In this document: one piece after another, positions 1 through 64,000 of the stretch | How the letters are laid out: every line of letters begins with the position of its first letter | Numbering within the stretch: position 1 is the stretch's first letter | Notes under the pieces: generated by a model | The model's input: the letters and a program-made list of their open reading frames with translations, nothing else | Told to the model about the DNA's origin: nothing | Databases searched by the model: none | Program-made: the position numbers and the translations under genes | Source: Gammaproteobacteria bacterium | Lineage (GTDB): Bacteria; Pseudomonadota; Gammaproteobacteria; G965277405 | Length of the DNA stretch: 64,000 bases | Direction of reading: 5' to 3' | NCBI GenBank assembly: GCA_965277405.1 | Contig: OZ255726.1 | Location: 426,280-490,279 of the forward strand

Positions 1-479
1 ACGCCAACAGGAGCGCGAGAGTTTGCAACTAGCACATCGGCTTGATACAGGCTTGTTTGTACTATTTTATCCAAACATTCAGCACTAAATTGTAGCCATT
101 CAACTGCATTTGCCACGCTGCGCTCCAGCGTTGTGCGCACCGGCTTACCTGTTTGTAATGATTCCAACAATGCAAACTCTTCTTGGTTGTCTTCAATCAA
201 ATTCGCCAATTCAAATAACACTTCTTTACGCGCAGCTACAGATAGCGCATTCCAGCCACTGCGTGCCACCGCATCACGCGCACAGCGCACGGCATAGTCG
301 ACATCAGCCGCGTCACACTCTGCAATTTGCACGAGGGTATGACCATCAATTGGGCTAATTGCCGCATACACTTTAGCTGATTTTGCTGGATGATATTTTG
401 CGCCAACAAAACACATACCGTTAAATTTTAGCTCATGGACATATGGCTTCCATGAATATTGGTTGGATGTAATACGCAT
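1..479 (-). CDS. Aldehyde dehydrogenase family protein, N-terminal part (gene runs off window start)
   Basis: Absent from ORF track because truncated by window edge; own minus-strand translation from ATG at 477-479 reads MRITSNQYSWKPYVHELKFNGMCFVGAKYH...LQTGKPVRTTLERSVANAVEWL...VANSRAPVG without stops, matching the conserved N-terminal region of NAD-dependent aldehyde dehydrogenases. Confidence 0.6.
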   Translation of the reverse strand, partial: MRITSNQYSWKPYVHELKFNGMCFVGAKYHPAKSAKVYAAISPIDGHTLVQIAECDAADVDYAVRCARDAVARSGWNALSVAARKEVLFELANLIEDNQEEFALLESLQTGKPVRTTLERSVANAVEWLQFSAECLDKIVQTSLYQADVLVANSRAPVG

Positions 480-523
480 ACGATTATTGGTAGAATGGTA
501 AATCAATTGGGCAACATTGTTAG

Positions 524-852
524 GGAAGCTCTGATTAACTCGCTGAGTGAGCGAGTTTGCCTGCAATTGCTGATGATTGCAAGGCGCAAACCGCTGAGCG
601 CATGCCCTAGCATATACGCCAAGGGATGCAACACAGCAAGCATAAACAACTGCCGCATACCAAAAGTATATATATGCAACAGAGGGATGGAAAAAAACGC
701 TGCGCTGCGTCGTTGTAGTACTTGGCAATACCCACAATACCCACAATACCCACAAGACCCAGCAGTGTTAGCTTGGCACTGCACTTAAGTTATCAGCAGC
801 GTTGTTGCGCCGTTGCGCCGTCTCGCCCATCATGGACTTAATCAGAAGTTGC
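524..852. mobile_element. MITE-like element (IS5-family derived), copy with 9-bp microsatellite (caataccca x3) inside
   Basis: Starts GGAAGCTCTGATTAACTC, ends GGACTTAATCAGAAG; shares internal sequence (GCATATACGCCAAGGGATGCAACACAGCAAG) with other copies; preceded by TTAG; right end abuts stop codon of the 853..1842 gene. Confidence 0.7.
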
Positions 853-1842
853 TTATATCGATAAATCGACAACAATACGACCATGTGCTTTGCCAGCCAT
901 CATCTGCTTGGCATACCGCATCAGTCCTCTAAGTCCAACAATATGTTGGATATTGGCATATTCGTCAACAAGCAAATCAGCCAATTGCTGCCAGACTGCA
1001 TGGCGCTTTGCGGTTGGATATTGCACAGAGTCGACTCCGTGCAACTTCACTCCGCGCAGGATAAATGGCATGACTGTTGCTGGCAACAAAAAATCTCCAG
1101 CAAGCCCAGCTGCTATAACTGTTGCTGAGTAGCGCATTTCGCTGAGGATTTGCGCCAACACTGCCCCACCAACCACATCAACCGCACCATCCCATTGTTG
1201 CGTATTCAACGGTGCAACTGTTTGTTGTTGCCATTGTTGCGTGGCAACAACAGTATGTGCCCCGAGGTCTTGCAGGTATTTTTCATGTGCTAAGATGCGT
1301 GTTGTTAACGCATGTACTTCGTAGCCCAGTTTACGCAACAATACAACCGCCACACTGCCGACACCACCAGTTGCGCCACTTACCAGCACTTTTCCTGAAA
1401 CAACACCAGCGTTACGCAGTGCTAGTACGCATAGCATCGCTGTGAGTCCCGCCGTACCAAGTGTCATGGCTTGTATTGCACTCATCCCTATTGGCAGTGG
1501 AACCAACCATTGCGATTGCGCCGATTGATATTCGCTATACCCGCCCCAGTAGCGCTCACCAATGCCCCAGCCGGTCAGAATAACAGCATCACCAACGCTA
1601 TACTTATCGCTTGAAGTTGCCACAACTGTGCCGACAGAGTCGATGCCTGGTACCATCGGCAAAGAGCGAATAATCTTGCCAGTACCAGTAAGCGCCATGG
1701 CGTCTTTATAGTTGAGACTCGAATGTGAAACTTTGATGAGCACGTCACCATCAGGCAAATCTGTTGGCGCAATGCGCTCTATAGCACCACTCATGCCTGC
1801 TGCATCTTGGCGCATGATAAATGCTTTAAACGTGTCTTCCAT
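853..1842 (-). CDS. yhdH: YhdH/AcuI-type NADPH quinone oxidoreductase (MDR superfamily; acrylyl-CoA reductase-like)
   Basis: ORF 853..1881; start moved to ATG at 1842 (MEDTFKAFIM...) with GGTGG upstream; motifs LTGWGIGE..WGGY, GTAGLTAM, VSGATGGVGS, VMPFILRGV typical of the YhdH family. Confidence 0.75.
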   Translation of the reverse strand: MEDTFKAFIMRQDAAGMSGAIERIAPTDLPDGDVLIKVSHSSLNYKDAMALTGTGKIIRSLPMVPGIDSVGTVVATSSDKYSVGDAVILTGWGIGERYWGGYSEYQSAQSQWLVPLPIGMSAIQAMTLGTAGLTAMLCVLALRNAGVVSGKVLVSGATGGVGSVAVVLLRKLGYEVHALTTRILAHEKYLQDLGAHTVVATQQWQQQTVAPLNTQQWDGAVDVVGGAVLAQILSEMRYSATVIAAGLAGDFLLPATVMPFILRGVKLHGVDSVQYPTAKRHAVWQQLADLLVDEYANIQHIVGLRGLMRYAKQMMAGKAHGRIVVDLSI

Positions 1843-1949
1843 AGTCCACCCCCCACAACTGTAAAGCAGGCATCGTACCATGCATCAAGGCGATGTTGCT
1901 GATGAAAGTTATCTGCTCAATTCCATGTGTGCGCTTGCTGAGCGATGCA

Positions 1950-2771
1950 TCAGACAATTTTGGTATAATGATCCAACAACAAAATAATAAATAATGCAAA
2001 TAAATAATATATTGAGACCCAAAATAAGCGGATGGCATGCTGTGGTTGGTGGTGGCGTACCAACTGCCATGTATAAAACCCGAACCACATATTGCACAAC
2101 GTAGAACCAAATAAATACAACAATCCAGACATGCCAGTCACATACGGCAACCACGTCGACATGATCATTAACAGCGTATACATGGCAATTTGCAAGCGGG
2201 TACACTCTTCACCAAACACGCTGATAAGCATCGGTATTTCCACCTTCGCGTATTCTTTTTTGCGATAAATTGCCAACGCCCAAAAATGGGGTGGCGTCCA
2301 CAAAAAAATAATAATCACCAACAACCACGCATACGGGTGTAACTGTCCTGTGACTGCGGTCCACCCGAGTAATGGCGGCATTGCCCCTGATAGTCCGCCG
2401 ATGACTATATTTTGGGCTGTTATTCGTTTCAAAAAACCAGTGTAAATAAGGGCATATCCTGCCCATGCCATCAAGGCAAGCCACGCTGTCAATGGGTTCA
2501 CCAATACATATAATACTGCAAAACCGAGCAGCACCAGCAAGGTTGCAAAGATTAGCACCCGCTGCGCTGGCAATTGCCCGCTAGGTATTGGTCGAGATTG
2601 AGTGCGGTGCATCCGCGCGTCAATATGCCGGTCGATCACATGATTAACCGCCGCACCACTTCCAGCACACAACGCAATACCAAGGTTTCCTAAAATAATA
2701 ACTTGCAGCGGTGGCAAACTATCAACAGCGAGCAGCATCCCTACCACCGCAGTAACAAGCATGAGCAGCAC
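1950..2771 (-). CDS. cyoE: Protoheme IX farnesyltransferase (heme O synthase)
   Basis: 273 aa multi-TM protein with UbiA-type prenyltransferase signature (NHVIDRHIDARMHRTQSRP); ORF-track start is GTG at 2771; true N-terminus probably lies upstream (see finding). Confidence 0.8.
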   Translation of the reverse strand: MLLMLVTAVVGMLLAVDSLPPLQVIILGNLGIALCAGSGAAVNHVIDRHIDARMHRTQSRPIPSGQLPAQRVLIFATLLVLLGFAVLYVLVNPLTAWLALMAWAGYALIYTGFLKRITAQNIVIGGLSGAMPPLLGWTAVTGQLHPYAWLLVIIIFLWTPPHFWALAIYRKKEYAKVEIPMLISVFGEECTRLQIAMYTLLMIMSTWLPYVTGMSGLLYLFGSTLCNMWFGFYTWQLVRHHQPQHAIRLFWVSIYYLFALFIILLLDHYTKIV

Positions 2772-2827
2772 GACCTGCGGCTTGCAGACAGTTATATACG
2801 CCGAGATTGAAATAAACGCTGCCTTGG

Positions 2828-4204
2828 CTATGCCGCTGCCAGCGCCGAATCAACTGCAGCTAAGACGATGTCTATATCTTCTTTGGTGCAAATAAAGGCA
2901 GGACTAAACAACAAAACATTATTGCCATGTGAAAAACTTCTATTTGCAGCACCGATCAGCACCCCCTGTGCCTGACACGCTGCCACAATGCCTTGCGTAA
3001 CACTATCAGCCACAGGTTGTTTGCTGTTACGATCGGCAACCAGCTCAGCCCCACAAAACAAACCCTTGCCACGAACATCGCCAACAATAGGGTGTTGCGC
3101 TTGTAGCTTTTGCAACCCAGCGAGGAGGTAGTCTCCCATTTGCTGGCAATTTTCCAACAGGTTATTTTGTACGATATATTCCATAGTGGCAAGCGCTGCG
3201 GCAGGGCCGCCTGTACAACCACCAAACGTAGAAATATCACGGAAATAACTAGTTGTGTCATCTGGATTTTGTTTGAATAAGTCGAACACGCGCTCGGTTG
3301 TTACCGTGCAGGAAATTGCTGCATACCCAGCAGCAACACCTTTTGCCATGGTAACGATGTCTGGTTTTACTCCATAATGTTGGTAGCCAAACCACTTACC
3401 TGTCCGACCAATGCCACAAACGACTTCATCAATGTGGAGTAAAATATTGTATTTCTCACAAATTTCTTGAACTATCTCCCAATACCCAGCGGCTGGCAAC
3501 AATACTCCACCACCTGCTGTAATTGGCTCTAGGCAGAGTCCGCCAATCGTATCTGGGTCTTCGCGCAAAATCACCGCTTCAATCGCGCGCGCAGCACGCA
3601 CCCCGTAATCAGTCACATCACCAAACTGTGAGCGGTATTCATAGCATTTTGGCACTTCTACAAAATCTGGGGTAAATGGACCATATTTATCACGGCGTTG
3701 TTCATGACCAGAAGCACTCAAGGCGGTAATAGTCGTGCCATGGTAGTCGCGGTCGCGGTATAAAATTTTGTTTTTCTTACCACCATATTGCTGCGCGGAT
3801 ATTTGGCGGACAATTTTGAACCCTTTCTCGTTTGCCTCTGAGCCAGAATTAGAATAATACACTCTGTTCATCCCAGGCATTTTATTTATCAGTGCTTGCG
3901 AAAACTGCGCTGCGGGCACGGTGCCTGCGGAGCCTGAGTAAAAGTTCATTTTTACAATTGCTGTATACAGCGCATCCGCAACAAATGTATTGCCATAGCC
4001 AAGATTGGCAGTCCACACACCACCTGAAGTAGCATCGACATATTCTTTGCCATCCGCATCCCACAACCTAATTCCTTTGCCTGCCACGATCACCATTGGG
4101 TCGACGGTTTCATATTTTATATGTTGGGTTAAATGATGCCAAACATGGGCTCGGTCATTTGCTACAACCGCTGATAAATCTACATTTTTTAATGAATGAG
4201 ACAT
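2828..4204 (-). CDS. Class III (omega) aminotransferase, PLP-dependent
   Basis: DEVVCGIGRTGKWFG motif and overall aminotransferase class III layout; start set to ATG at 4204 (MSHSLKN) preceded by AAGGAGGA Shine-Dalgarno rather than upstream TTG. Confidence 0.8.
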   Translation of the reverse strand: MSHSLKNVDLSAVVANDRAHVWHHLTQHIKYETVDPMVIVAGKGIRLWDADGKEYVDATSGGVWTANLGYGNTFVADALYTAIVKMNFYSGSAGTVPAAQFSQALINKMPGMNRVYYSNSGSEANEKGFKIVRQISAQQYGGKKNKILYRDRDYHGTTITALSASGHEQRRDKYGPFTPDFVEVPKCYEYRSQFGDVTDYGVRAARAIEAVILREDPDTIGGLCLEPITAGGGVLLPAAGYWEIVQEICEKYNILLHIDEVVCGIGRTGKWFGYQHYGVKPDIVTMAKGVAAGYAAISCTVTTERVFDLFKQNPDDTTSYFRDISTFGGCTGGPAAALATMEYIVQNNLLENCQQMGDYLLAGLQKLQAQHPIVGDVRGKGLFCGAELVADRNSKQPVADSVTQGIVAACQAQGVLIGAANRSFSHGNNVLLFSPAFICTKEDIDIVLAAVDSALAAA

Positions 4205-4494
4205 CAAATCCTCCTTTGTCAACAATATAAAAAATTACTTTAGCAAACCATATCCGCCAATATCGGTTAATACACTAGCTGCTAATAAAAAGCATGTTCT
4301 GGATATTAGAACTGCTCACCTTAAATTACTAGTATTTTTACTTTGTTTCATTGGCATGGTCTGAGGTATATCAGCTTAAGTTGATGTGCTTGCTTCACTA
4401 TACCTTGTGCAGGTCTGAGCATACTGTACAAAATTATCTACCGTCATTAGTGATGTTTTGCTATGCTTGATTTACATATTATTATAGGAATTTT

Positions 4495-5928
4495 ATGAAT
4501 AACACAGATGCTTTTTATATTGCTGGACACTGGAAAACATACGCAGACTTGCCACGGCGTGAGGTCACAAATCCAGCCAACAACAAGGTAATTGCCACCA
4601 TCCATATGGCAGATGCAGCTGTGGTTGACGCAGCGGTAGCTGCAGCAAAACTCGCATTCACCAGTTATTCACGAACCACAAAAGAATACCGACTTGGACT
4701 ATTAGATAAATTTCTCGACATTTACAACCGCCGCTACGATGAAATGGCGGGGTGTATCAGCCAAGAAATGGGTGCACCAATCGATGTAGCACATAAATAT
4801 CAAGCATGGGCTGGTGTCAAACACACCAAAGGATACATACAAGCCTATACCGAGCAACAACAACGTACGCTGTTAGCCAATGGCGATACCGTAGTGCGCG
4901 AGCCAATTGGGGTATGCGGGCTAATCACACCGTGGAATTGGCCGATCAACCAAATATCACTAAAAACAATAGCTGCATTGGCAACTGGCTGTACCTGTGT
5001 ACTCAAACCGTCAGAATACACACCACTGTCTGCGCAGTTATTCGCTGCAATAATCGACGAGGCTGGCTTCCCCGCTGGGACGTTTAACTTGATTCAAGGT
5101 GATGGCCCAAATGCTGGATCACGGCTATCAAAGCATCCTGATATTCGTATGATTTCTTTTACTGGATCAACCCGCGCAGGGATTGCAATCAGCAAAGATG
5201 CAGCAGACACGGTGAAACGAGTCACCCTCGAACTTGGCGGTAAATCACCGAGTATTGTGTTTGCCGATGCTGATCTTAACACCACCGTCCGCGCTACTAT
5301 TGGCGAGTTGTTGCTGAACTCTGGACAATCATGCGACGCCCCGACACGGCTATTGGTAGAGCGCGATGTCTACGATAGTGTGGTTGCTATTGCCAAAGAT
5401 GTTGTAGACAACCAAACAGTAGGTGACCCAAGCAGCCACGGTGACCATCTTGGACCACTCGTCAATGAAATCCAATTCGACCGAGTACAAACACTTATTC
5501 AAGCGGGGATTGATGAAGGAGCACGGGTGGTATCAGGAGGCACTGGCAAGCCAGAAAATGGTGAAGATGGCTATTATGTGCGCCCAACAATTTTTGCTGA
5601 CGTCCGCAACGATATGCGCATTGCCCAAGAAGAAATTTTCGGCCCAGTAGTGGTGGTCATTCCTTTTGATACTGAAGACGAAGCCATCCAAATTGCCAAC
5701 GACACGCCGTATGGGCTGGCCGCATACGTACAAACACAGGACCGCGACCGTGCCGAACGTGTTGCCGCACAATTGCAAGTTGGTGCAGTGCATATTAATA
5801 ATGCTGGGCTACAACCAGGCTCACCTTTTGGTGGATTCAAACAATCAGGTAATGGTCGTGAAGGCGGTATTTTTGGTATCGAAGATTATCAAGAAGTGAA
5901 AACTCTTCACTTTGGTGGTGGAATCTAA
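4495..5928 (+). CDS. NAD(P)-dependent aldehyde dehydrogenase
   Basis: 477 aa; LELGGKSP, FTGSTRAG, GQSCDAPTR (catalytic Cys region), EEIFGPV motifs. Confidence 0.85.
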   Translation: MNNTDAFYIAGHWKTYADLPRREVTNPANNKVIATIHMADAAVVDAAVAAAKLAFTSYSRTTKEYRLGLLDKFLDIYNRRYDEMAGCISQEMGAPIDVAHKYQAWAGVKHTKGYIQAYTEQQQRTLLANGDTVVREPIGVCGLITPWNWPINQISLKTIAALATGCTCVLKPSEYTPLSAQLFAAIIDEAGFPAGTFNLIQGDGPNAGSRLSKHPDIRMISFTGSTRAGIAISKDAADTVKRVTLELGGKSPSIVFADADLNTTVRATIGELLLNSGQSCDAPTRLLVERDVYDSVVAIAKDVVDNQTVGDPSSHGDHLGPLVNEIQFDRVQTLIQAGIDEGARVVSGGTGKPENGEDGYYVRPTIFADVRNDMRIAQEEIFGPVVVVIPFDTEDEAIQIANDTPYGLAAYVQTQDRDRAERVAAQLQVGAVHINNAGLQPGSPFGGFKQSGNGREGGIFGIEDYQEVKTLHFGGGI

Positions 5929-5946
5929 CCTCCTTAAAAAAACCTA

Positions 5947-6075
5947 TGGAAGCTCTGACTAACTCGCTGATTGCGCGAGTTAGCCTGCAATTGACAGGCG
6001 CATGCCGTAGCATATACGCCAAGGGATGCAACATAGTAAGCAATTGCCGCAAACCAAGAGTATATGCAACAGCGG
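5947..6075. mobile_element. MITE-like element, partial copy (one arm only)
   Basis: GGAAGCTCTGACTAACTCGCTGATTGCGCGAG...GCATATACGCCAAGGGATGCAACATAGTAAG matches left arm of the repeat family; no second terminus. Confidence 0.55.
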
Positions 6076-6091
6076 ACAGCAAACAACAGCG

Positions 6092-6832
6092 CTAGCGTGA
6101 ATCCATAATTTGTCGGTAAGCTCGAGCAATTTCAGCTGTTTTTTTGTTGGCTATTTCAATCATCTCTTCTGGTAGACCACGCGAGGTCAACTTATCTGGG
6201 TGGTTTTCTTTCATCAATACGCGATACTTTCTCTTTACTTCGTTTTTTGTTGCCTGCGGATGCAAATCGAGCACCTGATACGCTTCTGCTATAGTATTTT
6301 CACCAAGCCCCATGGAATGGCGCACCGCCTGCTCGACTGCATCCATAGTATGTTGTGCAATATTCAGTGCCTCACCAATTTTTTTGATAATCGCTTTTTC
6401 TGCACGATGCAACTTGCCATCGCCATACGCGCTATACAACAACATTTGCATCATCGTGGTTTTTAAGTGAGGGTGGGTTATGTATTCGCTTGCCTGTTGC
6501 AATAGCTTTTCAATATTAAAATCATCACGTTTGCCGATGTTAAAAAGCTTAATCGCCGCTTGCTGTTGTTGCTCGTTTAGGCGCATTTGCCGAAAAACTT
6601 CCCTGGCTATATTGATTTCATGTTGCGAAATAACACCATCAGCCTTGGCAATATGTCCCATCAGCGTAAAAACAGTGCTAAAAAAAACCGCCTGCGACTG
6701 CTCGGTGTGGGACATAGAGCTTTTCAGCCCTTTGTCAAATGAATGCCCAAATGCAGCGCCTAGCACCAAACCAAGCGGCCCACCCATGGCAAAGCCAAGG
6801 GCACCACCAACTATTTTTCCCCACCAGCTCAT
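6092..6832 (-). CDS. djlA: Co-chaperone DjlA (N-terminal TM, TerB-like middle, C-terminal J domain)
   Basis: C-terminal J-domain (YQVLDL...KRKYRVLMKENHPDKL); start set to ATG at 6832 (MSWWGKIVG), which overlaps the pdxH stop in an ATGA arrangement. Confidence 0.75.
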   Translation of the reverse strand: MSWWGKIVGGALGFAMGGPLGLVLGAAFGHSFDKGLKSSMSHTEQSQAVFFSTVFTLMGHIAKADGVISQHEINIAREVFRQMRLNEQQQQAAIKLFNIGKRDDFNIEKLLQQASEYITHPHLKTTMMQMLLYSAYGDGKLHRAEKAIIKKIGEALNIAQHTMDAVEQAVRHSMGLGENTIAEAYQVLDLHPQATKNEVKRKYRVLMKENHPDKLTSRGLPEEMIEIANKKTAEIARAYRQIMDSR

Positions 6833-7440
6833 GGGTATAACCTCACAATTTTCCACTTGTTGTGTTGTTGTGTAAACGTGACACGTTGATGCAAACGCCC
6901 TGCACTGCCTTGCCAAAATTCAAAATATTTTGGTTGTAAAACATATCCACCCCAATGCGCAGGGAGGGGTATCTCCTGTTTAGCGAATTGCTTCTTAATA
7001 CTTTTAATACGCTGTTCAAGCTCGGTAATACTTGCCAAGGGCTGACTTTGTTTGGATGCCCAAGCACCAACCTTGCTCAAATGGGGGCGACTTTGAAAGT
7101 AGGTATTTGACTCCTGTATATTCATCGTTTTAATCGTGCCTTCAATGCGAATCTGCCGTTCATTTTCAGCATCATATATCAGTGCAGCTACGTTGTTGTT
7201 TTTTTTAATTTCTTTACCTTTGCGGCTGTGATAATTAGTATAAAAATAAAATCCTTGCTTCCTATCGAAACCTTTTAACAATACTGTGCGCAATGATGGC
7301 GTACTTGTTGTTGAGACGGTAGCCAAAAAAACAGCATTGGGGTTTTTTACTTGTTGCATAGACAATTGATTAAACCAAGCTGCAAATGCATTCCAAGGAT
7401 CACTACCCAGCACTGCCACAAGGTCATTTAATTTAGTCAT
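6829..7440 (-). CDS. pdxH: Pyridoxine/pyridoxamine 5'-phosphate oxidase
   Basis: 203 aa; RTVLLKGFD, FYTNYHSRKG, WGGYVLQPKYFEFWQG..RLHQR motifs typical of PdxH. Confidence 0.85.
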   Translation of the reverse strand: MTKLNDLVAVLGSDPWNAFAAWFNQLSMQQVKNPNAVFLATVSTTSTPSLRTVLLKGFDRKQGFYFYTNYHSRKGKEIKKNNNVAALIYDAENERQIRIEGTIKTMNIQESNTYFQSRPHLSKVGAWASKQSQPLASITELEQRIKSIKKQFAKQEIPLPAHWGGYVLQPKYFEFWQGSAGRLHQRVTFTQQHNKWKIVRLYP

Positions 7441-7559
7441 ACGCGTATTGTAATACTGTTTCTAAGGAATAAAAGCAGCGTGAATTGTCTCTATTTCCTA
7501 GCTAACATGATACATTTTGTTAGATTTTATTTTATTGTTTTTACAGTAGTTTTCCGTTA

Positions 7560-8429
7560 ATGAGACGACTAAACGCCCACACAAGAATTAACTACCGCGA
7601 CCCTGGCGGATATCTGCTGCTGATTTTTTTTTCACTAATGTTAACGCTTGCTGACTATAGAACAACTTGGTTAGATTCCCCAAAACATATACTAGCCGCA
7701 ATAGCGACACCTTTTTATGATGGCGTTTTTTTTGTTGCTGCATTGTTTAATACCAGCGATAATTTTTTTTCTGACCATTTTGCATTGCGCGACGAACTTG
7801 AACAAGCACAATTAACAATTAGCGAGCTAGAAGTGCAACTATCATCAATAAAATCATTGCAGCAAGAAAACAATGAATTGCGAACGCTGATCAATGTAGA
7901 CTTGCGCAGCGAACAACAGCTCGTCATTGGTGAGTTAGTCAGCATCAATCAAGCTAATATTGCCAAGGAAGCTGTTATCAACCGTGGTACAAGTACTGGC
8001 ATCGCTGCAGGACATGCCATTATTAACGCGCAAGGGCTGCTTGGTCAAGTTGCCTCTATCAGCGCGGCATATAGCAAAATAATTTTGGTGAATGACATCC
8101 GTTTTGGCGTCCCTGTCGAAGTGCTTGGCAAAGGTATTCGCTTCAATCTTTTTGGCAAAGGCACGAATCTACTAGAAAGTGATGCTCTGAAGTATATGCG
8201 CGATATTGCCGTTGACGATTTATTAATAACCTCTGGTTTAGGCCATGTTTTTCCCCGCGGAATTGAAGTCGCCCTGGTAGTGCAAATACATACAAGCAGT
8301 GCAAGCAATGAAACCACAATACAAGCGCAACCTGTCGCAAAAGTCCATTCCAGCCCATATATTTATGCAGTGTTAGCCAAGCAAGTTGATGCCGAAATCA
8401 GCGCGCCTGGCGCTGATTCCTCACTGTGA
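7560..8429 (+). CDS. mreC: Rod shape-determining protein MreC
   Basis: 289 aa; N-terminal TM, coiled-coil (ELEQAQLTISELEVQL...ENNELR), then beta-rich domain with GLLGQV and FPRGIEVA motifs. Confidence 0.8.
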   Translation: MRRLNAHTRINYRDPGGYLLLIFFSLMLTLADYRTTWLDSPKHILAAIATPFYDGVFFVAALFNTSDNFFSDHFALRDELEQAQLTISELEVQLSSIKSLQQENNELRTLINVDLRSEQQLVIGELVSINQANIAKEAVINRGTSTGIAAGHAIINAQGLLGQVASISAAYSKIILVNDIRFGVPVEVLGKGIRFNLFGKGTNLLESDALKYMRDIAVDDLLITSGLGHVFPRGIEVALVVQIHTSSASNETTIQAQPVAKVHSSPYIYAVLAKQVDAEISAPGADSSL

Positions 8430-8890
8430 TGATGCGTCAGTTACTATATGGAATAATTGGGGTGGCAGCACTGTTTCTAGAGATTGTATATTGTCACTTT
8501 TTTTCTTCGTATCAAGTGCAAATTTTCTTTGTGGCGTTGCTATTGATGCATGACAATACCTGCCCAATTCATCCCATAGTAGTAGCCGCATTGTGCTTAT
8601 TATATGATTCGAGTAGGGTTGCGATATTAGGTAGTAGCTTACTTACTTGCAGCATTATTCTTTACATCACCACGGTATTGTATAATGCCAACTTATTGCA
8701 AAGATCGTTTGCGCAATTTAATGTGGTATTCTGCATAGTAATAGCGTTTATACTTGCCAATCAAAGCATAACTTTGGGGCTAGCGTCTATTGTCGATCAA
8801 CCGATAATCCCAATGCTTATTAACGCATCCATCAGCACGTTGCTATGGTATATATGCGCTAGCATTATGCGTATTGTAGCGCTATATTAA
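8426..8890 (+). CDS. mreD: Rod shape-determining protein MreD (putative)
   Basis: 154 aa polytopic hydrophobic protein, start overlaps mreC stop by 4 nt; identity rests on position and hydropathy. Confidence 0.55.
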   Translation: MMMRQLLYGIIGVAALFLEIVYCHFFSSYQVQIFFVALLLMHDNTCPIHPIVVAALCLLYDSSRVAILGSSLLTCSIILYITTVLYNANLLQRSFAQFNVVFCIVIAFILANQSITLGLASIVDQPIIPMLINASISTLLWYICASIMRIVALY

Positions 8891-9514
8891 CGCTGACAGT
8901 GTTGCGAAGAACTTCGCGATTTTATTGCTGTCTTTAACACCTTTTGCTGCCTCTACGCCGCTGCTAACATCGAGTGCGTAAGGCTGCGTTGTCACAATCG
9001 ATTCGGCAACAATATCTGCGTTAATCCCACCAGCAAGCACCAACAACTTGTTGCGATCAGGCGGAATAACAGACCAATTTGCCTGCCTGCCCGTGCCGCC
9101 ACGTTCGACTGGCGCGTAGGCATCAACGAGTAAAGCAGCCGCGCTTTGATATTGTTGCTCGGCAATATTCCAGTCATCTAGGTGATGCAGGCTGACGCCT
9201 TTAAAATAACGCATCTTGAACTGTTGGCAAAAATCTTCAGTTTCATCACCATGAAACTGCAATGTATCAATAGCGTGGCTTTGTATTGCTGCTTTGACTT
9301 GGGCAACACTTGGGTTCACGAAGACCCCGACTGTGCTTATAAATGGCGGTATATTCCGCGTAATAAGCGCTGCTTGCTGTGCTGGAATATAGCGTGCGCT
9401 TGATTCCCACAAAACATAGCCAATGGCATCAGCTCCATGGCTAACGGCCAACTGCGCATCTGCAAGCGAGGTTATCCCGCAGATTTTAACCTTTGGTAGT
9501 CGCCGCAGCTTCAC
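8882..9514 (-). CDS. trpF: Phosphoribosylanthranilate isomerase
   Basis: 210 aa; KVKICGIT, QFHGDE, LAGGIN motifs. Confidence 0.8.
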   Translation of the reverse strand: MKLRRLPKVKICGITSLADAQLAVSHGADAIGYVLWESSARYIPAQQAALITRNIPPFISTVGVFVNPSVAQVKAAIQSHAIDTLQFHGDETEDFCQQFKMRYFKGVSLHHLDDWNIAEQQYQSAAALLVDAYAPVERGGTGRQANWSVIPPDRNKLLVLAGGINADIVAESIVTTQPYALDVSSGVEAAKGVKDSNKIAKFFATLSALI

Positions 9515-10293
9515 GTACGAATACCGACACCGCGTTCAACTAGGAGCGTTGCTGTACAGAAAAATAGTATTGAAAACACAAACAAGATGGCAAAAGCAAA
9601 ATTCAAATCAACGTCAGTAATTCCTAAAAACCCATAGCGAAAACCGTTGACTAAATACAATATTGGGTTTGCGTATGATAGGTTGCGAAAAAACTCAGGG
9701 AGTAAATCGATTGAATAAAACACCCCACCCAGATACGTCAATGGTGTTAGTACAAATGTCGGTATGATTGACACATCATCAAATGTCCGGGCAAAAATCG
9801 CGTTAATTAACCCTGCCAGCGAAAACAACAACGAAGTCATCACGATAAACACGATTGTCACCACGACACTATGAATGTGGATGTTTGTAAAAAACAATGA
9901 AACGCCAGTCACTATTAACGCCACGCTCAGACCACGCAACATTCCACCAGTACAATAGCCAATAACTATGATATAGCTTGGGGTTGGAGATACCAGCAAC
10001 TCTTCGTGTGAACGCTGAAATTTTGCTCCAAAAAATGACGAGACGACATTCATATACGAGTTGGTGATTACTGCCAGCATAATCAACCCAGGGATAATAT
10101 ACTCGATATAAGTGACCCCAGCCATGCCACCAATTCGCGGCCCAATCAACTTACCAAAAATCAAAAAATACAACACCATCGTAATGGCTGGTGGCAGCAG
10201 TGTTTGCAGCCAAATACGGGTAATACGTTGAAATTCTTTACGACATATCGTAGCTAAGCTGCGCCAAGCTTGCTGGGTTCTTGTTGGGGTCAT
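9511..10293 (-). CDS. ABC-2 type transporter permease
   Basis: 260 aa, six predicted TM segments, overlaps upstream ATPase gene by 4 nt. Confidence 0.75.
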   Translation of the reverse strand: MTPTRTQQAWRSLATICRKEFQRITRIWLQTLLPPAITMVLYFLIFGKLIGPRIGGMAGVTYIEYIIPGLIMLAVITNSYMNVVSSFFGAKFQRSHEELLVSPTPSYIIVIGYCTGGMLRGLSVALIVTGVSLFFTNIHIHSVVVTIVFIVMTSLLFSLAGLINAIFARTFDDVSIIPTFVLTPLTYLGGVFYSIDLLPEFFRNLSYANPILYLVNGFRYGFLGITDVDLNFAFAILFVFSILFFCTATLLVERGVGIRT

Positions 10294-11204
10294 TGTATTG
10301 ATGTTAAATTAACAAACAATTCTTCAAGCTGCCCACTGGTTGGGGTAATGCTGGCAACTTGTATTTGATTTCTTGATAACTGGTAAAATAGCGTATTCAA
10401 CGAATAATCTCTTGATGTTGTTACATGGAGCGTTGTCTCATCAAGATAGCGAACTTGTACATTGCGCAATGCTGGAGCCTGTTGCATTTGGGTGATTGTA
10501 ACAATTTTATACGTTTGTCTATCAACCGTTGTTAACAACTTCTTCATCGAGGTATCCACAATAATTTCACCAGCTTTGATAATCGCGATATTGCGGCACA
10601 GCCGCTCCGCTTCTTCTAAATAATGTGTTGTCAAAATTATTGTTGTGCCTGATGCGTTTAATTCTTCCAAGAAATTCCACACTGAGCGTCGAATTTCTAC
10701 GTCCACGCCTGCAGTTGGTTCGTCAAGGATCAAAATTTTGGGTTGATGGACGAGCGCACGCGCAATCATCAAGCGGCGTTTCATCCCTCCGGATAACTCT
10801 CCTACTACATCGTTGCGTTTGTCCCAAAGTTCCAACTGTTGCAAATAATGTTTTGCATTTGCCTGCGCTTCTTGCAGCGTTAATCCATAATATCCACCTT
10901 GCTGCACAACAACTCTAGCCGTTTTTTCAAAAACATTCAGGTTAATTTCTTGCGGGACAAAGCCGATAAGGCGCTTCGCTGCCCATGGAGCAGCATGCAA
11001 ATCATGACCGAATACCTCGACACGCCCAGAGGTAATATTCACCAACGTGGCAACGATGCCAATTGTTGTCGACTTCCCTGCGCCATTTTTGCCAAGCAAT
11101 GCAAAAAAGTCACCTTCTTTAATTTCGAGGTTAATGCCTTTTAATGCATGGACACGGTTGTTATAGGTTTTGTGTAAGTCGTATAACCGCAACGCGTTAA
11201 TCAT
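10290..11204 (-). CDS. ABC transporter ATP-binding protein (ABC-2 partner)
   Basis: Walker A GKNGAGKST, signature LSGGMKRR, Walker B ILILDEP. Confidence 0.85.
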   Translation of the reverse strand: MINALRLYDLHKTYNNRVHALKGINLEIKEGDFFALLGKNGAGKSTTIGIVATLVNITSGRVEVFGHDLHAAPWAAKRLIGFVPQEINLNVFEKTARVVVQQGGYYGLTLQEAQANAKHYLQQLELWDKRNDVVGELSGGMKRRLMIARALVHQPKILILDEPTAGVDVEIRRSVWNFLEELNASGTTIILTTHYLEEAERLCRNIAIIKAGEIIVDTSMKKLLTTVDRQTYKIVTITQMQQAPALRNVQVRYLDETTLHVTTSRDYSLNTLFYQLSRNQIQVASITPTSGQLEELFVNLTSIQ

Positions 11205-11902
11205 GGATTTGCTTCCTTGTGTTGCGTATAAATATCTTGTATTTGCCGCATATACGCAGCGTGTTGCTGCATTTCTTGTTGATTCGGCTGAATGACCTGT
11301 AGCGTGCGTTGATTGTTAGGAATGCTGTCAAATTTATTATCCACAGTACTGCTACTTGGATTGAGCAGCAACTCCTGTTGTTCACCTGTCAACGCCAAAT
11401 ATACTTTCGCCAGCATCTGCGTATCAATAAGCGCACCGTGATGTTGGTCACGGAGGTTTACCATTCCTAGCTTTTTTACCACCGCGTCAAGATTAACAGC
11501 GCCTGTAAATTTTTGCTTCGCAAATATCATGGTATCGATGACACCATTGCAACACTTTTCGATCTGCTGGTATGATTCCCCCGCGTTATTTAATCGCTGT
11601 ATCTCGCTGTTGAGCATTGCCAAATCAAATGGCGCATTATGGGCGACAATATCAGCATCCTTAATGAACGTAAGAAATTCTTCGATTACATCAGCAAAGA
11701 TTGGTTTATTGTGTAGAAAATCATCACTAATACCATGGACATGAAATGACCCAGGGCTAACAGGCACAGCTGGCTTTACATAGGTATGCCAAAACTTCCC
11801 GGTGATTTTTCTATTCCAAATTTCTACCGCTGCTATTTCAATAACTTGTTCGGTTTTAGGATTCAGACCAGTCGTTTCAGTATCAAAACATACAAGACGC
11901 AT
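11201..11902 (-). CDS. dnaQ: DNA polymerase III epsilon subunit (3'-5' exonuclease)
   Basis: Exo motifs FDTETTGL, HNAPFD, HGALIDTQMLAKVY. Confidence 0.8.
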   Translation of the reverse strand: MRLVCFDTETTGLNPKTEQVIEIAAVEIWNRKITGKFWHTYVKPAVPVSPGSFHVHGISDDFLHNKPIFADVIEEFLTFIKDADIVAHNAPFDLAMLNSEIQRLNNAGESYQQIEKCCNGVIDTMIFAKQKFTGAVNLDAVVKKLGMVNLRDQHHGALIDTQMLAKVYLALTGEQQELLLNPSSSTVDNKFDSIPNNQRTLQVIQPNQQEMQQHAAYMRQIQDIYTQHKEANP

Positions 11903-11922
11903 TTAAGAACCTCAGAAGAAAC

Positions 11923-12948
11923 TTAGGACGGCCCAACCGACCGGCTGTAGGCAATGTAGTTTTCCATTGCCGCTTTTGCCGCACCGCTTGCCATGGTTTC
12001 GATTGCCAGCGCAACGCCATCTGCAATTGAAGCTGCGCGTCCTGCAACAAATAACGCTGCCCCAGCATTCAGTGCCAAAGTTGTACGTGCCGCCTGATGG
12101 GTCCCCATATAGCCGCCGTGAATCAAGCGTAATGATTCATCAGAATTAGCAACGCGAATAGCGCTGATTGCAAATTGCGGCAAGCCATATTCACGAGGAT
12201 CAATTACCATTGGGGTCGCCTTGCCATCTGCAATATACATGGCGTCAGTAGGCATATTGGAGCTTATCTCATCCATTCCATCTTGCGAGTGTACCACTAA
12301 TGCCCGATGAAACTTAAGGTCAATCAGTGCTTGCGCATATGGTTCCAGCCAATGTTTGCTAAACACGCCAAGCAAGGTGTTTTTTGCACCAACTGGATTC
12401 AGCAAGGGTCCAAGTAAATTAAATATCGTGCGGATTCCAAGCGCCTGGCGCATTTTCAAAAAATTTTTCATCATCGGGTGGTGATTTGGCGCAAAGAGGA
12501 AACCAAAACCGTTGCAGTCAATGCTGCGGGCAACATCAGCGTGACTCATTTGCATATTTACGCCAGCGTGGCGCAATAAGTCAGCAGCACCACTTGAACT
12601 CGATATTGCCCCAGCACCATGCTTTGCGACCTTGGCTCCTGCCGCGGCAGCGATAAATGCAGACCCGATAGAAACATTGAAGGTGCAGTTGCCATCGCCA
12701 CCAGTGCCAACAATGTCAAGCAGCTGCGCTGCAGGAATGTTTGGCAGTACTGCTTTTGCATGATGTCGCATATGCGTTGCTGCTGCATGCAATTCACTTG
12801 CTGTTTCGCCTTTGCAGCGCAGTGCCACAAGAAACCCTGCAGCTTGCATATCATTCCAAGTACCATCCAACATCGCTGCAAACGACGCGTCCACCTCTGC
12901 TGTGGCAAGATCATGCCCTTCAATGATTTTTTCAAGCGTGGATATCAT
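11923..12948 (-). CDS. trpD: Anthranilate phosphoribosyltransferase
   Basis: 341 aa; DIVGTGGDG, KHGAGAISSSSGAADLL motifs. Confidence 0.85.
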   Translation of the reverse strand: MISTLEKIIEGHDLATAEVDASFAAMLDGTWNDMQAAGFLVALRCKGETASELHAAATHMRHHAKAVLPNIPAAQLLDIVGTGGDGNCTFNVSIGSAFIAAAAGAKVAKHGAGAISSSSGAADLLRHAGVNMQMSHADVARSIDCNGFGFLFAPNHHPMMKNFLKMRQALGIRTIFNLLGPLLNPVGAKNTLLGVFSKHWLEPYAQALIDLKFHRALVVHSQDGMDEISSNMPTDAMYIADGKATPMVIDPREYGLPQFAISAIRVANSDESLRLIHGGYMGTHQAARTTLALNAGAALFVAGRAASIADGVALAIETMASGAAKAAMENYIAYSRSVGPS

Positions 12949-12952
12949 AGTT

Positions 12953-14254
12953 TTATTGCTGTTTGAGGATATTCAAACCCACCAAAAGATTAAATGCCTC
13001 TTGTACTTGATAGTCTTCTTTGAGCAAATCATTGATAGTTTTTTTCTGAGACGAAGTTGCTAAATTCGTCGCAGCTTGTTCGTCACTGACAGCGTTACCA
13101 TTATCCAAATGCCCCGCCAAATCAGCTTCTTTAAAAGTTAAGCCTTGGTGTATTTTTTCAATTTTTGCTAAATCGACTTGTATATCAGGTGTGATGCCTT
13201 TCGCTTGAATAGATATTCCATTGGGAGTGTAGTACAACGCTGTGGTTAATTTTATGGCAGCTTGTTGGGCAGGCAATGAAATGACAGACTGCACAGAGCC
13301 TTTGCCAAATGTTTGTGTCCCCATAATCACAGCACGTTTATGGTCAAGCAATGCTCCTGCTACAATCTCAGAAGCAGATGCACTCCCACCATTGACCAAG
13401 ACAACAAGCGGTATTCCATTTGTCAAATCATCACGTTGGCTATAAAAATCACGTTTTGAACTTGCAGTCCTTCCTTTGGTAAACACCACCATTTTATTTT
13501 TTTTAAGCATCGTGTCGCTGACTTTGATAGCCGCATCAAGTCTACCTCCTGGATTATTACGCAAATCCAAAACGAAGCCATTTAAATCACCAGCCTGGCG
13601 CAAGGCATTGATTGCATCTTGAAATTCATCATCAGTAGCAGCTTGAAAATTACTAATTCGAATGTAGCCGATGCTGCGGCCGAGTGCTTCGTAGCGCACA
13701 CTCTTCATTTTGATGATATCGCGAATGATTTTGAATTGCAGCGGTTGCGCCTCGCCTTCGCGAATAATAGTCAGCACAATTGGTGTTCCAGGTTTACCAC
13801 GCATCCGCTGTAGCGCTTGCTCTAATGTCATGCCTTGGACTTGATCTCCATCAAGCTCAACAATGAGATCATTTGACTGTATTCCCGCATGGAAGGCAGG
13901 CGTATCATCGATGGGTGATACCACCCGCACGACACCACTTTTATCCATAACAATATGAATCCCCAATCCACCAAACTGCCCTTGGGTGCGAATTTGCAAG
14001 TCATTGCTTTGCTGTTGATCCAAATATCCTGAGTGCGGGTCTAACCCACTTAGCATCCCACGAATCGCATGACCGAATAGTTGTTCATCAGTGACCTTGT
14101 CAACATAACTGGCGCGAATTGTTTCAAGAATCTCAACAAATTTACGCGTTTCTTCAATCGGCAGCTTATTGCTTCCTGCTGCAAACGTTGGTGAGCTTAA
14201 ACTCAAGAACAGCACGACACCTGCTGTAATACTTCGGTACGGTAATTTGTTCAT
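12953..14254 (-). CDS. S41 family C-terminal processing peptidase (Prc/CtpA-like)
   Basis: Signal peptide, PDZ region, S41 catalytic core (LVNGGSASASEIVAGAL...FGKGSVQ). Confidence 0.85.
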   Translation of the reverse strand: MNKLPYRSITAGVVLFLSLSSPTFAAGSNKLPIEETRKFVEILETIRASYVDKVTDEQLFGHAIRGMLSGLDPHSGYLDQQQSNDLQIRTQGQFGGLGIHIVMDKSGVVRVVSPIDDTPAFHAGIQSNDLIVELDGDQVQGMTLEQALQRMRGKPGTPIVLTIIREGEAQPLQFKIIRDIIKMKSVRYEALGRSIGYIRISNFQAATDDEFQDAINALRQAGDLNGFVLDLRNNPGGRLDAAIKVSDTMLKKNKMVVFTKGRTASSKRDFYSQRDDLTNGIPLVVLVNGGSASASEIVAGALLDHKRAVIMGTQTFGKGSVQSVISLPAQQAAIKLTTALYYTPNGISIQAKGITPDIQVDLAKIEKIHQGLTFKEADLAGHLDNGNAVSDEQAATNLATSSQKKTINDLLKEDYQVQEAFNLLVGLNILKQQ

Positions 14255-14372
14255 GGTGTAATAAATGGATTCATAATCAAGAAGAAAAAATCAACGCATT
14301 ATTATTGCTGTTCTTGCTTTACACGCGTTGCATCTTTCAATAGTGGAGGAATTATTCTAATGTTCAATGATC

Positions 14373-14855
14373 TTACTGCATAGGATGTTGCCAATCTATC
14401 ATCGTCAGCACGCCATTGCCAACTGAAGACGATAAAATCTGCACCCATTGCGCTGATAATTCATCATCAGTAACCTTAATCGTAATATCAAAGCTGGTTG
14501 CAGTAGCGTTTTCAATAGTCACGGCAACACTCGTATTAGCCACAACGCTGCTATTACATATTGCTTGCCAGAGTGTATTCGCATCGATACACCAGACCCC
14601 GTTCACTGCAACTTGCGTTTGAAATCTACGATGTATTGCATAGCGCATACTAGTGAAAATTTGCTCTATTTGCAGCCTGCGCGCAAAAATTGCTGCGGCC
14701 TGCTGTTCGTACTGCAACACTATCAATACTGTCGTCATCAACAATGCCTGCACCATCCCCAGCAGGATAACCGGCACAACAATAAACCCAGCTTGGCGTT
14801 GTCCTGCATGTGTAACTTTCATTGCGTTAGTATGATTGATGTTTTCATCAATCAT
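14373..14855 (-). CDS. Hypothetical protein with N-terminal membrane anchor
   Basis: 160 aa ORF with hydrophobic segment GFIVVPVILLGMVQALLMTTVLIVL; no family recognised by eye. Confidence 0.35.
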   Translation of the reverse strand: MIDENINHTNAMKVTHAGQRQAGFIVVPVILLGMVQALLMTTVLIVLQYEQQAAAIFARRLQIEQIFTSMRYAIHRRFQTQVAVNGVWCIDANTLWQAICNSSVVANTSVAVTIENATATSFDITIKVTDDELSAQWVQILSSSVGNGVLTMIDWQHPMQ

Positions 14856-14988
14856 CAGCAGTCCTCAGATTGCTTAGCAATCAATGCAAAGCGCATCTAT
14901 AAGCAAGCAAATTCGTTGAGTACAGCAAGTAGCGGTTACGCCATGATATGCATTAATCCAATTGTGATGACCGTTTGCAGATACATAG

Positions 14989-15272
14989 GGAAGCTCTGAT
15001 TAAGTCCATGATGGGCGAGACGGAGAAAAAACGCTGATGATAACTAGACGCAGTGGGCAGATAATACTGGTGGTATTATCAAGTACTGCAACGACGTTAG
15101 CGCAGCGTTTTTTCCCGTCCTTCTGTTGAATATACTTTGGGTTTGCTGCAGCGGTACTTGCTGTGTTGCATCCCTTGGCGTATATGCTACGGCATACGCC
15201 TGCGGAATGCGCCTTGCAATCATCAGCAATTGCAGGCAAACTCGCTCCATCAGCGAGTTAATCAGAGGTTCC
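14989..15272. mobile_element. MITE-like element (IS5-family derived), near-complete copy
   Basis: GGAAGCTCTGATTAAGTCC...GAGTTAATCAGAGGTTCC; reverse orientation relative to copy at 524. Confidence 0.7.
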
Positions 15273-15347
15273 ATCGTAGCTGTTATGTGCAAGACCGATA
15301 AAAACCAAGACCACACGAATGCGGCCTTAGTCAGGAGGATCGGTGTG

Positions 15348-16205
15348 CTATGCTGTTGCCATGGTGCGAATATTATTCATCGCCCGTTCTTCAATCTGAC
15401 GAACCCGCTCTGCAGAAATGTTATATTTGTCGGCCAAATCGTGCAGGGTTAGTTTTTCTTCATCAGTGCGCAACCACCGTTGCACAATAATATCACGGCT
15501 GCGGTCATCAAGTTGCGCGACTGCTGCATGCAGTTTTGTTTGCATGTGATTTTGCCAGTTGCTCTCTTCCATGTTTTGTGCAGGATCTTGAGATTGGTCT
15601 ATCAGATATACTTGCGCAGGGAAGTTAGTATCATCGTTATCATCTATCAATGGATCAACGGATGTATCGACTGATGTTAGCCGGTTTTCCATTTCGCGGA
15701 CGTCTTTTTCTGCAACACCCAAGTCGGATGCAATGCTGCTCACTTCGTCATTTGACAGCCAGCCCATGCCTTTTTTCTTACTGCGGAGGTTAAAGAATAA
15801 TTTTCGTTGTGCTTTGGTTGTGGCAATTTTCACCATCCGCCAGTTCTTTAGCACATATTCATGAATTTCAGCTTTGATCCAATGCACCGCAAACGAAACC
15901 AAACGCACGCCCATTGTTGGATTAAAACGTTTTACCGCTTTCATTAAACCAACATTACCTTCTTGCACTAAATCAGCCAGTGGCAGTCCATAACCGCCAT
16001 AGCTACGAGCAATATGCACGACAAAACGCAGGTGGGATAATATCAATTTGCGCGCAGAATCAACTGAATCGTTATGATAATAGTCATTGGCTATTTCTAG
16101 CTCTTGCTCTGGAGTTAAAATTTCAATATTACGAATTGTTTGCAAATACGCGTCAAATCCGCTAGCACTTACTGCTGGTAACGTGGTGGAATATGTGGTT
16201 GCCAT
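15348..16205 (-). CDS. rpoH: RNA polymerase sigma-32 (heat shock) factor
   Basis: 285 aa sigma-70 family with RpoH box QRKLFFNLR and region 2/4 motifs. Confidence 0.9.
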   Translation of the reverse strand: MATTYSTTLPAVSASGFDAYLQTIRNIEILTPEQELEIANDYYHNDSVDSARKLILSHLRFVVHIARSYGGYGLPLADLVQEGNVGLMKAVKRFNPTMGVRLVSFAVHWIKAEIHEYVLKNWRMVKIATTKAQRKLFFNLRSKKKGMGWLSNDEVSSIASDLGVAEKDVREMENRLTSVDTSVDPLIDDNDDTNFPAQVYLIDQSQDPAQNMEESNWQNHMQTKLHAAVAQLDDRSRDIIVQRWLRTDEEKLTLHDLADKYNISAERVRQIEERAMNNIRTMATA

Positions 16206-16369
16206 GTAAAACTCTCTGTCGTTGATGCTATAATTTATTTTTTTCAGTTGGTATGCCCGTACTGCAATCCAGCCTACACAATATACGTTTTGATATAAAT
16301 GATGAATTTGTTACAAGTTGTAAATGAATATTCATTATTTTTCAAGGGTAACACTATTTATCAGCCCTA

Positions 16370-16418
16370 GCGGACTCGCTGATTAAGTGGCTCCATCAGC
16401 GAGCTAGTCAGAGATTCC
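16370..16418. repeat. Palindromic mini-relic of MITE terminus in rpoH upstream region
   Basis: GGACTCGCTGATTAAGTGGCTCCATCAGCGAGCTAGTCAGAGATTCC followed by TTAG; resembles MITE end CTCCATCAGCGAGTTAATCAGAGCTTCC. Confidence 0.4.
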
Positions 16419-16478
16419 TTAGATATATAGTTTTTTTACAATTTTTTCAATAGTCCTGCATCGCATTTTAATAATTCA

Positions 16479-17066
16479 TCAATTGTTTGCTGTCGCAAGC
16501 CGTATAAAGTTTTCTAAAAGTGTATGCCCATGTTCAGAAAGAATTGATTCTGGATGAAACTGTACCCCATACATTGCCGCATCAATAACCCGCAACCCCA
16601 TAACTTCATCGCGGTTATTCTCCGCATCTAAACTCCACGCAGTGACGGCAATCGAGTCTGGGATATCTGTTACAACCAGCGAATGATACCTTCCCGCGAC
16701 AAATGGTGACGGAATATTTTCAAAGACATCACCGCCAAGATGTTCAATTGAAGATGCTTTACCGTGCATAATATGTTGTGCTTGGACTATCCGCGCGCCG
16801 TATGCTTGAGCAATAGCTTGCATTCCCAAGCAAACACCCAAAATGGGGATGCTGCTGCCAAGCTCGCGCACGACATCAAGGCAAATACCAGCATCATCTG
16901 GCCGGCCAGGCCCTGGAGAAATAACAATGCCTTGTGGTGCCATCTGCTGAATTTCAGTTATATTACACGCATCATTGCGCACTACCCGCGGTTCATGTCC
17001 AAGTTCTCCAAGATATTGCACAAGGTTGTAGGTAAAAGAGTCGTAGTTATCTATCATTAACAACAT
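16479..17066 (-). CDS. trpG: Anthranilate synthase component II / glutamine amidotransferase (TrpG/PabA type)
   Basis: 195 aa class I amidotransferase: GVCLGMQ catalytic Cys, FHPES. Confidence 0.8.
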   Translation of the reverse strand: MLLMIDNYDSFTYNLVQYLGELGHEPRVVRNDACNITEIQQMAPQGIVISPGPGRPDDAGICLDVVRELGSSIPILGVCLGMQAIAQAYGARIVQAQHIMHGKASSIEHLGGDVFENIPSPFVAGRYHSLVVTDIPDSIAVTAWSLDAENNRDEVMGLRVIDAAMYGVQFHPESILSEHGHTLLENFIRLATANN

Positions 17067-17142
17067 TATTATGAAACCTCTAACACAGCGAATTTGTTAC
17101 AAAATGGCGTGGGAATAACACAGCAACCGCGCTATCTCCTAA

Positions 17143-17423
17143 GGAACCTCTAATTAAGTCGCTGATGGAGCGAGTTTGATGGCAATTGCTGATGATTGCA
17201 AGGCGCATTCCGCAGGCGCATGCTGTAGCATATACGCCAAGGGATGCAACACAGCAAGTACCGCTACCATCAAACCCAAAGTATATTCAACAGAAGGACG
17301 GGAAAAACGCTGCGCTCACGTCGTTGCACTTGATAATACCACCAGTATTATCTGCGCACTGCGTCTAGTTATCATCAGCGTTTTTTCTCCGTCTCGCCCA
17401 TCATGGACTTAATCAGAGCTTCC
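17143..17423. mobile_element. MITE-like element (IS5-family derived), complete copy with CTAA flanks
   Basis: GGAACCTCTAATTAAGTC...GGACTTAATCAGAGCTTCC; CTAA at 17139-17142 and 17424-17427. Confidence 0.7.
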
Positions 17424-17427
17424 CTAA

Positions 17428-18636
17428 GGAAGCTCTGATTAAGTCCCAAACAACAGCAATATCAGCTACAAAGATATACAATGGTGAATCTATTTGAATA
17501 TTTGAATAAGCGGATAATCTTATGAAACAAACAACTTTTGCCAGTGCTGCATACGACCACAAGAAAGTAACAACAAAACGTGAAAAATTCTTGCAGTCGA
17601 TGGACAAATTAGCTCCATGGCAACGGTTGTTAGCGTTAATAGAACCGCATTATCCCAAGAAAGGGAATGGCCGCCCACCAATTAATATGCAGACCATGTT
17701 ACGCGTTTATTGTTTACAGCAATGGTACAACTTATCAGACCCAGGGGTAGAAGAAGCACTATATGACATGGAAAGCATGCGGCGTTTTGCCCATATAGAG
17801 CTGATAGACGATGCCATCCCTGATGAAACTACCATCTTGAACTTCCGCAGGATCATAGAAAAGCATCAACTCAGCGTCAAGATACTTGCTGTGGTGAATG
17901 AGTATTGTATGGAAAATAATATAACAATCTCACAAGGGTCGATGGTTGATGCCACGATCATCCATGCACCATCATCTACGAAGAATAAAGAGAAAGCCCG
18001 TGATCCTGAAATGCATCAAACAAGGAAAGGCAATCAGTGGTATTTTGGCATGAAGATTCATATAGGAACTGACGCTAATAGCAATATGATTCATAGCGCG
18101 ACAGTGACAGCCGCGAATGAAGCTGACATCAATGAACTCCCAAAATTGCTGCGTGAAACAGATAAGGTTATCTTTGCCGATGCAGGATATACGAGCGACA
18201 GTTATAAACGCGGCTCGCGTCATCTTGGGATAGATTGGCGTGTGAATGATAAACGCAAGCCAAAGCAGCAAATGAGCACCTCGCAGCGCAAACGCAATAG
18301 ACAGAACTCTAAGGTGCGCGCCCGGATTGAGCACTGTTTTCGGGTAATCAAATGTCAGTTTGGTTATAAGAAAGCTCGCTACAAAGGACTAGAAAAGAAC
18401 CGAGTACAAGTATTTTCTTTGCTTGCATTGACGAACTTATACATGCTTCGAGGACGACTAACAGGATAGAACCGCCAAAAATTCAAGAAAAACAGTAAAA
18501 AACAGTAAAAAACAGTAAAACAGCAACACGAAGATCAGCGAAATGATCAAATATTGACCATTGAAAATTATTGCTATTATTTTTTTGGAGTATATGCGAG
18601 TTATTGGAGTATATGAGCGTCTTAATCAGAGCTTCC
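17428..18636 (+). mobile_element. IS5-family insertion sequence (1209 bp) with perfect 16-bp TIRs and 4-bp CTAA flanks
   Basis: Left end GGAAGCTCTGATTAAG at 17428; right end CTTAATCAGAGCTTCC ending 18636; CTAA at 17424-17427 and 18637-18640; single transposase ORF inside. Confidence 0.8.
17522..18469 (+). CDS. IS5-family DDE transposase
   Basis: 315 aa; close resemblance to IS5 transposase (DPEMHQTRKGNQWYFGMKIHIGTD, FADAGY, VRARIEHCFRVIKCQFGYKKARYKGL). Confidence 0.9.
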   Translation: MKQTTFASAAYDHKKVTTKREKFLQSMDKLAPWQRLLALIEPHYPKKGNGRPPINMQTMLRVYCLQQWYNLSDPGVEEALYDMESMRRFAHIELIDDAIPDETTILNFRRIIEKHQLSVKILAVVNEYCMENNITISQGSMVDATIIHAPSSTKNKEKARDPEMHQTRKGNQWYFGMKIHIGTDANSNMIHSATVTAANEADINELPKLLRETDKVIFADAGYTSDSYKRGSRHLGIDWRVNDKRKPKQQMSTSQRKRNRQNSKVRARIEHCFRVIKCQFGYKKARYKGLEKNRVQVFSLLALTNLYMLRGRLTG

Positions 18637-18695
18637 CTAAGGAACCTCTAACACATAATACTTGGCTGCATGGTAGCCGTAATCTATCGAAACAT

Positions 18696-19226
18696 ATGAG
18701 TAAAACACAACAAAAACGCGATATGCACGCCGTACAAGAACTTGGTGAGCAACTTTTGCAATTGCCGCAGCATTGGCAATCATTACTTGATGCTAAGGCA
18801 ATTGATAGCGCACTTGTCAGCCATTTTACTGAATTTAATCACATCCATGCCAAAGAAGCCCGCCGCCGTCATCTCCAATTTATTGGCAAAATACTCCGCA
18901 AGTATGACACAGACCTCATTCTTAAAACGCTATCTCAACTCGATATCAAACAAAAACGGCAAGCGGTCGGTCAGCATGAACTCCAAGAGTTGTGTGTATT
19001 ACTGCTAGCAAGCAACAATGCAGGCTTTGTCGCAGCAACCACTAAGTTTCCAAACATACCGCGGCAAACGCTGCAGCAACTACTGCGGCAATCCCCAAAA
19101 TATAATACAGGTCTACAGCCATGGGCATCACAGGCAAATAAATATCATCGGAAGCTCTGGCAATTGCTTGTCGTTGAAAATCGCCACAGCGTAGCAGCCG
19201 ACGAGCCAGCACAACTCGATGGCTAA
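18696..19226 (+). CDS. yjgA: Ribosome-associated protein YjgA (DUF615)
   Basis: ORF-track start 18561 lies inside the IS; start placed at first ATG outside the IS (18696, MSKTQQKRD); ARRRHLQFIGKILR resembles YjgA core. Confidence 0.65.
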   Translation: MSKTQQKRDMHAVQELGEQLLQLPQHWQSLLDAKAIDSALVSHFTEFNHIHAKEARRRHLQFIGKILRKYDTDLILKTLSQLDIKQKRQAVGQHELQELCVLLLASNNAGFVAATTKFPNIPRQTLQQLLRQSPKYNTGLQPWASQANKYHRKLWQLLVVENRHSVAADEPAQLDG

Positions 19227-19299
19227 CCATCCAGCATCGATGCGAATCACTGCATGATGGCGTTCTCTGCAAATTTATTGCGAAGCTGCAGACCCTTAG

Positions 19300-19584
19300 G
19301 GAAGCTCTGATTAAGTCGCTGATGGAGCGAGGTTGCCTGCAATTGCTGATGATTGCAAGGCGCAAACCGCTAAGCGCATGCCGTAGCATATACGCCAAGG
19401 GATGCAACACAGCAAGTACCGCTTGTAGGCAAACCATCATATATTCAATAGAAGGACGGGAAAAAACGCTGCGCTAACGTCGTTGCAGCACTTGATAATA
19501 CCACCAGTATTATCAAGTGCTGCGCCTAGTTATCATCAGTGTTTTTTCTCCGTCTCGCCCATCATGGACTTAATCAGAGCTTCC
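19300..19584. mobile_element. MITE-like element (IS5-family derived), complete copy with TTAG target duplication
   Basis: GGAAGCTCTGATTAAGTCGCTGATGGAGCGAG...GGACTTAATCAGAGCTTCC flanked by TTAG at 19296-19299 and 19585-19588. Confidence 0.75.
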
Positions 19585-19612
19585 TTAGACAATAGCGTAT
19601 TCAAACTCGCGG

Positions 19613-20368
19613 TTATTTTGCGGCTATATCAATCAATTCAACTTCGAATTTCAACAGTGAGTTAGCAGGAATTGAATTAGTGCCGCTTTCACCATAGCCA
19701 AGCTCAGGCGCAATATAAAAAGTAAATATGTCGCCAACACTCATCAACAACAAGCCTTCTTGCCATCCTTTAATAACGCCATTCAATGGAAACTGTGACG
19801 GCTCGTTGCGGTTACGTGAGCTGTCAAACTCAGTGCCATCAAGCAACGTCCCAACATAATGTACGGTTACAATACTATCATGCGTAGGTTCATTGGTGGC
19901 ATCACTTTTTTTGTCGATAATATATTGCAGACCAGAGTCTGTAGTTATTACACCAGCTTTCTTGCCATTTTCTGCAAGAAATGCACGCGCTGCTGCAAGA
20001 TTTTTTTCCGAATCAGCGGTTGTATTAGCTTGCTGTTGCTGCGCTTGCTCTTCTGTTCTCTTTTTTTCCATATAGATACGAACAGTCGTCTCTAATTCTG
20101 CAAGTGGTACAACTGGCTCTTTATTTTCTGTGGCGGAGGTTGCTCCTTGTAAAAAAACATCTTTGTCAATTTCTTTAAAGAAATCTATTACCTGCTTAGT
20201 TTGTAAATAACCAATGGCATAGCTCATTTGTTCTGAAGCTGACAATGCCGGGTAATCAATGGTTGTTTCTTTTGCTATAGATTGCTCTGTTGTTGCTTGC
20301 GATGCGGTATCACTACCATTACAAGCAGCAAGAAAGAGCGTAAATACTGTTAGCAATTTGCGATTCAT
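19613..20368 (-). CDS. FKBP-type peptidyl-prolyl cis-trans isomerase, Mip/FkpA-like lipoprotein
   Basis: Lipobox LFLAAC; C-terminal FKBP domain (VTVHYVGTLLDGTEFDSS..GWQEGLLLM..PELGYG). Confidence 0.8.
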   Translation of the reverse strand: MNRKLLTVFTLFLAACNGSDTASQATTEQSIAKETTIDYPALSASEQMSYAIGYLQTKQVIDFFKEIDKDVFLQGATSATENKEPVVPLAELETTVRIYMEKKRTEEQAQQQQANTTADSEKNLAAARAFLAENGKKAGVITTDSGLQYIIDKKSDATNEPTHDSIVTVHYVGTLLDGTEFDSSRNRNEPSQFPLNGVIKGWQEGLLLMSVGDIFTFYIAPELGYGESGTNSIPANSLLKFEVELIDIAAK

Positions 20369-20497
20369 AATGTATCCTTAATTGTGTTGTTAATATTCAA
20401 ATACACATACCATGCTATGTAGGTTGTTGCATTTAGTAAAATGTATTCCTGACTGCGTTGTTAATATGCAAAATACGCATATATCTAGATTGTTACA

Positions 20498-21448
20498 TTA
20501 AGTAATGCGAGTTACTTGTTTTTGTAACATTGTTTCAACAATAGCCCTCCTACTGCCCAGCGGAAAATAATCCAACTCCACCAATGCTGCATCAATATGC
20601 TGTTGCGCATATACTCTGCACTGGTCAAACACCTGCTGGGATGTAAACAATGCTGTACACGTTACCAATGCATCAGGTTGCTGCAAACTATCTTGCAACA
20701 GTCGTTGCTGCTGCGGTGTTCCTTGATGGTAGCCAATCAACCATGGCAAGGTTTTTTTTCCTTCGCGCAAGTCCTGTCCTGCTGTTTTTCCAGTATCAGT
20801 ATCTGGCAAATAGTCGAGCAAATCATCGACGATTTGAAAAGCCATGCCTAGATGATATCCTAGCTGTTCGGCATGCTTAAAAATACTGGCTGGAGCATTT
20901 GCAACTGCCACTGCACTATAACATGTAGCTTGAAACAACCGCGCAGTTTTTTTATGAATAATCGACCAATACTTATCCATGCTCGGCGTTTGCTCTTGCA
21001 TATGCAACAATTGGTCGATCTCTCCCTCGGTGATTACATTGGTGCAGTCAGCAACATAGCGCACTAATTGCAAATTATTTGTTTGTGTCAACATTTGTAC
21101 AGCGCGTGAATATAAAAAATCACCAGCCAATACCGTATGTGCATTGCCCCAGACAATATGTGCGCATGGCTTGCCGCGACGAATCTGTGCATCATCAATG
21201 ATGTCATCATGAACTAACGTGGCGATATGAATACATTCAATAACACTGGCAATCCGCAGCAACTCTTCAACATCGCCATCAAGAGATAGCCCTAATGCCA
21301 ATGCAACTTGCGCCCTGGTATGTTTACCACCAGCATTATGCAAATATGCGCTAAATGCATTCACTTCATCCAGCTCAGAGTAAATACGCCCTGCAAACTC
21401 ATTGACAAACCGCGCATACGCCGCAGCAAATACCGCTGTATCAGTCAT
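20498..21448 (-). CDS. ispB: Polyprenyl (octaprenyl) diphosphate synthase
   Basis: Two aspartate-rich motifs LVHDDIIDD and FQIVDDLLD. Confidence 0.8.
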   Translation of the reverse strand: MTDTAVFAAAYARFVNEFAGRIYSELDEVNAFSAYLHNAGGKHTRAQVALALGLSLDGDVEELLRIASVIECIHIATLVHDDIIDDAQIRRGKPCAHIVWGNAHTVLAGDFLYSRAVQMLTQTNNLQLVRYVADCTNVITEGEIDQLLHMQEQTPSMDKYWSIIHKKTARLFQATCYSAVAVANAPASIFKHAEQLGYHLGMAFQIVDDLLDYLPDTDTGKTAGQDLREGKKTLPWLIGYHQGTPQQQRLLQDSLQQPDALVTCTALFTSQQVFDQCRVYAQQHIDAALVELDYFPLGSRRAIVETMLQKQVTRIT

Positions 21449-21453
21449 CGTCT

Positions 21454-22260
21454 TTATTGTGTTAATAATTGCTCAACCATGTCGTCCATAACATACAGTT
21501 TTGTTGCTGTACAGCCAACAATATGCGTTGCTGCCAACAACGCGCCGCGAGCAAATACTGAGCGCGTCATCACCCGATGGGTTAATTCTAAACGTTCACC
21601 CTCTTGAGCAAACATCACCGTATGCTCACCAATAATATCTGCTGCCCGAATCGAAGAAAACCCAATCTGACCAGCCATACGCTGCTTGCGAACGCTATGG
21701 CGGTCGAATACAGCAACATCATCGAACGCAATATCACGGGCCTGTGCAACGACGTGACCTAAATCAAGCGCAACGCCTGATGGCGCATCTATCTTTTGCT
21801 TATGGTGTGCCTCAATGATTTCAATATCCGCCGCGGCTAATGCGCGTGACGCCTGCCTTACTAAGCTACGCAATACATGAATTCCCACACTGGTATTCGT
21901 CGCATACAGCACAGGAATCTGTAAACTGACCTGCTGCATATATAATTCAGTTGCAACATCAAGCCCCGTAGTGCACATTACTAAAGGGGTGCTGTGCTCG
22001 ACACATTGGTCGATGATTGCCCTGGTAGCACTCGCCAAAGAAAAATCGATAACGACATCACTTGTATGTAGCGTAGCGCTCATGATAATTGGATTCGTTA
22101 TTTGCGGTTCAAGAGATTGCACCGGCTGTTGAAAAAACGCAGACTCCTTGCGCACCAGCGCGCAGCTGAGTTGATACTCACGAGGATTGGCAGCAATGAT
22201 ACGCAACAACTCGCGTCCCATCCGTCCAGAAGCACCTGCTACAGCAATCTGTAATGTCAT
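21454..22260 (-). CDS. dapB: 4-hydroxy-tetrahydrodipicolinate reductase
   Basis: Start set at ATG 22260 (MTLQIAVAGASGRMG, NAD-binding); EAHHKQKIDAPSG motif. Confidence 0.8.
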   Translation of the reverse strand: MTLQIAVAGASGRMGRELLRIIAANPREYQLSCALVRKESAFFQQPVQSLEPQITNPIIMSATLHTSDVVIDFSLASATRAIIDQCVEHSTPLVMCTTGLDVATELYMQQVSLQIPVLYATNTSVGIHVLRSLVRQASRALAAADIEIIEAHHKQKIDAPSGVALDLGHVVAQARDIAFDDVAVFDRHSVRKQRMAGQIGFSSIRAADIIGEHTVMFAQEGERLELTHRVMTRSVFARGALLAATHIVGCTATKLYVMDDMVEQLLTQ

Positions 22261-22322
22261 ACTTAAATCTACAAAGTTCAAAGACCATAGCATATATATA
22301 ACAACTTATACAATACTCCGAA

Positions 22323-23624
22323 ATGTTACCTTTATTTTCTACCACCGCTGCAAATTTTGCAGAGCAACTCAGCAAACGCCTAGATCGATTGAGTGCTGAC
22401 GACACAAAACTGCGCGCCACTGTTGGCACAATTATTGAAGATGTCCGCAGCCGCGGCGATGCAGCGTTACTCGAATACACCAAGCAATTCGACCATGTTG
22501 GTGCAATGGAAATTGACAAATTACACATTGGAGCAGCAGCCATTCACAACGCCTTGCTGTCAATTGATAACGCAACACGAGAACATTTAGAATTTGCAGC
22601 AGACAATATTCGCCGCTACCACCAACAACAAGTCCGCGCAGATTGGCATTATACAGACGCACTCGGCAACACACTCGGGCAAAGAATCACGCCAATTGAT
22701 GCCGTTGGTATTTACGCACCAGGCGGCACAGCATGCTATCCATCGTCAGTATTGATGAATGCAATCCCCGCAAAACTTGCAGGTGTTGACAGGATTGTCC
22801 TCGTCAGCCCCACCCCAAATGACGTCGTCAACCCTATATTACTCGCAGCTGCTGCAGTTGCCGGCATCGATGAAATGTGGCGTATTGGTGGCGCGCAAGC
22901 AATTGCTGCATTAGCGTATGGCACCAACAGCATCCAAGCGATTGATAAAATAACAGGGCCTGGCAACCAATACGTCAGCGAAGCCAAGCGCCAAGTATTT
23001 GGCAAGGTTGGCATCGATATGATTGCAGGTCCTTCTGAATTGTTAATAATCAGCGATGAGCACATTGACCCGGTCACGGTCGCAGCTGACTTATGCGCGC
23101 AAGCCGAACACGACACCAACGCGCAATCTATCTTGCTCTCAACCAGCCCAACCCATTGCCAAGCGGTGATCCATGCCATTGAAAACTTGCTCAAACTGCA
23201 AAGTTTTGGCAATCGTGATAAAATTATTCGTACCTCACTGCAAAACCGCGGCGCTGCAATTAGCTGCAAACACATCGATGAAGTAATCGAACTTGCTAAC
23301 TATATCGCTCCTGAACATTTGCAAATTATGGTTAACAACAGCAACGAAATTCTGCCGAAAATCAAACATGCAGGCGCAATATTTATTGGCAACAGCTGTG
23401 AAGTGCTCGGTGACTACTGCGCTGGTAGCAACCATGTGTTGCCCACCAACGGCAGCGCACGGTTCTTTTCTGGGCTGAGTGTTGACGACTTTACCAAAAA
23501 AACTGCCATCATCGACTGTTCGCTCAGTGGTGCAGCGACACTGGCCTATACTGCGCACAAACTAGCACAGCTTGAAGGACTACCAGCGCATGCCTTTGCC
23601 GCAGCACAACGTATGTCCCCATAA
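22323..23624 (+). CDS. hisD: Histidinol dehydrogenase
   Basis: 433 aa; GPGNQYV, IDMIAGPSE, AEHDTNAQS motifs. Confidence 0.9.
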   Translation: MLPLFSTTAANFAEQLSKRLDRLSADDTKLRATVGTIIEDVRSRGDAALLEYTKQFDHVGAMEIDKLHIGAAAIHNALLSIDNATREHLEFAADNIRRYHQQQVRADWHYTDALGNTLGQRITPIDAVGIYAPGGTACYPSSVLMNAIPAKLAGVDRIVLVSPTPNDVVNPILLAAAAVAGIDEMWRIGGAQAIAALAYGTNSIQAIDKITGPGNQYVSEAKRQVFGKVGIDMIAGPSELLIISDEHIDPVTVAADLCAQAEHDTNAQSILLSTSPTHCQAVIHAIENLLKLQSFGNRDKIIRTSLQNRGAAISCKHIDEVIELANYIAPEHLQIMVNNSNEILPKIKHAGAIFIGNSCEVLGDYCAGSNHVLPTNGSARFFSGLSVDDFTKKTAIIDCSLSGAATLAYTAHKLAQLEGLPAHAFAAAQRMSP

Positions 23625-23916
23625 GGAAGCTCTGATTAACTCGCTGATGGAGCGAGTTTGATGGCAATTGCAGATGATTGCAAGGCGCAAACCGCTGAGT
23701 GCATGCCGTAGCATATACGCCAAGGGATGTAACACAGCAAGTACCGCTGCCGCAAACCCAAAGTATATGTCAACTCAACGACGGGAAAAACGCTGCGCTA
23801 ACGTCGTTGCAGCACTTGGCAATACCCCCAGACCCACCAGTGTTAGCTGCGCGCTGCGCTTAAATTTCATCAGCGTTTCTTCTCCGTCTCGCCCGTCATG
23901 GACTTAATCAGAGACT
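23625..23916. mobile_element. MITE-like element, copy beginning immediately after hisD stop codon
   Basis: hisD TAA at 23622-23624 directly followed by GGAAGCTCTGATTAACTC; distal end degenerate (GGACTTAATCAGAGAC). Confidence 0.7.
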
Positions 23917-24050
23917 GTAAATGCTACGGAGGTGTGTTCACACATCAGCTAACTAACAAGCTGGTACTGTATTAGTTACTAAACAAAGGAGTACAGCAGG
24001 AACAACCCACATTATTGTGCCAAAACAACGTTTCATAGTCGAGAAGTTAC

Positions 24051-24090
24051 GATTCACAGGGTGCTTGTCGACAAGCACCCTGTGAATCGC
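24051..24090. repeat. 40-bp perfect palindrome centred on GTCGAC
   Basis: CGATTCACAGGGTGCTTGTCGACAAGCACCCTGTGAATCG read directly from sequence; sits at 5' edge of IS481-like remnant. Confidence 0.8.
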
Positions 24091-24103
24091 GTAGCCAACT
24101 ATT

Positions 24104-24960
24104 TTGCCATTTCGCTACTATTCGCTACTAACTGTTTACAAGTGGCGCAGACGCTATACATCAGGTGGAACATCTGCACTGTATAATCTTTCTAGCAGGC
24201 CAATTTCAAGCCCAGCTAAGCTCGCTGAGACCTTGGCTCAACGCATCCAAAAACTCTATTTAGAGTCACAAATGAATGCACGGAGCATTGCCAGGTATTT
24301 GCAATTGGCATACTCCACTGTCACCAAAATTTTGAGGCGGTTGTCCCTGACAAAAAAGACCTTAACAAGAGAAAAAGCGCAGCGATATGAGCACGATCAC
24401 CCCGGCGACATGCTGCATCTGGACATCAACAAACTGCAACGTTTTACTCCACCTGGGCATAAATTTGGCGCTCCTGCAACAGCAAATACAGCCCAAGGTA
24501 TTGAGTGCGTCGATGTTGGTATTGATGACCATAGTCGATGGGCGGTTGTGGCGGTGCTTCCTGATGAGAAAAAGGCAACGACGCAGGGGTTTATTCACCG
24601 ATCATTCGAGCATTTTTCATCATTGGGAATAGCGGTGCAACGGCTGATAACAGCCAACGCACCTGCATATTGATCCAAAGTTCGTAAATCGATATCTTGA
24701 TGCTTGTCAAATCAACCAGGTTTTTGCCAAACCATACAGGCCGCAGACCAACGGAAAAGCAGCAAGGTTTATACAAACGATTGCCAAGGAATGGGCATTT
24801 TCGCAGCCATAGCAAACAAGTGATGAGCGCAACAAAACTCTTTCAAAATACCTTAACCACTATAACCTCAGGAACCTCAGGCGCACACATTCCGCTTTAG
24901 GGAATCTACCACCAGCTGCTAGAATTGTTGGTTTTTGTAAACAACGTGTGTAGTTTTGAC
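24104..24960 (+). pseudogene. IS481-family transposase remnant (N-terminally truncated, frameshift and in-frame stop)
   Basis: ORF 24104..24673 carries HTH and start of DDE core (RYEHDHPGDMLHLDINKL...IDDHSRWAVVAVLPDEKKATT); continuation found by own translation in two other frames (KPYRPQTNGKAARFIQTIAKEWAF stop; ...YLNHYNLRNLRRTHSALGNLPP) ending near 24960. Confidence 0.6.
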
Positions 24961-25400
24961 ACTTATACCTGCATACCTTGCTTGGGTGATTCATGTACGG
25001 ATTAACATTATTGGTTTGTGGCTCACATACGCGAACATCGCGGCAAGCTCTAATTATTGTATATCCACAATTACTGCATAGCCAAAAATTGCGCCTGTTC
25101 AATGGCGTCACATCTGCGCATAGCAAGCATCATGTCATGCGCTGCGATTAAATTGCCCAACACATGTATTGTATTTGATGGCTGTAATAATTTGTTAATC
25201 GGTGAATTTTGATTTCATCATGCAAATTCTCCTGTTCAGATTGTAACAATCTGCTGCTGGTAACCCATGCTAATTTTAAGGGGGATTACAAGTCGACAAA
25301 AACAAATAATACTGTAATATCGCTGGCTTTATTTATGACATACAACTCACTATGAAGTGGGTTGAAGTAAGTGAATACAATTTTAACGGAGGAAAATTAT

Positions 25401-26429
25401 ATGAAACTTAAATTTATTACTAAAACTATTCTTATTGGAGCGACAGTTGCTGTGGTTGCTTTAGCTGCAATCAATGCAAGCGCTGCTGATAATCGTAGCT
25501 ACATCCTAGCAACTGCTTCTACTGGTGGTACCTACTACCCAGTTGGCGTCGCCATCGCCACCTTGAGCAAAATAAAACTAGAACCAAAATTTGGACTCTC
25601 TTTATCTGCGATCAGTTCAGCAGGGTCTGGTGAGAATATCAAACTACTTGTAGAAAACCAAGCTCAATTCGCCATCCTCCAAGGTCTATATGGTGCTTGG
25701 GCATGGAATGGCGAAGGACCATTTAAAAGTTCAGGTCGACAAACTGAATTACGCTCAGTTTCTATGTTGTGGCAAAACGTTGAGCACTTTACCCTTAAAT
25801 CAGCCTTAGCAACAACAGGCACTATTGCTGATTTAAAAGATTTGGAAGACAGCAACAATATGTTTTCAATTGGTAAAAAGAATTCAGGAACAGAAGGCTC
25901 TGGCCGCCAACTACTATCTGGCTTAAACATTAACCCAGATAAATTTAACCTTGCCTACATGGGCTACGGTGCTAGCGCTGATGCTATCCAAAACAACAAT
26001 ATTGTGGGGATGAATACGCCAGCAGGTGCTCCTGTCAGCGCGATAACTCGCCTATTTGCTGCGATGGGGAATACAGTAACAGTGCTGGATTTCACTGATC
26101 AGCAAATGAAAGATGCTAATGGCAGCTACAATTTGTGGACTCGCTATGTGATTCCAGCCAACACCTACCCAGGTCAAACAAAAGACATCAATACAATATC
26201 ACAGCCTAATGTCCTAGTGACGCGTGCAGACCTTGCTGATGATGACATCTATCAGCTAACCAGGGCTATTTATGAAAACTTGGCATACTTAAGCGCTATT
26301 CATAAAGCGACAGCGGTTATGTCTATTGACAAAGCCATTGCTGGTCTTCCTATGCCGTTGCACCCGGGTGCAGTTCGCTACTATCGTGAGCAAGGAATTA
26401 AAATTCCAGCTAGTTTAATTGCCAACTAA
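25401..26429 (+). CDS. TRAP transporter solute receptor, TAXI family
   Basis: Start at ATG 25401 (MKLKFITK) after GGAGGA; signal peptide; TGGTYYPVGVAIA motif typical of TAXI receptors. Confidence 0.8.
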   Translation: MKLKFITKTILIGATVAVVALAAINASAADNRSYILATASTGGTYYPVGVAIATLSKIKLEPKFGLSLSAISSAGSGENIKLLVENQAQFAILQGLYGAWAWNGEGPFKSSGRQTELRSVSMLWQNVEHFTLKSALATTGTIADLKDLEDSNNMFSIGKKNSGTEGSGRQLLSGLNINPDKFNLAYMGYGASADAIQNNNIVGMNTPAGAPVSAITRLFAAMGNTVTVLDFTDQQMKDANGSYNLWTRYVIPANTYPGQTKDINTISQPNVLVTRADLADDDIYQLTRAIYENLAYLSAIHKATAVMSIDKAIAGLPMPLHPGAVRYYREQGIKIPASLIAN

Positions 26430-26539
26430 CGAAATAATTATCGACTTAAAACAACAATTACCTGCATATAATAACTGCTGCATAGGTTGCGGCACTTATT
26501 AACTACTCTGCTAGATAGTATACAAGGTAGCTGTTCCAC

Positions 26540-28681
26540 ATGACCGCTTTTGCGCAAACTGCAACGTCTTTAGACGCCGAGATCAATCAAGACGATTTGA
26601 CCGGCAAACACAGATCTTCTCCTTGGTTAAATCGTGTGGTTTTTATTATTGCGGTTTCGCTTGCGGTCGCTCATATATACATCAACACCTTAGGAACCCT
26701 TCCTGAACTTTGGGTTTCTGCGTTCCATTTTGCTGGATTCGGTGCTTTGTGCGCGCTGATGATTCCAGCCACACCAAAATGGCGCGACAGTAAAATAGCC
26801 TTAATCTGTGATTCCTTGGTGGTGATCGCACTCATTAGTATGGTGCTGTATATTATTTTTTTTGAAGACGCGCTGTATGCCCGCGGGGTGATTTTTAATA
26901 CAGGCGATTGGATCGTTTCTGCTGTTGCTGTTTTACTCGCGCTCGAATTCGTGCGGCGTACCAGCGGCTGGTTTATTCCACTTTTAATTATCGTTGCGCT
27001 GACGTACGTTGTGCTCTGGGGAAAATGGATCGACGGCGCATTCTCTTTTGCAGGGTTAAGCGTTGAAACCCTTTTATACCGCAGCTTTTTTGGTAGCGAC
27101 GGGATGTTCGGCCCAATCTCACGAATTTCATGGAGTTTCGTCTTCATGTTTATTCTATTCGGTGCATTTTTAGTTAAATCTGGTGCTGGAGAATTTATCA
27201 TTGCGCTGTCTCGTTCGCTTGCCAGCAAAATGATTGGCGGGCCGGGGTTTGTAGCGGTGCTAGGTTCAGGGCTAATGGGTTCCGTATCAGGTTCTGCTGT
27301 TGCCAATACCGTATCTACTGGAGTTATTACCATTCCGTTGATGCGTAAGGCTGGCTTTCCAGCCCGTTTTGCCGCAGGTATTGAAGCAGCCGCGTCAACT
27401 GGTGGGCAATTAATGCCTCCCGTGATGGGAGCTGGTGCATTTATTATGTCCTCTTATACCCAAGTATCTTATGTCACCATTATCAGTGTTGCCACCATTC
27501 CCGCTGTATTGTATTTTCTGTCTGTCGGCTTTTTTGTCCGAGTTGAAGCAAAACGCAGCAAAATAATTGCTAGCGACGACGATGACGTCAATATTTCTCG
27601 AGTTTTTAAAGAAGGTTGGCACCACATTGTTGCCTTTGTTGTTTTGGTTACTTTACTCATTAAAGGCTTCACTCCAACCTATGCAGCAGGGATAAGTATC
27701 CTCGCGGTAATCGCTGCATCTTGGCTTGCCAAAGGGCATAGAATGGGAGTGGCAGCTATTCTTGATGCCATGGCTCAAGGAGCTAAGAACATGTCGACGA
27801 CAGCCGTGCTGTTAGTCGGCATAGGTTTGGTTGTCAACGTCATCAGCACCACAGGTATAGGCAATACCTTTTCGTTGCTGATTAGCGACTGGGCTGGGGG
27901 CAGCCTCTTCTTCACTATTGTGTTAGTGGCTATTGCCTCGCTTATTTTAGGGATGGGACTACCCGTCACCGCCTCTTATATCGTATTAGCCACCTTATCA
28001 GCTCCTGCTTTATTCAACCTCATCGCTACAAGTCAATTACTAGAAATGATAGCATCTGGCACGTTACCGCAAGCAGCACATGCGGTATTTATGCTGGTAG
28101 ACCCTGCTGCTATCACCGCATTAGCTCAGAGCATGCCGATGGAACAAGCAACAGCTTTACTCGCGCAAGTACCTAGTGACTTTATAGGTATGCTGATAGA
28201 TCAAGCATTAGGTACGCAAACCATCGCTATGATTCTAGTAACTGCGCACATGATTATATTTTGGTTGTCGCAAGACAGTAACGTTACTCCACCAGTTTGC
28301 TTAACCGCCTTTGCTGCTGCTGCCATCGCCAAAACCCCACCAATGAGAACAGGATTAACAGCTTGGAAATTAGCAAAGGGGCTGTATATCGTCCCACTAC
28401 TAATGGCGTATACCCCTTTAATTGGTGGTGACGCCGCAACACTGTTGCGCCTCACCTTTTTTTTGATCTTTGGGATGTATGCTTTAGTTGCAGCAATGGA
28501 AGGTTATTTAGAAGACAAACTGACCATTGCTTCACGCGTATTGGTGCTTATCGCCGCAGCCATGATGCTGTGGCCAGAGCTAGAACTTTGGATTCAATGC
28601 ATTGGACTAGCGATATTCTTGACCTTATTCATTATCGGCTACAAGAAATATCCAAAAACGATGCAAGTTATAGCAACCTAG
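26540..28681 (+). CDS. TRAP transporter fused permease (TAXI-associated)
   Basis: 713 aa polytopic membrane protein immediately downstream of TAXI receptor. Confidence 0.8.
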   Translation: MTAFAQTATSLDAEINQDDLTGKHRSSPWLNRVVFIIAVSLAVAHIYINTLGTLPELWVSAFHFAGFGALCALMIPATPKWRDSKIALICDSLVVIALISMVLYIIFFEDALYARGVIFNTGDWIVSAVAVLLALEFVRRTSGWFIPLLIIVALTYVVLWGKWIDGAFSFAGLSVETLLYRSFFGSDGMFGPISRISWSFVFMFILFGAFLVKSGAGEFIIALSRSLASKMIGGPGFVAVLGSGLMGSVSGSAVANTVSTGVITIPLMRKAGFPARFAAGIEAAASTGGQLMPPVMGAGAFIMSSYTQVSYVTIISVATIPAVLYFLSVGFFVRVEAKRSKIIASDDDDVNISRVFKEGWHHIVAFVVLVTLLIKGFTPTYAAGISILAVIAASWLAKGHRMGVAAILDAMAQGAKNMSTTAVLLVGIGLVVNVISTTGIGNTFSLLISDWAGGSLFFTIVLVAIASLILGMGLPVTASYIVLATLSAPALFNLIATSQLLEMIASGTLPQAAHAVFMLVDPAAITALAQSMPMEQATALLAQVPSDFIGMLIDQALGTQTIAMILVTAHMIIFWLSQDSNVTPPVCLTAFAAAAIAKTPPMRTGLTAWKLAKGLYIVPLLMAYTPLIGGDAATLLRLTFFLIFGMYALVAAMEGYLEDKLTIASRVLVLIAAAMMLWPELELWIQCIGLAIFLTLFIIGYKKYPKTMQVIAT

Positions 28682-28905
28682 TTTTCGCATACAATCCTTG
28701 GTAACATAGACCGCGGCTTGCAATTGTTTTGCAATCGTTTTGCAATCGTTAGTGCGGCACATTATGTTTTGCGGCGAGTAAGCGCAGCTGTCGCTATCCT
28801 TGTCGCTATCCTTGAGGAGGAACAATATTGCATACAAAAAAACCTTGGCGTTTTTCTGTAAGTAGCTATAATAGCTACCTTAACTTTAATTTCATAGGTA
28901 TGAAC

Positions 28906-29193
28906 ATGAAGACTATCTCATCAAGAGATGCCCAAAACGCATTCGGTCACTTTCTGGATACAGTACAGCGTGAGCCAGTAATCGTGACTAAAAGGAACCG
29001 CCCTGTTGGAGTTATGTTGTCTATGGAAAACCTGCCAGCAATCTTTGAGCTTGCTGATAGTTTGAGAGAGACCATCAAAGCTGGTGTAAAGTCTGGGCTG
29101 GCAGATGCCAAAGCTGGCAAAGGCACAGCGCTTACCGCTGATTACATTGCTGATTTAAAGCAGGAGTTGCAAGCGAGAATAAATACCAGATAA
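28906..29193 (+). CDS. Type II antitoxin, Phd/YefM-like N-terminus with ParD-like C-terminal tail
   Basis: MKTISSRDAQNAFGHFLDTVQREPVIVTKRNRPVGVMLSMENL; start chosen at ATG 28906 (AGGT 6 nt upstream); alternative TTG at 28828 behind GAGGAGG noted. Confidence 0.75.
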   Translation: MKTISSRDAQNAFGHFLDTVQREPVIVTKRNRPVGVMLSMENLPAIFELADSLRETIKAGVKSGLADAKAGKGTALTADYIADLKQELQARINTR

Positions 29194-29202
29194 AAAGAAC
29201 GA

Positions 29203-29520
29203 ATGCAGCATTATCGTATCCAAATTATGCCTACTGCCAGCAAAGGGTTACTTGAAATTGGTGAGTATATTGCTGTGGATAACCCTGTCAGGGCGGTAAC
29301 GTTTGTTGTCGAAATAACCAATTCACTGCAAAAAACTCTATCGTTGTTTCCTCTTTCAGGAAAAGTTGCCGCAGACTTGGAAATGGATGAAGAAATTAGA
29401 ATATTGCCTCACGGTAATTACATTAGCTATTATCGTGTTGTAGCGCACAAACAGCTGGTAGAAGTCTTGTATGTGTTTAATGCCAGTCGTGATATTCAAG
29501 CGCTTATGACACAACTATAG
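29203..29520 (+). CDS. Type II toxin, RelE/ParE family
   Basis: 105 aa; typical RelE/ParE size and pattern (YRIQI...EEIRILPHGNYISYYRVVAHKQLVEVLYVFNASRD), 9 nt downstream of antitoxin. Confidence 0.8.
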   Translation: MQHYRIQIMPTASKGLLEIGEYIAVDNPVRAVTFVVEITNSLQKTLSLFPLSGKVAADLEMDEEIRILPHGNYISYYRVVAHKQLVEVLYVFNASRDIQALMTQL

Positions 29521-29814
29521 GCATAATCCCTTAAAATTAGCATGAGTTAAAAGCACAATATTGTTACAATCTGCATAGAAGAATTTGCATAAAAATCAAA
29601 ATTCACGGATTCACAAATTATTATAATACTCAAACTACATGCAGAGGGAGTGTCAGTTGCTGATCTGTCGATAACACGGCATAAGGCAATACGGTATATA
29701 AATAGCGTTCAAAATATGCTGGTTGGGATATTTCGTTCTTACAGGAGTTACAGGAACTGCGAGCTGAAAATTGACAACACAACAGATGTATGCTGAAAAG
29801 TTCTTGATTGCTGC

Positions 29815-29888
29815 AATACGGCATGCGCCTTGCAATCATCAGCAATTGCAGGCAAACTCGCTCCATCAGCGAGTTAATCAGAGCTTCC
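29815..29888. mobile_element. MITE-like element, terminal fragment
   Basis: GCGCCTTGCAATCATCAGCAATTGCAGGCAAACTCGCTCCATCAGCGAGTTAATCAGAGCTTCC, about 70 bp downstream of hsdR 3' end. Confidence 0.55.
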
Positions 29889-29960
29889 ATAGCTTAATTT
29901 TAAACAAATATACAATAATCACCCCGCACTTTTATGGTTGAGTTAATTTTTAAGCAATTC

Positions 29961-32816
29961 CTAGCCACCCATTCCATTGATAAAAGTCTCTACAAAATTT
30001 ACTGTTTTATTTAAAATCCTATCTCCAACAGCTTTACGGTTTAAAATATTAGGCTTAACACCTTCTATTAAATCTAATAAGTCATCACGTAATGGCTCTC
30101 TTTCTGCATACAGATAATCTTCAATGAGCTTTTGTGTTTTTTCTGATGATAAATTTTCTTCTTTTACAAATACTGCAAATGCCTTTTGCTGTTCTTCTGC
30201 CCAGAATTTATCAAACTCTTGTGGTATAGTTGCAGAATCTGCTATCGCAGGTAAATTATCTTCTATAAACTTTTCTATCAACTCTCTTTTACTTCTTAAA
30301 TTAGCTTCTCCAGTTAATAAATCTACAACCTCTTTACGCTTTGCTTCTCGTTCTGATTTTTTAACATCTTTTAAAGTTGCCAATAGTTTTAAAATATATG
30401 TAACATTAATTTCGTCTCTATGAATCAATTCTAATTCAAAATCTACATCATCGAGTATAGACACTTTTTCTTTGGCAGTATCGAGTTTTGTCTTTTGCCA
30501 TAAATCCAGATACTTGCTGCTGTAATCGTTAAACAACTGCTCTTGCATTGCCAAATTTTCCCAATTGAAATCAGCAAAAGTTGTCATTACGTTTTTTATA
30601 CGCATCAGCTCTCTAAAAGCTCGGATAAATTCTAATTCGTCTGCTTCACTCAGCAAATCATCAACACTATTTACAGTTGGTGCTATTTTTAATAAGTTTA
30701 CAAACGCCTCATTGAATTTTTGCGTATATTCTTCTTGCGGCTTCATTATAACAACATCTATAGCTTCTTTGTTACCAAAGAGTGTTATCGCTTGATCTGT
30801 CGCTTTTTTAAGATTGCGAAACACTACGATATTACCTTGAGATTTCTGCTCGTTGACAATTCTATTTGTCCGTGAGTACGCTTGTATTAAACCGTGATAT
30901 TTTAAATTTTTATCTACGTATAAGGTGTTTAATGACGGACTGTCGAAACCTGTTAAGAACATATTTACCACTAATAAAATATCTATTTTTTGCTCTTTTA
31001 CTTTCTTCGATATATCGTTGTAATAATTATAAAATGATTGGCTATCTTTTGTTGAAAAATTAGAGCCAAACATTTCGTTATAATGCCCTATATAACTGGC
31101 TAACTTATCTCTTTTATGTATATTTAAACCGTATAAGGCTGGCGATTCTGCTACTACCGATACCTCTTCTGGAATATATCCGTTGGCATCTGCATCTTCT
31201 TCGTTGGCTACATAACTAAATATGGTTGCTATTGTTAGATTGTGTGTGCCTTCTTCTTTTTTACGCTGTAGAATATCATAATAATTTACCAACATATCTG
31301 TACCACCGACACAAAACATTGCTGTAAATTCTCTGTTATGCGTTTTGCGGTTGTGATTTGCAATAATATAATCTACTATCTTTTCTAAGCGCTTTGATGA
31401 TTCCATTAACTCTTTACGGTCTATGTCCTCTACTTCAATATCTATTGCTGTAGCAGATTTTTTTTGTTGGTATTTGCCGACATATTCTACTGCAAATTTT
31501 AGTACGTTTTCATCTTGTATAGCATCTGTAATAACGTATTTATGCAAGCAGTTGCCAAACAATTCTTTAGTAGTGCGTTTGCCTAATTCGTTTTTAACTG
31601 CATTGTCTGCAAATATTGGCGTTCCTGTAAAACCAAACATTTGGTAATTGTTAAAAAATTCTTTGATACGCCTATGTGTTTCCCCAAATTGACTGCGATG
31701 GCACTCATCAAAAATAAAGACAATACGCTCATCTTTTAGTTGTTCCATTTTAGCTAAATAGCTCTTGTTACTAATAGCTGTATTTAGCTTTTGAATGGTG
31801 GTTACAATAATTTTGGTGTCATCACTAAATTGTTTTACCAATGCTTTGGTATTGTCTGTACCATCTATACTACCCTTAGAGAAACTATTAAATTCTCTGG
31901 TAGTTTGGTAATCTAAATCTTTTCTATCAACCACAAATGCCACTTTTTGAATCTCTGGCATTTTCATAATAATTTGACTTGCCTTAAATGATGTTAGCGT
32001 TTTTCCTGAGCCTGTGGTATGCCATATATAACCGTTGTGTGTACTATTATTTACCTTGTCAATAATGCTTTCTACTGCATAGTATTGATACGGTCTAAGC
32101 ACCATTAATATTTTATGGGTTTCGTTTAACACAATGTACTTACATATCATTTTAGAGATATGACAAGGTTCTAAAAACTCATTTGCAAACCCATTGAGAA
32201 TATTAGTTACACGCTTGTTTTCTTTATTTGTCCAATAGAATGTCTGCTTAAAAGATTGACGCTTATTGTTTGCATAGTATTTGGTATTTACACCGTTGCT
32301 AATTACAAATATCTGTACATATTGAAACAAAGCCGATTTGGCTGCGAACGAATGGCTTTGATAACGGTTTATTTGCTTAAAAGCTTCTTTTATTTCCAAG
32401 CCTCTACGTTTTAATTCTATTTGCACTAGGGGTAGGCCATTTACTAATAAGCTAAGGTCGTAACGGTTTTTATAACTCCCCTCTATAGTTACTTGACTAG
32501 TAACTTGATATTGATTTTGACACCAATGCTCGGTATTTAGAAACTCAAAATATAAGTTATCGCCATTATCTCTGACAATATGTTGTTTTTCTCTCAGGGT
32601 TTTAGCTTTTTCAAATACAGAGCCTTTAGTTAGTATATTGAGTACACGGTCAAATTCTTTAGCAGTAAACATAATATTGTTATTATGTTTTTCTAACTGT
32701 GTTTTTAGGTTCGCTAATAAGGAGGCTTCATTGGGGATACTTACTTTGGTATAACCAATGTTTGTCAACTGTTGTATTAACTGTTTTTCTAATATTTGTT
32801 CTGTTTGTGTATTCAT
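29961..32816 (-). CDS. hsdR: Type I restriction enzyme R subunit
   Basis: 951 aa; helicase motifs (HTTGSGKT, FIFDECHRSQFG) and overall HsdR layout; last gene of RM operon. Confidence 0.9.
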   Translation of the reverse strand: MNTQTEQILEKQLIQQLTNIGYTKVSIPNEASLLANLKTQLEKHNNNIMFTAKEFDRVLNILTKGSVFEKAKTLREKQHIVRDNGDNLYFEFLNTEHWCQNQYQVTSQVTIEGSYKNRYDLSLLVNGLPLVQIELKRRGLEIKEAFKQINRYQSHSFAAKSALFQYVQIFVISNGVNTKYYANNKRQSFKQTFYWTNKENKRVTNILNGFANEFLEPCHISKMICKYIVLNETHKILMVLRPYQYYAVESIIDKVNNSTHNGYIWHTTGSGKTLTSFKASQIIMKMPEIQKVAFVVDRKDLDYQTTREFNSFSKGSIDGTDNTKALVKQFSDDTKIIVTTIQKLNTAISNKSYLAKMEQLKDERIVFIFDECHRSQFGETHRRIKEFFNNYQMFGFTGTPIFADNAVKNELGKRTTKELFGNCLHKYVITDAIQDENVLKFAVEYVGKYQQKKSATAIDIEVEDIDRKELMESSKRLEKIVDYIIANHNRKTHNREFTAMFCVGGTDMLVNYYDILQRKKEEGTHNLTIATIFSYVANEEDADANGYIPEEVSVVAESPALYGLNIHKRDKLASYIGHYNEMFGSNFSTKDSQSFYNYYNDISKKVKEQKIDILLVVNMFLTGFDSPSLNTLYVDKNLKYHGLIQAYSRTNRIVNEQKSQGNIVVFRNLKKATDQAITLFGNKEAIDVVIMKPQEEYTQKFNEAFVNLLKIAPTVNSVDDLLSEADELEFIRAFRELMRIKNVMTTFADFNWENLAMQEQLFNDYSSKYLDLWQKTKLDTAKEKVSILDDVDFELELIHRDEINVTYILKLLATLKDVKKSEREAKRKEVVDLLTGEANLRSKRELIEKFIEDNLPAIADSATIPQEFDKFWAEEQQKAFAVFVKEENLSSEKTQKLIEDYLYAEREPLRDDLLDLIEGVKPNILNRKAVGDRILNKTVNFVETFINGMGG

Positions 32817-32860
32817 TTGTTCTATTAAAATATGCCTAAGGAAAGATATCCTCTATTATT

Positions 32861-33765
32861 TTAATTTTCTGACCATAATGGATTTAATTCCCAATTATTT
32901 AGAAAACCTAATTTATATATAGGAACGTTTGGATTATTTCTAATAAGTTCAATAATTTTATCTTTGATATGAAGATCAGGAGCAACTTCGTTTGAAAGAT
33001 AAACTAATGTTGAAATAATTAAAAAAGGTTTCTTTTTTTGCACTTCAGTTATTGGTGAATTTAACCAATCATACATTGGGTTTATAATGTTATCAGTTGG
33101 TCTAATAGCCATACTTCTGCTCCAAAGTCTTGAATGGTGAGCAATAATATTTCTTACATAAACTATCGCCCCTAACCAACTTGAAAGTTCACTATGAAGG
33201 TGTAATCCCATTTCTTTCGCTATTTGCGTCTTTTCTGGAAGCTGGTGTTTAATGTTTTTGTATAATTTAGAAAGACTACCCATTGAGACAACCTCTAAAG
33301 TCTTCCAAGACTCAGCATCAATCTTAGGATACTTTCTTTTATGGTCTCTTATAAAAATTTCACTACTTCTATTAAATTCCTTATTCATGATTGCAACAGA
33401 AGATAAGTGATGGTTTGTATTTGTAAAAAATGAAACGTTTAAATGCCATAAAGCATCATATCGTAAAGACATATGATAAATCATTTTTGTTCTTAATGCT
33501 ATTTCTATTCTTTCTATAGCATCAAATAAGATTAGTTTTAAATGCCTATCAAAATTATAGCGCTCAATTACAGTTTCAAAATAAGTGTTTGGGTGAAATT
33601 TATGTTGTACAAAATCACATTGCATATCCCACCAATAGCTTTTAATCGATAATAACTTATTGTGGATAAAAAATGAGTTGCAGAAACCTCATCTTTAAAC
33701 AGCATATCTCTGTCCTTGAGTTGCTGTAATTGTTGTGCTATGCTAAGCGTTGGTTTAGAAGTCAT
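32861..33765 (-). pseudogene. Abi_2 (AbiD/AbiF-like) abortive-infection gene, interrupted by a 1-nt frameshift
   Basis: ORFs 33568..33765 and 32861..33625 overlap in different frames; N-terminal part ends ISYYRLKA, second part resumes YWWDMQ; shift maps to A4 tract (plus-strand T4 at 33640-33643). Confidence 0.65.
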
Positions 33766-33893
33766 AGCTTAAATAAAATGACCCGAGTGCAGTTCTTATG
33801 GTATGCAACTCGGGTTCTGTTACTACAAAGCTACAAACTTTATACCAATTTTGACGACTTTCTACCAATTTTTACGAATTTTTAACATTTTCA

Positions 33894-35414
33894 CTATACC
33901 AACATCTGTTGTAATAAGCCTTTTTTATAGAATTTTGTATGTTCTATTTTTTTATTGGTCAATTCTATTTTTTTATCTATTGATGATAGGAAATTGGCGA
34001 TTTTTTGTTGTTCTCTGGGTAGTGGAACATTAAGATTCAAAGAAGCAAGTTGTTTATTATATAAATGAACAACAGAATTGCCTTGTGCTAATTTAGCTAT
34101 ATCCATTTTTTTACTGTTATTCAATAAATAAGATAGGAATACACCATTTAGTTTAGATTTAATTATGTTCAAATCTCCTCCTAAAATCACACCCTTTTTC
34201 AAAACACAAGAAGCTGTGGCAATATCTAACCGTGTTTCACCTGAAGAAGGTATAATAACATCATTTTCTTCACTTAATACAGAGTCCCTTAAAGGAACAT
34301 TTGTTTTATAAATTATTGAATTAATTACTTCATTGTATGTCGTGTAAAGTTCTCCATAACGAATACATTCATTTACACCATCACTGACAATATCACTTTT
34401 TGAAACTCCTTTACCTTTTAAAAATTTCGCAATATTTCCCAACTTCTTCTCCTCCCATTCCCCTTCAAACTCATTCCCATTATCATCTTTAAACCTCAAC
34501 TCTTGTTTAAAGATTTTTTGCATTACCCCTTTTTTGTATTGCTCTAAAAGAGTTTTCTTTTTTTCTAAGGTTTTGACACGGTTATCTATGGCTGTTAGGA
34601 AATTGGCGATTTTTTGTTGTTCTTTTTTTTCGTTTGGAAAATAAACTTCCATTTGCCTTAGGTTGGTATTATATAGTCTTTTAATAATTCCACCATCAGA
34701 TGTTTGCCATCTTAGAGTTGAATAACAATAAAATAGAAAAGTATTTAGTATTTGTTGTTCATTATTTTCAAGCCAAACAATATTTGAATCCTGATAATAT
34801 GCATCCGAACCATCATATACTACTAATCTTCCAATAGTTCCAGATGCAGAAATAAGTATATCACCAATATTTGGAAACGAATACAGACTCTTATACTTTT
34901 TATATAAATCAATTGGAATATATGAATCAGAATCACTGCCAAATGTTCCAATTTTGTAAAAAGGGACAGAGTTATTTGACTCAGTCGTTGTTTGCTCTTT
35001 AAAAATCCTTTTACACATCAAAGGTCTTCCAATATTTCCTAATTTCTTCTCCTCCCATTCCCCTTTAAACTCAGGAAACCGCAATCGAGGAATATTCTTC
35101 TTTAAGGATATAGGAAAAGGAATTTTACACGTATTTATAATTTGTTTAAATGAGGTTGAAACCTCATTAATATCTATAATATCTACCTTGTACGGCAGCA
35201 AAGAATCATCTAAATCATCTCTTAAACTCGCCAATATCATTGGTGAAATAATAGTACTATGTTCCAAAGCAATATCCAAATCAGAATTGTATTTGGTTTG
35301 GTTTTTTGCCCTAGAGCCAAACACCCATACTTTACAATCTGTAGTAAGATGTTTTTGTAGAATATCTCTTATAATATAAAATTCCTTTGGGCTAATATCA
35401 AAATTAATCTTCAT
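33894..35414 (-). CDS. hsdS: Type I RM specificity subunit HsdS with in-frame N-terminal nucleotidyltransferase (MNT/HI0073-like) domain
   Basis: First ~105 aa: VWVFGSRAKNQTKYNSDLDIAL...YKVDIIDI (pol-beta NTase GSx10DxD); remainder two-TRD HsdS with duplicated EGEWEEKKLGNI and EQQKIANFL(T/S)(A/S)ID coiled-coil spacers; no stop or obvious internal start between modules. Confidence 0.8.
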   Translation of the reverse strand: MKINFDISPKEFYIIRDILQKHLTTDCKVWVFGSRAKNQTKYNSDLDIALEHSTIISPMILASLRDDLDDSLLPYKVDIIDINEVSTSFKQIINTCKIPFPISLKKNIPRLRFPEFKGEWEEKKLGNIGRPLMCKRIFKEQTTTESNNSVPFYKIGTFGSDSDSYIPIDLYKKYKSLYSFPNIGDILISASGTIGRLVVYDGSDAYYQDSNIVWLENNEQQILNTFLFYCYSTLRWQTSDGGIIKRLYNTNLRQMEVYFPNEKKEQQKIANFLTAIDNRVKTLEKKKTLLEQYKKGVMQKIFKQELRFKDDNGNEFEGEWEEKKLGNIAKFLKGKGVSKSDIVSDGVNECIRYGELYTTYNEVINSIIYKTNVPLRDSVLSEENDVIIPSSGETRLDIATASCVLKKGVILGGDLNIIKSKLNGVFLSYLLNNSKKMDIAKLAQGNSVVHLYNKQLASLNLNVPLPREQQKIANFLSSIDKKIELTNKKIEHTKFYKKGLLQQMLV

Positions 35415-35835
35415 AAAAAGTTTTTAGCTTTTGTAAAAAATATTCAGCCTCTGATAAAAAAGCAGGAATTTCTGCCACAATATCTATCGCAATATTTTCG
35501 TTATAACTATTAGAAGTTGTGTTGCTATTTTGCCTGTACACAGCCCATACATCCCAACTATGGAGTAAAATCCCTTTACTAAACCCCTCTCTTATAAGTT
35601 TTTGAAAAGAATATTCTTTAATTTCACTTGGGGTTTCTGGAATATTAGCAAGGTGTCTTCTCAGCATTTTGGTAGTTAATTCATAAGAATACTCAAAACG
35701 CTTAATACAAGCATCTCTAATATATTCACTATAACTATTTTTATTGCTGTGAAAATAAGATAACGCTTTTTTAAAACTTTCTAAAGCGTTTTCTAAGGAA
35801 CTTATATCTAATTTTTCATTAAAATTATTATTCAT
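35404..35835 (-). CDS. HI0074-type nucleotidyltransferase substrate-binding protein (HEPN-clan four-helix bundle)
   Basis: 143 aa; CIKRFEYSYELTTKMLRRHL resembles conserved core of NTase_sub_bind family; stop overlaps NTase-HsdS start by 11 nt; sits 4 nt after hsdM stop. Confidence 0.65.
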   Translation of the reverse strand: MNNNFNEKLDISSLENALESFKKALSYFHSNKNSYSEYIRDACIKRFEYSYELTTKMLRRHLANIPETPSEIKEYSFQKLIREGFSKGILLHSWDVWAVYRQNSNTTSNSYNENIAIDIVAEIPAFLSEAEYFLQKLKTFYED

Positions 35836-35838
35836 ATT

Positions 35839-37494
35839 CTAAAATGGTGTCTCAATACCTAATTCTTTACAAAAAGAAGCAATAATATCGTCTGTTTTCT
35901 TTAAATTTAAATCTAATATTTGTATTTCTTTAGCAACTACCTTAATATTTACTTGCTCTTCTTCTGCAGAAGTATCGACATAACGAGGTATATTAAGGTT
36001 GTAATCGTTCTCAGCTATTTCATCTAAGGAGGCTGTATAGCTGTATTTGTCTTCAATTTTACGCCCCCTATATGTAGTTATTAATTTATCTATATGAGCT
36101 TGTCTTAAAACATTTTGGGTTTTTACCTTTTCAAAATGTTTGCTCGCATCAATAAATAAAATATTTTTAGGGTTTTCTCTACATTTTTTAAATACCAAAA
36201 TACAAGTAGGGATGCCTGTACCATAAAATATATTGGCAGGTAAACCAATAACAGCATCTAAATAATTTTTTTCTTCAATTAAATATTTACGGATATGAGC
36301 TTCGGCACCACCTCTAAATAACGCCCCATGTGGCAATACTAATGCCATACTGCCGTTATCGTCTAAATGATATACCATATGCTGTACAAAAGCAAAATCT
36401 GCCTTATTCCTCGGTGCTAATTTACCGTATTGGCTAAACCTATCGTCACTCATAAAGAGTTGGCTAGCACTCCACTTTGCAGAAAATGGCGGATTGGCTA
36501 CAATAGCCTCAAAACGCAGGTCTATATGTTGTGGGTGTTCTAAGGTATCTTCTTGCTTAATATCAAATTTGCGATAATGTAAATCGTGTAATATCATATT
36601 CATACGTGCTAAGTTGTAGGTAGTACGGTTGAGTTCTTGGCCGTAAAAGTTGTTTACGTTATTATCTACTTCTTTGGCTACACGTAATAGTAATGAACCG
36701 CTGCCACAACTTGGGTCATATACCGATTTTAGTTTTTTTTTTCCTGTGGTTACCAATTTAGCCAATACCATGCTTACCTGTTGCGGTGTATAAAATTCGC
36801 CTGCTTTTTTACCTGCTCCACTGGCAAATTTGCCAATTAGATATTCATAGGCATCGCCCAATACATCTGATTCGGTTTGTTCTAATTTAAAATCAATTTT
36901 ACTTAAATGTGCGAGTACTTTAGCAATAATTTCATTACGCGCCGCTGGTGTTTTACCTAATTTGGTGGAGTTTAAATCCATATCCTCAAAGAGGTTGTCA
37001 AAATCTTCTTCACTATCCGTACCCATTGTACTGTTTTGGACGTTGATGAGGATTTTTTGTAAATCTTCTAGTATAAAATTATGCTTGGTATGGTAGGTTG
37101 CTGTCGTGTCTTTTGTTATATTATTACTTTCTTTAATACCTTCATTGTGATTGCCGCGTTTTGCGACAGCAGAAAATAATTCTGACGGTTTTAAGAAGTA
37201 TCCTAATCCCCCCCCTACTAAAGAGTTTTCGCTTATTGCTTTGATATATTTTTTTCCTGTTTCTGTATTTTCGTCTATAGCGGCAAACAAAAATGTATCG
37301 CCTCCTTCTTTAATAATTTTATTAGCATATATTTCCATTTTTTCGGATAAGTATTTATAGAAAATAAAGCCTAATATATAATCACGAAACTCATCTGCAT
37401 TCATTTTACCCCTAAGGGTATTGGCAATATTCCAAAGTTGTTGTTCTAATTGTTTTTTATAGTCTTCTGACATTGTGGGTCTCAATTGTTGCAA
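35839..37494 (-). CDS. hsdM: Type I RM N6-adenine DNA methyltransferase subunit
   Basis: 551 aa; catalytic NPPF motif (IVANPPFSAKW), AdoMet-binding region DPSCGSGSLL. Confidence 0.9.
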   Translation of the reverse strand: MQQLRPTMSEDYKKQLEQQLWNIANTLRGKMNADEFRDYILGFIFYKYLSEKMEIYANKIIKEGGDTFLFAAIDENTETGKKYIKAISENSLVGGGLGYFLKPSELFSAVAKRGNHNEGIKESNNITKDTTATYHTKHNFILEDLQKILINVQNSTMGTDSEEDFDNLFEDMDLNSTKLGKTPAARNEIIAKVLAHLSKIDFKLEQTESDVLGDAYEYLIGKFASGAGKKAGEFYTPQQVSMVLAKLVTTGKKKLKSVYDPSCGSGSLLLRVAKEVDNNVNNFYGQELNRTTYNLARMNMILHDLHYRKFDIKQEDTLEHPQHIDLRFEAIVANPPFSAKWSASQLFMSDDRFSQYGKLAPRNKADFAFVQHMVYHLDDNGSMALVLPHGALFRGGAEAHIRKYLIEEKNYLDAVIGLPANIFYGTGIPTCILVFKKCRENPKNILFIDASKHFEKVKTQNVLRQAHIDKLITTYRGRKIEDKYSYTASLDEIAENDYNLNIPRYVDTSAEEEQVNIKVVAKEIQILDLNLKKTDDIIASFCKELGIETPF

Positions 37495-37580
37495 TCATCA
37501 AAATATAAATCTTTAGGGTCAGTAGTTACGAACATATTATTTTGATTGATATGCCTTATCGGCTGTAACCATGCTCTTAA

Positions 37581-37869
37581 GGAAGCTCTGATGAAGCCCA
37601 TGATGGGCGAGACGGAGAAAAAACGCTGCTGATAACTAGCCGCAGTGCGCAGATAATACTGGTGGTCTTGTGGGTGCTGCCAAGTGCTGCAACGACGTTA
37701 GCGTAGTGTTTTTTCCCGTCCTGCTGTTGAATATACTTTGGGTTTGCGGCAGCGGTACTTGTGCTGTGCTGCATCCCTTGGCGTATATGCTACGGCATGC
37801 GGTTTGCGCCTTGCAATCATCAGTAATTGCCAGCAAACTCGCTCCATCAGCGAGTTAATCAGAGCTTCC
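37581..37869. mobile_element. MITE-like element, complete copy immediately upstream of the RM operon
   Basis: GGAAGCTCTGATGAAGCCC...GAGTTAATCAGAGCTTCC; followed by another TIR-like stub GGAATCTCTG. Confidence 0.7.
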
Positions 37870-37953
37870 CATGAGGAATCTCTGCGTAAAACCGTGCTTA
37901 GAATTTGATTGCAGCATAAACTTGAATGGCTGCTATACAACATGTTGTTGCTG

Positions 37954-39660
37954 TTATTCTGCATAGTTGTTATGTTGAGTAGCTTCATCCGCGGCTTCTG
38001 CTAATTCCATTTGGGTAATAATCGTTTCAGCGTCATCAATAATATCCTGAATACTCTGTTGTTCTTGTGGTGATGCGCCGGCAATTAAGCTGTCGGTAAT
38101 AAGTTGATTCACCCGTTGTTTGCGCAGTATTAAAATATCATGCAACGATTGGGCGATAAGGATGCGGCGGTCTGGATAGTTGCTCGTTAATGCTTGAATA
38201 ATTGTATCAGCGCAGCGTGGCAGCAATAATACCAAGTGCTGTGCTACATCTTCTGGTTGCAGTCGATTATTTTCAAACGCTGTATATATAAATTCTGCAG
38301 CATGTTCTGGGCTGAATGAAATGGCTTGGGCGAGCAGTTTTATCTCTGGGTCTAATATATCAGTGAGCTGGTATTCATATGCAGGGTTTAACGGTGTTAT
38401 TTGATGCGTAGCAACTTGGGTGATCATTTGCACGCTTGTTTCCTTGTATAAGCGCTTGCGGTTGAAGATGCTTTGCCAAAACACATACACAGAGTAGATA
38501 ACATGGACTACTGCTATCGACATATACAACGCAGCATTGCCCAAAATCTCCATTAAGAAGCCGCCAATCTGCTGCCCTAACACGCTAAAAATTCCGTATA
38601 ACAGCATCATTTTGCTCATGATTGGCAAAATATCTTCATTTTTAATGCGCTCAAACATATGCGCATATGCAAGGGGATACATGCACGCTGCCATGCCGCT
38701 TGCCAAGACGAAGCTCGCTATTAACAACCAATCTGGATACATGAACGGTTGTGATAGTACAATCGATACATTGGCAAGAGCACCGACGGCAGAAACTATA
38801 ATTGCCAATGCCTGCTTATTGATGGTATCCGCTAGCCAGCCAACAGGAAATTGAAATATCATTGAGCCGATATAAAAACTCGCTAACACAATGGTAATGA
38901 CGAAAAATGGATGGGTGGCGACAATGCTATTTGCATACACTGGGGTTAAGCTGATTGTTGATAAAGTAACAAGCCCGGCACACATCATCCCAACTACACT
39001 CACTGAAGAAATCGACCACAATTGTTTGATTGGAATTTTCTTTGTGTCCTCAGAAAATGACGGAACAGGGCGATTTGTTAAACCAAGAGGAATCAGTGAA
39101 ACGCAAAAACATATAGCAATTAAGCCAAATAACCTAGGGTCATCGGCGTTGGTAATGTGCAAAATAAACGGCGCGATAATCCCGCCTAAGCCATACGAGA
39201 TTTGATATGTTGAAAAAATCCTGCCACGGGTAGTGCTGGTGCTTAACCCCGTCAACCAACTTTCCATAATGATAAAATTTGTAGTAATCGCATAGCCAAA
39301 CAATAGGCGCATCAATGCTACAAACCAAACAGAATCAACATAGCCGTGCGTAATAGCCAGCACACTGATAACCGCAGACATTACTGAAAATGCGCGTATA
39401 TGACCAACGCGGGTAATCAGCCTTGAACCAAAAATACAAGAGAGAATAGTTCCAATAGAATAACAGGACATTGCCAGGCCAATCAAGCCAGTTGATACTC
39501 CGTTATTCTCTAATCTAATCGGCAGGGTTATAAATAGCAGCGCGTGACCAATGACACCAATCAGTGTTGCAGACAATATAGAATTTGTCCGTCCAAGCAA
39601 TTGCAACATCCACATAACAACACTCTGTGAGTACTTAAGAAACTTCAGTTTAATATACAA
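37954..39660 (-). CDS. MFS transporter (YcaD-like) with long hydrophilic C-terminal extension
   Basis: 12 predicted TM segments in first ~400 aa, then ~170 aa charged tail; true start possibly an internal Met (MWMLQLLG). Confidence 0.7.
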   Translation of the reverse strand: MYIKLKFLKYSQSVVMWMLQLLGRTNSILSATLIGVIGHALLFITLPIRLENNGVSTGLIGLAMSCYSIGTILSCIFGSRLITRVGHIRAFSVMSAVISVLAITHGYVDSVWFVALMRLLFGYAITTNFIIMESWLTGLSTSTTRGRIFSTYQISYGLGGIIAPFILHITNADDPRLFGLIAICFCVSLIPLGLTNRPVPSFSEDTKKIPIKQLWSISSVSVVGMMCAGLVTLSTISLTPVYANSIVATHPFFVITIVLASFYIGSMIFQFPVGWLADTINKQALAIIVSAVGALANVSIVLSQPFMYPDWLLIASFVLASGMAACMYPLAYAHMFERIKNEDILPIMSKMMLLYGIFSVLGQQIGGFLMEILGNAALYMSIAVVHVIYSVYVFWQSIFNRKRLYKETSVQMITQVATHQITPLNPAYEYQLTDILDPEIKLLAQAISFSPEHAAEFIYTAFENNRLQPEDVAQHLVLLLPRCADTIIQALTSNYPDRRILIAQSLHDILILRKQRVNQLITDSLIAGASPQEQQSIQDIIDDAETIITQMELAEAADEATQHNNYAE

Positions 39661-39664
39661 CGAT

Positions 39665-39803
39665 TTGCGGCAATTGCGGTACTTCTGTGTAGCATCCTTT
39701 GGCGTATATGCTACGCCATGTGCTTAGCGGTTTGAGCCTGGCAATCATCAGCAATCGCAACAAGCTCACTCCAAATCGACTAAATTAAAGGTTCCTTAAA
39801 ATA
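39665..39803. mobile_element. MITE-like element, degenerate partial copy
   Basis: GCATCCTTTGGCGTATATGCTACG...GGCAATCATCAGCAATCGC resembles MITE core with substitutions. Confidence 0.4.
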
Positions 39804-40275
39804 ATAACGTCTGGTTTACAGGTGGCTGAGTAAGTTGATGCGTTGTTAGGCTGATTGCCGCGACGCGGTCTAATGCCTTGTTCCAAGTTTCATACCTTGC
39901 TGCAACAGATACTTGTATGGCTTGTTGAATAAGGGAGAAACCGTATTTTTGTGGGCTGCGAATGCGCGAAGAACTTGCTCGCAGCAATACATACAACCAT
40001 GATGCTTCTACGCGGTTGTGATCGATTTCAAGACCGAGTTTACGGCATTCGTTTTTAAGGATAGCTGAATCTTCAATGTGAAAAAACTGATGATAGGTAT
40101 CGACAAGCTGTGCGTCGATGCGCTCGATGATGACAGTACGCTCTTCTTCGCTATAGCGTATCCACAGGCTTACTTCAAAATGAAAACGTTTGCAGCCGCG
40201 ACAGACGTTATCACCATACACAGTGCTGCAAGCACCAATGCATGGGTTGGTATATATTTTTGGAGCAGTCAACAT
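39796..40275 (-). CDS. Hypothetical protein with DUF1289-like Cys motif at N-terminus
   Basis: NPCIGACSTVYGDNVCRGCKRFHFEVSLW matches Cx3Cx...CxGCxR...W pattern of DUF1289; rest unassigned. Confidence 0.4.
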   Translation of the reverse strand: MLTAPKIYTNPCIGACSTVYGDNVCRGCKRFHFEVSLWIRYSEEERTVIIERIDAQLVDTYHQFFHIEDSAILKNECRKLGLEIDHNRVEASWLYVLLRASSSRIRSPQKYGFSLIQQAIQVSVAARYETWNKALDRVAAISLTTHQLTQPPVNQTLLF

Positions 40276-40373
40276 TGCAGCCGCGGTTCAAAAAGTGATG
40301 AAGGCTTTGCATAGTAACCCTAACAAAATTGCTACGCTATCTGAAATGAGCATCTTCTAAGATAAATACACAG

Positions 40374-40669
40374 GGAATCTCTGATTAACTCCATGATGGA
40401 TAAGACGGAGCAACAACGCTGACGATAACTGTGTTGTGCGCAGGTCACACTGGTGGGTCTTGTGGGTATTAGCAAGTGCTGCAACGACGTTAGTACCGCT
40501 TTTTTTCCGTATTAAGTTCAATAAACTTGTGGTTTGCGGCATTGCTTACGCTTGCTGTATTGCATCCGTTGGCGGATATGCTACGGCAGGCGCTTATGCG
40601 GTTTGCGCCTTGCAAATCATCAGCAATTGCCCGCAAACCCGTGGTATCAGCGAGTTAAGCTGCTGTTCC
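40374..40669. mobile_element. MITE-like element, diverged complete copy
   Basis: GGAATCTCTGATTAACTCC...GAGTTAAGCTGCTGTTCC with recognisable internal core. Confidence 0.55.
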
Positions 40670-40744
40670 ATAAAACCAATGGGTGATACTGGCTGGCGTA
40701 TATTGCAATTATTGGTTTTGGATGGGGCTTGTAACCCAAATGAA

Positions 40745-41206
40745 TTAGCGTTTTGAATATTGTGGGCGTTTGCGAGCCTTGTGCAGACCGACTTTTTTTC
40801 GTTCAACTTGTCGAGAATCTCGGGTAACGAAGCCTGCTTTGCGTAGCTCAGGTTTGAGTTCATCGTTATAATCCATGAGTGCTCGAGTAATCGCCAATCG
40901 CGTTGCACCAGCTTGACCAGAAATACCGCCACCACTCACTGTGACCTTCACGTTAAATTGGTTGACTTTATCAACAAGTTCAAGTGGCTGAAGCAATATC
41001 ATGCGTGCTGTTTCACGTCCAAAATATACTTCCACAAGGCGCTTGTTGATGGTGATCTTGCCATTGCCTGCTGTTAAATAAGCACGTGCTATAGATGTTT
41101 TACGCCGACCAGTGCCGAGAAATGTAGTCTTCTCTGCTTGTTGTGTTCGTGCTGCAGTAAGAGTTTGTTGATTGGTAGTAGTCGGTTTTTCAGTAGGCAT
41201 AATCAT
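40745..41206 (-). CDS. rpsI: 30S ribosomal protein S9
   Basis: [14 protein letters not shown]...[10 protein letters not shown]...[11 protein letters not shown]; N-terminal extension may reflect a downstream true start. Confidence 0.85.
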
Positions 41207-41640
41207 TAACGAACGAGTTCAATAGGTTTTGGCTGTTGTGCGCCATGAGGGTGTTGACTTCCTGCATATATCTTCAGCTTTAACAGCATCGCTCGTCCTA
41301 ACGGACCTCGCGGTAACATGCCTTTTACAGCATTTCTTAAGATGCGGTCAGGGTGGGTTGCGCGGAGTTTTTCAAGGGTTTGCTGGCGGATTCCTCCAGG
41401 ATAGCCGGTGTGTCTGTAATAAATTTTATTTTTTTCTTTATTACCAGTAACTGCAATTTTTTCGGCATTGATAACAACCATTGCGTCACCAGTATCCATG
41501 TGTGGGGTGAACTCTGGTTTATGTTTGCCGCGCAGCCTTAACGCTATTTGGCTGGCTAAGCGTCCGAGGATTTTGTTTTCTGCATCGACAAGATACCAGT
41601 CGTGGTGGATGTCTTTTGCCTTAATACTGTATGTTTTCAT
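41206..41640 (-). CDS. rplM: 50S ribosomal protein L13
   Basis: 144 aa; [23 protein letters not shown] typical of L13. Confidence 0.9.
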
Positions 41641-41724
41641 TGTATTTGATGTAAAAAATGGTGGGATTGTAGTTGCGCATTTGGCATTGCCAAGTAAAAA
41701 ATGTCAAGAATCATGTGTTTGTTA

Positions 41725-42381
41725 TTATAAACGAATGCCTTTCATATATTGCCGCTCTTCACGGCTGCAGCTCTTAATAAATGCATCGCGTAAAAACATG
41801 CGTTTCATATACTCAACAACTGGGCGCGCAAGTGTGTTTTGTAGCTCAATATCCATGATGCCCAAACGCCATAGCAAAGGTGTAACGTAGCAATCTAAAA
41901 TACCAAACTGGGTGTTCATGAAGAAATCATGTTCTTTGAAAACTGGCGCGGTTGCTAGAATATTATCATGGAGCTGCTTGCGTAATTCTCTAATATTCTT
42001 GTTTTTAGCATCTGCCTGATCTGCTGCTAGAATAGTTTCCATTGGCTTCACCCATTCTCGTTTGATTCGCAACAGTGCCAGCCGTGTTTGCGCGCGAATA
42101 GTGGGAAATACAGAGTATAACGGTGGATGCGGAAAACGTTCTTCGAGGTAATCAATAATAATTTCGCTATCGTACAACACTAGGTCGCGATCTATCAACA
42201 TCGGCAATGAGTTGTATGGGTTATTATCGCGGATGATTGCAGGAACGTTGTTGGGGTCGCAGTCGTTTATTTCAAAATTTACATCTTTCTCATGACAAAC
42301 AATCCTAACTTGGTGACTGCGAAAATTACGTGGGTCTGTAAAAAGGCGGATTGTAGTATTGTTGGTACCAGGCGATGACAT
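41725..42381 (-). CDS. sspA: Stringent starvation protein A (GST-like)
   Basis: SHQVRIV..., LEERFPHPPL, PLLWRL motifs. Confidence 0.75.
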   Translation of the reverse strand: MSSPGTNNTTIRLFTDPRNFRSHQVRIVCHEKDVNFEINDCDPNNVPAIIRDNNPYNSLPMLIDRDLVLYDSEIIIDYLEERFPHPPLYSVFPTIRAQTRLALLRIKREWVKPMETILAADQADAKNKNIRELRKQLHDNILATAPVFKEHDFFMNTQFGILDCYVTPLLWRLGIMDIELQNTLARPVVEYMKRMFLRDAFIKSCSREERQYMKGIRL

Positions 42382-42389
42382 AGCGATAG

Positions 42390-42950
42390 TTAGGTTGTGG
42401 ATATACGGGCTTGTTGTACTATAAAAGCAGACACAATAAATTTATAGACGGGCAGGAAAAGAGCGACCATAACTACTTTTACTGCAAAATCACCAATAGC
42501 TAATGACAGCCATGGATGTTGTGTTCCCCAAAATGCAATTGAGAAAAAGAATATGGTGTCGATAGATGCGCCAAAGAACGAAGAGACTGACGGTGGAATC
42601 CACCAGAGTTGTGCACTACAGCGTTTTAATAAATAGGAGAAGACGCTAATGTCGAGCAACTGTCCCATGATGAATGCAGTTGCTGAAGCAATGGCGATTT
42701 GCACGGGAGCAAAAAATAGTGAGAATACGATACCCACCACAACGCCCACATACATTATTTTCCGCGCAATATTGCCCCCAAATAACCGTGTTGTGCAATC
42801 GGTAATGACGAACACAATGGGATAGGTAAACGCCCCCCAAGTCAACCAATCATTAATAACAAATTGGACTAATATATTGGCAAGAGTAACCGCTGATGCC
42901 ATGAGCAGTGCGAGAATGGCAACGTATTTGAACGAAGGTGTTGTAAGCAT
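42390..42950 (-). CDS. Queuosine precursor transporter (YhhQ/DUF165 family), putative
   Basis: 186 aa polytopic membrane protein; family assignment from memory of YhhQ-like pattern, moderate. Confidence 0.55.
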   Translation of the reverse strand: MLTTPSFKYVAILALLMASAVTLANILVQFVINDWLTWGAFTYPIVFVITDCTTRLFGGNIARKIMYVGVVVGIVFSLFFAPVQIAIASATAFIMGQLLDISVFSYLLKRCSAQLWWIPPSVSSFFGASIDTIFFFSIAFWGTQHPWLSLAIGDFAVKVVMVALFLPVYKFIVSAFIVQQARISTT

Positions 42951-43020
42951 TAAACTAGTAATATAGGAAGTAAATAAATGTACTAACGCAAGTCATCGCA
43001 GCAAAGTAAGAACATGCCGT

Positions 43021-43097
43021 TGGGGTGGATGATGGGACTTGAACCCACGACAACCGGAATCACAATCCGGGGCTCTACCAGCTGAGCTACACCCACC
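43021..43097 (-). tRNA. tRNA-His: tRNA-His (anticodon GTG) with encoded G-1 and CCA
   Basis: Minus-strand sequence GGTGGGTGTAGCTCAGCTGGTAGAGCCCCGGATTGTGATTCCGGTTGTCGTGGGTTCAAGTCCCATCATCCACCCCA folds as cloverleaf; anticodon loop TTGTGAT; G-1:C73 pair typical of tRNA-His. Confidence 0.85.
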
Positions 43098-43151
43098 ACA
43101 ACGGCGCGTGAGTATACGAATTAGGCTTAGATTGTCAAAAAAATACAACGG

Positions 43152-45980
43152 TTGTTCATGATGGTTTTTAAAGAAACAAAAACACTTCCTTTGCAAGCAA
43201 GCACAAAACAGCAACAACGCATACAAATATTTATTGCCGCGCTTGGTGATTTTGCAGGAAATATTCTAGAAAAATATGGACAGCGTGTTGTGTATAGTAG
43301 CGATAATTCAATATACCAGCAAATCCCAACAATTATCATCCAGCCGCAGAACATTGCTGCGCTAGTTCGGGTGCTGGCGTTACGCGCTACCAAAGCCTTT
43401 TGCTCAATCCCTTTTACCGTTCGTGGCGGTGGCACTGGTACCAACGGGCAGTCGCTGACCCGATTCATAGTGATTGATACGTCATTGCTGCAGCACATTC
43501 ATCCTGTCGATATTGCGAATAAAAACCTGTGGGTTGAAGCTGGTGTTATCCATAGCCTGCTACAAGAACGATTGCGGGTTGACGGCTTGACATTCCCGCC
43601 TGAGCTATCTACTTCGACCCGCGCCACGATTGGAGGAATGATAGCTACTAATGCAAGTGGCAAGGGAAGTTGCGTGTTTGGCAGGACTGCAGACTATATT
43701 TGCGCGCTCGATGTCGTACTTACTGATGGGAGTCGTGTTGTCATACCAAGCCGCGCATCTACCACTGAGCTTGCAGAACTCCACCCAATGCTCGGTGAGT
43801 TTGCGCAATTAGTCACAGAAAAAGGGCACCCGGCAATAGCAGAATTTTTAAGCAAGACAGCACATTTACCGCGCGCCCCAGCTGGATATCAATTAGCCAA
43901 TGTTGCGTATAACAACGGCGATATTAACTGTGTCCAGCTTTGGTGTGGTAGCGAAGGTAGCTTGGGCGTTGTTGTTGCTGCGCAAATACGCGTCATAACA
44001 GCACATATCCACCGTGCAGTCATTGTCACAGAGCATGCGGCATTTAGCCAAGCTCTGGATTGTGCACAACCGCTGGCACGCTTTAAGGCGGCTGCAATTG
44101 AGACATTAGACCAACGAGTGATTGGACTAGCGCATTCAACACAGCAGTGGATTGATGTCGCGCAGGTATTTGCCTTGAATATGGATACCCCATCCGCGAT
44201 CAATATCATCGAATGTAGCGGTAATGATATTGGACTGGTGCAGCGACAAATTGCAGCAATTCAGCAATGGGCAAGCGACAACGCCATTGCGCATGCGGTA
44301 AGTTGGCGCGCTGCAGATATTGCGGCAATCTGGGACTTGCGCGCCAATAGCGTAGGATTATTAGCCAAAATGCCATCCCGTGCCAAACCTGTTGCCTTTA
44401 TAGAAGACACGGCAGTTGCTCCTGAGCATTTATCCGCATATGTTGCTGAACTCACCAAATTACTTGATAATCTCGGCGTTGCATACGGCATGTTTGGCCA
44501 TGTTGATGCAGGCTGCTTGCATGTGCGTCCTGCGCTTGATACCAGTCTTGCAGCAGATCGACAGCTAGTCGTTACTATTACTGATGCAGTCATTGCCTTG
44601 TTAAAAAAATATAATGGTGTGCTGTGGGGCGAACACGGCAAAGGGTATCGATCAGCATATGCACCTGAATATTTTGGTGATGCGTTGCAAGGGTTTATGA
44701 ACGCGAGTAAACAATGTTTTGATCCGTTTAATATCTGTAATCCAGGAAAAATTGCTCACCCAACTGGTGGAGATTTAGTGGCGATTGACGCTGTGCCAAT
44801 GCACGGCGAGTCTTTTGCTGCTGTTAGCGACAATGTGCGCAACATGTATCAACAAGCATTTGCATGTAATGGCAATGCTGCGTGTTTGAATCAATCCACC
44901 ACGCAATTGATGTGCCCATCGTATCAAATCACCCAAGATCGCGTGCAAAGCCCCAAAGGTCGCGCAGTATTACTCCGGCAATGGTTAGTTGAGCGGGTAA
45001 CTGGTGATCAAAATAATTTGGAGGCAGAGTTATATATCTCATTAGCAAGTTGTTTAGGGTGTCAAGGATGTACGACAGGCTGCCCAGTTGAGGTCGATAT
45101 TCCAAAATTGAAGTCACTGTTTTTGCAAGAATACTATCAAAAACATCGCATGCCGTTGCGCGAGTGGTGCATATCTTGCATTGAAGAATGTTCGATAATT
45201 GGTGGAAAAGTGCCTGCAATCAGCAATATCCTGATGCGATTTTCCGCGTTGCTGGGGATGCACCATTTACCGCGTTGGCGACCGCCACAATCCATGCATA
45301 ACCATAACATTACCCAACCTAGCTGTGTCGTGGCAGCGGATCCATATACATGGGCGTATGATGGAGGCGTTATTGATAGCCTGTTTGCGTTGCTAGCATC
45401 AATCGGCGAAAACCCGCAGCTGTTGCCAGTGCTGCCCTGGGGTAAAGCCGCCGCAACAGTTGGAGCAATGAACAAAGCCGCAGCACAACGCGCTGCAGTC
45501 GCAGACCTAGTTAGCCAGCAAAATGTGCCAGTGATTGTGCTTGAAAGCGCCGTTAGCCTGACAACAGGCAACGATACTATCCACAATGCAGTCACTCCAG
45601 TAGCAGATTTCCTAGCGCAGCGCTTAGCAAAGTTGCCTCAGTCAGCTCTCCGTGGTGTTGTCGTGCAGCTCTGCCCGCATTGTAGTGAACAAGCTCTGTT
45701 TACCCAGTTACCGAAACAATGGCAGCTGGTGTTTGAGCACTGTGGTGCGGCAGTGAGTATAGTTACAGCAGGTTGCTGTGGCATGGCTGGCGCGTTTGGG
45801 CACCGCAAAGAGTATTTAAAGATGAGCGCGGATATTTTTAAACGCAATTGGCAGCCATCACTTGATACAAATGCAATCATTCTGGCAACAGGCTTTTCAT
45901 GCAGGAGTCAATTGCATAAAAATAATGTTTCTTCTGTGCATCCTGTAGAGTTGCTAGCAAAGACGCTACATGGCAAGTAA
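43152..45980 (+). CDS. FAD-binding and Fe-S-binding oxidoreductase (YdiJ-like, D-2-hydroxyacid dehydrogenase type)
   Basis: 942 aa; N-terminal FAD_binding_4-like region (GGGTGTNGQS), central Cys clusters (CLGCQGCTTGCP), C-terminal CCG-type Cys motifs. Confidence 0.75.
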   Translation: MFMMVFKETKTLPLQASTKQQQRIQIFIAALGDFAGNILEKYGQRVVYSSDNSIYQQIPTIIIQPQNIAALVRVLALRATKAFCSIPFTVRGGGTGTNGQSLTRFIVIDTSLLQHIHPVDIANKNLWVEAGVIHSLLQERLRVDGLTFPPELSTSTRATIGGMIATNASGKGSCVFGRTADYICALDVVLTDGSRVVIPSRASTTELAELHPMLGEFAQLVTEKGHPAIAEFLSKTAHLPRAPAGYQLANVAYNNGDINCVQLWCGSEGSLGVVVAAQIRVITAHIHRAVIVTEHAAFSQALDCAQPLARFKAAAIETLDQRVIGLAHSTQQWIDVAQVFALNMDTPSAINIIECSGNDIGLVQRQIAAIQQWASDNAIAHAVSWRAADIAAIWDLRANSVGLLAKMPSRAKPVAFIEDTAVAPEHLSAYVAELTKLLDNLGVAYGMFGHVDAGCLHVRPALDTSLAADRQLVVTITDAVIALLKKYNGVLWGEHGKGYRSAYAPEYFGDALQGFMNASKQCFDPFNICNPGKIAHPTGGDLVAIDAVPMHGESFAAVSDNVRNMYQQAFACNGNAACLNQSTTQLMCPSYQITQDRVQSPKGRAVLLRQWLVERVTGDQNNLEAELYISLASCLGCQGCTTGCPVEVDIPKLKSLFLQEYYQKHRMPLREWCISCIEECSIIGGKVPAISNILMRFSALLGMHHLPRWRPPQSMHNHNITQPSCVVAADPYTWAYDGGVIDSLFALLASIGENPQLLPVLPWGKAAATVGAMNKAAAQRAAVADLVSQQNVPVIVLESAVSLTTGNDTIHNAVTPVADFLAQRLAKLPQSALRGVVVQLCPHCSEQALFTQLPKQWQLVFEHCGAAVSIVTAGCCGMAGAFGHRKEYLKMSADIFKRNWQPSLDTNAIILATGFSCRSQLHKNNVSSVHPVELLAKTLHGK

Positions 45981-46138
45981 GTCATGGCATCTGCCGATGG
46001 ATGCTCGCACCCATGCATAGCAGTGGCATTCCCATGCATAGCAGTGGCATTCAATGTGCAAAGTGAGATGGCAGACTGCAGAGTCGCTTCATCAGCAGGA
46101 TTGATCGCACCAATATATGTGCCAAAGCTTAATTGTTG

Positions 46139-46693
46139 TTAACCCCACGTAAATACCCGTGACGGTGTCACTGCATAGTCAAGACGAATATCCCATGGGC
46201 TTGGAGTAAACGTTGTGGAGTATTGACAGTCAAAGGCAATCGCGCAAAGTAATGGTCGCCGACTGCTAGCAAATGTTGTGTCATAATACCCGCCACCCAT
46301 GCCAAGGCGGTATCCTTGGGTGTTAAAACCCACGAGCGGGGTGAACACCCAGTCAAGCTGTGCTGGTTTAATAGCGGGATTGTTGGCGGTGCACTGAGGT
46401 TGGCGAATGCCAAACGGGCCTGTATCAAGTATTGAATGTTGGCTGTAGGAGACAAACGCGAGGTGACGGTCGTTGTTGACTACAGGTGCGTAAGTTTGGA
46501 TTGCCCGTTGCCAGAGGTGATCGATAATTGTTGTAGTATCGATTTCCTCACCAAATGAAAGGTAGACACCAACATGCAGCGGTTGGTGATCATCGATGAG
46601 TTGCAACACCGATCTGCATACTTGCACTGTATCGCTGCGACGTTGTGGGGTGGGGATTGCTTGACGTTGGCTGCGAATTGTCTTGCGCAACAT
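46139..46693 (-). CDS. ygfA: 5-formyltetrahydrofolate cyclo-ligase
   Basis: GMGGGYYD motif; start set to ATG 46693 (MLRKTIRS) so that CDS does not overlap the upstream 6S RNA candidate. Confidence 0.75.
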   Translation of the reverse strand: MLRKTIRSQRQAIPTPQRRSDTVQVCRSVLQLIDDHQPLHVGVYLSFGEEIDTTTIIDHLWQRAIQTYAPVVNNDRHLAFVSYSQHSILDTGPFGIRQPQCTANNPAIKPAQLDWVFTPLVGFNTQGYRLGMGGGYYDTTFASSRRPLLCAIAFDCQYSTTFTPSPWDIRLDYAVTPSRVFTWG

Positions 46694-46699
46694 GTTTAT

Positions 46700-46900
46700 A
46701 GCGGGGGATGGTGTGCCCACGTTACCGTCTCACAGTTGTTTCCTTGAACCGCGGCTCAAGGGTATGGCAACCAAGTGGTATGTTGGGATCGTAAGACGTA
46801 GTCACGATACACGCCCATACCGGAGAGTTACCATAATAGTTTTCTCATTGGCTCAGAAACATACTTTAATAACGAATAACCCAGGCACGCAATCAGTATA
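46700..46900 (-). ncRNA. ssrS: 6S RNA (SsrS) candidate; boundaries approximate
   Basis: Immediately upstream of and co-oriented with ygfA, the conserved position of ssrS in gammaproteobacteria; contains GUUUCUGAG near 5' region and hallmark hairpin CCCUUGAGCC-GC-GGUUCAAGG. Confidence 0.45.
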
Positions 46901-46908
46901 GAGCGTTG

Positions 46909-47598
46909 CTATTGGATAGGTGGTTTTTTTTCAGACGAAGGGCATAATTCGCCGATAATGCATGCTTGGCAATTTGGCGTTCTAGCTTTGCAAGTGTAAC
47001 GGCCATGGAGAATCAGCCAGTGGTGGGCATGTATTAAATATTGTGGTGGAATATTCGCTAATAATCCAAGTTCTACAGCCAAAGGTGTCTGCCCAGGTGC
47101 AATGTTCAGTCGGTTTGCCACACGGAAAATATGGGTGTCGACCGCCATCGTTGCTTGACCAAAATAGGTGTTGAGAATTACATTTGCTGTTTTGCGACCG
47201 ACACCTGGCAGCGTTTCGAGTGCAGCACGAGTATCTGGCACCTGTTGATTATATTGTTCGATCAATATTGCGCACGTTGCGATTATATTTTTGGCTTTGT
47301 TGTTGAATAAGCCAATTGTTTTAATATGCTGCTTGATAGCATTGATACCTAATTCATACATTGCCTTGGGAGTATTCGCCGCTGCAAATAGTCCCTTTGA
47401 TGCTTTATTGACGCTAATGTCTGTCGCTTGTGCACTCAGCAACACCGCAATTAATAGCTCAAAGACACTGGTATATTCAAGCTCGGTGGTCGGATGAGGG
47501 TTCGCCGCTTGAAAACGAGAAAAAATAGTCTCGATGTGTGCATTAATAACAATGCGTGGTTTGCGTTTCATGCGTGTTGCATTTGTCTTCGAAGTCAT
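46909..47598 (-). CDS. nth: Endonuclease III
   Basis: HhH-GPD core (LPGVGRKTANVIL), C-terminal 4Fe-4S motif CKARTPNCQACIIGELC. Confidence 0.85.
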   Translation of the reverse strand: MTSKTNATRMKRKPRIVINAHIETIFSRFQAANPHPTTELEYTSVFELLIAVLLSAQATDISVNKASKGLFAAANTPKAMYELGINAIKQHIKTIGLFNNKAKNIIATCAILIEQYNQQVPDTRAALETLPGVGRKTANVILNTYFGQATMAVDTHIFRVANRLNIAPGQTPLAVELGLLANIPPQYLIHAHHWLILHGRYTCKARTPNCQACIIGELCPSSEKKPPIQ

Positions 47599-47648
47599 AA
47601 TAATGCCACATCAAAATGTACTTATTTTTTTACCCAACGGAGTGCCGC

Positions 47649-48227
47649 ATGGCCCGAATAACTGCCGACGATTGTTTGGCGAAAATTCCTAACAGATACG
47701 ACTTGGTTTTGGCAGCAACCAAACGCGCCCATCAACTCGCTCAAGGAATCAAAGACCCTTTGATTCATAATAGTACCAATAAACCTGCAGTATTGGCATT
47801 ACGTGAAATAGCAGCAGGGCTAATAACCGAAGAATCTCTGCTAGGCATCGAAGCAGAGTTGAATAACCAACCAATCGAATTAGATGAAGACGCAATGGTG
47901 CGAAAATTTGCAGAACACGACCGTGCCCAAGAAGAAGAACGAGTACGGCAAGAAGAAATGCAACGAGAAATGATTGCCCGTCAAGGTCGGCGTGCTGAGC
48001 AAGACCGTCAAAATGAGCGGCTTGCAGCAGAACAAGATGCCGCCAATCAAGTTGAGGAAAATACCGCAAATGAAGATGAGGAAGATGCAGTAACCGATGA
48101 CGAGTCAGCAGCAACATTGTCTGCTGACGCATTGCTTGATGCTGAAGTAGCTGAGCAATTCACCACCGAATTTGAAGAAAGCGATGACTTATCCAGCGGT
48201 GATTTTGAAGAAAGTGAAAAAGAGTAA
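47649..48227 (+). CDS. rpoZ: RNA polymerase omega subunit with long acidic C-terminal extension
   Basis: Start at ATG 47649 ([30 protein letters not shown]) after GGAG; about 90 aa omega core followed by about 100 aa Glu/Asp/Gln-rich tail. Confidence 0.75.
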
Positions 48228-48245
48228 CCTGACATACCATCCACT

Positions 48246-48380
48246 ATGAAACGAACATACCAACCCAGTAATATCAAACGACACAGGACGCACGGTTTTC
48301 GTGCTCGTATGGCAACAAAAGCAGGTCGCGCAGTGCTTTCACGCCGCCGCGCCAAAGGCCGCCATAGACTTACTGTATAA
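48246..48380 (+). CDS. rpmH: 50S ribosomal protein L34
   Basis: Own translation: [44 protein letters not shown] (44 aa); below ORF-track size cutoff. Confidence 0.9.
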
Positions 48381-48740
48381 TTGCGTATTACCGCACTGAG
48401 CTCTGGCAAACAAATTTCGCTTGTCATCGCCCAACACACCTTCAAATGTCATCATGCGAATTTTGTCACGTTTGTGCGCACCAGTGATCAGCAACTATGT
48501 CGGTATGTCGCGATTATTGCCAATCGAAATATAAAAAACGCCGTGCTCCGCAACTACACAAAACGCATCATAAGAAATGCGCTACGCAGCTTTGATTGTG
48601 GTGTGCAATGCGACGTCGTGATTATTGCTAAACGTGCTGCCAAGCAAGCCAATAAGGTGCAGCTGCGTGCAGCGATACAAAGCACTATGCGGCGTGTGCA
48701 AAAAAAACACACAGCTAGCAACCTCTGCTTAAATCCATGA
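48381..48740 (+). CDS. rnpA: Ribonuclease P protein component
   Basis: 119 aa basic protein directly downstream of rpmH in conserved rpmH-rnpA-yidD-yidC order; start codon uncertain (TTG at 48381). Confidence 0.75.
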   Translation: MRITALSSGKQISLVIAQHTFKCHHANFVTFVRTSDQQLCRYVAIIANRNIKNAVLRNYTKRIIRNALRSFDCGVQCDVVIIAKRAAKQANKVQLRAAIQSTMRRVQKKHTASNLCLNP

Positions 48741-48776
48741 TACAGCGAGTTAACCAGAGGTTCCTCTACTCATAAC

Positions 48777-49031
48777 ATGCAAATGATACGCAAAACAGCT
48801 ATAAAAATAGCAGTTGGAATTATTCGAAGCTACCAACTGTGTCTTTCTCCATTACTACCAATGAGTTGTCGATACCTGCCGACGTGCTCTGAATATGCCA
48901 TTGAAGCAATGCAACAACATGGTGTTGTATTCGGCAGTATTTTAACAATACAGCGTATTTGTAGCTGTCACCCATTTGGTGGACACGGCTATGACCCTGT
49001 GCCGCGCACAAAAAAAGTAACAAAACAATAA
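48777..49031 (+). CDS. yidD: Membrane protein insertion efficiency factor YidD
   Basis: YQLCLSPLLP..CRYLPTCSEYAIEA...HPFGGHGYDPVP. Confidence 0.85.
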   Translation: MQMIRKTAIKIAVGIIRSYQLCLSPLLPMSCRYLPTCSEYAIEAMQQHGVVFGSILTIQRICSCHPFGGHGYDPVPRTKKVTKQ

Positions 49032-49040
49032 GGAACGAGA

Positions 49041-50639
49041 ATGAATATCCGCAAAGCAGCTAAATACCTTCGTTATAGTTTATATGTGGGGGTGGCGGTA
49101 TTGTTGTACATGTGCTTCTTGCAGTGGGGGCATATGTTCTCCGTAATTCCAGACACAAATCAAAGTTCTGATGCAACAGCTGTGCAAATCCCAGGCGCAA
49201 TACAGCCACAAGAGATACCGAGAAATCATGTCGTATTACGCAATGACGTGCTCGATCTCGAAATAGACTTATACGGCGGCGATATAGTGAGCAGTAAGTT
49301 ATTGGCGTATGCAGTTAGCAAAGTTGATGCCACTCCAGTATCGTTATTGGAAGACTCTGACACCAAAAAATACATCGCTCAAAGTGGCTTAATTAGTAAT
49401 GTATCAGGCATCAACACCACCAAATTAAACTACACAACAACACAAAATACGAGGATCCTTGCCGACGGTGAGGATACGGTTTCTCTCACATTAACCAGTA
49501 TAGTCAATGATGTGGTGTTTACCAAAGTGTATAGTTTACAAAGAGGGAGTAATGCGATTGATGTTGCGCATTCGCTACAAAATAATAGCATGGCAACGAT
49601 CAGCACGCGGCTATATGGACAGATTATTAACGATGGCAAAGTCCCTGAATTTGACAATGGGCTGCAAATAAAACCATTTGACGGCATCGCCACAACAACC
49701 GCAGCAACAAGTTATCTCAAGAAAAAATTTGCTGACTTAGCAGAAGAACCGCTCGATGTTCGCGTCAAAGGCGGATGGATAGCAGTGTTGCAGCATTATT
49801 TTGTTTCTGCTTGGATTCCTGATCCAAACCAAGAATATCGCTATCAAAGCAATCTACGCAAAGACGGGTTGTATGTGCTCGGTTTTGTTGGTGATTCCCA
49901 AGAAGTGCTACCAAACGCAACGCTGACGTTGTTGAGCAAATTATACACTGGACCAAAACTTGCCAAAGTACTAGAAGCCCTTGCCCCCAACCTCGACTTG
50001 GTTATTGATTTTGGCTGGCTGTGGTTTATTTCTAAATACTTAGTGTTATTCCTCAATTATATTCAAGGAATTATACCTAACTGGGGAATTGCGATCATTG
50101 CGCTGACATTCTGTGTGAAGTTGGTGTTCTTCCCATTATCGCAAGCAGGGTACCGCTCCATGGCAAATATGCGCAAATTCACCCCAGAGATTCAGCGGTT
50201 GCGTGAAACATATGGTCATGATAAACAAAAATTATCACAAGAAACTATGGCATTGTATAAACGGGAGCGCATCAATCCAGTTGGAGGTTGTCTGCCAATT
50301 CTCGTGCAAATGCCTGTATTCATCGCCTTATATTGGGCACTTGTCGAAAGTGTCGAGCTGCGGCACGCACCATTTTTTCTGTGGGTGCAAGATTTATCCG
50401 CGCTTGACCCATACTTTGTCTTACCATTGCTGATGGGCGCCTCCATGTATGTCCAGCAAATGCTCAACCCAACACCACCGGACCCATTACAAGCAAAAAT
50501 ATTTCGTTGGATGCCAGTGGCGTTTACCGTGATGTTTCTCTGGTTCCCATCTGGCTTAGTGTTGTATTGGCTTACCAATAATGTCCTATCAATTATCCAG
50601 CAATATATTATTACCAAGCGGATTGCAACCGCCAAATAA
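49041..50639 (+). CDS. yidC: Membrane protein insertase YidC
   Basis: 532 aa; N-terminal TM, large periplasmic domain, C-terminal 5-TM core (QMPVFIALYWAL, WFPSGLVLYWLTNN). Confidence 0.9.
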   Translation: MNIRKAAKYLRYSLYVGVAVLLYMCFLQWGHMFSVIPDTNQSSDATAVQIPGAIQPQEIPRNHVVLRNDVLDLEIDLYGGDIVSSKLLAYAVSKVDATPVSLLEDSDTKKYIAQSGLISNVSGINTTKLNYTTTQNTRILADGEDTVSLTLTSIVNDVVFTKVYSLQRGSNAIDVAHSLQNNSMATISTRLYGQIINDGKVPEFDNGLQIKPFDGIATTTAATSYLKKKFADLAEEPLDVRVKGGWIAVLQHYFVSAWIPDPNQEYRYQSNLRKDGLYVLGFVGDSQEVLPNATLTLLSKLYTGPKLAKVLEALAPNLDLVIDFGWLWFISKYLVLFLNYIQGIIPNWGIAIIALTFCVKLVFFPLSQAGYRSMANMRKFTPEIQRLRETYGHDKQKLSQETMALYKRERINPVGGCLPILVQMPVFIALYWALVESVELRHAPFFLWVQDLSALDPYFVLPLLMGASMYVQQMLNPTPPDPLQAKIFRWMPVAFTVMFLWFPSGLVLYWLTNNVLSIIQQYIITKRIATAK

Positions 50640-50698
50640 CCACCAACAATGCGTTCAACGGACTGTTGCCAGCCATAGACCTGTAAGATTGTATTGCC

Positions 50699-52039
50699 AT
50701 GGACGACACAATTGTTGCTATTGCCACCGCACCAGGTCATGCAGGCGTGGCAGTTATCCGCATGTCTGGCAAAGCATCACTTAATGTAGCAAGCATAATT
50801 TGCAACGCCTGGCATGGCACACAGCCAACACCCAGACTGGCGTACTCCACACGGTTTGTGACAGGTGATGAGACAATAGACAGCGGGCTGGCACTGTATT
50901 TTGCCGCTCCAGCTAGTTTTACTGGAGAAGATGTTGTCGAGTTGCATTGTCATGGCAGCCCAGTGGTCTTGCAGCAACTGCTGCAATTAGCGTGTACCTT
51001 TAGCGATGTCCGCATGGCAGCAGCTGGTGAATTTAGCCAACGCGCCTTTGCCAATGGCAAGCTAGATCTTGCCCAAGCAGAGGCGATTGCCGACCTTATC
51101 AATGCAGGCTCCATTGCTCAAGTGCGTGCGGCGCAACGTTCGTTACAAGGCGAGTTTTCGCAACAAATCAACGCATTGCTGGAACGGATAATATCGTTAC
51201 GGGGACTAACAGAAGTAACCATAGATTTTAGCGATCAAGACCATGGTGGTGAGCTTGGTGCCGTGCAGCAGCATATTCAAGCATTGGATACTGCTGTTGC
51301 CGAACTACTGGAGCGCGCCCAAGCAGGTGTCGCGTTGAGTAGTACTAGAGAAATTGCCATTGTCGGCGCACCAAATACTGGCAAATCAAGCCTACTCAAT
51401 GCCTTATTGGAATGCGATAGGGCGATCGTTTCTGCCATAGCAGGAGCAACAAGAGACAGCATCAGCGAAGACTGTTATATTGCTGGACAGCGTTTTCGTA
51501 TTACCGATACTGCTGGAATTCGTGATACAACTGACCCGCTTGAACAACAAGGAGTCGCCCGCAGTCAACAACTTGTAACCGCAGCTGATGTTATTTTATT
51601 GGTGTATGACGGCGAGCAGACAGACGTCTACAATGCCTTAACGCACCACGACGATATCAGCGCACGCGTACTTGCGGTGCGCAATAAAATAGACCAAATC
51701 ACCCCGCCGTATCAGCAACACCCTGCTGGATTGCCAACATTGCATATTAGCGTGCATAGCGGCGTAGGAATGGACGCTCTGCAGCGGGCAATCAGCGATA
51801 GGCTATACAGCGATGTTGACACAACAACGTGCAGTGCTCGAGCGCGACACGTCACCGCGTTACAGCACACCAAAACCGCGGTAGCAGCAGCGCTGCGCGC
51901 CGCACAGCAGCAGCATGGACTGGAAATTATCGCCGTAGAGTTGCGTAGCGCTCAAGACCATCTGAGTGAAATCACCGGCAGGTTTGCCAATGAAGACCTG
52001 CTGGATTCTATTTTCTCGTCGTTTTGTTTAGGAAAATAG
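50699..52039 (+). CDS. mnmE: tRNA modification GTPase MnmE
   Basis: 446 aa; G-domain GAPNTGKSSLLNAL, DTAGIR; C-terminal CLGK. Confidence 0.9.
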   Translation: MDDTIVAIATAPGHAGVAVIRMSGKASLNVASIICNAWHGTQPTPRLAYSTRFVTGDETIDSGLALYFAAPASFTGEDVVELHCHGSPVVLQQLLQLACTFSDVRMAAAGEFSQRAFANGKLDLAQAEAIADLINAGSIAQVRAAQRSLQGEFSQQINALLERIISLRGLTEVTIDFSDQDHGGELGAVQQHIQALDTAVAELLERAQAGVALSSTREIAIVGAPNTGKSSLLNALLECDRAIVSAIAGATRDSISEDCYIAGQRFRITDTAGIRDTTDPLEQQGVARSQQLVTAADVILLVYDGEQTDVYNALTHHDDISARVLAVRNKIDQITPPYQQHPAGLPTLHISVHSGVGMDALQRAISDRLYSDVDTTTCSARARHVTALQHTKTAVAAALRAAQQQHGLEIIAVELRSAQDHLSEITGRFANEDLLDSIFSSFCLGK

Positions 52040-52393
52040 TCGCAATAGCGGTGGGCAAATATGCAACGCATGTTTGGGTATAGCAAAGTCCGCTAGCGGC
52101 GACTTAAGCAGAGCTTCCTTAGGGAAGAAAAACAAAAAGTCAACTTCTTAGTCTGTTGTTTTTGAACATCAATGCGTCGAGAAACTTAACAGTAGGAATT
52201 ATTCAGAGCTGCCATAGTATTCAAGCAACAATACTTAAAAGTGAATAAAAAGTTACAACAATAATTTTTATTCACCGCTGGAATGTTGTAGACTGTGGAT
52301 GGAGGATTACGAACGGTCTCTGATTAAATCATAGCAGCGCTGCTATCGTCAACTTGATCAGTGGTATTGAAAACACACTAAAGGAGGAAAACC

Positions 52394-54130
52394 ATGCAAC
52401 CATGGTCTAAAATAAAAGTCGCACTTGCGCTAGCAGCAGTTGTTGCTACCAGTCCAGTATGCGCCGACGGTGACGCTGCTAAAAGATGGATTGATGCAGA
52501 GTTTCAGCCGTCAACGTTGAATAAAGCCGAACAAATGGAAGAAATGGCTTGGTTTGTAGCTGCGGGAAAACCATATGTCGGCATGGAAATCAATGTGCTT
52601 TCAGAAACGATTCCAACCCACTCTTATGAAAGTAAAGTGTTGGCAAAAGCATTTGCCGAAATTACTGGTATTAAGGTTAATCATCAATTGCTTGGTGAAG
52701 GTGAAGTTGTCCAAGCTGTGCAAACACAAATGCAGACACAACGTAATTTGTATGATGCGTATGTGAATGACTCTGATTTAATCGGCACGCACTCACGCTT
52801 GCAGTTAGCGCGCAACTTGAGTGATTGGATGAAACATGAGGGAAAAGACGTCACAAATCCAAAACTTGATTTAGACGATTTCATGGGGATTTCGTTTACA
52901 ACTGGTGCTGATGGTGATTTATACCAACTGCCAGACCAACAATTTGTCAATCTGTATTGGTTCCGTAAAGACTGGTTTGACAACCCTAAATACCAAGCGG
53001 ATTTTAAAAAACGCTATGGCTATGAACTCGGGGTTCCGATCAATTGGTCTGCATACGAAGATATAGCAGAATTTTTTACTGTATACGTAAAAAACATTGA
53101 TGGTGTGCGGGTATACGGCCATATGGATTATGGTAAACGAGCTCCTGACCTCGGTTGGCGGATGACGGATGCTTGGCTGTCGATGGCTGGTGCTGGTTCT
53201 AAAGGTTTGCCAAATGGTATTCCAATCGATGAATGGGGTATCCGCATGGAGGCAGGAACGTGTAACCCAGTTGGCGCGAGTGTTACCCGTGGTGGTGCAA
53301 CCAATGGTGCAGCTGCTGTGTATGCAATCCGCAAATGGGATGAATGGTTACGCGCGTACGCGCCCCCTAGCGCTGCAAGCTATGACTTTTATCAATCGTT
53401 GCCTGCATTGAGTCAAGGAAATGTCGCCCAACAAATTTTTTGGTACTCAGCCTTCACTGCCGATATGGTGAAACCAAAATCAGCAGGGAATAACACTGTT
53501 GATGACAATGGCACCCCATTATGGCGGATGGCGCCAAGCCCGCATGGACCGTATTGGGAAACAGGGCAGAAACTCGGATATCAAGATGCAGGTTCGTGGA
53601 CTATCATGAAGTCGACACCGCTGAAGCGTGCGCAAGCTGCATGGTTATACGCGCAATTTGTCGTCTCCAAAACAGTTGATGTGAAAAAAAGCCACGTGGG
53701 TTTGACATTTATCCGCGATTCAACGGTGCGGGATCAATCATTCACTGATCGTGCGCCAAAGCTTGGAGGATTGATTGAGTTCTATCGTTCACCTGACCGT
53801 GTGATGTGGAGTCCGACTGGTGTTAATGTTCCAGATTATCCAAAATTAGCTCAAATTTGGTGGCAGCAAATTGGCGATGTAAATTCAGGTGCATTTAGCC
53901 CACAACAAGCAATGGACCGTTTGGCAGAAGAAATGGATACCACTATGGCGCGTATGGAAGTTGCTGATAAAGCGGCAAACGTTTACGGCGGTTGTGGTCC
54001 ACGCTTAAATCCTAAAAAATCAGCTGCTGACTGGGTGGGCAAAGGTGGTGCAAAACCAAAACTTGCGAATGAAAAACCACAAGGTGAAACTATCGCATAT
54101 GAAGAACTGATACAACGCTGGCAGCAATAA
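52394..54130 (+). CDS. ABC transporter periplasmic substrate-binding protein (large, carbohydrate/polyol type)
   Basis: 578 aa with signal peptide; first gene of 5-gene ABC importer operon followed by DUF2160-like gene. Confidence 0.7.
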   Translation: MQPWSKIKVALALAAVVATSPVCADGDAAKRWIDAEFQPSTLNKAEQMEEMAWFVAAGKPYVGMEINVLSETIPTHSYESKVLAKAFAEITGIKVNHQLLGEGEVVQAVQTQMQTQRNLYDAYVNDSDLIGTHSRLQLARNLSDWMKHEGKDVTNPKLDLDDFMGISFTTGADGDLYQLPDQQFVNLYWFRKDWFDNPKYQADFKKRYGYELGVPINWSAYEDIAEFFTVYVKNIDGVRVYGHMDYGKRAPDLGWRMTDAWLSMAGAGSKGLPNGIPIDEWGIRMEAGTCNPVGASVTRGGATNGAAAVYAIRKWDEWLRAYAPPSAASYDFYQSLPALSQGNVAQQIFWYSAFTADMVKPKSAGNNTVDDNGTPLWRMAPSPHGPYWETGQKLGYQDAGSWTIMKSTPLKRAQAAWLYAQFVVSKTVDVKKSHVGLTFIRDSTVRDQSFTDRAPKLGGLIEFYRSPDRVMWSPTGVNVPDYPKLAQIWWQQIGDVNSGAFSPQQAMDRLAEEMDTTMARMEVADKAANVYGGCGPRLNPKKSAADWVGKGGAKPKLANEKPQGETIAYEELIQRWQQ

Positions 54131-54261
54131 CACTGTATCCACGCGCGTACGCGCGCGTGGACTGTGTTTGCTGGAGACTCAAAATCGTGCTATCAAGCCG
54201 TTGACGCGTAATGTTATACGCGATTGTCGGTGTTAATTTTGCTGCTACTTGATGTATTATA

Positions 54262-55326
54262 ATGCTCGAACTACACCAAATATCTAAAACTGTTGGATTG
54301 CAGCCGCATATCTATCCAACCAGCATCACTTTTGCCCGCGATGGTCTGAACATTCTGTTAGGCCCAACCAATGCTGGTAAGACAACCTTGATGAAAATTA
54401 TTGCCGGGCTTGATTCAATAAGCACAGGGAGAATTACCTTCGATGGCAAAACCATCCATACCCTGACTCCGCAACAACGCAACGTTAGCTTTGTCCATCA
54501 GCTTTTTATTAATTACCCGCATTTAACAACGTTTGAAAACATTGCCTCGCCATTGCGCGTGCAAAAATTGAGTTATGACGAAGTTTTTGACGCAGTCACT
54601 GCAGCTGCAAAAGTACTCCAAATAGACCATTTACTCGATAAATATCCGCACACACTGTCAGGCGGTCAGCAACAACGCGTGGCGTTGGCGCGTGCGGTAA
54701 TTAAAAAAAGTGACATCGTATTACTCGATGAACCATTAGCAAATCTCGACTACAAATTGCGTGAAGAATTGCGCGAACAGTTACCAACTATTTTTGCCAG
54801 TAGAGGGGCGGTGGTAATTTATGCAACCTCTGACCCGAACGAAGCGTTGATTTTACAAGGTAGGACTGCGGCGATATACGACGGGCGCGCCATTCAGTTT
54901 GGGGCAACATCGTCTGTATACCATCGTCCAAATAATTTAGCAGCTGCGCAGGTATTTTCTGATCCGCCCCTGAACACCCACCGAGTTGTCAAAAAAAACC
55001 AGACGATGCATTTTAATGAGAAAGTTTCATGGCAGCTCCAAGGTGACGAACTAGCGCTGCCAGATGGTGAATATACCCTAGGCATTCGCGCGCATGACGT
55101 GTATACCGAGCAGACGATGCCGCGGATGTTTGCGCTAGATGGCACGGTGATGGTGAGTGAAATAAGCGGTTCTGCAAGCACCGCGCGCATCGATATTGCT
55201 GATTCATTCTGGGTGACGCAGTCATCTGGTGTGCACGAGTACCCGCTGGGTGAGTCAAAAACATTCTATGCGGATTTACAGAAGTGCTATTATTTTAACG
55301 CAGACGGAAGCATCGGTCATGGCTAA
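54262..55326 (+). CDS. ABC transporter ATP-binding protein (first of two)
   Basis: Walker A GPTNAGKTT, signature LSGGQQQRVALAR, Walker B VLLDEP. Confidence 0.85.
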   Translation: MLELHQISKTVGLQPHIYPTSITFARDGLNILLGPTNAGKTTLMKIIAGLDSISTGRITFDGKTIHTLTPQQRNVSFVHQLFINYPHLTTFENIASPLRVQKLSYDEVFDAVTAAAKVLQIDHLLDKYPHTLSGGQQQRVALARAVIKKSDIVLLDEPLANLDYKLREELREQLPTIFASRGAVVIYATSDPNEALILQGRTAAIYDGRAIQFGATSSVYHRPNNLAAAQVFSDPPLNTHRVVKKNQTMHFNEKVSWQLQGDELALPDGEYTLGIRAHDVYTEQTMPRMFALDGTVMVSEISGSASTARIDIADSFWVTQSSGVHEYPLGESKTFYADLQKCYYFNADGSIGHG

Positions 55327-56389
55327 TATTTCGTTACAAAATATCCGCCATAGCTACATAGATAATCCACAGCAGGATAGTGACTATGCATTGCGCAACA
55401 TTGATATTGAATGGCAGGACGGTGGGGCATATGCATTGCTCGGACCATCTGGATGCGGCAAATCGACTGTATTAAATCTAATTTCAGGGTTAATTCAACC
55501 AAGCAACGGCAAGATTTTATTTAACGGTGAGGACGTAACCAATACAACACCAGAACTGCGGAACATTGCCCAAGTATTTCAGTTCCCTGTTATTTACGAC
55601 ACCATGACGGTTGCTGAAAATTTAGCTTTTCCGTTAAAAAATCAAGGTCTCTCAAAAGCGCATATTGATGATCGGGTGGCATTGATTGCGCAGCTACTCG
55701 ACATTGAGGATATTCTATTAAATACAGCAAATAATGTATCTGCAGATAACAAACAGAAAATTTCTATGGGGCGCGGTTTGGTGCGTAAAGATGTCAATGT
55801 AATCATGTTTGATGAACCGCTTACAGTGATTGACCCGCATAAAAAATGGCAGTTGCGCTCGAAGCTGAAAGAACTCCATAAAAAAGTAAATATCACGATG
55901 ATTTACGTCACCCATGACCAGACAGAAGCATTGACATTTGCTGAGCAAGTCGTGGTAATGCAAACTGGTAAAATTATCCAGCAAGGCAGTCCTGATGAGT
56001 TATTCGAACAACCAAAACACACGTTTGTTGGGCATTTTATTGGCTCACCAGGCATGAATTTTTTGCGTTGTCACGTGCGCCAAGGCAGCGCATTCCTGAA
56101 TGGTTTTCCCATTGATATAGCACCTGTCGAGCAGGGTATTCGCGATGGCGAATATCAACTCGGCATCCGCCCAGAGTTTGTGCAGGTTGTCGCCAATGGC
56201 ATACCTGCACGGGTTGTCAAATCAGTCGATATGGGGCGATACACCTTGGTTACAGCAATGATTGCTGAGCAAACCATCCACGCGGTGATTGCCGCTGGGG
56301 TTGCAATTACTGCAACCGCTATTCAGCTAGCATTTGATGTTGAGAAAACCTTCATTTATAAAGACGACTGGATGGTGGCAACACAATGA
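55319..56389 (+). CDS. ABC transporter ATP-binding protein (second of two)
   Basis: Start at ATG 55319 (MANISLQNIRH) overlapping upstream stop; Walker A GPSGCGKST, Walker B IMFDEP. Confidence 0.85.
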   Translation: MANISLQNIRHSYIDNPQQDSDYALRNIDIEWQDGGAYALLGPSGCGKSTVLNLISGLIQPSNGKILFNGEDVTNTTPELRNIAQVFQFPVIYDTMTVAENLAFPLKNQGLSKAHIDDRVALIAQLLDIEDILLNTANNVSADNKQKISMGRGLVRKDVNVIMFDEPLTVIDPHKKWQLRSKLKELHKKVNITMIYVTHDQTEALTFAEQVVVMQTGKIIQQGSPDELFEQPKHTFVGHFIGSPGMNFLRCHVRQGSAFLNGFPIDIAPVEQGIRDGEYQLGIRPEFVQVVANGIPARVVKSVDMGRYTLVTAMIAEQTIHAVIAAGVAITATAIQLAFDVEKTFIYKDDWMVATQ

Positions 56390-57240
56390 AAGCAATCAAC
56401 CATACAGCGTGGTGGTTGGTTACCCCAGTCGTAGTCCTTGTTGCGTTTAACGCGTTAATTCCGCTGATGACAGTTGTGAATTACTCGTTGCAAGAAACAT
56501 TTGGCAACAACGTGTTCTTTTGGCAGGGCTCTGATTGGTTTGAGCAAATTCTTCATTCACAACGCTTTCATGCTGCACTCGGGCGTCAGTTTTTATTTAC
56601 CGGGTTAATTTTGGCTATAGAGGTGCCGCTTGGTGTGGCGATTGCATTGTCGATGCCGCGCTCAGGGTGGGGTGTTTCAGTATGCTTGGTACTGATGGCG
56701 TTGCCGTTATTGATTCCTTGGAATGTTGTCGGGGCTATGTGGAATATTTTTACTCTACCAGATATTGGGCTATTGGGGTATACCCTGAACTCAATAGGGA
56801 TTAACTATAACATGACCCAAAGTGTATTCGCCGCTTGGGCAACGTTGATTATCATGGACGTCTGGCATTGGACTTCATTGGTAGTGCTGTTGACGTATGC
56901 GGGGTTGGTATCGATTCCAGAAGTATATTACCAGGCAGCAAAAATAGATGGCGCGAGCAGTTGGGCGGTATTTAGCTATATTCAATTGCCAAAAGTCAAG
57001 CATGTGTTGGTTATTGCGGTGCTGCTGCGTTTTATGGATTCGTTCATGATTTATACCGAACCATTTGTGCTAACTGGTGGTGGACCTGGAAATTCAACAA
57101 CATTACTTTCAATAGATTTAGTAAAAATAGCGCTTGGTCAGTTTGACCTTGGACCAGCGGCGGCGATGTCGCTAGTATATTTCTTGATCACACTCCTTGT
57201 ATCGTGGGTATTTTATACTGTAATGACTAAAAATGATTAA
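56386..57240 (+). CDS. ABC transporter permease (MalF/UgpA-like)
   Basis: 284 aa polytopic membrane protein, overlaps ATPase stop by 4 nt. Confidence 0.8.
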   Translation: MKAINHTAWWLVTPVVVLVAFNALIPLMTVVNYSLQETFGNNVFFWQGSDWFEQILHSQRFHAALGRQFLFTGLILAIEVPLGVAIALSMPRSGWGVSVCLVLMALPLLIPWNVVGAMWNIFTLPDIGLLGYTLNSIGINYNMTQSVFAAWATLIIMDVWHWTSLVVLLTYAGLVSIPEVYYQAAKIDGASSWAVFSYIQLPKVKHVLVIAVLLRFMDSFMIYTEPFVLTGGGPGNSTTLLSIDLVKIALGQFDLGPAAAMSLVYFLITLLVSWVFYTVMTKND

Positions 57241-57261
57241 ATTCTTTTCAATTCCAACAGC

Positions 57262-58068
57262 ATGATACGGATGCGTAAACGGCAGTTAGTTACTATTTGT
57301 TACATCGTGTTTTTGCTGTTGCCAATCTATTGGTTGATTGCGATGAGTTTTAAATCGACTAATGAGATTTTAGGCGGATTTTCATTGTTTCCACAAGAAT
57401 GGACTCTAGCCAACTACAAGGTTATTTTCACAGATCCGACATGGTATGTTGGCTATTTTAACTCTATGAGTTATGTGGCTATCAACACGGTCATATCTGT
57501 GAGCGTTGCATTACCCGCAGCGTATGCGTTTTCGCGGTATCAATTCCTTGGTGATAAGCATTTATTCTTTTGGTTGTTGACCAACAGAATGGCGCCACCG
57601 GCGGTGTTTGCACTGCCGTTTTTTCAATTGTATTCATCGGTTGGATTATTTGACACCCACTTAGCTGTAGCGCTCGCGCATTGCTTGTTTAACATCCCTT
57701 TAGCAGTGTGGATTTTGGAGGGGTTTATGTCTTCCGTTCCCAAAGAACTCGATGAAATTGCCTACGTAGATGGGTATTCATTCCCGCGGTTTTTCTTTAA
57801 AATATTGTTGCCAAATGTCAAAGCAGGGGTTGGGGTTACAGCATTTTTTTGTTTTATGTTTTCGTGGGTAGAACTACTACTTGCCAAAACATTGACATCA
57901 GTCGACGCCAAGCCAATCGCAGCTATTATGACCAAAACAGCCTCTAGTGCTGGCTATGAACTTGGATTGTTGGCCGCAGCTGGCTGCTTAACTCTTATCC
58001 CAGGAGTAATTGTGATTTATTTTGTGCGGAATTATATCGCCCGTGGTTTTGCATTAGGAAGGGTGTAA
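57262..58068 (+). CDS. ABC transporter permease (MalG/UgpE-like)
   Basis: 268 aa polytopic membrane protein with permease-type cytoplasmic loop. Confidence 0.8.
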   Translation: MIRMRKRQLVTICYIVFLLLPIYWLIAMSFKSTNEILGGFSLFPQEWTLANYKVIFTDPTWYVGYFNSMSYVAINTVISVSVALPAAYAFSRYQFLGDKHLFFWLLTNRMAPPAVFALPFFQLYSSVGLFDTHLAVALAHCLFNIPLAVWILEGFMSSVPKELDEIAYVDGYSFPRFFFKILLPNVKAGVGVTAFFCFMFSWVELLLAKTLTSVDAKPIAAIMTKTASSAGYELGLLAAAGCLTLIPGVIVIYFVRNYIARGFALGRV

Positions 58069-58346
58069 TGTTGACATGGATGGCATGGACGTGGCCAGCA
58101 GCGTTGTTTTTTATATTCATCGGACTAGGTATCGTTATCATTGGTGTTAGCCATGTACTGTGGCCGAGTACAGGACCACGCAAAGGCGTGTTTTTTATCA
58201 AGACAACCCGCGGCGATAGATTGTTTATTTCGTTGTTAGGCGGGTGTTGTATTATGCTCGGGTGGCTCGGCTGGTACGGTACGCCGCTGTGGGGAGGGTT
58301 GCTAATTGCAGTCGCGTGGCTGGTATTCGTATTTGTTAAGGTCTGA
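58068..58346 (+). CDS. Small integral membrane protein (DUF2160-like) associated with the ABC operon
   Basis: 92 aa, three hydrophobic segments, start overlaps permease stop. Confidence 0.5.
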   Translation: MLTWMAWTWPAALFFIFIGLGIVIIGVSHVLWPSTGPRKGVFFIKTTRGDRLFISLLGGCCIMLGWLGWYGTPLWGGLLIAVAWLVFVFVKV

Positions 58347-58381
58347 CTGCATCCAGTATTTTGTTCCCTGCCACAAAATTC

Positions 58382-58948
58382 TCAAGGTGAATTGCTAGAC
58401 TTCCATTTAATGCTGCACCCTATCGATGGAATTTGCGGCTGTGGTGGCGGCTTACCTGCTAACAGCGCATCGACTGCACCGCGGATGTCTGTACCGCTAA
58501 CTTTGACTCCATTCCCTGGGCGCGAGCCATCAAACTGACCACGGTAGAACAGTGTATGCTGCGCATCGAAAACAAAAAAATCTGGGGTGCACGCGGCTGA
58601 ATATGCTTTGGCAACGCTTTGTTGTTCATCAAACAAGTACTGATACACCAGTTGGTGCTCGTTGACTTCATCGATCATTTTTTCTGGGCTATCGGCTGGG
58701 TAGTTGGCAACATCGTTGGAGTTTATCCCAATGACGACCACTCCTTTTTGCTGCACATCAGCAGCAAATATGTTGATTTCACTACGCAGGTGTTTGACAA
58801 ACGGGCAGTGATTGCTCAAAAACATCACCACTAACGGACTGCCGCTATGCTCAATGAGGCTGACCTGCTTGCCAGAATGAGGGTTTGGTAACACAAAATT
58901 AGCTGCACGGCTGTGCAGCGCAACCATTGTCGACTCAACTGCTGCCAT
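58382..58948 (-). CDS. Thioredoxin-fold protein (redoxin-like)
   Basis: 188 aa; VVMFLSNHCPFVKHL resembles thioredoxin-fold active-site region; family not resolved by eye. Confidence 0.5.
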   Translation of the reverse strand: MAAVESTMVALHSRAANFVLPNPHSGKQVSLIEHSGSPLVVMFLSNHCPFVKHLRSEINIFAADVQQKGVVVIGINSNDVANYPADSPEKMIDEVNEHQLVYQYLFDEQQSVAKAYSAACTPDFFVFDAQHTLFYRGQFDGSRPGNGVKVSGTDIRGAVDALLAGKPPPQPQIPSIGCSIKWKSSNSP

Positions 58949-59025
58949 GATGACCTCCGCGTGTTATAGTATCCGCAGCGGAAAACCATGGGTTTTTACC
59001 TAACTCTGCGGATGTCATTTAAAAT

Positions 59026-60378
59026 ATGCAGTGTACAACTTACCGAGCAACTATGGCTGCAAATTCGCTGGAAAACTGTCCCATTCACCGCTCAATAACT
59101 GATTGGTTTGGAGCATATCCAAGCCAACAACCGCTGCTAGTTGCTGTATCTGGCGGGATAGACTCGATGGTGCTGCTCGATGCTTTGCTACACCAAGCAA
59201 ATGTAAAAATCCAAGCGCTGCACTTTCACCACGGCAATGTATTCTCAAATAGCAATGACGCGATGCGTGCTTGCTGTGTGGCGCAATGTGCCCAGCGCGG
59301 CATTGAATGTAGTGTGGTCGATTTGGATGTTACCACGCTAGGCAGCAAAGAAACTGCCGCCAGAAACGCACGCCGTCAGGCGCTTGCAACCTTGCTTGCA
59401 GCACAGCAATACGCGCTGTTGGCGCACCACAGCGACGACCAACTAGAAACATTGTTGTTGCGGCTCGGCCGCGGCACTGGAACCTTTGGAATGCAGGGCA
59501 TACAGCCACGCAGTGCGATTGGTCGCGGTTGGATTGGCAGACCACTATTAGCAGTGACGAAGCAACACATCCACCAGTATGCAAGGGAACACGGCATCGA
59601 ACACTATGAAGACCCCAGCAACGCCGATGATGGTTTCGACCGTAATTATATACGCAAGCATATTGGACAACCTTTGCTGCAACGTTGGCCCAAGAGCAAC
59701 CTAGCCGCACAGCAATGTGCCGCGCAAACACAGCAGTGGTTTGCCATCATCGATACCGTGATTGATAAGATGATGATGCCAGGCGCAGCCGCGATTAGCA
59801 GTGCTGCACTCGCGGCGTTTAGCAAAGTACAACAAGGGATGCTGTTGGCACAATGGTTTGCTAATACTGTTGCCCAGCAAGGGTTGTACCATCATATTCA
59901 GCGGCAGCAACGCCACAGCATGATGGCAAGATATTCGAGCGTAGGCAGTGGTTTTAAAGAGCTATATGCATGGGATAATTGGCGACTATATCGCTATCAA
60001 GCTGCCGTGTATTGTGTTGTGTTGCCAGAGGTGCAACCAATCGAACATGGCAGGCATCGCCAGCAATTGGGGTGGGGAACCTTGCAAGTATCCACCAGCG
60101 CGTGGCAAATAATTACTGACTCTAATTATAGCATTCGCTATCGACAACACGGCGACTGCTGGGCGGATTCGCGTAAGCCAATCAACAAGAGGATGCAACA
60201 ACATGTATTGCCGTGGATGCGCGCAGGCTGGCCAATTATCTGTAATCATCACCATGTCGTAGCAATTATTGGGCTGCCGACCAAGCTGCAATCAAACACT
60301 CTACACCTAAGCAACAAACTTGAGAAAGTGCTTGCTGATATCAGCTGGGACACCAATACTAACATTGCCAATGCCTAA
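59026..60378 (+). CDS. tilS: tRNA(Ile)-lysidine synthetase
   Basis: PP-loop SGGIDSMVLL; 450 aa. Confidence 0.85.
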   Translation: MQCTTYRATMAANSLENCPIHRSITDWFGAYPSQQPLLVAVSGGIDSMVLLDALLHQANVKIQALHFHHGNVFSNSNDAMRACCVAQCAQRGIECSVVDLDVTTLGSKETAARNARRQALATLLAAQQYALLAHHSDDQLETLLLRLGRGTGTFGMQGIQPRSAIGRGWIGRPLLAVTKQHIHQYAREHGIEHYEDPSNADDGFDRNYIRKHIGQPLLQRWPKSNLAAQQCAAQTQQWFAIIDTVIDKMMMPGAAAISSAALAAFSKVQQGMLLAQWFANTVAQQGLYHHIQRQQRHSMMARYSSVGSGFKELYAWDNWRLYRYQAAVYCVVLPEVQPIEHGRHRQQLGWGTLQVSTSAWQIITDSNYSIRYRQHGDCWADSRKPINKRMQQHVLPWMRAGWPIICNHHHVVAIIGLPTKLQSNTLHLSNKLEKVLADISWDTNTNIANA

Positions 60379-60434
60379 GGAAGCTCTGATTAAGTCCATG
60401 ACGGGCGAGACGGAGAAAAAACGCTGATGATAAC
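60379..60434. mobile_element. MITE-like element, 56-bp terminal fragment between tilS stop and next gene start
   Basis: tilS TAA at 60376-60378 directly followed by GGAAGCTCTGATTAAGTCCATGACGGGCGAGACGGAGAAAAAACGCTGATGATAAC. Confidence 0.55.
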
Positions 60435-60437
60435 GCT

Positions 60438-61388
60438 ATGATTTTAGTAACTGGTGCAACTGGATTTGTTGGTACAGCACTCATACAAACGCTGATACAG
60501 CTTGAATACGGGCAGTTGAAGGCGGCAGTGCGCCAACATTGCCCCACGTTGCCTGCAACTGTGACACAAATAGCTGTTGCAGATATTGGCGCAGCAACCA
60601 ACTGGTCGGCAGCATTAACAAACGTTGATGTGGTTATCCATGTAGCCGGTCGAGCGCATCTTGTGCATGACCCAGCAACGAATCCTCTTGATGAGTTTTT
60701 GCGTGTTAATACAGATGCAACCACCCATCTTGCTCAGCAAGCTGCGCTACGAAACATCACTAGATTTATATTTGTTAGCTCTGCAAAAGTGAATGGTGAA
60801 AATTCAAAGTTCGACCAACCATTTAGGCACGATGATAAATTTACTCCTGTGGACCCATATGCCTATTCAAAGTATAAAGCCGAGCATGAATTGCTGCAAC
60901 TTGCACAAGAAACTCCTATGGAAGTAGTGATTATTCGCCCGCCTTTGGTATACGGACCAAACGCGTTAGGAAACTTTGCAACACTAGTATCAGTAGTAAA
61001 TAAAGGAATACCGTTGCCATTGGGTGCAATCCACAATAAACGATCACTCATTGCTCTTGACAACTTAGTAAGTTTTATCATTCATTGTATTGACCACACC
61101 AAAGCCACCAATCAAGTGTTTATGGTGGCTGACGGTGAAGACGTTTCGACAACTGAGTTATTAAAAAAAGTGGCAAAAGCATTTAATCGCAGCATATATT
61201 TGCTGCCTATCCCCGTCGCTGTGATGCGATTGTTTGCCAAGGTTATCGGCAAGCAAGACGCAGGCAATCGCTTATTCGGTTCATTTCAAGTCGACAGCGA
61301 TAGGGCAACTGTGCTCTTGGATTGGCAGCCAGTAATCACCATGGATAAGCAGCTAAAAAAACTTGCTGATGCCAGCAGCCAGACATAA
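60438..61388 (+). CDS. NAD-dependent epimerase/dehydratase (SDR family)
   Basis: N-terminal Rossmann motif ILVTGATGFVGTAL; YxxxK region (YAYSKYKAEHEL). Confidence 0.85.
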   Translation: MILVTGATGFVGTALIQTLIQLEYGQLKAAVRQHCPTLPATVTQIAVADIGAATNWSAALTNVDVVIHVAGRAHLVHDPATNPLDEFLRVNTDATTHLAQQAALRNITRFIFVSSAKVNGENSKFDQPFRHDDKFTPVDPYAYSKYKAEHELLQLAQETPMEVVIIRPPLVYGPNALGNFATLVSVVNKGIPLPLGAIHNKRSLIALDNLVSFIIHCIDHTKATNQVFMVADGEDVSTTELLKKVAKAFNRSIYLLPIPVAVMRLFAKVIGKQDAGNRLFGSFQVDSDRATVLLDWQPVITMDKQLKKLADASSQT

Positions 61389-61783
61389 TCGCTGCATCAA
61401 GACAACCAGAGCTTAACTCCGTATGGCTGTAAGTGGCACAATACGCTCATACAACAACCCATCCACTTGGCGATAATGGCGGTTTTTTATAAACAGCAAT
61501 ATGATTGCATGTTTTGTGGAAAGTGCTTGTTGTCAGTGCACCATCTGGATGAAGTAACCTAGAATGATGTGCTGACCAATTTGGCGAATTGGATTAAAAC
61601 TTACAGCGTCCGTATCATTGATACATGATAATCAAATGTGCATCATGTATACAACGCATCTTGTTATAGTAAAGTTGTGTTTACGTAAAAGATTATGAAT
61701 AATTAAATACGCAAACTAGATGTAGCTACGGCGAGATACACTCCTTTACCTCACTCTATTAACGACTAAATAAGAGGATCATT

Positions 61784-62701
61784 ATGGTAATGATTACACA
61801 AAAATATCCATCTATGCAGGCATTCCTGTTCACGACAATATTTAGCATATGCACGGCTTTAGCAAGTTGCTCGACTATCACGCAATCCACGCAATCGCAG
61901 CAGTCACTCAACATTAAAGAAAAAGCTATCGCTGTGCTCGATAGCCTAACCACGACCGATAGATCAGCGCTGCAATATATTGATGACGATAAATATATCC
62001 AGCACAACCCGAATGTTGCCACAGGAAAACAAGGCTTAATTGATTTTTTAAATGCAATACCCCAGCATCCCAAACAAGAAACAAGCGATATAGTGCGTGT
62101 GTATGTGGATGGTAGCTACGTTTTTGCACATTCTAAATCAGATCAGCTTGGTGTAGTAGCGTTTGATATTTTTCGCTTTGAAAAAGGAAAAATTGTTGAA
62201 CACTGGGACAATATTCAGCCACTCCAATCGGTCGATAACCCTAGCGGTCATACCCAAACAGATGGTGCAACTACAATTTCAGAGACTGGGCTGACCAAAA
62301 AAAACAAAGCGTTAGTGCATGACTTGATACAAGAGGTATTTATTCAAGGGAAAATATACAGAATCACTCGCTATCTCAGCAAGCGACAACTCATTCAACA
62401 TAGCCCGAACATTAAAGATGGTATTGCTGGTCTTGCAAAGTTTTTGAATACCATAAAAACACGAGAAATAGGCTTGCAATACAAGAAATTTCATGCTGTG
62501 TTGGGTGAGCAAAATTTTGTACTTGCAGTCCTTGAAGGAACGTTGTACCAAACCCCAACAGCTTTTTATAATCTGTTTCGTGTTCAAAAAGGAAAAATCG
62601 TCGAGCACTGGAGCACGTTACAAGCGATTCCTCCAATACATCAACAAAAGAACACTAATGGTCTATTTGGTTTTCCGTCTTCGGCTATGTCTATTCAATA
62701 A
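61784..62701 (+). CDS. Putative lipoprotein with two tandem NTF2/SnoaL-like domains
   Basis: Lipobox ALASCS; internal duplication evident (FRFEKGKIVEHWDNIQPL versus FRVQKGKIVEHWSTLQAIPP). Confidence 0.5.
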   Translation: MVMITQKYPSMQAFLFTTIFSICTALASCSTITQSTQSQQSLNIKEKAIAVLDSLTTTDRSALQYIDDDKYIQHNPNVATGKQGLIDFLNAIPQHPKQETSDIVRVYVDGSYVFAHSKSDQLGVVAFDIFRFEKGKIVEHWDNIQPLQSVDNPSGHTQTDGATTISETGLTKKNKALVHDLIQEVFIQGKIYRITRYLSKRQLIQHSPNIKDGIAGLAKFLNTIKTREIGLQYKKFHAVLGEQNFVLAVLEGTLYQTPTAFYNLFRVQKGKIVEHWSTLQAIPPIHQQKNTNGLFGFPSSAMSIQ

Positions 62702-62800
62702 GCCACTTTTAGCTAAAAGCGGCTACATACCATATGTTGCGTGTTTGCCACATGGAGTTGTTACACCACGACATTATTTTTTATATTTTGAACGGATAAT

Positions 62801-63559
62801 ATGGCTGATATACGTACATATATAGAACTCACTGTGTGCGCAGCTGCACAACTCACAGCAAACATGCGAAGGATAACATTGCATGGTACAGAGCTTGCCG
62901 ATTTTCCAAACAATACAGTTGGGGCATATTGCAAGTTGGTCTTTTATCCCAACGGGACTCACCAACCAGTGCTGCGTACCTACACAATCGCACAATTTCG
63001 CCGCCAGCAATGCGAAATAGACATTGATTTTATGCTGCATGCCCATACAAATTCTACCTGCACAGGAATTGCTGCCCCTTGGTCGATGCAGGCAAGTGTT
63101 GGCGATACTATTTCGATTTCTAGGCCTAGGTCAGCAACGTTTATTCATATGGCAGCAGATTGGTTTTTGCTTGCCGCAGATATGACAGCACTGCCTGCAT
63201 TAACGGCAAATATATCGCGATTACCAACACATGCCACAGGCAATATTGTGATAGAAATATTATCTGCGCAAGATAAACAGCAATTAGTTATACCTGATAA
63301 TATCAACTTAAACTGGGTTGTGAACCCGCATCCAGGATCAAATAAATCCCCGTTGTACCATGCAATTCAACAGCTGCAATGGCGGCATGGACAACCCGCT
63401 ATCTGGGTAGCATGTGAGTTTTCGACAATGAGAAAAATTCGCCAATTCCTCAAACAACAACAAAACATCAACAAGCAATGTGTATATATTTCAAGTTATT
63501 GGAAGCAAGGGCTAGCTGAAGAGGAACATAAAGTAATCAAACGCGCAGATGCACGCTAG
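62801..63559 (+). CDS. Siderophore-interacting protein (ViuB/YqjH-like FAD-binding reductase)
   Basis: 252 aa; RTYTIAQF motif and overall size/pattern of siderophore-interacting family. Confidence 0.65.
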   Translation: MADIRTYIELTVCAAAQLTANMRRITLHGTELADFPNNTVGAYCKLVFYPNGTHQPVLRTYTIAQFRRQQCEIDIDFMLHAHTNSTCTGIAAPWSMQASVGDTISISRPRSATFIHMAADWFLLAADMTALPALTANISRLPTHATGNIVIEILSAQDKQQLVIPDNINLNWVVNPHPGSNKSPLYHAIQQLQWRHGQPAIWVACEFSTMRKIRQFLKQQQNINKQCVYISSYWKQGLAEEEHKVIKRADAR

Positions 63560-63567
63560 ATAATGCG

Positions 63568-64000
63568 TCATTTAGCAAATTCTGACGGCTGCAAGGCAAC
63601 AGCGGGGTAGTCGCTAAACTTAATAGTGGTTGTGGTTATACTAACATCGTCTTTCTCTAGTACATTCTCACCAAATGCATAGCGGATTGACATGTTACCT
63701 TGACGAAACTGCTTAGTATACGCTGCAATGTTGCTTTCTGTGGTCTCAACTTGACGCTGGTAATGACTCGGCTTTATACAACTTTTACCTAATATTTTAT
63801 GCGTTTGTTCAGGAGATAACAGCACTGCGGTTGCGTTGTTGCCCCCGAAACCTTTGGCATTAATCAATGATGCCAAAAACGCGTTTTGCAGGTGTTGTTG
63901 ATGTTGTAGTACAAACTCAAGATTGCTAGAGTGGACATCTTCCGCCAGCTTTGGTGTGCTGGTAATTCCTGGTAAGACATTGCCTTCCCAAATACCCAGC
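63568..64000 (-). CDS. Beta-ketoacyl synthase family protein, C-terminal part (gene runs off window end), with ~80 aa C-terminal extension
   Basis: Own translation upstream of ORF-track start continues without stop to window edge (LGIWEGNVLPGITSTPKLAEDVHSSNLEFVLQHQ...); KGFGGNNATAVLL is the conserved C-terminal KS motif. Confidence 0.55.
   Translation of the reverse strand, partial: LGIWEGNVLPGITSTPKLAEDVHSSNLEFVLQHQQHLQNAFLASLINAKGFGGNNATAVLLSPEQTHKILGKSCIKPSHYQRQVETTESNIAAYTKQFRQGNMSIRYAFGENVLEKDDVSITTTTIKFSDYPAVALQPSEFAK

Follow-up and report, generated by a model that had tools for sequence, protein, structure and literature searches.

As described in ISfinder, insertion sequences of the IS5 group are ~1-1.5 kb long, contain one ORF, have termini starting with GG and duplicate 4 bp at YTAR. 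The Correia elements of Neisseria, a dense intergenic MITE family in a ~2-Mb genome, have long terminal inverted repeats and come in full-length and internally deleted size classes; they duplicate TA, have no identified parent IS and contain documented promoter, IHF and RNase III sites. The closest described analogue of the repeats analyzed here is MITEPsy1 of Pseudomonas syringae pv. phaseolicola, a non-coding element with ~18-nt termini in common with ISPsy2, an IS5-family IS of ~1.2 kb. MITEPsy1 is 100 nt long, has the termini GGAAGGTCTGAAAAAGCC, is present in about 6 copies per genome, duplicates 4 nt at CTAG or YTAA and was trapped transposing in vivo; the same study also describes a tandem insertion together with a second IS within a third (PMC3189936). 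The BrickBuilt MITE of Porphyromonas gingivalis carries the termini of the IS5-family elements ISPg1/ISPg9, and a 23-nt minisatellite makes up most of the element (PMC4596501).

The repeats described here lie in a stretch of 64,000 nucleotides (the window) from an uncultured, deeply divergent gammaproteobacterium, whose MnmE is 46-48% identical to its best homologue outside its own lineage. We consider them, with a probability of roughly 85%, to be non-autonomous transposable elements (MITEs) belonging to an IS5-group IS not described before. They are small and non-coding, have inverted termini and a duplication of fixed length, and form a dispersed family with a co-resident IS, as bacterial MITEs do. 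In our own comparison their termini match those of MITEPsy1 at 13 of 18 positions, with no sequence similarity past the termini; compared with MITEPsy1 their main form is longer (~285 bp) and palindromic almost throughout, they also include a 47-bp form, and their mobility is something we infer. Like BrickBuilt, they have the termini of resident IS5-family elements, an interior without relation to the IS and an internal tandem repeat of variable number, but the flanking duplications are inconsistent in BrickBuilt and regularly 4 bp here, where the 9-bp repeat is minor (PMC4596501).

Seven near-complete copies had been proposed in the preliminary description, and all seven align over their full length to a single consensus by BLAST, MAFFT and nhmmer (E from 1e-82 to 6e-100; Table 1). 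Together with ~10 fragments, these full copies (281-329 bp) constitute one repeat family, at a density of ~1 full copy per 9 kb of window, and the IS and MITE sequences combined occupy ~6% of it. Four further full copies were found in other contigs. Pairwise identity among the ~285-bp copies is 76-96%, the closest pair being no more alike than 96%. The loci listed earlier as fragments are mostly real, but several bounds or identities had to be corrected: 5947-6075, 29815-29888 and 39665-39803 become 5948 to about 6098, 29818-29888 and 39643-39795; at 52094-52120 there is a solo terminus (52101-52118), after which come TTAG and GGAAG; and 16370-16418 is no fragment, but a complete 47-bp mini-element at 16372-16418. 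That list lacked a second 47-bp mini-element (48718-48764), recovered by a Hamming-distance pair scan, and an 11-bp terminus remnant (18641-18651), whose two variant bases are identical to those in the left terminus of copy 17143-17423. The 9-bp repeat CAATACCCA noted in copy 524-852 is likewise real, with 4.0 copies in Tandem Repeats Finder and not three; unit number varies from 1 to 5 across copies, with 5 units for this same copy in the sister assembly L086, and the repeat is a minor share of MITE length.

Table 1. Elements of the repeat family, the resident IS and an empty target site (window positions; strand as +, - or. where unassigned).
Feature	Position	Strand	Remarks
Full MITE, 329 bp	524-852	+	9-bp repeat x4 at 726-761
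Truncated MITE, left-end part	5948-6098	+	Between convergent genes; also in L086
Full MITE, 284 bp	14989-15272	-	Flanks ATAG/ATCG
47-bp mini-MITE	16372-16418	.	A 13-14 nt centre between two terminal repeats; forms a hairpin
Full MITE, 281 bp	17143-17423	+	Perfect CTAA/CTAA; that CTAA alone separates the copy from the IS
Autonomous IS, 1209 bp, IS5 family, IS5 group	17428-18636	+	Transposase ORF 17522-18469
11-bp terminus remnant GGAACCTCTAA	18641-18651	+	4 bp past the IS end
Full MITE, 285 bp	19300-19584	+	Perfect TTAG/TTAG duplication
Full-length MITE, 292 bp	23625-23916	+	Right terminus degenerate; begins directly after the hisD stop codon
71-bp left-end fragment	29818-29888	-	
Full MITE, 289 bp	37581-37869	-	Flanks without match; also in L087
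153-bp left-end fragment	39643-39795	-	Touches the stop codon of ORF 39796-40275(-); also in L087, L088
Full-length MITE, 296 bp	40374-40669	-	Most diverged, 76-80% identity to other copies
Second 47-bp mini-MITE	48718-48764	.	Hamming-distance pair scan
Solo right terminus, then TTAG, then GGAAG	52101-52127	-	
Empty target site, single CTAA	58999-59002	.	Filled in L084
56-bp right-end fragment	60379-60434	-	

The IS contains a single, intact ORF for an IS5-family DDE transposase of 315 aa, which matches PF01609 (DDE_Tnp_1) with 104 bits, PF05598 (DUF772) with 67 bits and NCBIfam NF033581 with 327 bits (cut-off 140) over profile positions 2-285 of 285. A 10-bp tandem repeat is present at 18488-18520. 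The 1209-bp length of the IS, its GGAAGC... termini and the CTAA/CTAA or TTAG/TTAG flanks found on four IS copies are those of the IS5 group. IS5 itself, as described in ISfinder, also has termini starting with GGAAG and a 4-bp duplication at YTAR, and E. coli IS5, ISPpu21 and ISPst7 resemble the resident IS in their single DDE transposase of ~315-330 aa and length of ~1.2 kb. More IS copies occur in L001, L002, L083, L084 and L086, and the transposase cluster comprises 61 member sequences, indicating that the IS is abundant. At the amino acid level the transposase is ~50% identical to those of named ISs and, among 5.8 billion proteins, at most 76% identical to anything outside its own cluster; exact-protein searches with hisD, the window transposase reference and ORF 32861-33625 found no match. 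By its sequence, this appears to be a previously undescribed IS5-group element, which would warrant a new IS name.

The identity of termini between repeats and IS claimed earlier was confirmed. With up to 3 mismatches tolerated, the window contains 21 occurrences of the terminal 18-mer GGAAGCTCTGATTAASTC (0.02 expected by chance), and the IS matches this 18-mer at 18/18 positions on the left and 17/18 on the right. The exact terminal 16-mer was confined to loci of the same organism (6 of 88 loci fetched). The right end of the IS matches the left end of the MITE at 22 of 24 nt, and its left end matches the right end of the MITE over 19 nt. Similarity is limited to these 19-24 nt per end, and the MITE interior has none to the IS, so that the MITEs are not simple deletion derivatives of it. 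We infer from the ends that the MITE descends from the resident IS, whose transposase is presumably its mover. The site 19300-19584, with a MITE in the window and a full IS at the identical site in the sister contig L083, might suggest that each copy arose in place, when a full IS formerly present there lost its interior. That origin is so improbable that we rejected it: MITE interiors are mutually homologous over their full length and unrelated to the interior of the IS, and independent deletions cannot be the source of a shared interior. The terminal inverted repeats of the MITE, an 18-nt core, extend imperfectly to ~32 nt, so the similarity between the two MITE ends is longer than that between either end and the IS. 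This would be expected if another, unseen autonomous element with ends closer to the ~32-nt termini had moved the MITEs, and the sequence examined amounts to ~150 kb, the genome being at least 2.17 Mb in size. We regard such an element as improbable, since the IS carries the identical 18-nt core at its termini, IS and MITE agree in target, in the length of the duplication and in tandem adjacency, the resident IS is abundant, and no other transposase family was seen in the loci examined.

Flanking TTAG/CTAA, said before to be frequent, was indeed found, with perfect 4-bp duplications at the better-preserved copies 17143-17423 and 19300-19584 and at the IS. Among the older copies in the window, 3 of 4 flank bases match in three and there is no match in two. 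Perfect 4-bp flanking repeats were present at 8 of 17 elements tabulated, plus a mini-element in L084 (see below), and nearly all the remaining flanks are YTAR or one base off. Decay or inter-copy recombination would explain the copies without matching flanks and are candidate causes. Elements often lie exactly 4 bp from the end of another, forming tandem arrays: there are ~9 such junctions among roughly 30 elements, in a sample biased by the choice of three of the four source regions for containing the IS, and we estimate that roughly a thousand YTAR tetranucleotides are expected per 64 kb. The transposase may target the tetranucleotide abutting a resident terminus, giving head-to-tail IS/MITE arrays, with the 47-bp two-terminus hairpin as a sufficient substrate; this proposal is tentative, and we think it somewhat doubtful. 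End-adjacent insertion would then be a property of the resident transposase, and some arrays could instead stem from recombination between copies. Such targeting of ends has been documented in the IS30 and IS3 families; to our knowledge it has not been described in the IS5 family, and we found no report for IS5 in the literature searched.

At one site a 47-bp element is polymorphic between assemblies. A third mini-MITE is present in the sister assembly L084 at window position 58999-59002, reading CTAA + 47-bp element + CTAA, whereas the window and L085 have a single clean CTAA there, in DNA that is 99.4-99.8% identical overall. On comparison of the two sequences, the filled L084 site and the empty window site show that an element of the family is an insertion with CTAA duplication; the polymorphism could have come about through gain of the element in L084 or through its precise loss from the other lineage. 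No further filled/empty MITE sites were found in ~55 kb of orthologous sequence, the differences there being short tandem-repeat lengths and 15 bp at the right end of copy 524-852. At preserved sites in 99-99.8% identical sister assemblies, all five full copies are present (5/5), indicating that the family is old and mostly fixed. The other two full-copy sites coincide with rearrangement breakpoints in L083, where collinearity ends exactly at the left end of copy 23625-23916, and at 52101-52127 a degenerate ~1.15-kb IS occupies the exact position in L084. With copies common to the sister assemblies and the closest pair just 96% identical, there is no evidence of current activity of the 285-bp form. 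Mobilization in trans, as first suggested, is therefore well supported as past history rather than as ongoing activity.

As previously stated, the MITE copies carry no transposase: they have no conserved ORF, the ORFs within them are disrupted by indels between copies, and no significant Pfam family was found in these ORFs, the best hit having an E of 0.08 and 13 bits where the cut-off is 27. Gene callers run ORFs into the MITEs. All 14 insertion sites are intergenic (14/14), though ORFs make up 89% of non-element sequence, and element pieces touch four stop codons. The decayed right terminus of copy 524-852, for example, directly adjoins the alcohol-dehydrogenase ORF 853-1881(-) at its stop codon, and fragment 60379-60434 occupies the whole gap between the stop of a tilS-like ORF (60378) and the start of an epimerase ORF (60438). 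This strictly intergenic placement, often at gene 3' ends, would suit structured elements with a host function, comparable to REP/BIME or ERIC, that act as terminators, stabilise mRNA or bind proteins, and that either resemble IS ends only secondarily or have been domesticated. A very stable fold (long imperfect palindromes forming hairpins, with a z of about -12 to -13 for either strand) with an A6...T6 inverted pair inside would suit them too. We consider a host function very unlikely, however. The target contains TAA or TAG, so that copies often come to lie right at stop codons, and together with purifying selection this explains the placement. RNAalifold on 11 copies gave a long hairpin with a covariation term of +2.3 and scattered double changes only, that is, no compensatory change and hence nothing to indicate that an RNA structure is under selection. 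Over 14000-24500, consensus scans for terminators and promoters showed no enrichment over shuffled sequence (11 vs 10.4 and 17 vs 21.6 expected), and no terminator fell within a MITE, the sole MITE-internal match being weak and promoter-like (9/12); Rfam matched no MITE, either on the whole window at the gathering threshold or on 14900-24000 at E<=1. Nothing comparable to the promoter, IHF and RNase III sites of the Correia elements was shown in the MITEs here. Both orientations occur, and copies are decaying, truncated and variable in length. The REP/BIME class was also rejected: its 20-40 bp palindromic units go with a TnpA(REP)/RAYT gene and make no target duplication, whereas the units here, of 281-329 bp, end in IS5-type termini and are flanked by 4-bp duplications, and no RAYT-type or Y1-transposase gene was found among the window ORFs examined.

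If the repeats are MITEs of the resident IS, its DDE transposase would recognise the 16-18 nt termini GGAAGCTCTGATTAAG(TC) and cut YTAR targets (CTAA/TTAG) with a 4-bp stagger, whose repair would duplicate the four bases. Any DNA between two such termini would be mobile wherever a full IS at another locus supplied the transposase, including the ~285-bp palindromic elements and the 47-bp form, which holds little beyond two termini. Past amplification would have left copies surviving in intergenic DNA only, and new insertions would favour the duplicated tetranucleotide beside an existing terminus, producing tandem arrays. Most ~285-bp copies are now old, fixed and decaying. IS copies and repeats still mark rearrangement sites between strains.

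The same family is present in other contigs of the organism, in ERZ26859072 (L001, L002, L083) and ERZ26859071 (L086). A 25-mer of the MITE core had no match in 185,579 GTDB species genomes or in JGI metagenomes, nor had a 27-mer of the right end in JGI metagenomes, and an nhmmer search with the MITE profile gave no hit in the 80 loci of other organisms that surround IS5 relatives. The family is real, yet it belongs to an ordinary textbook class of bacterial repeat and leaves the understanding of MITEs unchanged. It documents a new IS5-group IS and its MITEs from a gammaproteobacterium that is uncultured and deeply divergent, and because the repeats mark breakpoints between assemblies that are otherwise 99-99.8% identical, they matter for assembling, binning and comparing these genomes. 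The 47-bp form and the 4-bp tandem junctions offer a compact picture of the cis needs and insertion preference of an IS5-type transposase.

The seven full-length elements originally picked out from the sequence alone do form one family, since BLAST searches of the window with the proposed copies, two multiple alignments and an nhmmer profile agreed on this set; they are listed below with the truncated pieces. The claim that these MITEs, a ~285-bp non-coding repeat family, have the termini of the resident IS5-family insertion sequence (IS) was also borne out. The 18-nt motif GGAAGCTCTGATTAASTC matched the window 21 times at up to 3 mismatches, compared with 0.02 matches expected from shuffles, and it bounds the IS as well. 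Together, the elements and the IS account for 3,830 of the 64,000 bases (~6%). The 9-bp repeat that the preliminary description placed in the copy at 524-852 is present, in 4.0 units (726-761) rather than the three proposed.

MITE copies and structured RNAs in the window
Feature	Position	Strand	Score
Full-length MITE copy	524-852	+	
Full-length MITE copy	14989-15272	-	
Full-length MITE copy	17143-17423	+	
Full-length MITE copy	19300-19584	+	
Full-length MITE copy	23625-23916	+	
Full-length MITE copy	37581-37869	-	
Full-length MITE copy	40374-40669	-	
Truncated MITE piece	5948 to ~6098		
Truncated MITE piece	29818-29888		
Truncated MITE piece	39643-39795		
Truncated MITE piece	60379-60434		
tRNA	43024-43096	-	64.7 bits
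6S/SsrS RNA	46710-46890	-	48.2 bits (Rfam gathering score 46.4, just exceeded)

The IS (17428-18636, 1209 bp) has CTAA on either side and is bounded by the same termini as the MITEs. Its single ORF (17522-18469, 315 aa) has Pfam matches to DDE_Tnp_1 and DUF772 and scored 327 bits against the NCBIfam IS5-family equivalog NF033581 (cut-off 140), with the whole profile covered. Of the named ISs, ISPpu21 and ISPst7 come nearest, at ~50% identity, and in a search of 5.8 billion proteins the transposase fell in a cluster of 61 members, everything outside being at most 76% identical. Among GTDB species genomes, the nearest relative (75%) is held by Candidatus Endonucleobacter bathymodioli; unlike the window IS, that element has the termini GGAATCTCTAAATAAG, with CTAG as its duplication. 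The exact 16-nt terminus of the window IS was found only in loci of this organism. Beyond the transposase stop of the IS lies the 10-bp tandem repeat AAAAACAGTA (18488-18520), whose unit number differs between IS copies: it is 3.3 in the window copy and at least 6 in one on L002 (8660-9910), a contig of assembly ERZ26859072. This variation explains the range of IS lengths, 1201-1251 bp.

At each end, MITEs and IS have 19-24 nt in common, the MITE left end resembling the IS right end (22/24 nt) and the MITE right end the IS left end (19 nt); no match to the IS was found for the MITE interior. Neither a conserved ORF nor a significant Pfam match nor an Rfam match was found in the MITEs. Each copy folds, on either strand, as one long imperfect hairpin (z of about -13 and -12), and a compensatory pattern was absent across eleven copies: the palindromy is a feature of the DNA and does not reflect a selected RNA structure. 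The flanks are YTAR tetranucleotides (CTAA/TTAG), perfectly duplicated around the IS, the window MITEs at 17143 and 19300 and several copies on other contigs, and matching at 3/4 positions or not at all around older MITE copies. The family has all the structural hallmarks of a MITE, in support of the initial reading of these elements as non-autonomous, with IS5-type ends and putatively mobilised in trans. A scan for paired termini also revealed a mini-element of exactly 47 bp at 16372-16418 and 48718-48764 (0.08 expected by chance), and a third in a sister assembly. In each, ~32 nt of a MITE end is joined to an opposite terminus of 15 nt, and a hairpin fold is possible.

All 14 insertion sites are intergenic, with ORFs making up 89% of the non-element sequence; by our own arithmetic, random and neutral insertion would give this result with a probability of ~1e-13. 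Four elements touch a stop codon, as expected of a target with TAA or TAG in it, whose duplication keeps the stop. Elements frequently lie exactly one 4-bp target away from another terminus. The window has an array of MITE, CTAA, IS, CTAA and an 11-bp terminus remnant, and another such junction at 52101-52127; among the ERZ26859072 contigs L001, L002 and L083, picked for containing or adjoining the IS, L001 has IS then MITE twice, and L002 has IS, IS, IS as well as MITE then IS. These arrangements suggest an insertion preference for the tetranucleotide beside a resident end, with the caveats that these three contigs were picked for the IS and that recombination could also have had a part in the arrays. 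The MITE at 17143-17423 has the 15-nt string CTAAGGAACCTCTAA at its left edge (17139-17153), and the string recurs directly after the IS (18637-18651), where it bears two variant bases private to the terminus of that MITE. This hints at a duplication or gene conversion at the junction, for which a simple insertion model does not account.

Two ENA metagenome assemblies encode proteins identical to the transposase, FKBP and MnmE of the window, MnmE being also found on a 2,174,577-bp NCBI contig, and orthologous loci match the window at 98.7-99.8% identity. Elements at 524, 5948, 14989 and 17143 are common to the window and L086 (a contig of ERZ26859071), those at 39643 and 40374 to the window and two sister loci, L087 and L088, and the copy at 37581 also occurs in L087. 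At the site of a single CTAA in the window (58999-59002), the sister locus L084 has CTAA, a 47-bp mini-element and CTAA, identifying this family member as an insertion with a 4-bp duplication; either L084 gained the element or it was precisely lost elsewhere. At another site, where just a solo terminus, TTAG and GGAAG are left in the window, L084 carries a degenerate IS. In L086 the IS at 17428 is inverted and the 9-bp repeat has five units. L083 carries a full IS at the exact site of the MITE at 19300-19584, and its collinearity with the window stops exactly at the left terminus of the MITE at 23625-23916. The elements therefore mark places where near-identical genomes differ in structure; within the ~55 kb compared, no further insertion polymorphism was found.

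Directly after hisD, L083 (1-367 of contig ctg10508) has an RsmG-like methyltransferase fragment (motif VVDLGSGNGFP) in place of that MITE and the downstream genes of the window, the breakpoint falling exactly on the TTAT/ATAA flank of the MITE. L086 (3244-3290) has an intact right end of the MITE at 524-852 followed by a 15-bp near-duplicate (TAATCAGAACTTCCC / TAATCAGAAGTTGCT), of which the window (835-855) keeps only the second, degenerate unit. A public aldehyde dehydrogenase gene call (584 aa; L086 1425-3179, window up to ~761) begins inside this MITE, so that a real protein is annotated with MITE sequence as its N-terminal extension.

Pairwise identity among eleven full MITE copies averages 86% (range 76-96%), and IS copies are 91-98.5% identical. 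With only 0.2-1.3% divergence of orthologous DNA, the ~285-bp family must have been amplified long before the strains split, and signs of present activity were absent.

The host is a deeply divergent gammaproteobacterium. The housekeeping genes of the window include hisD, an rnpA ORF, yidC, mnmE, rpsI and rplM, and the best MnmE homologues outside its own lineage are 46-48% identical, the named ones being gammaproteobacterial. Rfam gave no matches in the window besides the two RNAs listed in the table. The window (43152-45980) and L084 have an intact 942-aa FAD-oxidase/Fe-S ORF that is called as four fragments in ERZ26859071 (L085 2466-5146), possibly because it is a pseudogene in that strain or because of sequencing errors. 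Just downstream, the 21-bp tandem repeat CCCATGCATAGCAGTGGCATT (window 46010-46052; L084 5291-5311; L087 5177-5197) is present as 2 units in the window, against 3 in a sister assembly. From the IS load and a gene fragmented in one assembly, a host-associated lifestyle is no more than our guess. The type I restriction-modification locus (window 29961-37494; L087 13736-20462) has hsdR and hsdM genes and an S subunit that carries a fused nucleotidyltransferase domain; its specificity-gene region varies among assemblies, with an Abi_2 gene there in L087, whose similarity to the window is lost between 34013 and 34437.

Exact-match searches with the MITE core 25-mer found nothing in either 185,579 species-representative genomes or the JGI metagenomes, and a right-end 27-mer was likewise absent from the JGI metagenomes. 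The nearest described analogue is MITEPsy1/ISPsy2: MITEPsy1 has the IS5-family termini GGAAGGTCTGAAAAAGCC, a 4-nt duplication and a CTAG/YTAA target, and its transposition has been seen experimentally (PMC3189936). BrickBuilt of Porphyromonas gingivalis is a MITE combining IS5-family termini with a variable internal tandem repeat (PMC4596501). The present family is a further case of this known class, to which it adds, modestly, a 47-bp form, tandem 4-bp junctions, placement next to stop codons and a high local density.

Follow-up and report, generated by a model that had tools for sequence, protein, structure and literature searches.

Short, multi-copy, hairpin-forming and non-coding repeats that lie mostly in intergenic DNA include QMITE1 and QMITE2 of Coxiella burnetii, the Correia elements of Neisseria and the ERIC/YPAL elements of Yersinia. 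That MITEs touch or overlap the 3' ends of genes is already known and well documented: QMITE, Correia and ERIC/YPAL elements often do so, and they sometimes supply C-terminal codons (PMC5896051, PMC10969869). Regarding insertion sequences (IS), IS5, ISPpu21, ISPst7 and IS1384 are characterized by an IS5-family DDE transposase, a single ORF in about 1.2 kb of DNA, ends starting with GGAAG and a 4-bp duplication of the form Py-T-A-Pu, which is the target duplication described for IS5 (PMC5493358).

The window (the whole stretch of DNA that was analysed, 64 kb in length) contains an element of each kind, a MITE family that resembles the former group in all of these features and an IS that resembles the latter. 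Several copies of the MITE end exactly at the stop codon of a gene. We conclude, with a probability of roughly 85%, that this contact is an ordinary by-product of the target choice of an IS5-derived MITE and involves no special device.

The MITE family, its IS5-group partner and their target

The insertion sequence and the copies of the MITE that are not in contact with a stop codon are the following.

17428-18636, plus strand: IS5-group insertion sequence, full length 1209 bp, with a transposase ORF at 17522-18469 (315 aa)
17143-17423, plus strand: MITE copy with a perfect CTAA duplication (17139-17142 and 17424-17427), the right CTAA being common to the IS
19300-19584, plus strand: MITE copy with a perfect TTAG duplication (19296-19299 and 19585-19588)
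14989-15272, minus strand: MITE copy flanked by ATAG and ATCG
37581-37869, minus strand: MITE copy with left flank TTAA and a degenerate solo repeat next to it, at 37875
40374-40671, minus strand: diverged MITE copy between the DUF1289 gene and rpsI
5948-6138, plus strand: partial MITE copy, 16 bp past the stop of an aldehyde dehydrogenase gene
16386-16418, minus strand: MITE left-end fragment with flank TTAG
29818-29888, minus strand: MITE left-end fragment flanked by ATAG and bordering the low-GC restriction-modification island
52084-52118, minus strand: solo terminal-repeat fragment with flank TTAG; the sister-strain locus L129 has an IS copy at this TTAG
48718-48764, no strand assigned: 47-nt mini-element composed of two terminal repeats only

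The full copies of the MITE measure 276-339 bp (about 290 bp). Searching the window with an nhmmer profile made from the seven full copies, which can be aligned end to end, recovered these seven and about seven partial ones, the lowest E-value being 1e-105. The abundance is thus about 14 copies or fragments per 64 kb, and about 24 further sites are found in approximately 115 kb of extra DNA from sister strains that are 98-99.8% identical (ENA ERZ26859071, ERZ26859072), fetched through exact-protein look-ups. Many copies are truncated or degenerate. The terminal inverted repeats are imperfect and about 30 bp long, the first 15 nt of the terminus being GGAAGCTCTGATTAA, followed by some 15 further bases that match in part. 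At both ends of the MITE these first 15 nt are identical to the ends of the IS, which starts with GGAAGCTCTGATTAAGTCC and finishes with TCTTAATCAGAGCTTCC.

The IS is flanked by CTAA on both sides (17424-17427 and 18637-18640). Its transposase matches the NF033581 profile with 327.5 bits (cut-off 140) over profile positions 2-285 of 285, the identical protein of a sister strain contains the Pfam domains DUF772 and DDE_Tnp_1, and identity to the transposases of ISPpu21, ISPst7 and IS1384 is about 50%. Every IS5-group property tested was found, namely the DDE transposase, a single ORF within about 1.2 kb bounded by GGAAG ends, and the Py-T-A-Pu duplication of 4 bp. The copy of ISPpu21 on pTTS12, flanked by TTAG on either side and with the end GGAAACTCTGAAAAAG, is like the IS of the window. 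Because the adjoining IS shares the ends of the repeat and encodes a transposase of the IS5 family, the repeat is a MITE derived from an IS5-group element that is still present in the same genome. All the properties of MITEs that could be tested are present: small size, terminal repeats shared with an IS, absence of coding capacity, target duplication, presence/absence polymorphism and multiple copies. An earlier reading of this DNA, made from the sequence alone (hereafter the sequence-only reading), had called the element a MITE, and the IS-shared repeats, the lack of coding capacity and the duplications bear this out.

Regarding coding capacity, no reading frame stays open across the copies, owing to indels of 1, 2 and 8 nt, and a coding potential of the MITE was rejected. 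The peptide MIARRKPLSAC...SIYAKGCNTAS, which had been said to recur in every copy, is intact in three of the seven full copies, frameshifted in three and without a start in one. ORFs within the element are nevertheless called as genes, and recognition of the family is therefore of value for annotation: a 132-aa call extends across a MITE in L119, and in the annotation of L132 the start of an aldehyde dehydrogenase gene has been pushed into the MITE.

A scan of a genome collection with the 15-mer GGAAGCTCTGATTAA returned at least 117 scattered matches in unrelated phyla, a pattern too unspecific to be informative, and no MITE copy was found among these matches; some of them, extending to 25-27 nt, may be the ends of related IS5-group elements. 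A metagenome scan with an internal 21-mer of the MITE gave one match, at the edge of a contig.

The target was defined from the flanks of 61 non-redundant, well-preserved element ends in the window and the sister loci. TTAG was found at 21 ends and CTAA at 18, followed by TTAA (4), ATAA (3), ATAG (2), CTAG (2) and others (11). Hence 39 of 61 flanks are TTAG or CTAA, two tetramers that together make up 0.6% of the background, while 45 of 61 correspond to YTAR and 50 of 61 to NTAR. Two MITE copies of the window have perfect 4-bp duplications, CTAA/CTAA and TTAG/TTAG. A filled and empty pair is also available: L129 has a 47-nt element between two CTAA, and at the same place only one CTAA is found in L130 and in the window (59000-59003). 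The target of the MITE and the IS is therefore TTAG/CTAA, or more loosely N-T-A-R, with a duplication of 4 bp. The sequence-only reading had proposed just such a target, one that contains a stop codon, and the duplications, the 39 flanks and the filled and empty pair all agree with it. As the flanks differ from copy to copy (TTAG, CTAA, TTAA, ATAA) and yet agree on the left and right of any one copy, they represent duplicated host sequence and do not belong to the element.

The 47-nt form was also compared with REP/BIME sequences, defined here as short palindromes without target duplication that are linked to a RAYT (IS200/IS605-like) transposase. This identity was rejected on the basis of the 4-bp duplication and the IS5-type ends.

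Genes whose stop codons touch the element

The genes and copies in contact in the window, together with the pseudogene that adjoins one of them, are listed below.

22323-23624, plus strand: hisD (histidinol dehydrogenase; TIGR00069, 498 bits), stop TAA at 23622-23624
23625-23913, plus strand: MITE copy after hisD (nhmmer E=7e-103), left repeat GGAAGCTCTGATTAA intact from 23625
23916-24960 (end approximate), plus strand: IS481-family pseudogene (NF033577, E=4e-34 for the ORF 24104-24673)
853-1881, minus strand: acuI/yhdH-family acrylyl-CoA reductase gene (TIGR02823, 386 bits), stop TAA at 855-853
524-852, plus strand: MITE copy beside acuI (nhmmer E=5e-94), left flank TTAG (520-523), right flank TTAT (853-856)
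59026-60378, plus strand: tilS (TIGR02432, NF007942), stop TAA at 60376-60378 within the flank CTAA (60375-60378)
60379-60434, minus strand: MITE right-end fragment of 56 nt, with GGAAGCTCTGATTAA from 60379, ending 3 nt short of the ATG (60438) that starts the next gene
39796-40275, minus strand: DUF1289 gene, 159 aa (PF06945 on the identical sister-strain gene), stop TAA at 39798-39796 in a TTAA flank
39643-39795, minus strand: partial degenerate MITE abutting the DUF1289 stop (nhmmer E=1e-29; model positions 3-161)

The contacts at the TAA of hisD, tilS and the yhdH-like gene had been reported by the sequence-only reading, and all three were confirmed at the same coordinates. The DUF1289 gene, absent from that reading, is a fourth case in the window. 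A fifth comes from the pooled sample, where a full IS copy lies at the stop of pntB in L124, so that both IS and MITE abut stop codons. The end of the element that faces the gene is the left one at hisD and DUF1289 and the right one at acuI and tilS.

The flank of the hisD copy is ATAA (23621-23624), that is, neither TTAG nor CTAA. The right repeat is cut at 23913 after AATCAGAG, with the last 6 nt missing, and it is the IS481-family pseudogene, located where synteny with the sister strains is broken, that truncates it. With the far side lost to this pseudogene and to rearrangement, only one flank can be read for duplication. In the sister strains L119 and L120, hisD ends in GTCCCCATAA (CCATAA) and is followed by GATGG and, 24 bp later, by gidB, with no MITE; homology between the window and these two empty sites breaks off exactly at 23625. 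The same ATAA is present there without the MITE, and therefore the stop codon predates the insertion and survived it. Downstream of hisD the window has TRAP-TAXI transporter genes and the sister strains have gidB-parA. Since the synteny 3' of hisD differs in this way, the hisD copy marks a rearrangement breakpoint. The IS481-family pseudogene has an end, TGTAAATGC, that is unique in the window, and a related copy of the pseudogene is found beside a MITE fragment in L126. The nearest homologues of the HisD of the window, found in various Gamma- and Betaproteobacteria, share about 53% identity with it.

The empty sites bear directly on whether the stops could belong to the element itself, insertions within the 3' ends of genes having supplied a new TAA or TAG and altered the proteins. 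Elements of this family can end a reading frame: rnpA (48381-48740) runs 23 nt into the 47-nt mini-element, reads seven of its codons and stops at a TGA of the element, in the same arrangement in the sister strains, and a 412-aa gene in L126 ends 14 nt inside a MITE fragment. The terminal repeat has TGA and TAA in two frames, and in the third frame a stop follows within 12-15 codons. At hisD, however, the two strains with empty sites have the same CCATAA and encode a protein of the same length, 433 aa, and the variation of the flanks among copies, together with their match across each copy, identifies them as host sequence. We regard an origin of the stops within the element as very improbable.

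The acuI locus has a more complex history. The MITE copy has a degenerate right end at 852, its right repeat is chimeric (GCAACTTCTGATTAA), and a 9-nt repeat is expanded in its interior. The corresponding locus of the sister strain L132 has the TAA of acuI followed by GCAACTTCTGATTA and then GGGAAGTTCTGATTAAG, an older solo end plus a MITE. In the window, 16 bp that separated these repeats have been lost, leaving the chimeric end. At tilS, the same 59-bp spacer with its MITE fragment is present in all three strains. More generally, the window sites covered by a sister locus are all shared, except hisD and the variable clusters at 17137 and 52084, and the site at 29818 lies outside the coverage. 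At 98-99.8% identity such sharing means that the insertions predate the split of the strains, and nothing more.

Frequency of stop-codon contact and its proposed explanation

In order to evaluate the number of contacts, genes were called with a greedy longest-ORF heuristic, and permissible sites were defined as unoccupied TTAG/CTAA tetramers at which an insertion with its duplication would disrupt no gene. The window has 43 permissible sites, of which eight (18.6%) are stop codons, and contact is observed at four of 14 element sites (P=0.26). In the pooled sample of about 180 kb there are 196 permissible sites, 15 (7.7%) of them stop codons, and contact at five of 38 element sites (P=0.17). 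The null fraction thus ranges from 8% to 19% by region and, with 38 sites, an enrichment of about 2-fold is still compatible with the data. The pooled sample represents about 8% of the chromosome of approximately 2.17 Mb and is non-random, since IS copies served to retrieve a large part of it. The enrichment at stop codons that the sequence-only reading led one to expect was therefore not found over permissible non-coding TTAG/CTAA sites, either in the window or in the pool. Contact occurs about as often as a non-coding TTAG/CTAA site happens to be a stop codon.

The result is different when all TTAG/CTAA sites are counted, including those in coding sequences, of which 1.6% are stop codons. 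Contact is then enriched 8-18-fold, with P=3e-4 for the pool and P=5e-5 for the window. We infer that this excess reflects the loss of intragenic insertions. The same numbers bear on the simplest alternative, a coincidence in which the three contacts had no connection with target choice. There are only three or four cases in the window and the intergenic spacers are short, as such a coincidence would need, but neither the excess over all TTAG/CTAA sites nor the 39 of 61 ends flanked by these tetramers, against a background of 0.6%, agrees with it. The flank statistics already refute mere coincidence, to which we assign next to no probability. The pattern is what target specificity and loss of intragenic insertions predict together.

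The explanation of contact by target choice can be set out as follows. The DDE transposase of the IS would recognize the terminal repeats shared by IS and MITE, its action on the MITE in trans being suggested by the common ends and the common target. Both elements integrate at TTAG/CTAA, loosely N-T-A-R, and duplicate 4 bp. As these tetramers hold TAG or TAA, genes ending in C-TAA, T-TAG or, loosely, N-TAR offer their own stop as a target, because the canonical flank read toward the element is always N-TAA or N-TAG. Owing to the duplication of 4 bp, the copy on the side of the gene keeps the stop and the whole reading frame, and the protein is unchanged. Insertions at the far more numerous intragenic TTAG/CTAA sites would presumably be purged by selection, and the long hairpin left in the 3' untranslated region would be a side effect of the palindromic build of the element. 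What seems to be an aim at stop codons would thus have a mechanical cause, a stop triplet within the target and a duplication that preserves it.

A functional alternative is that the copies at stop codons have been kept or recruited in the 3' UTR as a terminator, as a stabiliser or destabiliser of the mRNA, or as a source of small RNA. Precedents exist in Correia elements with RNase III, ERIC with RNase E and small RNAs derived from QMITE (PMC10969869, PMC5896051). For full MITE copies a rod-like hairpin with a folding energy of -140 kcal/mol is predicted on both strands (z = -13 and -12), a very stable structure that is expected because the MITE is near-palindromic. All of the sampled sister strains share most copies of the window, those at acuI, tilS and DUF1289 among them, although common descent alone accounts for such sharing at 98-99.8% identity. 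The sequence-only reading had placed structured repeat RNA directly in the 3' UTRs. This is right for the folding of full copies, but the parts that lie next to the genes behave differently: the 56-nt fragment at tilS folds like its shuffles (z = -1.0), and this fragment and the stretches of 60-95 nt immediately downstream of the stops gave z = -0.8, -1.0, +1.1 and -2.2 against shuffles, with no or marginal gain.

The role as terminator, stabiliser or small-RNA source that had been proposed for this RNA received no support. Ten terminator-like sites with loops of 3-8 nt were identified between 14800 and 24200, a count equal to the shuffle expectation, and none lies inside a MITE copy; no Rfam family matches the MITE; and among 17 aligned copies the covariation term is +0.4, with compensatory change in only three of 59 pairs. 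In addition, the element has no fixed orientation, as a left end faces two of the four genes and a right end the other two, truncation or degeneration affects many copies, and the stop contacts show no excess over permissible target sites. A regulatory role of the MITE RNA is possible, and on balance we consider it unlikely. A pattern of stop contact should not be taken as evidence of function unless it has been set against a null derived from non-coding target sites.

A further idea concerns the consequences of the same target choice for the genome. Because each insertion regenerates TTAG/CTAA beside both ends of the element, resident copies could act as preferred landing pads, which would give head-to-tail chains of IS and MITE copies 4 bp apart and, together with the copies at stop codons such as that of hisD, rearrangement breakpoints in a small, repeat-laden genome of about 2.17 Mb. 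Chains of this kind are found at 17139-18651 in the window, and three tandem IS copies occur in each of L119 and L122. We offer this only tentatively, as a proposal of low probability. The element does mark sites of strain-to-strain rearrangement in this genome.

Comparison with known systems

General precedents were found in the literature; no description was found of this MITE family, of its IS partner or of stop-codon targeting by an IS5-type MITE, and the family and its partner appear to be undescribed. What is new is the MITE family itself, its narrow preference for TTAG/CTAA and the hairpin-only derivatives of 47-52 nt, one of which moved recently. In plants, the Tourist/mPing MITEs (PIF/Harbinger) belong to a superfamily related to IS5, and their target TTA/TAA also holds a stop triplet; they differ in being eukaryotic, in having a 3-bp duplication and in showing no sequence relationship to the MITE of the window.

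Compared with the bacterial families, the MITE of the window has a different parent or target from Correia, which uses TA, and from QMITE2, which has variable repeats of 7-11 nt. RNA-level effects have been measured for several of the QMITE, Correia and ERIC elements, whereas the present family is known from its sequence. It differs from all three in that its contact with stop codons is explained by the target tetranucleotide itself. Relative to IS5, for which CTAG is the commonest target, the target here is narrower, since CTAG flanks only two of 61 ends and TTAG and CTAA dominate. Finally, unlike its named IS5 relatives, the IS of the window has spawned an abundant family of MITEs of about 290 bp and mini forms of 47-52 nt. 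The family thus adds another MITE derived from an IS5-group element to those already known, with the unusual property of 47-nt, hairpin-only derivatives that are still transposing.

Small derivatives and internal repeats

One sister-strain locus (L129, 10933-10987) carries a 47-nt insertion (GGAAGCCCTAATTAAGTCGCTGATTGAGCGAGTTAATCAAAGGTTCC) flanked by duplicated CTAA; it derives from the MITE and is hairpin-only. This derivative is present in one strain and missing in two, the empty site being window 59000-59003, and therefore elements of scarcely more than two terminal repeats are still mobile. A 47-nt mini-element also lies in the 3' end of rnpA in the window, where 23 nt of it are read in frame, so that the last seven codons of the gene are element-derived and a TGA within the element terminates it. 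The same layout is present in sister strains (L128 and L130). Besides the L129 insertion, small forms lie at:

Window 48718-48764: 47-nt mini-element in the rnpA 3' end (gene plus element, 48381-48764)
L119 (sister-strain locus) 664-715: 52-nt form of the hairpin-only derivative

Regarding internal repeats, the MITE abutting the stop of acuI contains an expanded 9-nt repeat at window 729-760 (ATACCCACA ATACCCACA ATACCCACA AGACCC), of which the remaining copies possess a single unit or none; this element therefore harbours a small minisatellite. The IS carries a tandem 10-nt repeat of approximately three units (AAAACAGTAA; window 18492-18525), located between the transposase stop and the right end of the IS.

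Genomic surroundings of the elements

Synteny is lost immediately 3' of hisD (window 23625-25370 versus L119 and L120 11303-12760). The gene order in these sister strains is hisD-gidB(rsmG)-parA, whereas in the window it is hisD-MITE-IS481 pseudogene-TRAP-TAXI transporter. Elsewhere, a low-GC island (window 29818-37873; 30-33% GC versus approximately 44%) encodes a type I restriction-modification system. It is bounded on one side by a fragment of the MITE (29818-29888) and on the other by a full copy (37581-37869), and sister strain L127 has a different gene content in the island. The minimum of the cumulative GC skew of the window also lies at approximately 36-40 kb. The island genes listed below are followed by two RNA genes of the window, which have no relation to the MITEs at stop codons:

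Window 29961-32816: hsdR
Window 35839-37494: hsdM-like gene
Window 46710-46890, minus strand: 6S RNA gene (48 bits, barely over the gathering score)
Window 43024-43096, minus strand: tRNA gene

The MITE also distorts automatic gene calls: an aldehyde dehydrogenase start was called within a MITE (L132, 16703-18457), and a 132-aa "gene" was called across another copy (L119, 6720-7118). Beyond the sister strains, the 15-mer element end was found in many unrelated genomes of Gammaproteobacteria, Acidobacteriota and Nitrospira (loci L001-L117). In around 30 of these loci the match lengthens to 21-32 nt, and these are probably the ends of related IS5-group elements.

Elements as neighbours and possible targets of other elements

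Head-to-tail chains of IS and MITE copies, in which adjacent members are spaced by exactly one TTAG or CTAA, occur at the following positions:

Window 17139-18651
L119 2608-6293
L120 4517-6319
L121 9915-11408
L122 8660-12330
L124 9616-11114

Three tandem IS copies are found in L119 and three in L122, and another element adjoins five of the seven IS copies sampled. These chains argue only weakly for self-targeting, because the flanks of resident elements already make up approximately 30% of the usable target sites.

A second IS481-family copy (L126, 1888-2201), 96% identical to window 23923-24172, is likewise inserted in a MITE, past the internal CTAG of that element. The MITE may be a repeated target for IS481-family IS as well. 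IS481 has a target preference for NCTAGN, and the position of the L126 insertion is consistent with this preference.

Follow-up and report, generated by a model that had tools for sequence, protein, structure and literature searches.

The window analysed here, a stretch of 64,000 nucleotides, contains between a TRAP permease gene and a gene for an MFS protein a Phd/ParE pair, an IS-like remnant, MITE sequences, and a type I restriction-modification (R-M) operon with embedded HEPN and abiD genes (Table 1). The restriction subunit presents the Pfam domains HSDR_N, SWI2_SNF2, T1R_D3-like and EcoR124_C and matches the PADLOC profile REase_I (1017 bits), and HsdM combines HsdM_N with N6_Mtase (Pfam, E=7e-112) and matches TIGR00497 (441 bits). 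The genes appear to form two units, hsdM > HEPN > MNT::hsdS and abiD > hsdR, the first of which ends after hsdS in a hairpin resembling a terminator (the minus-strand RNA of 33775-33840 folds with -20 kcal/mol, z = -3.8). Following what is established for type I R-M systems, HsdM2-HsdS would methylate a bipartite target whose sequence the two TRDs determine, and HsdR would be recruited and cut unmodified DNA after ATP-driven translocation.

Table 1. Features of the locus and its flanks (window positions).
Feature	Coordinates	Strand	Remarks
TRAP permease, flank	26540-28681		
Phd/YefM-family antitoxin	28906..29193	+	longest ORF from 28828 (TTG); ATG 28906 likely start
ParE/RelE-family toxin	29203..29520	+	Pfam ParE_toxin E=3.6e-9, 88/89 profile positions
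Degenerate IS3-family orfA (HTH_Tnp_1) remnant, tentative	29587..29790	+	spread over three reading frames
MITE fragment	29816..29891	+	right-terminal ~73 nt, element positions 222-294; same orientation as full copy
Low-GC block	29892..37575	.	imported type I R-M cassette plus ~60 nt extra DNA at right end
hsdR, EcoR124-type (type IC-like) restriction subunit	29961..32816	-	intact, 951 aa
abiD (Abi_2 family HEPN RNase), interrupted	32861..33765	-	pieces 33765-33568 and 33625-32861
Terminator-like hairpin, then U-run	33786..33830	-	between hsdS and abiD
MNT::hsdS fusion, 506-aa ORF	33894..35414	-	Pfam Polbeta, NTP_transf_2, 2x Methylase_S
HI0074-family HEPN gene (HepT-like toxin homolog)	35404..35835	-	143 aa; overlaps MNT::hsdS start by 11 nt
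hsdM, N6-adenine methyltransferase subunit	35839..37473 (alternative start 37494)	-	intact
Complete MITE	37576..37871	+	~296 bp, TIRs TAAGGAAGCTCTGAT...ATCAGAGCTTCC
MFS, flank	39660-37954	-	

The specificity gene encodes a Polbeta/NTP_transf_2 domain (residues 15-93) ahead of a full HsdS (residues 105-506, PADLOC Specificity_I). Its N-terminus (residues about 1-100) is a minimal nucleotidyltransferase (MNT) with a GS...DLD motif, in frame with the two-TRD HsdS, and the junction sequence has no start codon near the HsdS N-terminus. The closest PDB match of the MNT part is HI0073 (E=2e-12). The fusion is conserved in loci L081-L088, and fused forms account for 8 of the 120 best HsdS homologs; 76 of the 150 best 50%-identity cluster representatives of MNT homologs reach 400 aa or more, and all of the sampled long ones (10/10) combine Polbeta with Methylase_S. 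The HEPN gene lies immediately upstream in the fused loci (6/6) and also in the unfused ones (2/2), in which hsdS starts 2 nt past the MNT stop codon. Judging from these sequences, the NTase::HsdS fusion is a genuine and widespread architecture, not an artefact. We found no description of an MNT (NTase)::HsdS fusion in the literature searched, and a seemingly undescribed antitoxin-HsdS fusion is worth testing.

The HEPN protein is assigned by Pfam NTase_sub_bind (E=2e-25) and TIGR01987 (69.3 bits, cutoff 55.8), its closest PDB matches being 1JOG (HI0074) and then the L. pneumophila HEPN toxin 8XDJ. The other embedded gene, abiD, matches Pfam Abi_2 (E=5e-44), and both of its pieces match PADLOC AbiD; they result from a single G missing at about 33638 (AAAAGCTATTGG in the window, AAAAGGCTATT in L083, L089 and L092), with the RNIIAH motif retained downstream of the deletion. 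An earlier sequence-only reading of the region had listed defence-type genes, among them a frameshifted Abi_2, an NTase::hsdS fusion and a HEPN-like gene, and the Pfam and PADLOC assignments, the domains found in a single 506-aa ORF, the NTase_sub_bind and TIGR01987 matches and the missing G bear it out.

The AT-rich block that holds these genes is 7.7 kb long, with a GC content of 31.8% vs 44.7% in positions 1-28681 and 45.2% in 37872-64000. The GC of the cassette genes is 29-34%, and the GC3 of the island genes is 0.20-0.27 vs 0.418 +/- 0.044 (minimum 0.313) for the 48 other genes of the window. The hsdM-HEPN-MNT::hsdS-hsdR cassette is about 95% identical in nucleotide sequence to those of two contigs, L082 and L083, in hsdR, hsdM, HEPN, MNT and the conserved regions of hsdS; this identity extends over 29938-37474 (L082) and 29949-37514 (L083), TRDs and abiD excepted. 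In addition, 29894-29942 matches, inverted, L082 sequence lying about 150 nt past hsdR on its downstream side. Both contigs have 32% GC and their cassette, with 31%, matches its surroundings; in L082 it is flanked by gldB/gldC. Among the 120 best HsdR homologs every named one is from Flavobacteriaceae, including Tenacibaculum, Polaribacter, Winogradskyella and Cellulophaga (83-90% amino acid identity). The flanks point to another host, with a TRAP permease whose identity to Marinomonas spp. reaches 83% at most and an MFS protein 35-39% identical to Oceanospirillales.

Horizontal acquisition, which had been suggested from the AT-richness of the R-M genes, is directly evidenced by the approximately 95% nucleotide match to cassettes on low-GC Flavobacteriaceae-type contigs, and the low GC and GC3 of the block point the same way. 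The block is very probably a type I (EcoR124/type IC-like) R-M operon recently acquired by a Marinomonas-like (Oceanospirillales) marine bacterium from marine Flavobacteriaceae. The block is an ordinary kind of object, an R-M defence island acquired by horizontal gene transfer; its inter-phylum donor is unusually clear. The insertion is marked by neither an integrase nor a tRNA nor a target duplication, and among the close relatives sought for an empty-site comparison none had the same neighbourhood.

The genes of the cassette have fared differently since the transfer. In comparisons of the window genes with those of L082/L083 (dS 0.05-0.15), dN/dS is 0.18-0.19 for hsdR (94-95% amino acid identity), 0.24-0.33 for hsdM (92-94%), 0.42-0.57 for MNT, and 0.60-0.83 for HEPN, the last value being drawn from as few as 4 synonymous and 11-15 non-synonymous differences. 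In the recipient, hsdR, hsdM and this hsdS allele are intact and under purifying selection. In the HEPN protein the RX4HXY motif, for which the roles of R, H and Y have been described (PMC11586414), is degraded to SNTTSNSY (codons 35526-35503) by the changes AGA>AGC (R104S) and CAT>AAT (H109N), found in both assemblies that cover the gene, the window and L089, and part of a cluster of four non-synonymous changes within nine codons. Seven further members of the family, representing six distinct loci because L091 and L090 are identical, keep RNxTSHxY, S and N occurring only in the window and L089. In the recipient, both catalytic residues of the HepT-like protein are lost.

The HEPN/MNT::HsdS pair might nevertheless still function here, either with HEPN acting non-catalytically as a toxin or regulator, or as a two-part nucleotidyltransferase serving the R-M complex, with a catalytic and a substrate-binding subunit and no toxin-antitoxin pair. 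The HEPN ORF is full length, Tyr111 and the MNT GS...DLD motif are intact, toxicity has been reported for HEPN proteins without Rx4-6H (PMC3710099), and, as the NCBIfam name records, HI0074 was first presented as the subunit that binds the substrate for HI0073. However, R and H are invariant in the other seven sequences (six loci) and lost only in the transferred copy, and the loss is accompanied by raised dN/dS (0.6-0.8) and the local cluster of substitutions, the pattern expected of relaxed constraint after inactivation; we consider a functional pair unlikely.

The abiD gene is an intact ORF of 313 aa in L089 and L092, is absent from L082, and is reduced to 53 codons in L083. The 1-nt deletion, which affects a GG dinucleotide, is found in this assembly only and may be an error of the consensus, given the intact gene in two sibling assemblies. 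In our view, the embedded toxins are apparently disarmed in this host, and a plain R-M system that carries them as passengers is probably what is left.

The low-GC edges coincide exactly with MITE sequences on both sides, and on the left the MITE fragment abuts the foreign DNA directly, a junction also present in L089 and L092. The fragment and the full copy described by the sequence-only reading as bracketing the region are thus present, but MITE sequence is found at 11 sites of the 64-kb window (7 near-complete, 4 partial), in about one intergenic gap in five, so that the double bracketing is only mildly unusual (a rough estimate of about 3%) and says little about how the block was mobilised or arrived. 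If the cassette had been caught between two directly oriented MITEs and moved by a trans-acting transposase, with later truncation of the left copy, one could account for the foreign DNA abutting a MITE terminus on the left and lying 62 nt from one on the right, for the shared orientation of both pieces, and for the transposase-like remnant adjoining the truncated copy. Such a composite element is decidedly improbable: with 11 sites in 64 kb, two near any 8-kb block are not very unlikely, the left piece has no outer TIR, the two ends share no evident target duplication, the cassette was seen at only one genomic location in the organism, and the flavobacterial copies have no MITEs.

The Phd/ParE pair had also been counted in one island, from 28682 to 37870. 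The antitoxin matches PhdYeFM_antitox (Pfam, E=3e-11) and phd_fam (NCBIfam, 38.3 bits, cutoff 20.8), with a called 95-aa counterpart in the sibling contig L092. The remnant beside the pair reads KFTDSQIIIILKLHAEGVSVADL / HGIRQYGI / RSKYAGWDISFLQELQELRAEN in its three frames, and the stitched peptide matches HTH_Tnp_1 with E=4e-4 and 20.9 bits, below the 24.1-bit cutoff. It is true that every gene in the interval is of the defence or addiction type and that the pair adjoins the cassette in three assemblies, but its GC is host-like (45% for phd and 40% for parE, where the cassette genes have 29-34%), both the IS-like remnant and the MITE fragment lie in between, and the flavobacterial copies, whose homology stops within ~70 nt of hsdR, have no Phd/ParE, which makes a single gain of the whole interval very unlikely. 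Phd/ParE, with this host-like composition and with the remnant and fragment in between, is a module separate from the R-M block. The spot as a whole is plastic and rich in mobile DNA, and the pair, the IS-like remnant and the MITE pieces each belong to it as components in their own right; of the island as first drawn, the defence-type content stands and the single unit does not.

The window and the siblings L089 and L092 come from metagenome assemblies; L089 belongs, like the relatives L082 and L083, to the single metagenome ERZ26859072, and L092 to a different analysis, ERZ26859071. A misjoin of a flavobacterial R-M segment into a Marinomonas-like contig, perhaps at the repeated MITEs, is hardly credible: donor-type DNA was present in the shared sample and both junctions carry MITEs, repeats being classic misjoin sites, but the left junction (hsdR-MITE fragment-IS remnant-ParE-Phd-TRAP) is identical in the window, L089 and L092, the right one (hsdM-MITE-MFS) is common to the window and L089, the window copy lies 5% away in sequence from each of the flavobacterial copies of the same sample and shows derived changes of its own, such as the HEPN R104S/H109N common to the window and L089, and MITE sequence was not found in the L082 or L083 loci, leaving no shared repeat to drive a misjoin.

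Returning to the acquired operon, in the donor lineage the cassette would carry two HEPN-superfamily RNase modules, AbiD and the HI0074/HepT-like toxin, as second-line suicide-type effectors, with the cognate HI0073/MntA-like nucleotidyltransferase antitoxin either encoded directly before hsdS or, in the present case, fused to HsdS. With this arrangement, neutralisation of the toxin, by AMPylation of the RX4HXY tyrosine, would depend on how much specificity subunit is present or whether it is intact, a functional reading modelled on HepT/MntA and PrrC/EcoprrI.

The core resembles the type IC R-M systems EcoR124I and EcoprrI in having three subunits, an HsdR with N-terminal nuclease, SF2 motor and EcoR124_C, an HsdM with N6_Mtase, an HsdS with two TRDs and repeated conserved regions, and separate hsdMS and hsdR transcription units; it differs in the additional N-terminal nucleotidyltransferase domain of HsdS and in the HEPN and abiD genes embedded in the operon. 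The abiD gene occupies the hsdS-hsdR slot, an insertion hotspot in which DarTG2 is found in EPEC (PMC12255303), and Abi2/AbiD has been listed as 'embedded in R-M operons' (PMC3710099 Table 1); in contrast to such embedded toxin/Abi modules, abiD has here decayed to different degrees in cassettes that are otherwise nearly identical, being intact in some and frameshifted, truncated or absent in others.

The HEPN and MNT parts resemble the type VII HEPN-MNT systems (S. oneidensis SO_3166/3165, A. flos-aquae HepT/MntA and L. pneumophila HEPN-MNT, with the prototypes HI0074/HI0073): an HI0074-family HEPN with RX4HXY in the family, an MNT with a GS...DxD motif, adjacent and overlapping ORFs, and best PDB matches to 1JOG/1NO5 and 8XDJ/8XEH. 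In contrast, HEPN comes first here and not second as in the usual MNT-first dyad (PMC3710099), MNT is fused to hsdS, or 2 nt upstream of it, within an R-M operon, the catalytic R and H are replaced in the window, and the MntA equivalog score of 44.3 is below the cutoff of 60. An HEPN-superfamily RNase encoded within a type IC-like hsd operon also recalls the R-M 'guardian' anticodon nuclease PrrC, a large ABC-ATPase::HEPN protein silenced by directly binding EcoprrI (PMC3710099; PMC12707154), and invites the parallel of a toxin that the R-M complex would silence until it comes under attack, when the toxin would be released, whereas here the HEPN protein is of the small HI0074/HepT type and silencing would presumably fall to an enzymatic MNT domain that forms part of the HsdS chain.

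The interval between the TRAP permease and MFS transporter genes contains an object of a known kind, a type I restriction–modification (R-M) island with embedded toxins (Table). The defence-type gene order and the AT-richness of the R-M genes, both remarked in the sequence-only reading, were borne out by ORF listing, profile searches and GC and GC3 values: between 29892 and 37575 the GC content is 31.8%, with the drop from ~45% falling exactly at these limits, and GC3 is 0.20–0.27 in the four large island genes versus 0.418 ± 0.044 (minimum 0.313) in 48 other genes of the window. That reading had taken the whole of 28682–37870 as one island; the block 29892–37575 was indeed imported, whereas the Phd/ParE pair lies outside the GC dip, with host-like values of 45% and 40%, and is separate. 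This pair is a type II toxin–antitoxin system, with PF02604 and PF05016 both above cutoff, the antitoxin gene first and a gap of 9 nt. Upstream of phd, at 28717–28815, there are short tandem repeats, TTGCAATxGTT three times and TGTCGCTATCCT twice, which may be the operator or promoter region of the pair; the array differs between strains, since one of its 11-nt units, at 28728, is missing from the sibling assembly L089.

Table. Genes of the island and its neighbours, and sites of the MITE family, in the window
Feature	Coordinates	Strand	Basis
TRAP permease	26540-28681	+	ORF listing and profile searches
Phd antitoxin	28906-29193	+	ORF listing and profile searches
ParE toxin	29203-29520	+	ORF listing and profile searches
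hsdR	29961-32816	-	ORF listing and profile searches
Abi_2/AbiD gene, two overlapping frames	33765-33568 and 33625-32861	-	
506-aa ORF: Pol-beta-type nucleotidyltransferase domain, then complete HsdS	35414-33894	-	
NTase_sub_bind/HEPN gene, 143 aa	35835-35404	-	
hsdM	37473-35839	-	ORF listing and profile searches
MFS transporter	39660-37954	-	ORF listing and profile searches
MITE site	523-855		
MITE site	5948-6098		
MITE site	14986-15272		
MITE site	17143-17428		
MITE site	19299-19587		
MITE site	23625-23913		
MITE site (fragment)	29816-29891		
MITE site (full copy)	37576-37871		
MITE site	39664-39795		
MITE site	40374-40658		
MITE site	60376-60434		

The R-M core is intact and under purifying selection. 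HsdR matches HSDR_N (E = 3e-39), SWI2_SNF2 (E = 1e-63), T1R_D3-like (E = 5e-57) and EcoR124_C (E = 2e-64) domains and scores 481 bits against TIGR00348; with its N-terminal PD-(D/E)xK nuclease domain, SF2 ATPase motor and EcoR124-type C-terminal domain it resembles the EcoR124/type IC enzymes. HsdM (N6_Mtase, E = 7e-112, plus HsdM_N) is an N6-adenine methyltransferase, and HsdS has Methylase_S in two stretches and spans profile positions 5–411 of 411 of PADLOC Specificity_I, its two target-recognition domains (TRDs) being split by conserved regions that appear as internal direct repeats of the gene (34398/34998 and 33973/34582), which is again type IC-like. From established type I biology, M2S would methylate a bipartite site and R2M2S would restrict unmodified DNA. 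A hairpin followed by a U-run between hsdS and abiD, with a strong fold (z = -3.8), suggests that hsdM-HEPN-MNT::hsdS and abiD-hsdR are transcribed as separate units. Counts from a consensus scan for promoters and terminators across the island were no different from those of shuffled sequence in such AT-rich DNA, and uninformative; only this hairpin survived folding.

A search for homologs of the fusion protein, in which a minimal nucleotidyltransferase (MNT) domain precedes HsdS, gave other fused proteins and, through their contigs, two Flavobacteriaceae-type ones, L082 (1.17 Mb) and L083 (0.40 Mb), both of ~32% GC and carrying hsdM-HEPN(143 aa)-MNT::hsdS-hsdR. The window block is ~95% identical in nucleotide sequence to these copies across hsdR, hsdM, HEPN, the MNT domain and the conserved hsdS regions, and only the TRDs and abiD differ. 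In L082 and L083 the GC content of the cassette (31%) equals that of its surroundings, and gldB and gldC, gliding-motility genes that are established Bacteroidota markers, flank the L082 cassette. The named organisms among the best 120 HsdR homologs are all Flavobacteriaceae, e.g. Tenacibaculum, Polaribacter, Winogradskyella, Cellulophaga and Arenibacter, at 83–90% amino acid identity. The host, as judged from its own proteins, is Marinomonas-like, the TRAP permease having at most 83% identity to Marinomonas spp. and the MFS protein 35–39% to Oceanospirillales proteins. The horizontal acquisition already proposed in the sequence-only reading was thus confirmed by deviant composition (31.8% vs 45% GC) together with near-identical copies in distant organisms. 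Since the cassette differs from the flavobacterial copies by only 0.05–0.15 at synonymous sites, and given the flavobacterial relatives and the Marinomonas-like host, a recent transfer, from Flavobacteriaceae to the gammaproteobacterium, is well supported in both its direction and its recency. L082, L083 and L089 come from one metagenome, ERZ26859072, and therefore donor-type and recipient organisms co-occur. In L083 there is also a 68-nt duplicate of the hsdM leader and 5' end between hsdM and HEPN (7525–7592; 87% identity to window 37448–37514), which may be a recombination scar or a second promoter.

As a horizontally acquired defence island the object is routine, and its donor and decay history is unusually clear. 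It represents a clean, datable inter-phylum transfer of a complete immune operon from Bacteroidota to Gammaproteobacteria (dS ~0.1), apparently between members of one community, with the cassette GC showing no shift toward the host.

Regarding the mode of entry, the stretch homologous to the flavobacterial copies extends from 29938/29949 to 37474/37514. On the left, 29894–29942 matches, in L082, an inverted segment ~150 nt downstream of hsdR, and thus the MITE terminus directly adjoins foreign DNA; on the right, ~62 nt of unassigned sequence lie between the cassette homology and the full MITE. The MITE family consists of elements of ~290 bp with terminal inverted repeats (TIRs) of ~18 bp, TAAGGAAGCTCTGATTAA...TTAATCAGAGCTTCCTTA, and 74–88% mutual identity. 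The bracketing of the island by a MITE fragment and a full copy, pointed out from the sequence, is real, although it is weak evidence of mechanism: the family occupies 11 sites in the 64-kb window, so that bracketing is only mildly improbable. An origin of the cassette as a MITE composite is possible but unsupported: the left copy comprises the terminal ~73 nt only of the 296-bp element, in the same orientation, so that there are not two complete MITEs with outward TIRs, and no common target-site duplication surrounds the cassette. A plasmid vehicle was rejected, megablast of the cassette against PLSDB giving two matches only, each of ~110 nt at 78%, and no plasmid-borne copy. An assembly artefact is dismissed by junctions common to the window and its sibling assemblies, and by the absence of MITE sequence from the flavobacterial loci: L089 (a 290-kb contig) and L092 (44 kb, ERZ26859071), whose flanks match the window at ~99% identity, both have the junction hsdR–MITE fragment–IS remnant–ParE–Phd–TRAP, and L089 also has hsdM–MITE–MFS. 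The IS remnant, left of the MITE fragment, is tentatively a decayed IS3-type orfA spread over three reading frames; a hand-stitched peptide gave a weak, sub-threshold match to HTH_Tnp_1 (E = 4e-4), and the unedited frames gave no Pfam match. For the cassette we found no integrase, no adjoining tRNA (the nearest, tRNA-His, is 5 kb off) and no terminal repeats longer than 8 nt, and the collections searched held no relatives with conserved cassette neighbours: Marinomonas TRAP permease loci (74–83% amino acid identity) share synteny in the TRAP gene pair only, by contig scan, and no homolog of the MFS neighbour outside its own genome exceeds 39%.

Further MITE copies lie in L092 exactly at its synteny break with the window (left of ~24967), and therefore the family may drive rearrangements. 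The MITE-rich region that replaces the window sequence there includes a SocA_Panacea-domain gene of antitoxin type (L092 12919–13398), another sign of a defence- and toxin–antitoxin-rich plastic zone. Elsewhere in the window there is an origin-like signature: the cumulative GC skew has its minimum at ~36–37 kb and changes sign near 37–43 kb, and at ~43 kb the genes turn from predominantly minus-strand to predominantly plus-strand. Genes resembling rnpA/yidC/mnmE are located at 48–52 kb. DnaA-box matches, however, are unclustered and at chance level (22 observed vs 19 expected), and the idea of a replication origin there was set aside. A 6S RNA (46710–46890, minus strand; Rfam 48.2 bits) lies beside a 5-formyltetrahydrofolate cyclo-ligase gene (46139–46720) and overlaps its 5' end by ~11 nt, the classic ssrS-ygfA pairing; this RNA and the tRNA-His (43021–43096, minus strand) are the only Rfam/tRNA matches in the window.

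The sibling assemblies differ from the window by ~0.1% in the flanks, and carry wholly different alleles of both hsdS TRDs (window 34010–35063 vs L089 14600–15700 and L092 3–1001), with the central conserved region of hsdS 100% identical and the abiD-hsdR 5' region ~2% diverged. This pattern is consistent with a recombination tract having replaced hsdS specificity, recently and within one population. The fragmented hsdS of L089 was considered as pseudogenisation and downgraded: L092 has the same TRD alleles in frame, so the breaks in L089 are possibly consensus noise, and the many L089 indels may be noise of this kind from mixed alleles.

Of the embedded toxins, the HEPN protein belongs to the HI0074 family (TIGR01987, 69.3 vs a cutoff of 55.8), with 1JOG and the Legionella pneumophila type VII HEPN toxin as best PDB matches. 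In characterised HepT/MntA systems the motif RX4HXY provides the catalytic R and H, plus the Tyr that is AMPylated by MNT (PMC11586414). We aligned this motif in nine family sequences from eight distinct loci, the window and L089 among them: the seven relatives, from six distinct loci, have RNxTSHxY, whereas the window and L089 have SNTTSNSY, in which the catalytic R and H are lost and the Tyr is kept. The DNA changes, AGA>AGC and CAT>AAT, fall within a cluster of four non-synonymous changes in nine codons, and by simple arithmetic the chance of both catalytic positions being changed, given 11 amino acid differences in 143 residues, is ~0.005. The dN/dS of HEPN is 0.60–0.83, from small counts, versus 0.18–0.19 for hsdR. 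The AbiD protein (Abi_2 domain, E = 5e-44) is apparently interrupted in the window by one missing G at ~33638, the window reading AAAAGCTATTGG vs AAAAGGCTATT in related cassettes, with its RNIIAH HEPN motif kept downstream of the break; abiD is an intact gene of 313 aa in L089 and L092, is reduced to 53 codons in L083 and is absent from L082. In the cassettes compared, RNase passengers have been repeatedly lost while the R-M core was kept, and near-identical cassettes show these losses by different routes (active-site substitutions, frameshift, deletion and complete absence), a pattern relevant to how costly suicide modules are once a defence system enters a new host. In the window genome the toxin–antitoxin layer appears dead, leaving what is probably an ordinary type I R-M system.

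The fusion itself merits closer description. The junction between the nucleotidyltransferase and HsdS reads ...KIPFPISLKKNIPRLRFPEFKGEWEE..., and contains no stop codon, nor is there a plausible start codon where HsdS usually starts. The fusion is therefore the only form in which HsdS can be made here; its ATG overlaps the HEPN stop codon by 11 nt. The MNT motif is intact (GSRAKNQTKYNSDLDIAL; nucleotidyltransferase GSx(9-13)DxD, here GS...DLD), the best matches of the domain are HI0073 and the Legionella MNT, and its score against the NCBIfam MntA_antitoxin equivalog is 44.3 bits vs the 60-bit cutoff. Searching the full library with residues 1–125 of the fusion gave 375 representatives of 50%-identity clusters at E ≤ 1e-10; among the best 150 of these, 76 have at least 400 aa and an N-terminal MNT, the GS...DxD motif being kept in 75 of the 76, and Polbeta plus Methylase_S were found in all ten fusion-size relatives sampled. 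The fused loci inspected, which take in Methylococcales, an integrase-bearing island and others, have an NTase_sub_bind gene of 138–143 aa directly upstream in 6/6 cases, overlapping the fusion by 11–17 nt (except in L081, where the gene calls are 2 nt apart), and hsdM upstream wherever the locus is complete. Two unfused loci with identical sequences, L090 and L091, have the order HEPN-MNT-hsdS with the hsdS start 2 nt past the MNT stop codon, and therefore loss of one stop codon would create the fusion. The HEPN>MNT(::)hsdS arrangement is thus conserved.

Among other fused loci, L084 has hsdM-(DUF2281)-HEPN-MNT::hsdS-hsdR on an integrase/DUF927 island (469–16582), beside NACHT-like, RelA_SpoT and HNH genes, and is one documented mobile vehicle for such cassettes. 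An SMC_N/AAA_15 ATPase follows hsdS in L088 (3885–5873), and a Bro-N protein stands between hsdM and HEPN in L086 (6757–7593), which shows reuse of the same insertion slots by other genes.

The literature searched, from which subscription-only papers were outside reach, held no description of an MNT–HsdS fusion or of a HEPN-MNT pair within a type I operon; on this literature, the antitoxin–specificity fusion is an undescribed, widespread variant. Where a source names the MNT::HsdS protein, 'restriction endonuclease subunit S' is the only label it bears. No PADLOC v2 model matches the HEPN partner, and an exact look-up of the window MNT::HsdS and TRAP permease sequences returned no record.

By analogy with HepT/MntA and PrrC/EcoprrI, the HsdS-tethered MNT would most likely, in the donor lineage, AMPylate the HEPN toxin; toxin activity would then depend on whether the R-M complex is present, or on its state, with addiction and/or backup abortive infection as the outcome. 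In our view it is further conceivable, albeit somewhat unlikely, that HEPN>MNT::HsdS, an arrangement present in the window, in 76 or more diverse clusters at 50% identity and in the unfused form with its closely spaced hsdS, acts as a 'hard-wired guardian' of a kind not previously described for type I R-M systems, with a type VII AMPylating antitoxin built into the specificity subunit. The HepT-like RNase would in that case be silent only while HsdS, and hence the R-M complex, is present and unperturbed. Operon loss, or attack by phage anti-restriction proteins, would release the toxin, and the outcome would be both addiction and a PrrC-like backup abortive infection. If this were true, the targeted loss of both catalytic residues once in a new phylum would be a footprint of HEPN toxicity. 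The arrangement gives a directly testable model for the coupling of R-M to abortive-infection effectors.

The arrangement differs from that of known type VII HepT/MntA systems, which are usually stand-alone dyads with the MNT gene 5' of HEPN, MNT first being the usual order of HEPN-MNT dyads (PMC3710099), whereas in the window HEPN comes first and the MNT is fused to HsdS.

Follow-up and report, generated by a model that had tools for sequence, protein, structure and literature searches.

Proteins of the AbiF type are described in two sources (PMC12373285 and PMC12737573, the second of which summarizes Zilberzwige-Tal et al. 2025) as dimeric HEPN RNases that are neutralized, in a type III-like manner, by a noncoding RNA encoded in cis upstream of the toxin gene; in these sources, this RNA goes by the names AbiFr, RCd22 (in C. 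difficile), and, in Rfam, abiF RNA (RF03085). For the PbAbiF protein, PMC12373285, citing Zilberzwige-Tal 2025, gives R210 and H215 as essential. In the AbiFCd-RCd22 pair from Clostridioides difficile phi027, the toxin gene follows a short noncoding RNA with a terminator and is co-transcribed with it by read-through, and the RNA neutralizes the toxin (PMC12373285). Among the lactococcal founders of the Abi_2 family, AbiD, AbiD1, and AbiF, the AbiD1 gene is reported to have a leader with structure at its 5' end and a short upstream transcript that terminates prematurely (PMC12373285). Abi2, AbiF, and AbiD have also been noted as HEPN proteins embedded in restriction-modification (R-M) operons, and an analogy has been drawn to PrrC of the EcoprrI Type Ic R-M locus, an anticodon nuclease of the ABC-ATPase-HEPN type that the R-M complex keeps latent and that T4 Stp triggers (PMC3710099).

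The locus described here is found in the window (the whole 64-kb stretch of DNA that was analyzed), which belongs to a gammaproteobacterium. It would represent the protein component of an RNA toxin-antitoxin (abortive-infection) module of the AbiF type, carried within a mobile Type I R-M cassette. The reading that we favor, with a probability of roughly 0.8, is that the toxin gene of this module has been inactivated by a frameshift in a one-off, recent loss, with its RNA and the R-M genes left intact. The features, in window coordinates, are as follows.

29938..37474, no strand assigned: Type I R-M defense cassette (hsdM, HEPN, MNT::hsdS, abiF RNA, abiF, hsdR), supported by identity to contig L004 and by GC content
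29961..32816, minus strand: hsdR, intact, 951 aa, with HSDR_N, SWI2_SNF2, T1R_D3-like, and EcoR124_C domains
32671..35189, no strand assigned: recombinant tract, in which the differences between the window and the conspecific contigs L005 and L010 cluster
32825..33765, minus strand: abiF (Abi_2/HEPN toxin) pseudogene, over the whole length of the ancestral gene (ATG at 33765, ancestral TAA at 32827-32825)
32861..32863, minus strand: premature TAA where the relatives have TCA (Ser302), removing a 12-aa C-terminal tail
32861..33625, minus strand: C-terminal fragment ORF, 254 aa, from internal Met48, with the HEPN core, in a different frame from the start codon
33137..33154, minus strand: HEPN Rx4H catalytic motif R205-N-I-I-A-H210, followed by H211, assigned from its invariance in the alignment and its match to PbAbiF
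33568..33765, minus strand: N-terminal fragment ORF, 65 aa, of which the first 42 residues are authentic AbiF and the remainder is an out-of-frame tail
33638..33643, minus strand: frameshift site, AAAAGC versus AAAAGGC in the relatives, with the surviving G at 33639
33775..33821, minus strand: conserved hairpin RNA (abiF-RNA/AbiFr-like candidate antitoxin) followed by a U-tract, from covariation and a covariance-model match
33826..33833, minus strand: predicted promoter-like box TAGCTTTG, fitting TAnnTTTG, just 5' of the hairpin
33894..35414, minus strand: hsdS with an in-frame N-terminal MNT nucleotidyltransferase domain, 506 aa, from Pfam
35404..35835, minus strand: HEPN (NTase_sub_bind) gene, PF08780, E=1.8e-25, with an 11-nt overlap with the start of MNT-hsdS
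35839..37494, minus strand: hsdM, with N6_Mtase (E=7e-112) and HsdM_N domains

All sampled copies of the cassette derive from a pair of related ENA assemblies, ERZ26859071 and ERZ26859072. Contigs L005 and L010 are conspecific with the window and carry the cassette at the same chromosomal site (host flanks 99-99.8% identical), each with an intact abiF; L007, L008, and L009 hold copies in other genomic backgrounds. The copy in L004, an unrelated genome, is 95-96% identical to that of the window at the DNA level.

The three subunit genes of the R-M system, hsdM, hsdS, and hsdR, encode the characteristic Type I domains, are co-oriented, and have uninterrupted ORFs; the hsdR gene is 99.8% identical to that of the conspecific L010. 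In the hsdS product, the Polbeta/NTP_transf_2 match covers residues 15-93 and Methylase_S follows from residue 119 in two matched stretches; the same MNT-hsdS fusion is encoded in L004, L007, and L008. The Pfam domains of its neighbors place the abi gene between hsdS and hsdR on the same strand, as had been proposed in an earlier reading of the DNA without database searches (the sequence-only reading), and hsdR starts 8 nt past the ancestral abiF stop. The accompanying statement that this placement is a known pattern agrees with the embedding noted in PMC3710099 and with the order hsdS-abi-hsdR seen in 19 of the 49 related loci that have both flanks (~40%). The gap between the hsdS match and abi typically spans ~105-165 nt, with the promoter box and the RNA inside it, and the abi stop in the related loci typically lies 3-12 nt from the hsdR start. 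Like PrrC, the abi gene is a HEPN RNase gene among hsdM, hsdS, and hsdR and can be read as a second defense line behind restriction. However, the window protein belongs to Abi_2 and has an RNA partner, and the ABC-ATPase of the PrrC/RloC anticodon nucleases is absent, with Pfam giving only Abi_2 along the protein; the resemblance is positional only. The lactococcal AbiD, AbiD1, and AbiF proteins share the Pfam family and the HEPN motif with it but are plasmid-borne, stand-alone, distant in sequence, and encoded outside hsd operons.

The 65-aa ORF reads MTSKP...STISYYRLKA, continues with unrelated residues, and stops at 33568, and the downstream frame, one base back, reads ...KSYWWDMQCDF... and is open as far as the TAA at 32863-32861. 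These are the frames given in the sequence-only reading (an N-terminal part up to ISYYRLKA and resumption at YWWDMQ), which had suggested that two overlapping minus-strand ORFs in different frames jointly encode an Abi_2-type (AbiD/F) protein. The search of the conceptually repaired protein against Pfam confirmed this assignment: the joined product matched Abi_2 (PF07751) over positions 1-183 of the 184 in the profile with 171.1 bits (E=4.1e-50; the gathering cutoff is 25.6 bits). The 254-aa fragment alone matched positions 23-183 (151 bits, E=4.7e-44), and the 65-aa fragment alone had no Pfam match. The repaired protein also matched PbAbiF in PDB entry 8VZ6 (“Abi family protein” from Prevotellaceae bacterium) with E=9.2e-38, residues 4-298 aligning with residues 9-299 and the RNIIAH motif with RNSCCH. 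A protein database search with it retrieved 2289 homologs; the 28 of those that were aligned all have full-length, unshifted reading frames, and R205, N206, A209, H210, and H211 are invariant among them. Intact 313-aa versions are encoded in L004, L005, L007, and L010, and the L004 protein (P0001) is 94% identical to the repaired one; an AlphaFold2 model of this intact relative had a mean pLDDT of 64, falling below 60 at the N terminus, and was too poor for use. An uninterrupted ORF of ~300 aa is absent from the window copy, where a one-base deletion gives the 65-aa and 254-aa ORFs instead, and this copy is therefore an Abi_2-family pseudogene rather than a working member. The premature stop results from a second change, an A at 32862 where six relatives have C (TCA to TAA), which is probably harmless by itself because many homologs naturally end at 298-301 aa, i.e., at this very position.

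In the DNA alignments, AAAAGGC is found in all six close relatives (L004, L005, L007, L008, L009, and L010) and AAAAGC in the window; over a longer stretch, TTAAAAGGCTATTGG in the six corresponds to TTAAAA-GCTATTGG in the window. Pairwise comparison with L005 and with L010 places the gap at window position 33639 in each case. The single-base gap upholds the view that the gene was split by a 1-nt deletion, and the run of four A residues does lie at 33640-33643. The sequence-only reading, however, had put the deletion inside this A-tract and had proposed comparing tract lengths among relatives; that comparison gives A4 in all seven sequences (the window and the six relatives), and the gap falls on the next G, which rules out a deletion in the A-tract. 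Since all six relatives have A4 followed by GG, the lost base, as located by these alignments, is a G from the Gly43 codon (GGC); this glycine is invariant in the 28 homologs, whose identity goes down to ~64%.

The same alignments bear on the suggestion of a phase-variable or recoding switch, in which slippage on the A-tract, whether transcriptional, replicative, or -1 ribosomal on A_AAA_G, would turn the toxin ON and OFF or set its dose. A -1 slip of the Lys-tRNA on UUA AAA G would indeed pair again with AAA without a mismatch and return translation to the frame, giving a product that reads RLKSYWW, but the P-site codon UUA would mispair with AUU, and the site is not a full X_XXY_YYZ heptamer. 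Four A residues are far short of the tract lengths known to slip, and the polymorphism among the seven related sequences consists of GG versus G, with no repeat tract involved. A slippery tract and a stimulatory structure were sought at the lesion and neither was found, only A_AAA_G being present; the 111 nt that follow show no folding advantage over their shuffles (z=+0.65; 148 of 200 as good). The conspecific gene and all other retrieved homologs are in frame, none of them having the shift, which argues against conserved recoding. The heptamer, downstream structure, and conservation in homologs that mark a programmed -1 frameshift are thus all lacking at this site, as are the slippable tract and the length polymorphism in relatives that mark a simple-sequence-repeat contingency gene. 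We give a switch hardly any credence: the lesion is a plain inactivating frameshift, and the gene is an ordinary pseudogene. Taken as a whole, the sequence-only reading holds for the family, the position, the 1-nt deletion, and the recurrent gene order, and fails for the A-tract site and the slippage-prone switch.

The 254-aa ORF could, in principle, be expressed from Met48 as a functional, N-terminally truncated AbiF. It has an ATG start, keeps Rx4H and most of the Abi_2 domain, at the E value given above, and the source record lists it as a protein. Its product would nevertheless be devoid of 16 invariant residues between Q12 and D47 (Q12...Y38 Y39 R40 G43 Y44 W45 W46 D47), a stretch that is the densest conserved block of the AbiF family. 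The sole purine-rich stretch, GGTGGG, ends 2 nt ahead of the ATG, which is not a plausible spacing for ribosome binding, and the ATG at 33625 lies inside the upstream ORF, which stops 57 nt later, disfavoring reinitiation. Proteins of this length class are missing among the best 120 of the 2289 homologs, the shortest there being 279 aa. A working truncated toxin is therefore very improbable, and the 254-aa ORF is best viewed as part of the pseudogene.

It might also be supposed that the strain has GGC and an intact abiF and that one G was dropped from the consensus. No type of assembly error is commoner than the single-base indel, of which the related metagenome contig L006 has many, and the exact frameshifted 254-aa product is recorded from one contig only, the 2.17-Mb source contig of the window. 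Over the alignable part of ~27 kb compared with L005, L006, and L010, however, the abi gap is the sole indel that gives the window the shorter ORF; the other coding indels in this comparison break ORFs in the metagenome contigs and never in the window. Furthermore, the site is a GG dinucleotide and not a long homopolymer, and the window has a distinct haplotype with ~22 private substitutions in the same 1.25 kb, indicating that its allele is not a mis-polished L005 copy. An error of this kind is distinctly unlikely, and among sequencing error, pseudogene, and switch, the evidence most favors a pseudogene, with a lesion that is probably real and of recent date. An apparent hsdS pseudogene in L005 was also considered and rejected: this stretch of L005 has 41 gap openings against the conspecific L010, in which the hsdS frame is open, and is probably a mis-assembled consensus.

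The history of the allele differs from that of the surrounding genes. The abi sequence is 97.46% identical to those of L005 and L010, compared with 99.7-99.8% for hsdR, hsdM, the HEPN gene, and the MNT domain, and its pS between the window and the conspecifics is 0.055 versus 0.0018 for hsdR. The pN/pS of 0.32 over abi indicates that this divergence built up under purifying selection and that the frameshift is recent relative to it. Relaxed selection alone was rejected as the source of the divergence, given the synonymous divergence ~30 times that of hsdR and the pN/pS of 0.32; recombination fits better. The 2.5-kb tract of elevated differences spans the first 150 nt of hsdR, abi, the intergenic RNA, and both hsdS target-recognition domains, for which the window and the conspecifics cannot be aligned. 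Judged from the sequences, this pattern is the mark of a recombination event in which the hsdS specificity was swapped and abi carried along; either lineage may have been the recipient. The allele would thus have arrived, or been retained, within a recombination tract with different hsdS recognition domains and would have stayed under purifying selection until a one-off mutation inactivated it recently.

The region upstream of the pseudogene was compared with those of 80 metagenomic loci (homologs with 59-82% identity), three loci from metagenome-assembled genomes (MAGs), and a Prevotella nigrescens plasmid locus; the MAG loci, all from Bacteroidota and with 47-53% identity, were the only ones retrieved in a search of genome contigs with the repaired protein. 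Every upstream region has the same layout: a TAnnTTTG box, AACAG-(U/A)ACCCGnnnnGCA-UACCAUAAGAAC-UGCnnnCGGGU-CAUUUUUUUU, ~10 nt, and the ATG, with the position of the box conserved in essentially all of them. The box matches the -7 promoter consensus of Bacteroidota (Bacteroides) and is a putative promoter element. The 11-pair stem of the hairpin is 94.5% paired over 49 distinct sequences, with seven pairs changing on both sides; none of 500 shuffles reaches this level, and slid partner columns give at most 45% pairing. The same stem was recovered by RNAalifold. A covariance model built from the upstream sequences of this clade (R1) gives a single match within the 64 kb of the window, on the minus strand at 33821-33775 (73.8 bits, E=4e-17). 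In each of the loci searched, whether or not they had contributed to the model, at least one match lies directly upstream of abi; in L073 and L078, the hairpins are found in tandem, as two copies. The window RNA scores 73.8 bits versus 69.9 in the relatives with an intact toxin gene. Of its private changes, the one at 33810 turns a U-U mismatch into an A-U pair and that at 33797 restores the family-consensus loop base; a third, at 33774, interrupts the U-tract. By these sequence measures, the hairpin RNA is intact in the window. A promoter and terminator scan of 29700-38000 gave counts at chance level; its loop limit of 3-8 nt means that this hairpin, with its 12-nt loop, was missed.

The layout of the window thus corresponds to that of AbiF-AbiFr, with a conserved structured RNA directly upstream in cis. 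The likeness to PbAbiF-AbiFr extends to a full-length homolog with an aligned Rx4H motif and to an origin that appears Bacteroidota-like; the differences are in the frameshifted ORF and in the inner stem and loop of the RNA, GCA-UACCAUAAGAAC-UGC, which RF03085 does not match. The RNAs were compared via L092, where the RNA upstream of a Phocaeicola Abi, the closest plasmid-borne PbAbiF relative found, matches RF03085 with 59 bits; R1 scored this canonical-type RNA only marginally, at 19.5 bits. RF03085 had no match at E<=10 in window positions 33500-34100 and none at E<=1 in the Prevotella locus (L091) or in 20 clade loci, and an Rfam scan at the gathering threshold gave only one tRNA and the 6S RNA, so that the window RNA falls outside this Rfam family. 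The window-type and canonical RNAs have their position, leader, outer stem (CCYG...CGGGU), and U-tract in common and differ in the inner stem and loop. On this comparison, the window RNA is read as a divergent variant of the abiF RNA, and its position, layout, and analogy to the described systems make it a candidate antitoxin. The AbiFCd-RCd22 pair likewise has an Abi_2/AbiD-F HEPN toxin gene after a short noncoding RNA. RCd22, however, has two RF03085 motifs and lies in a prophage lysis module, in contrast to the single variant hairpin within a Type I R-M operon in the window.

The window is not the only sampled copy in which the toxin is gone. L008 and L009 have an identical ~770-nt internal abi deletion that leaves a 53-aa remnant (P0136), and both keep the RNA and an intact hsdR; this loss is independent of the window lesion. 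The left breakpoint of the deletion (after GGCTATT) is 5 nt from the missing G of the window, which, with two events only, is treated as a coincidence. L008 has its left flank in common with L007, and L009 with L004, both L007 and L004 having the intact gene, and the right flanks differ; there may be assembly chimerism across the common 7.5-kb cassette in L008 and L009. Loss of the toxin with retention of the antitoxin is how a toxin-antitoxin module would be expected to decay safely. The full preservation of the RNA in the toxin-dead alleles, i.e., the frameshifted one of the window and the deleted one of L008/L009, also allows a more speculative view. With the RNA-abiF unit placed after hsdS and ahead of hsdR, transcripts of the restriction subunit have to run through the RNA terminator and the abiF ORF, and the variant RNA, as a second structural class of AbiF-associated RNA, could have been co-opted together with its terminator as a gate on hsdR expression and kept by selection after the toxin was lost. 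We regard such a gate as unlikely.

The composition of the cassette sets it apart from its host. Its GC content is 0.317, versus 0.445 and 0.451 in the host flanks, and the flanks of the other carriers (L004/L009 and L007/L008), at 31-34% GC, are similar to the cassette. No relative of the host MnmE exceeds 48% identity, and nearly all of its named relatives come from Gammaproteobacteria. L009 encodes a SusC-like receptor, which suggests that this contig belongs to Bacteroidota, and the closest annotated relatives of the Abi protein are from Prevotella and Chryseobacterium. Together, the GC contrast, the carrier flanks, the SusC-like receptor, and the Abi relatives make the cassette look native to low-GC, Bacteroidota-like bacteria and horizontally imported into the gammaproteobacterium. 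A PLSDB search did not find the cassette on known plasmids.

Judging from the homology to PbAbiF and AbiFCd, an intact copy of the module, consisting of the promoter box, a short hairpin RNA with its U-tract, ~10 nt, and the gene for a 313-aa HEPN RNase, would be expected to work as follows. The RNA would hold the RNase dimer inactive, and phage infection would release it, leading to RNA cleavage and an aborted infection; the RNase activity, toxicity, RNA binding, and phage defense of the intact homolog are all ascribed to it on this basis. In the window copy, with a G of the Gly43 codon lost, translation from the real start would end after 65 residues, leaving Rx4H out of frame and the toxin dead. 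The strain would then keep restriction (intact hsdM, hsdS, and hsdR) and the RNA, having lost the second-line abortive-infection layer.

The system is a new instance of a known one and, as a pseudogene, is ordinary. The frameshift itself matters little, beyond recording the loss of one abortive-infection layer with restriction kept, and the 254-aa ORF, currently recorded as a protein, should be marked as a pseudogene fragment. The by-products of the analysis are of more note: the variant abiF RNA, the recombinant hsdS-abiF tract, the cross-phylum cassette, and the MNT-HsdS fusion. The sampled copies form a natural series of one cassette with intact, frameshifted, and deleted toxin genes in three host backgrounds within one community, the partner RNA being kept throughout. 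A cassette of ~30% GC with Bacteroidota-style signals resides in a deep-branching gammaproteobacterium of 45% GC. Finally, the hairpin used by a large, Bacteroidota-centered AbiF clade escapes the current Rfam abiF model, so that annotation pipelines will miss the RNA half of such systems.

Directly upstream (5') of every abi homologue in the clade, there is a conserved hairpin RNA, preceded by a TAnnTTTG box and followed by a U-tract:
33775-33833, minus strand: hairpin RNA, TAnnTTTG box and U-tract, also found in the abi-carrying loci L001-L003 and L011-L091.
The hairpin has strong covariation support and represents a variant of the abiF RNA (AbiFr) that went undetected in this clade by the Rfam abiF RNA model, RF03085. 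Two of the compared loci, L073 and L078, carry it in two tandem copies. At the gathering level, Rfam searches of the whole window yielded only the following two RNAs:
46710-46890, minus strand: 6S RNA (48.2 bits, barely over the 46.4-bit threshold).
43024-43096, minus strand: tRNA.

The hsdS gene of the cassette has an MNT nucleotidyltransferase domain fused in frame at the N-terminus of the specificity subunit (506 aa in total) and a HEPN gene preceding the fusion gene:
33894-35835, minus strand: HEPN (NTase_sub_bind) gene and MNT-hsdS fusion, overlapping by 11 nt.
These genes constitute a HEPN-MNT toxin-antitoxin pair in the HEPN-first order, whose presumed antitoxin (MNT) has become part of the specificity subunit. 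The cassette copies L004, L007, and L008 have the same fusion; a search for an upstream MNT match in the remaining hsdS-abi loci found none. Database searches with the MNT domain plus the junction as the query retrieved only stand-alone MNTs, with two exceptions, a 136-aa truncated copy from the same cassette in L005 and a single partial protein from “Ca. Thioglobus” that covers the junction.

Sequence comparison with the conspecific contigs L005 and L010, which have an intact abiF at the same chromosomal site, delineated a divergent tract:
32671-35189: 2.5-kb divergent tract.
Its alignable parts differ from both contigs by ∼2.5%, both hsdS recognition domains are unalignable, and the flanking hsdR and hsdM genes are 99.8% identical to their counterparts. 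The pattern suggests a recombination event that exchanged the restriction-modification specificity and carried abiF along. Variation of hsdS is also seen between L005 (17380-18700) and L010 (1-1130), where the alignment of these same-species sequences contains 41 gap openings and the reading frame is open in L010 but not in L005; rather than being a true pseudogene, the L005 sequence probably merges several hsdS variants of the population into one collapsed consensus. Differences from L010 cluster a second time, an 11-nt indel among them, at ∼28700-29600, the counterpart of the L010 stretch (5377-5991) directly downstream of hsdR that encodes a ParE-toxin/Phd-antitoxin pair (according to precomputed Pfam labels). 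The window counterpart contains two ORFs:
28828-29193, plus strand.
29203-29520, plus strand.
An NCBIfam search with the 105-aa ORF product from this stretch gave no match.

In the cassette copies L008 and L009, abiF carries an identical internal deletion:
L008 10001-10162 and L009 10001-10162: abiF with ∼770 nt lost, leaving a 53-aa remnant.
The left end of the deletion lies 5 nt from the G missing in the window, and both contigs keep the RNA and hsdR. Their flanks differ from each other, and each contig matches an intact-abiF contig in the left flank only, so that chimeric assembly could possibly account for these sequences.

The window is rich in copies of a ∼290-bp dispersed repeat, 74-97% identical to each other:
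523-855, 5948-6098, 14986-15272, 17143-17428, 19299-19587, 23625-23913, 29816-29888, 37578-37870, 39664-39795, 40374-40658, and 60376-60434.
Two copies in the same orientation bracket the cassette, a full one just upstream of hsdM and a partial one of 73 nt just downstream of hsdR. The cumulative GC skew has its minimum next to the cassette (∼36-38 kb), and the rpmH-rnpA-yidD-yidC-mnmE cluster (∼48200-52040, gene calls on the related metagenome contig L006) lies 10-15 kb away, suggesting that the cassette may be close to the replication origin.

The window host is a deep-branching gammaproteobacterium with 45% GC, whose MnmE shares no more than 48% identity with any other sequence. The entire 7.5-kb cassette (29938-37474) has a GC content of 31.7% and is 95-96% identical to its copies in two other, low-GC backgrounds (L004, L007, L008, and L009), which come from the same ENA metagenome assemblies. 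It looks like the product of a recent cross-phylum transfer inside one community.
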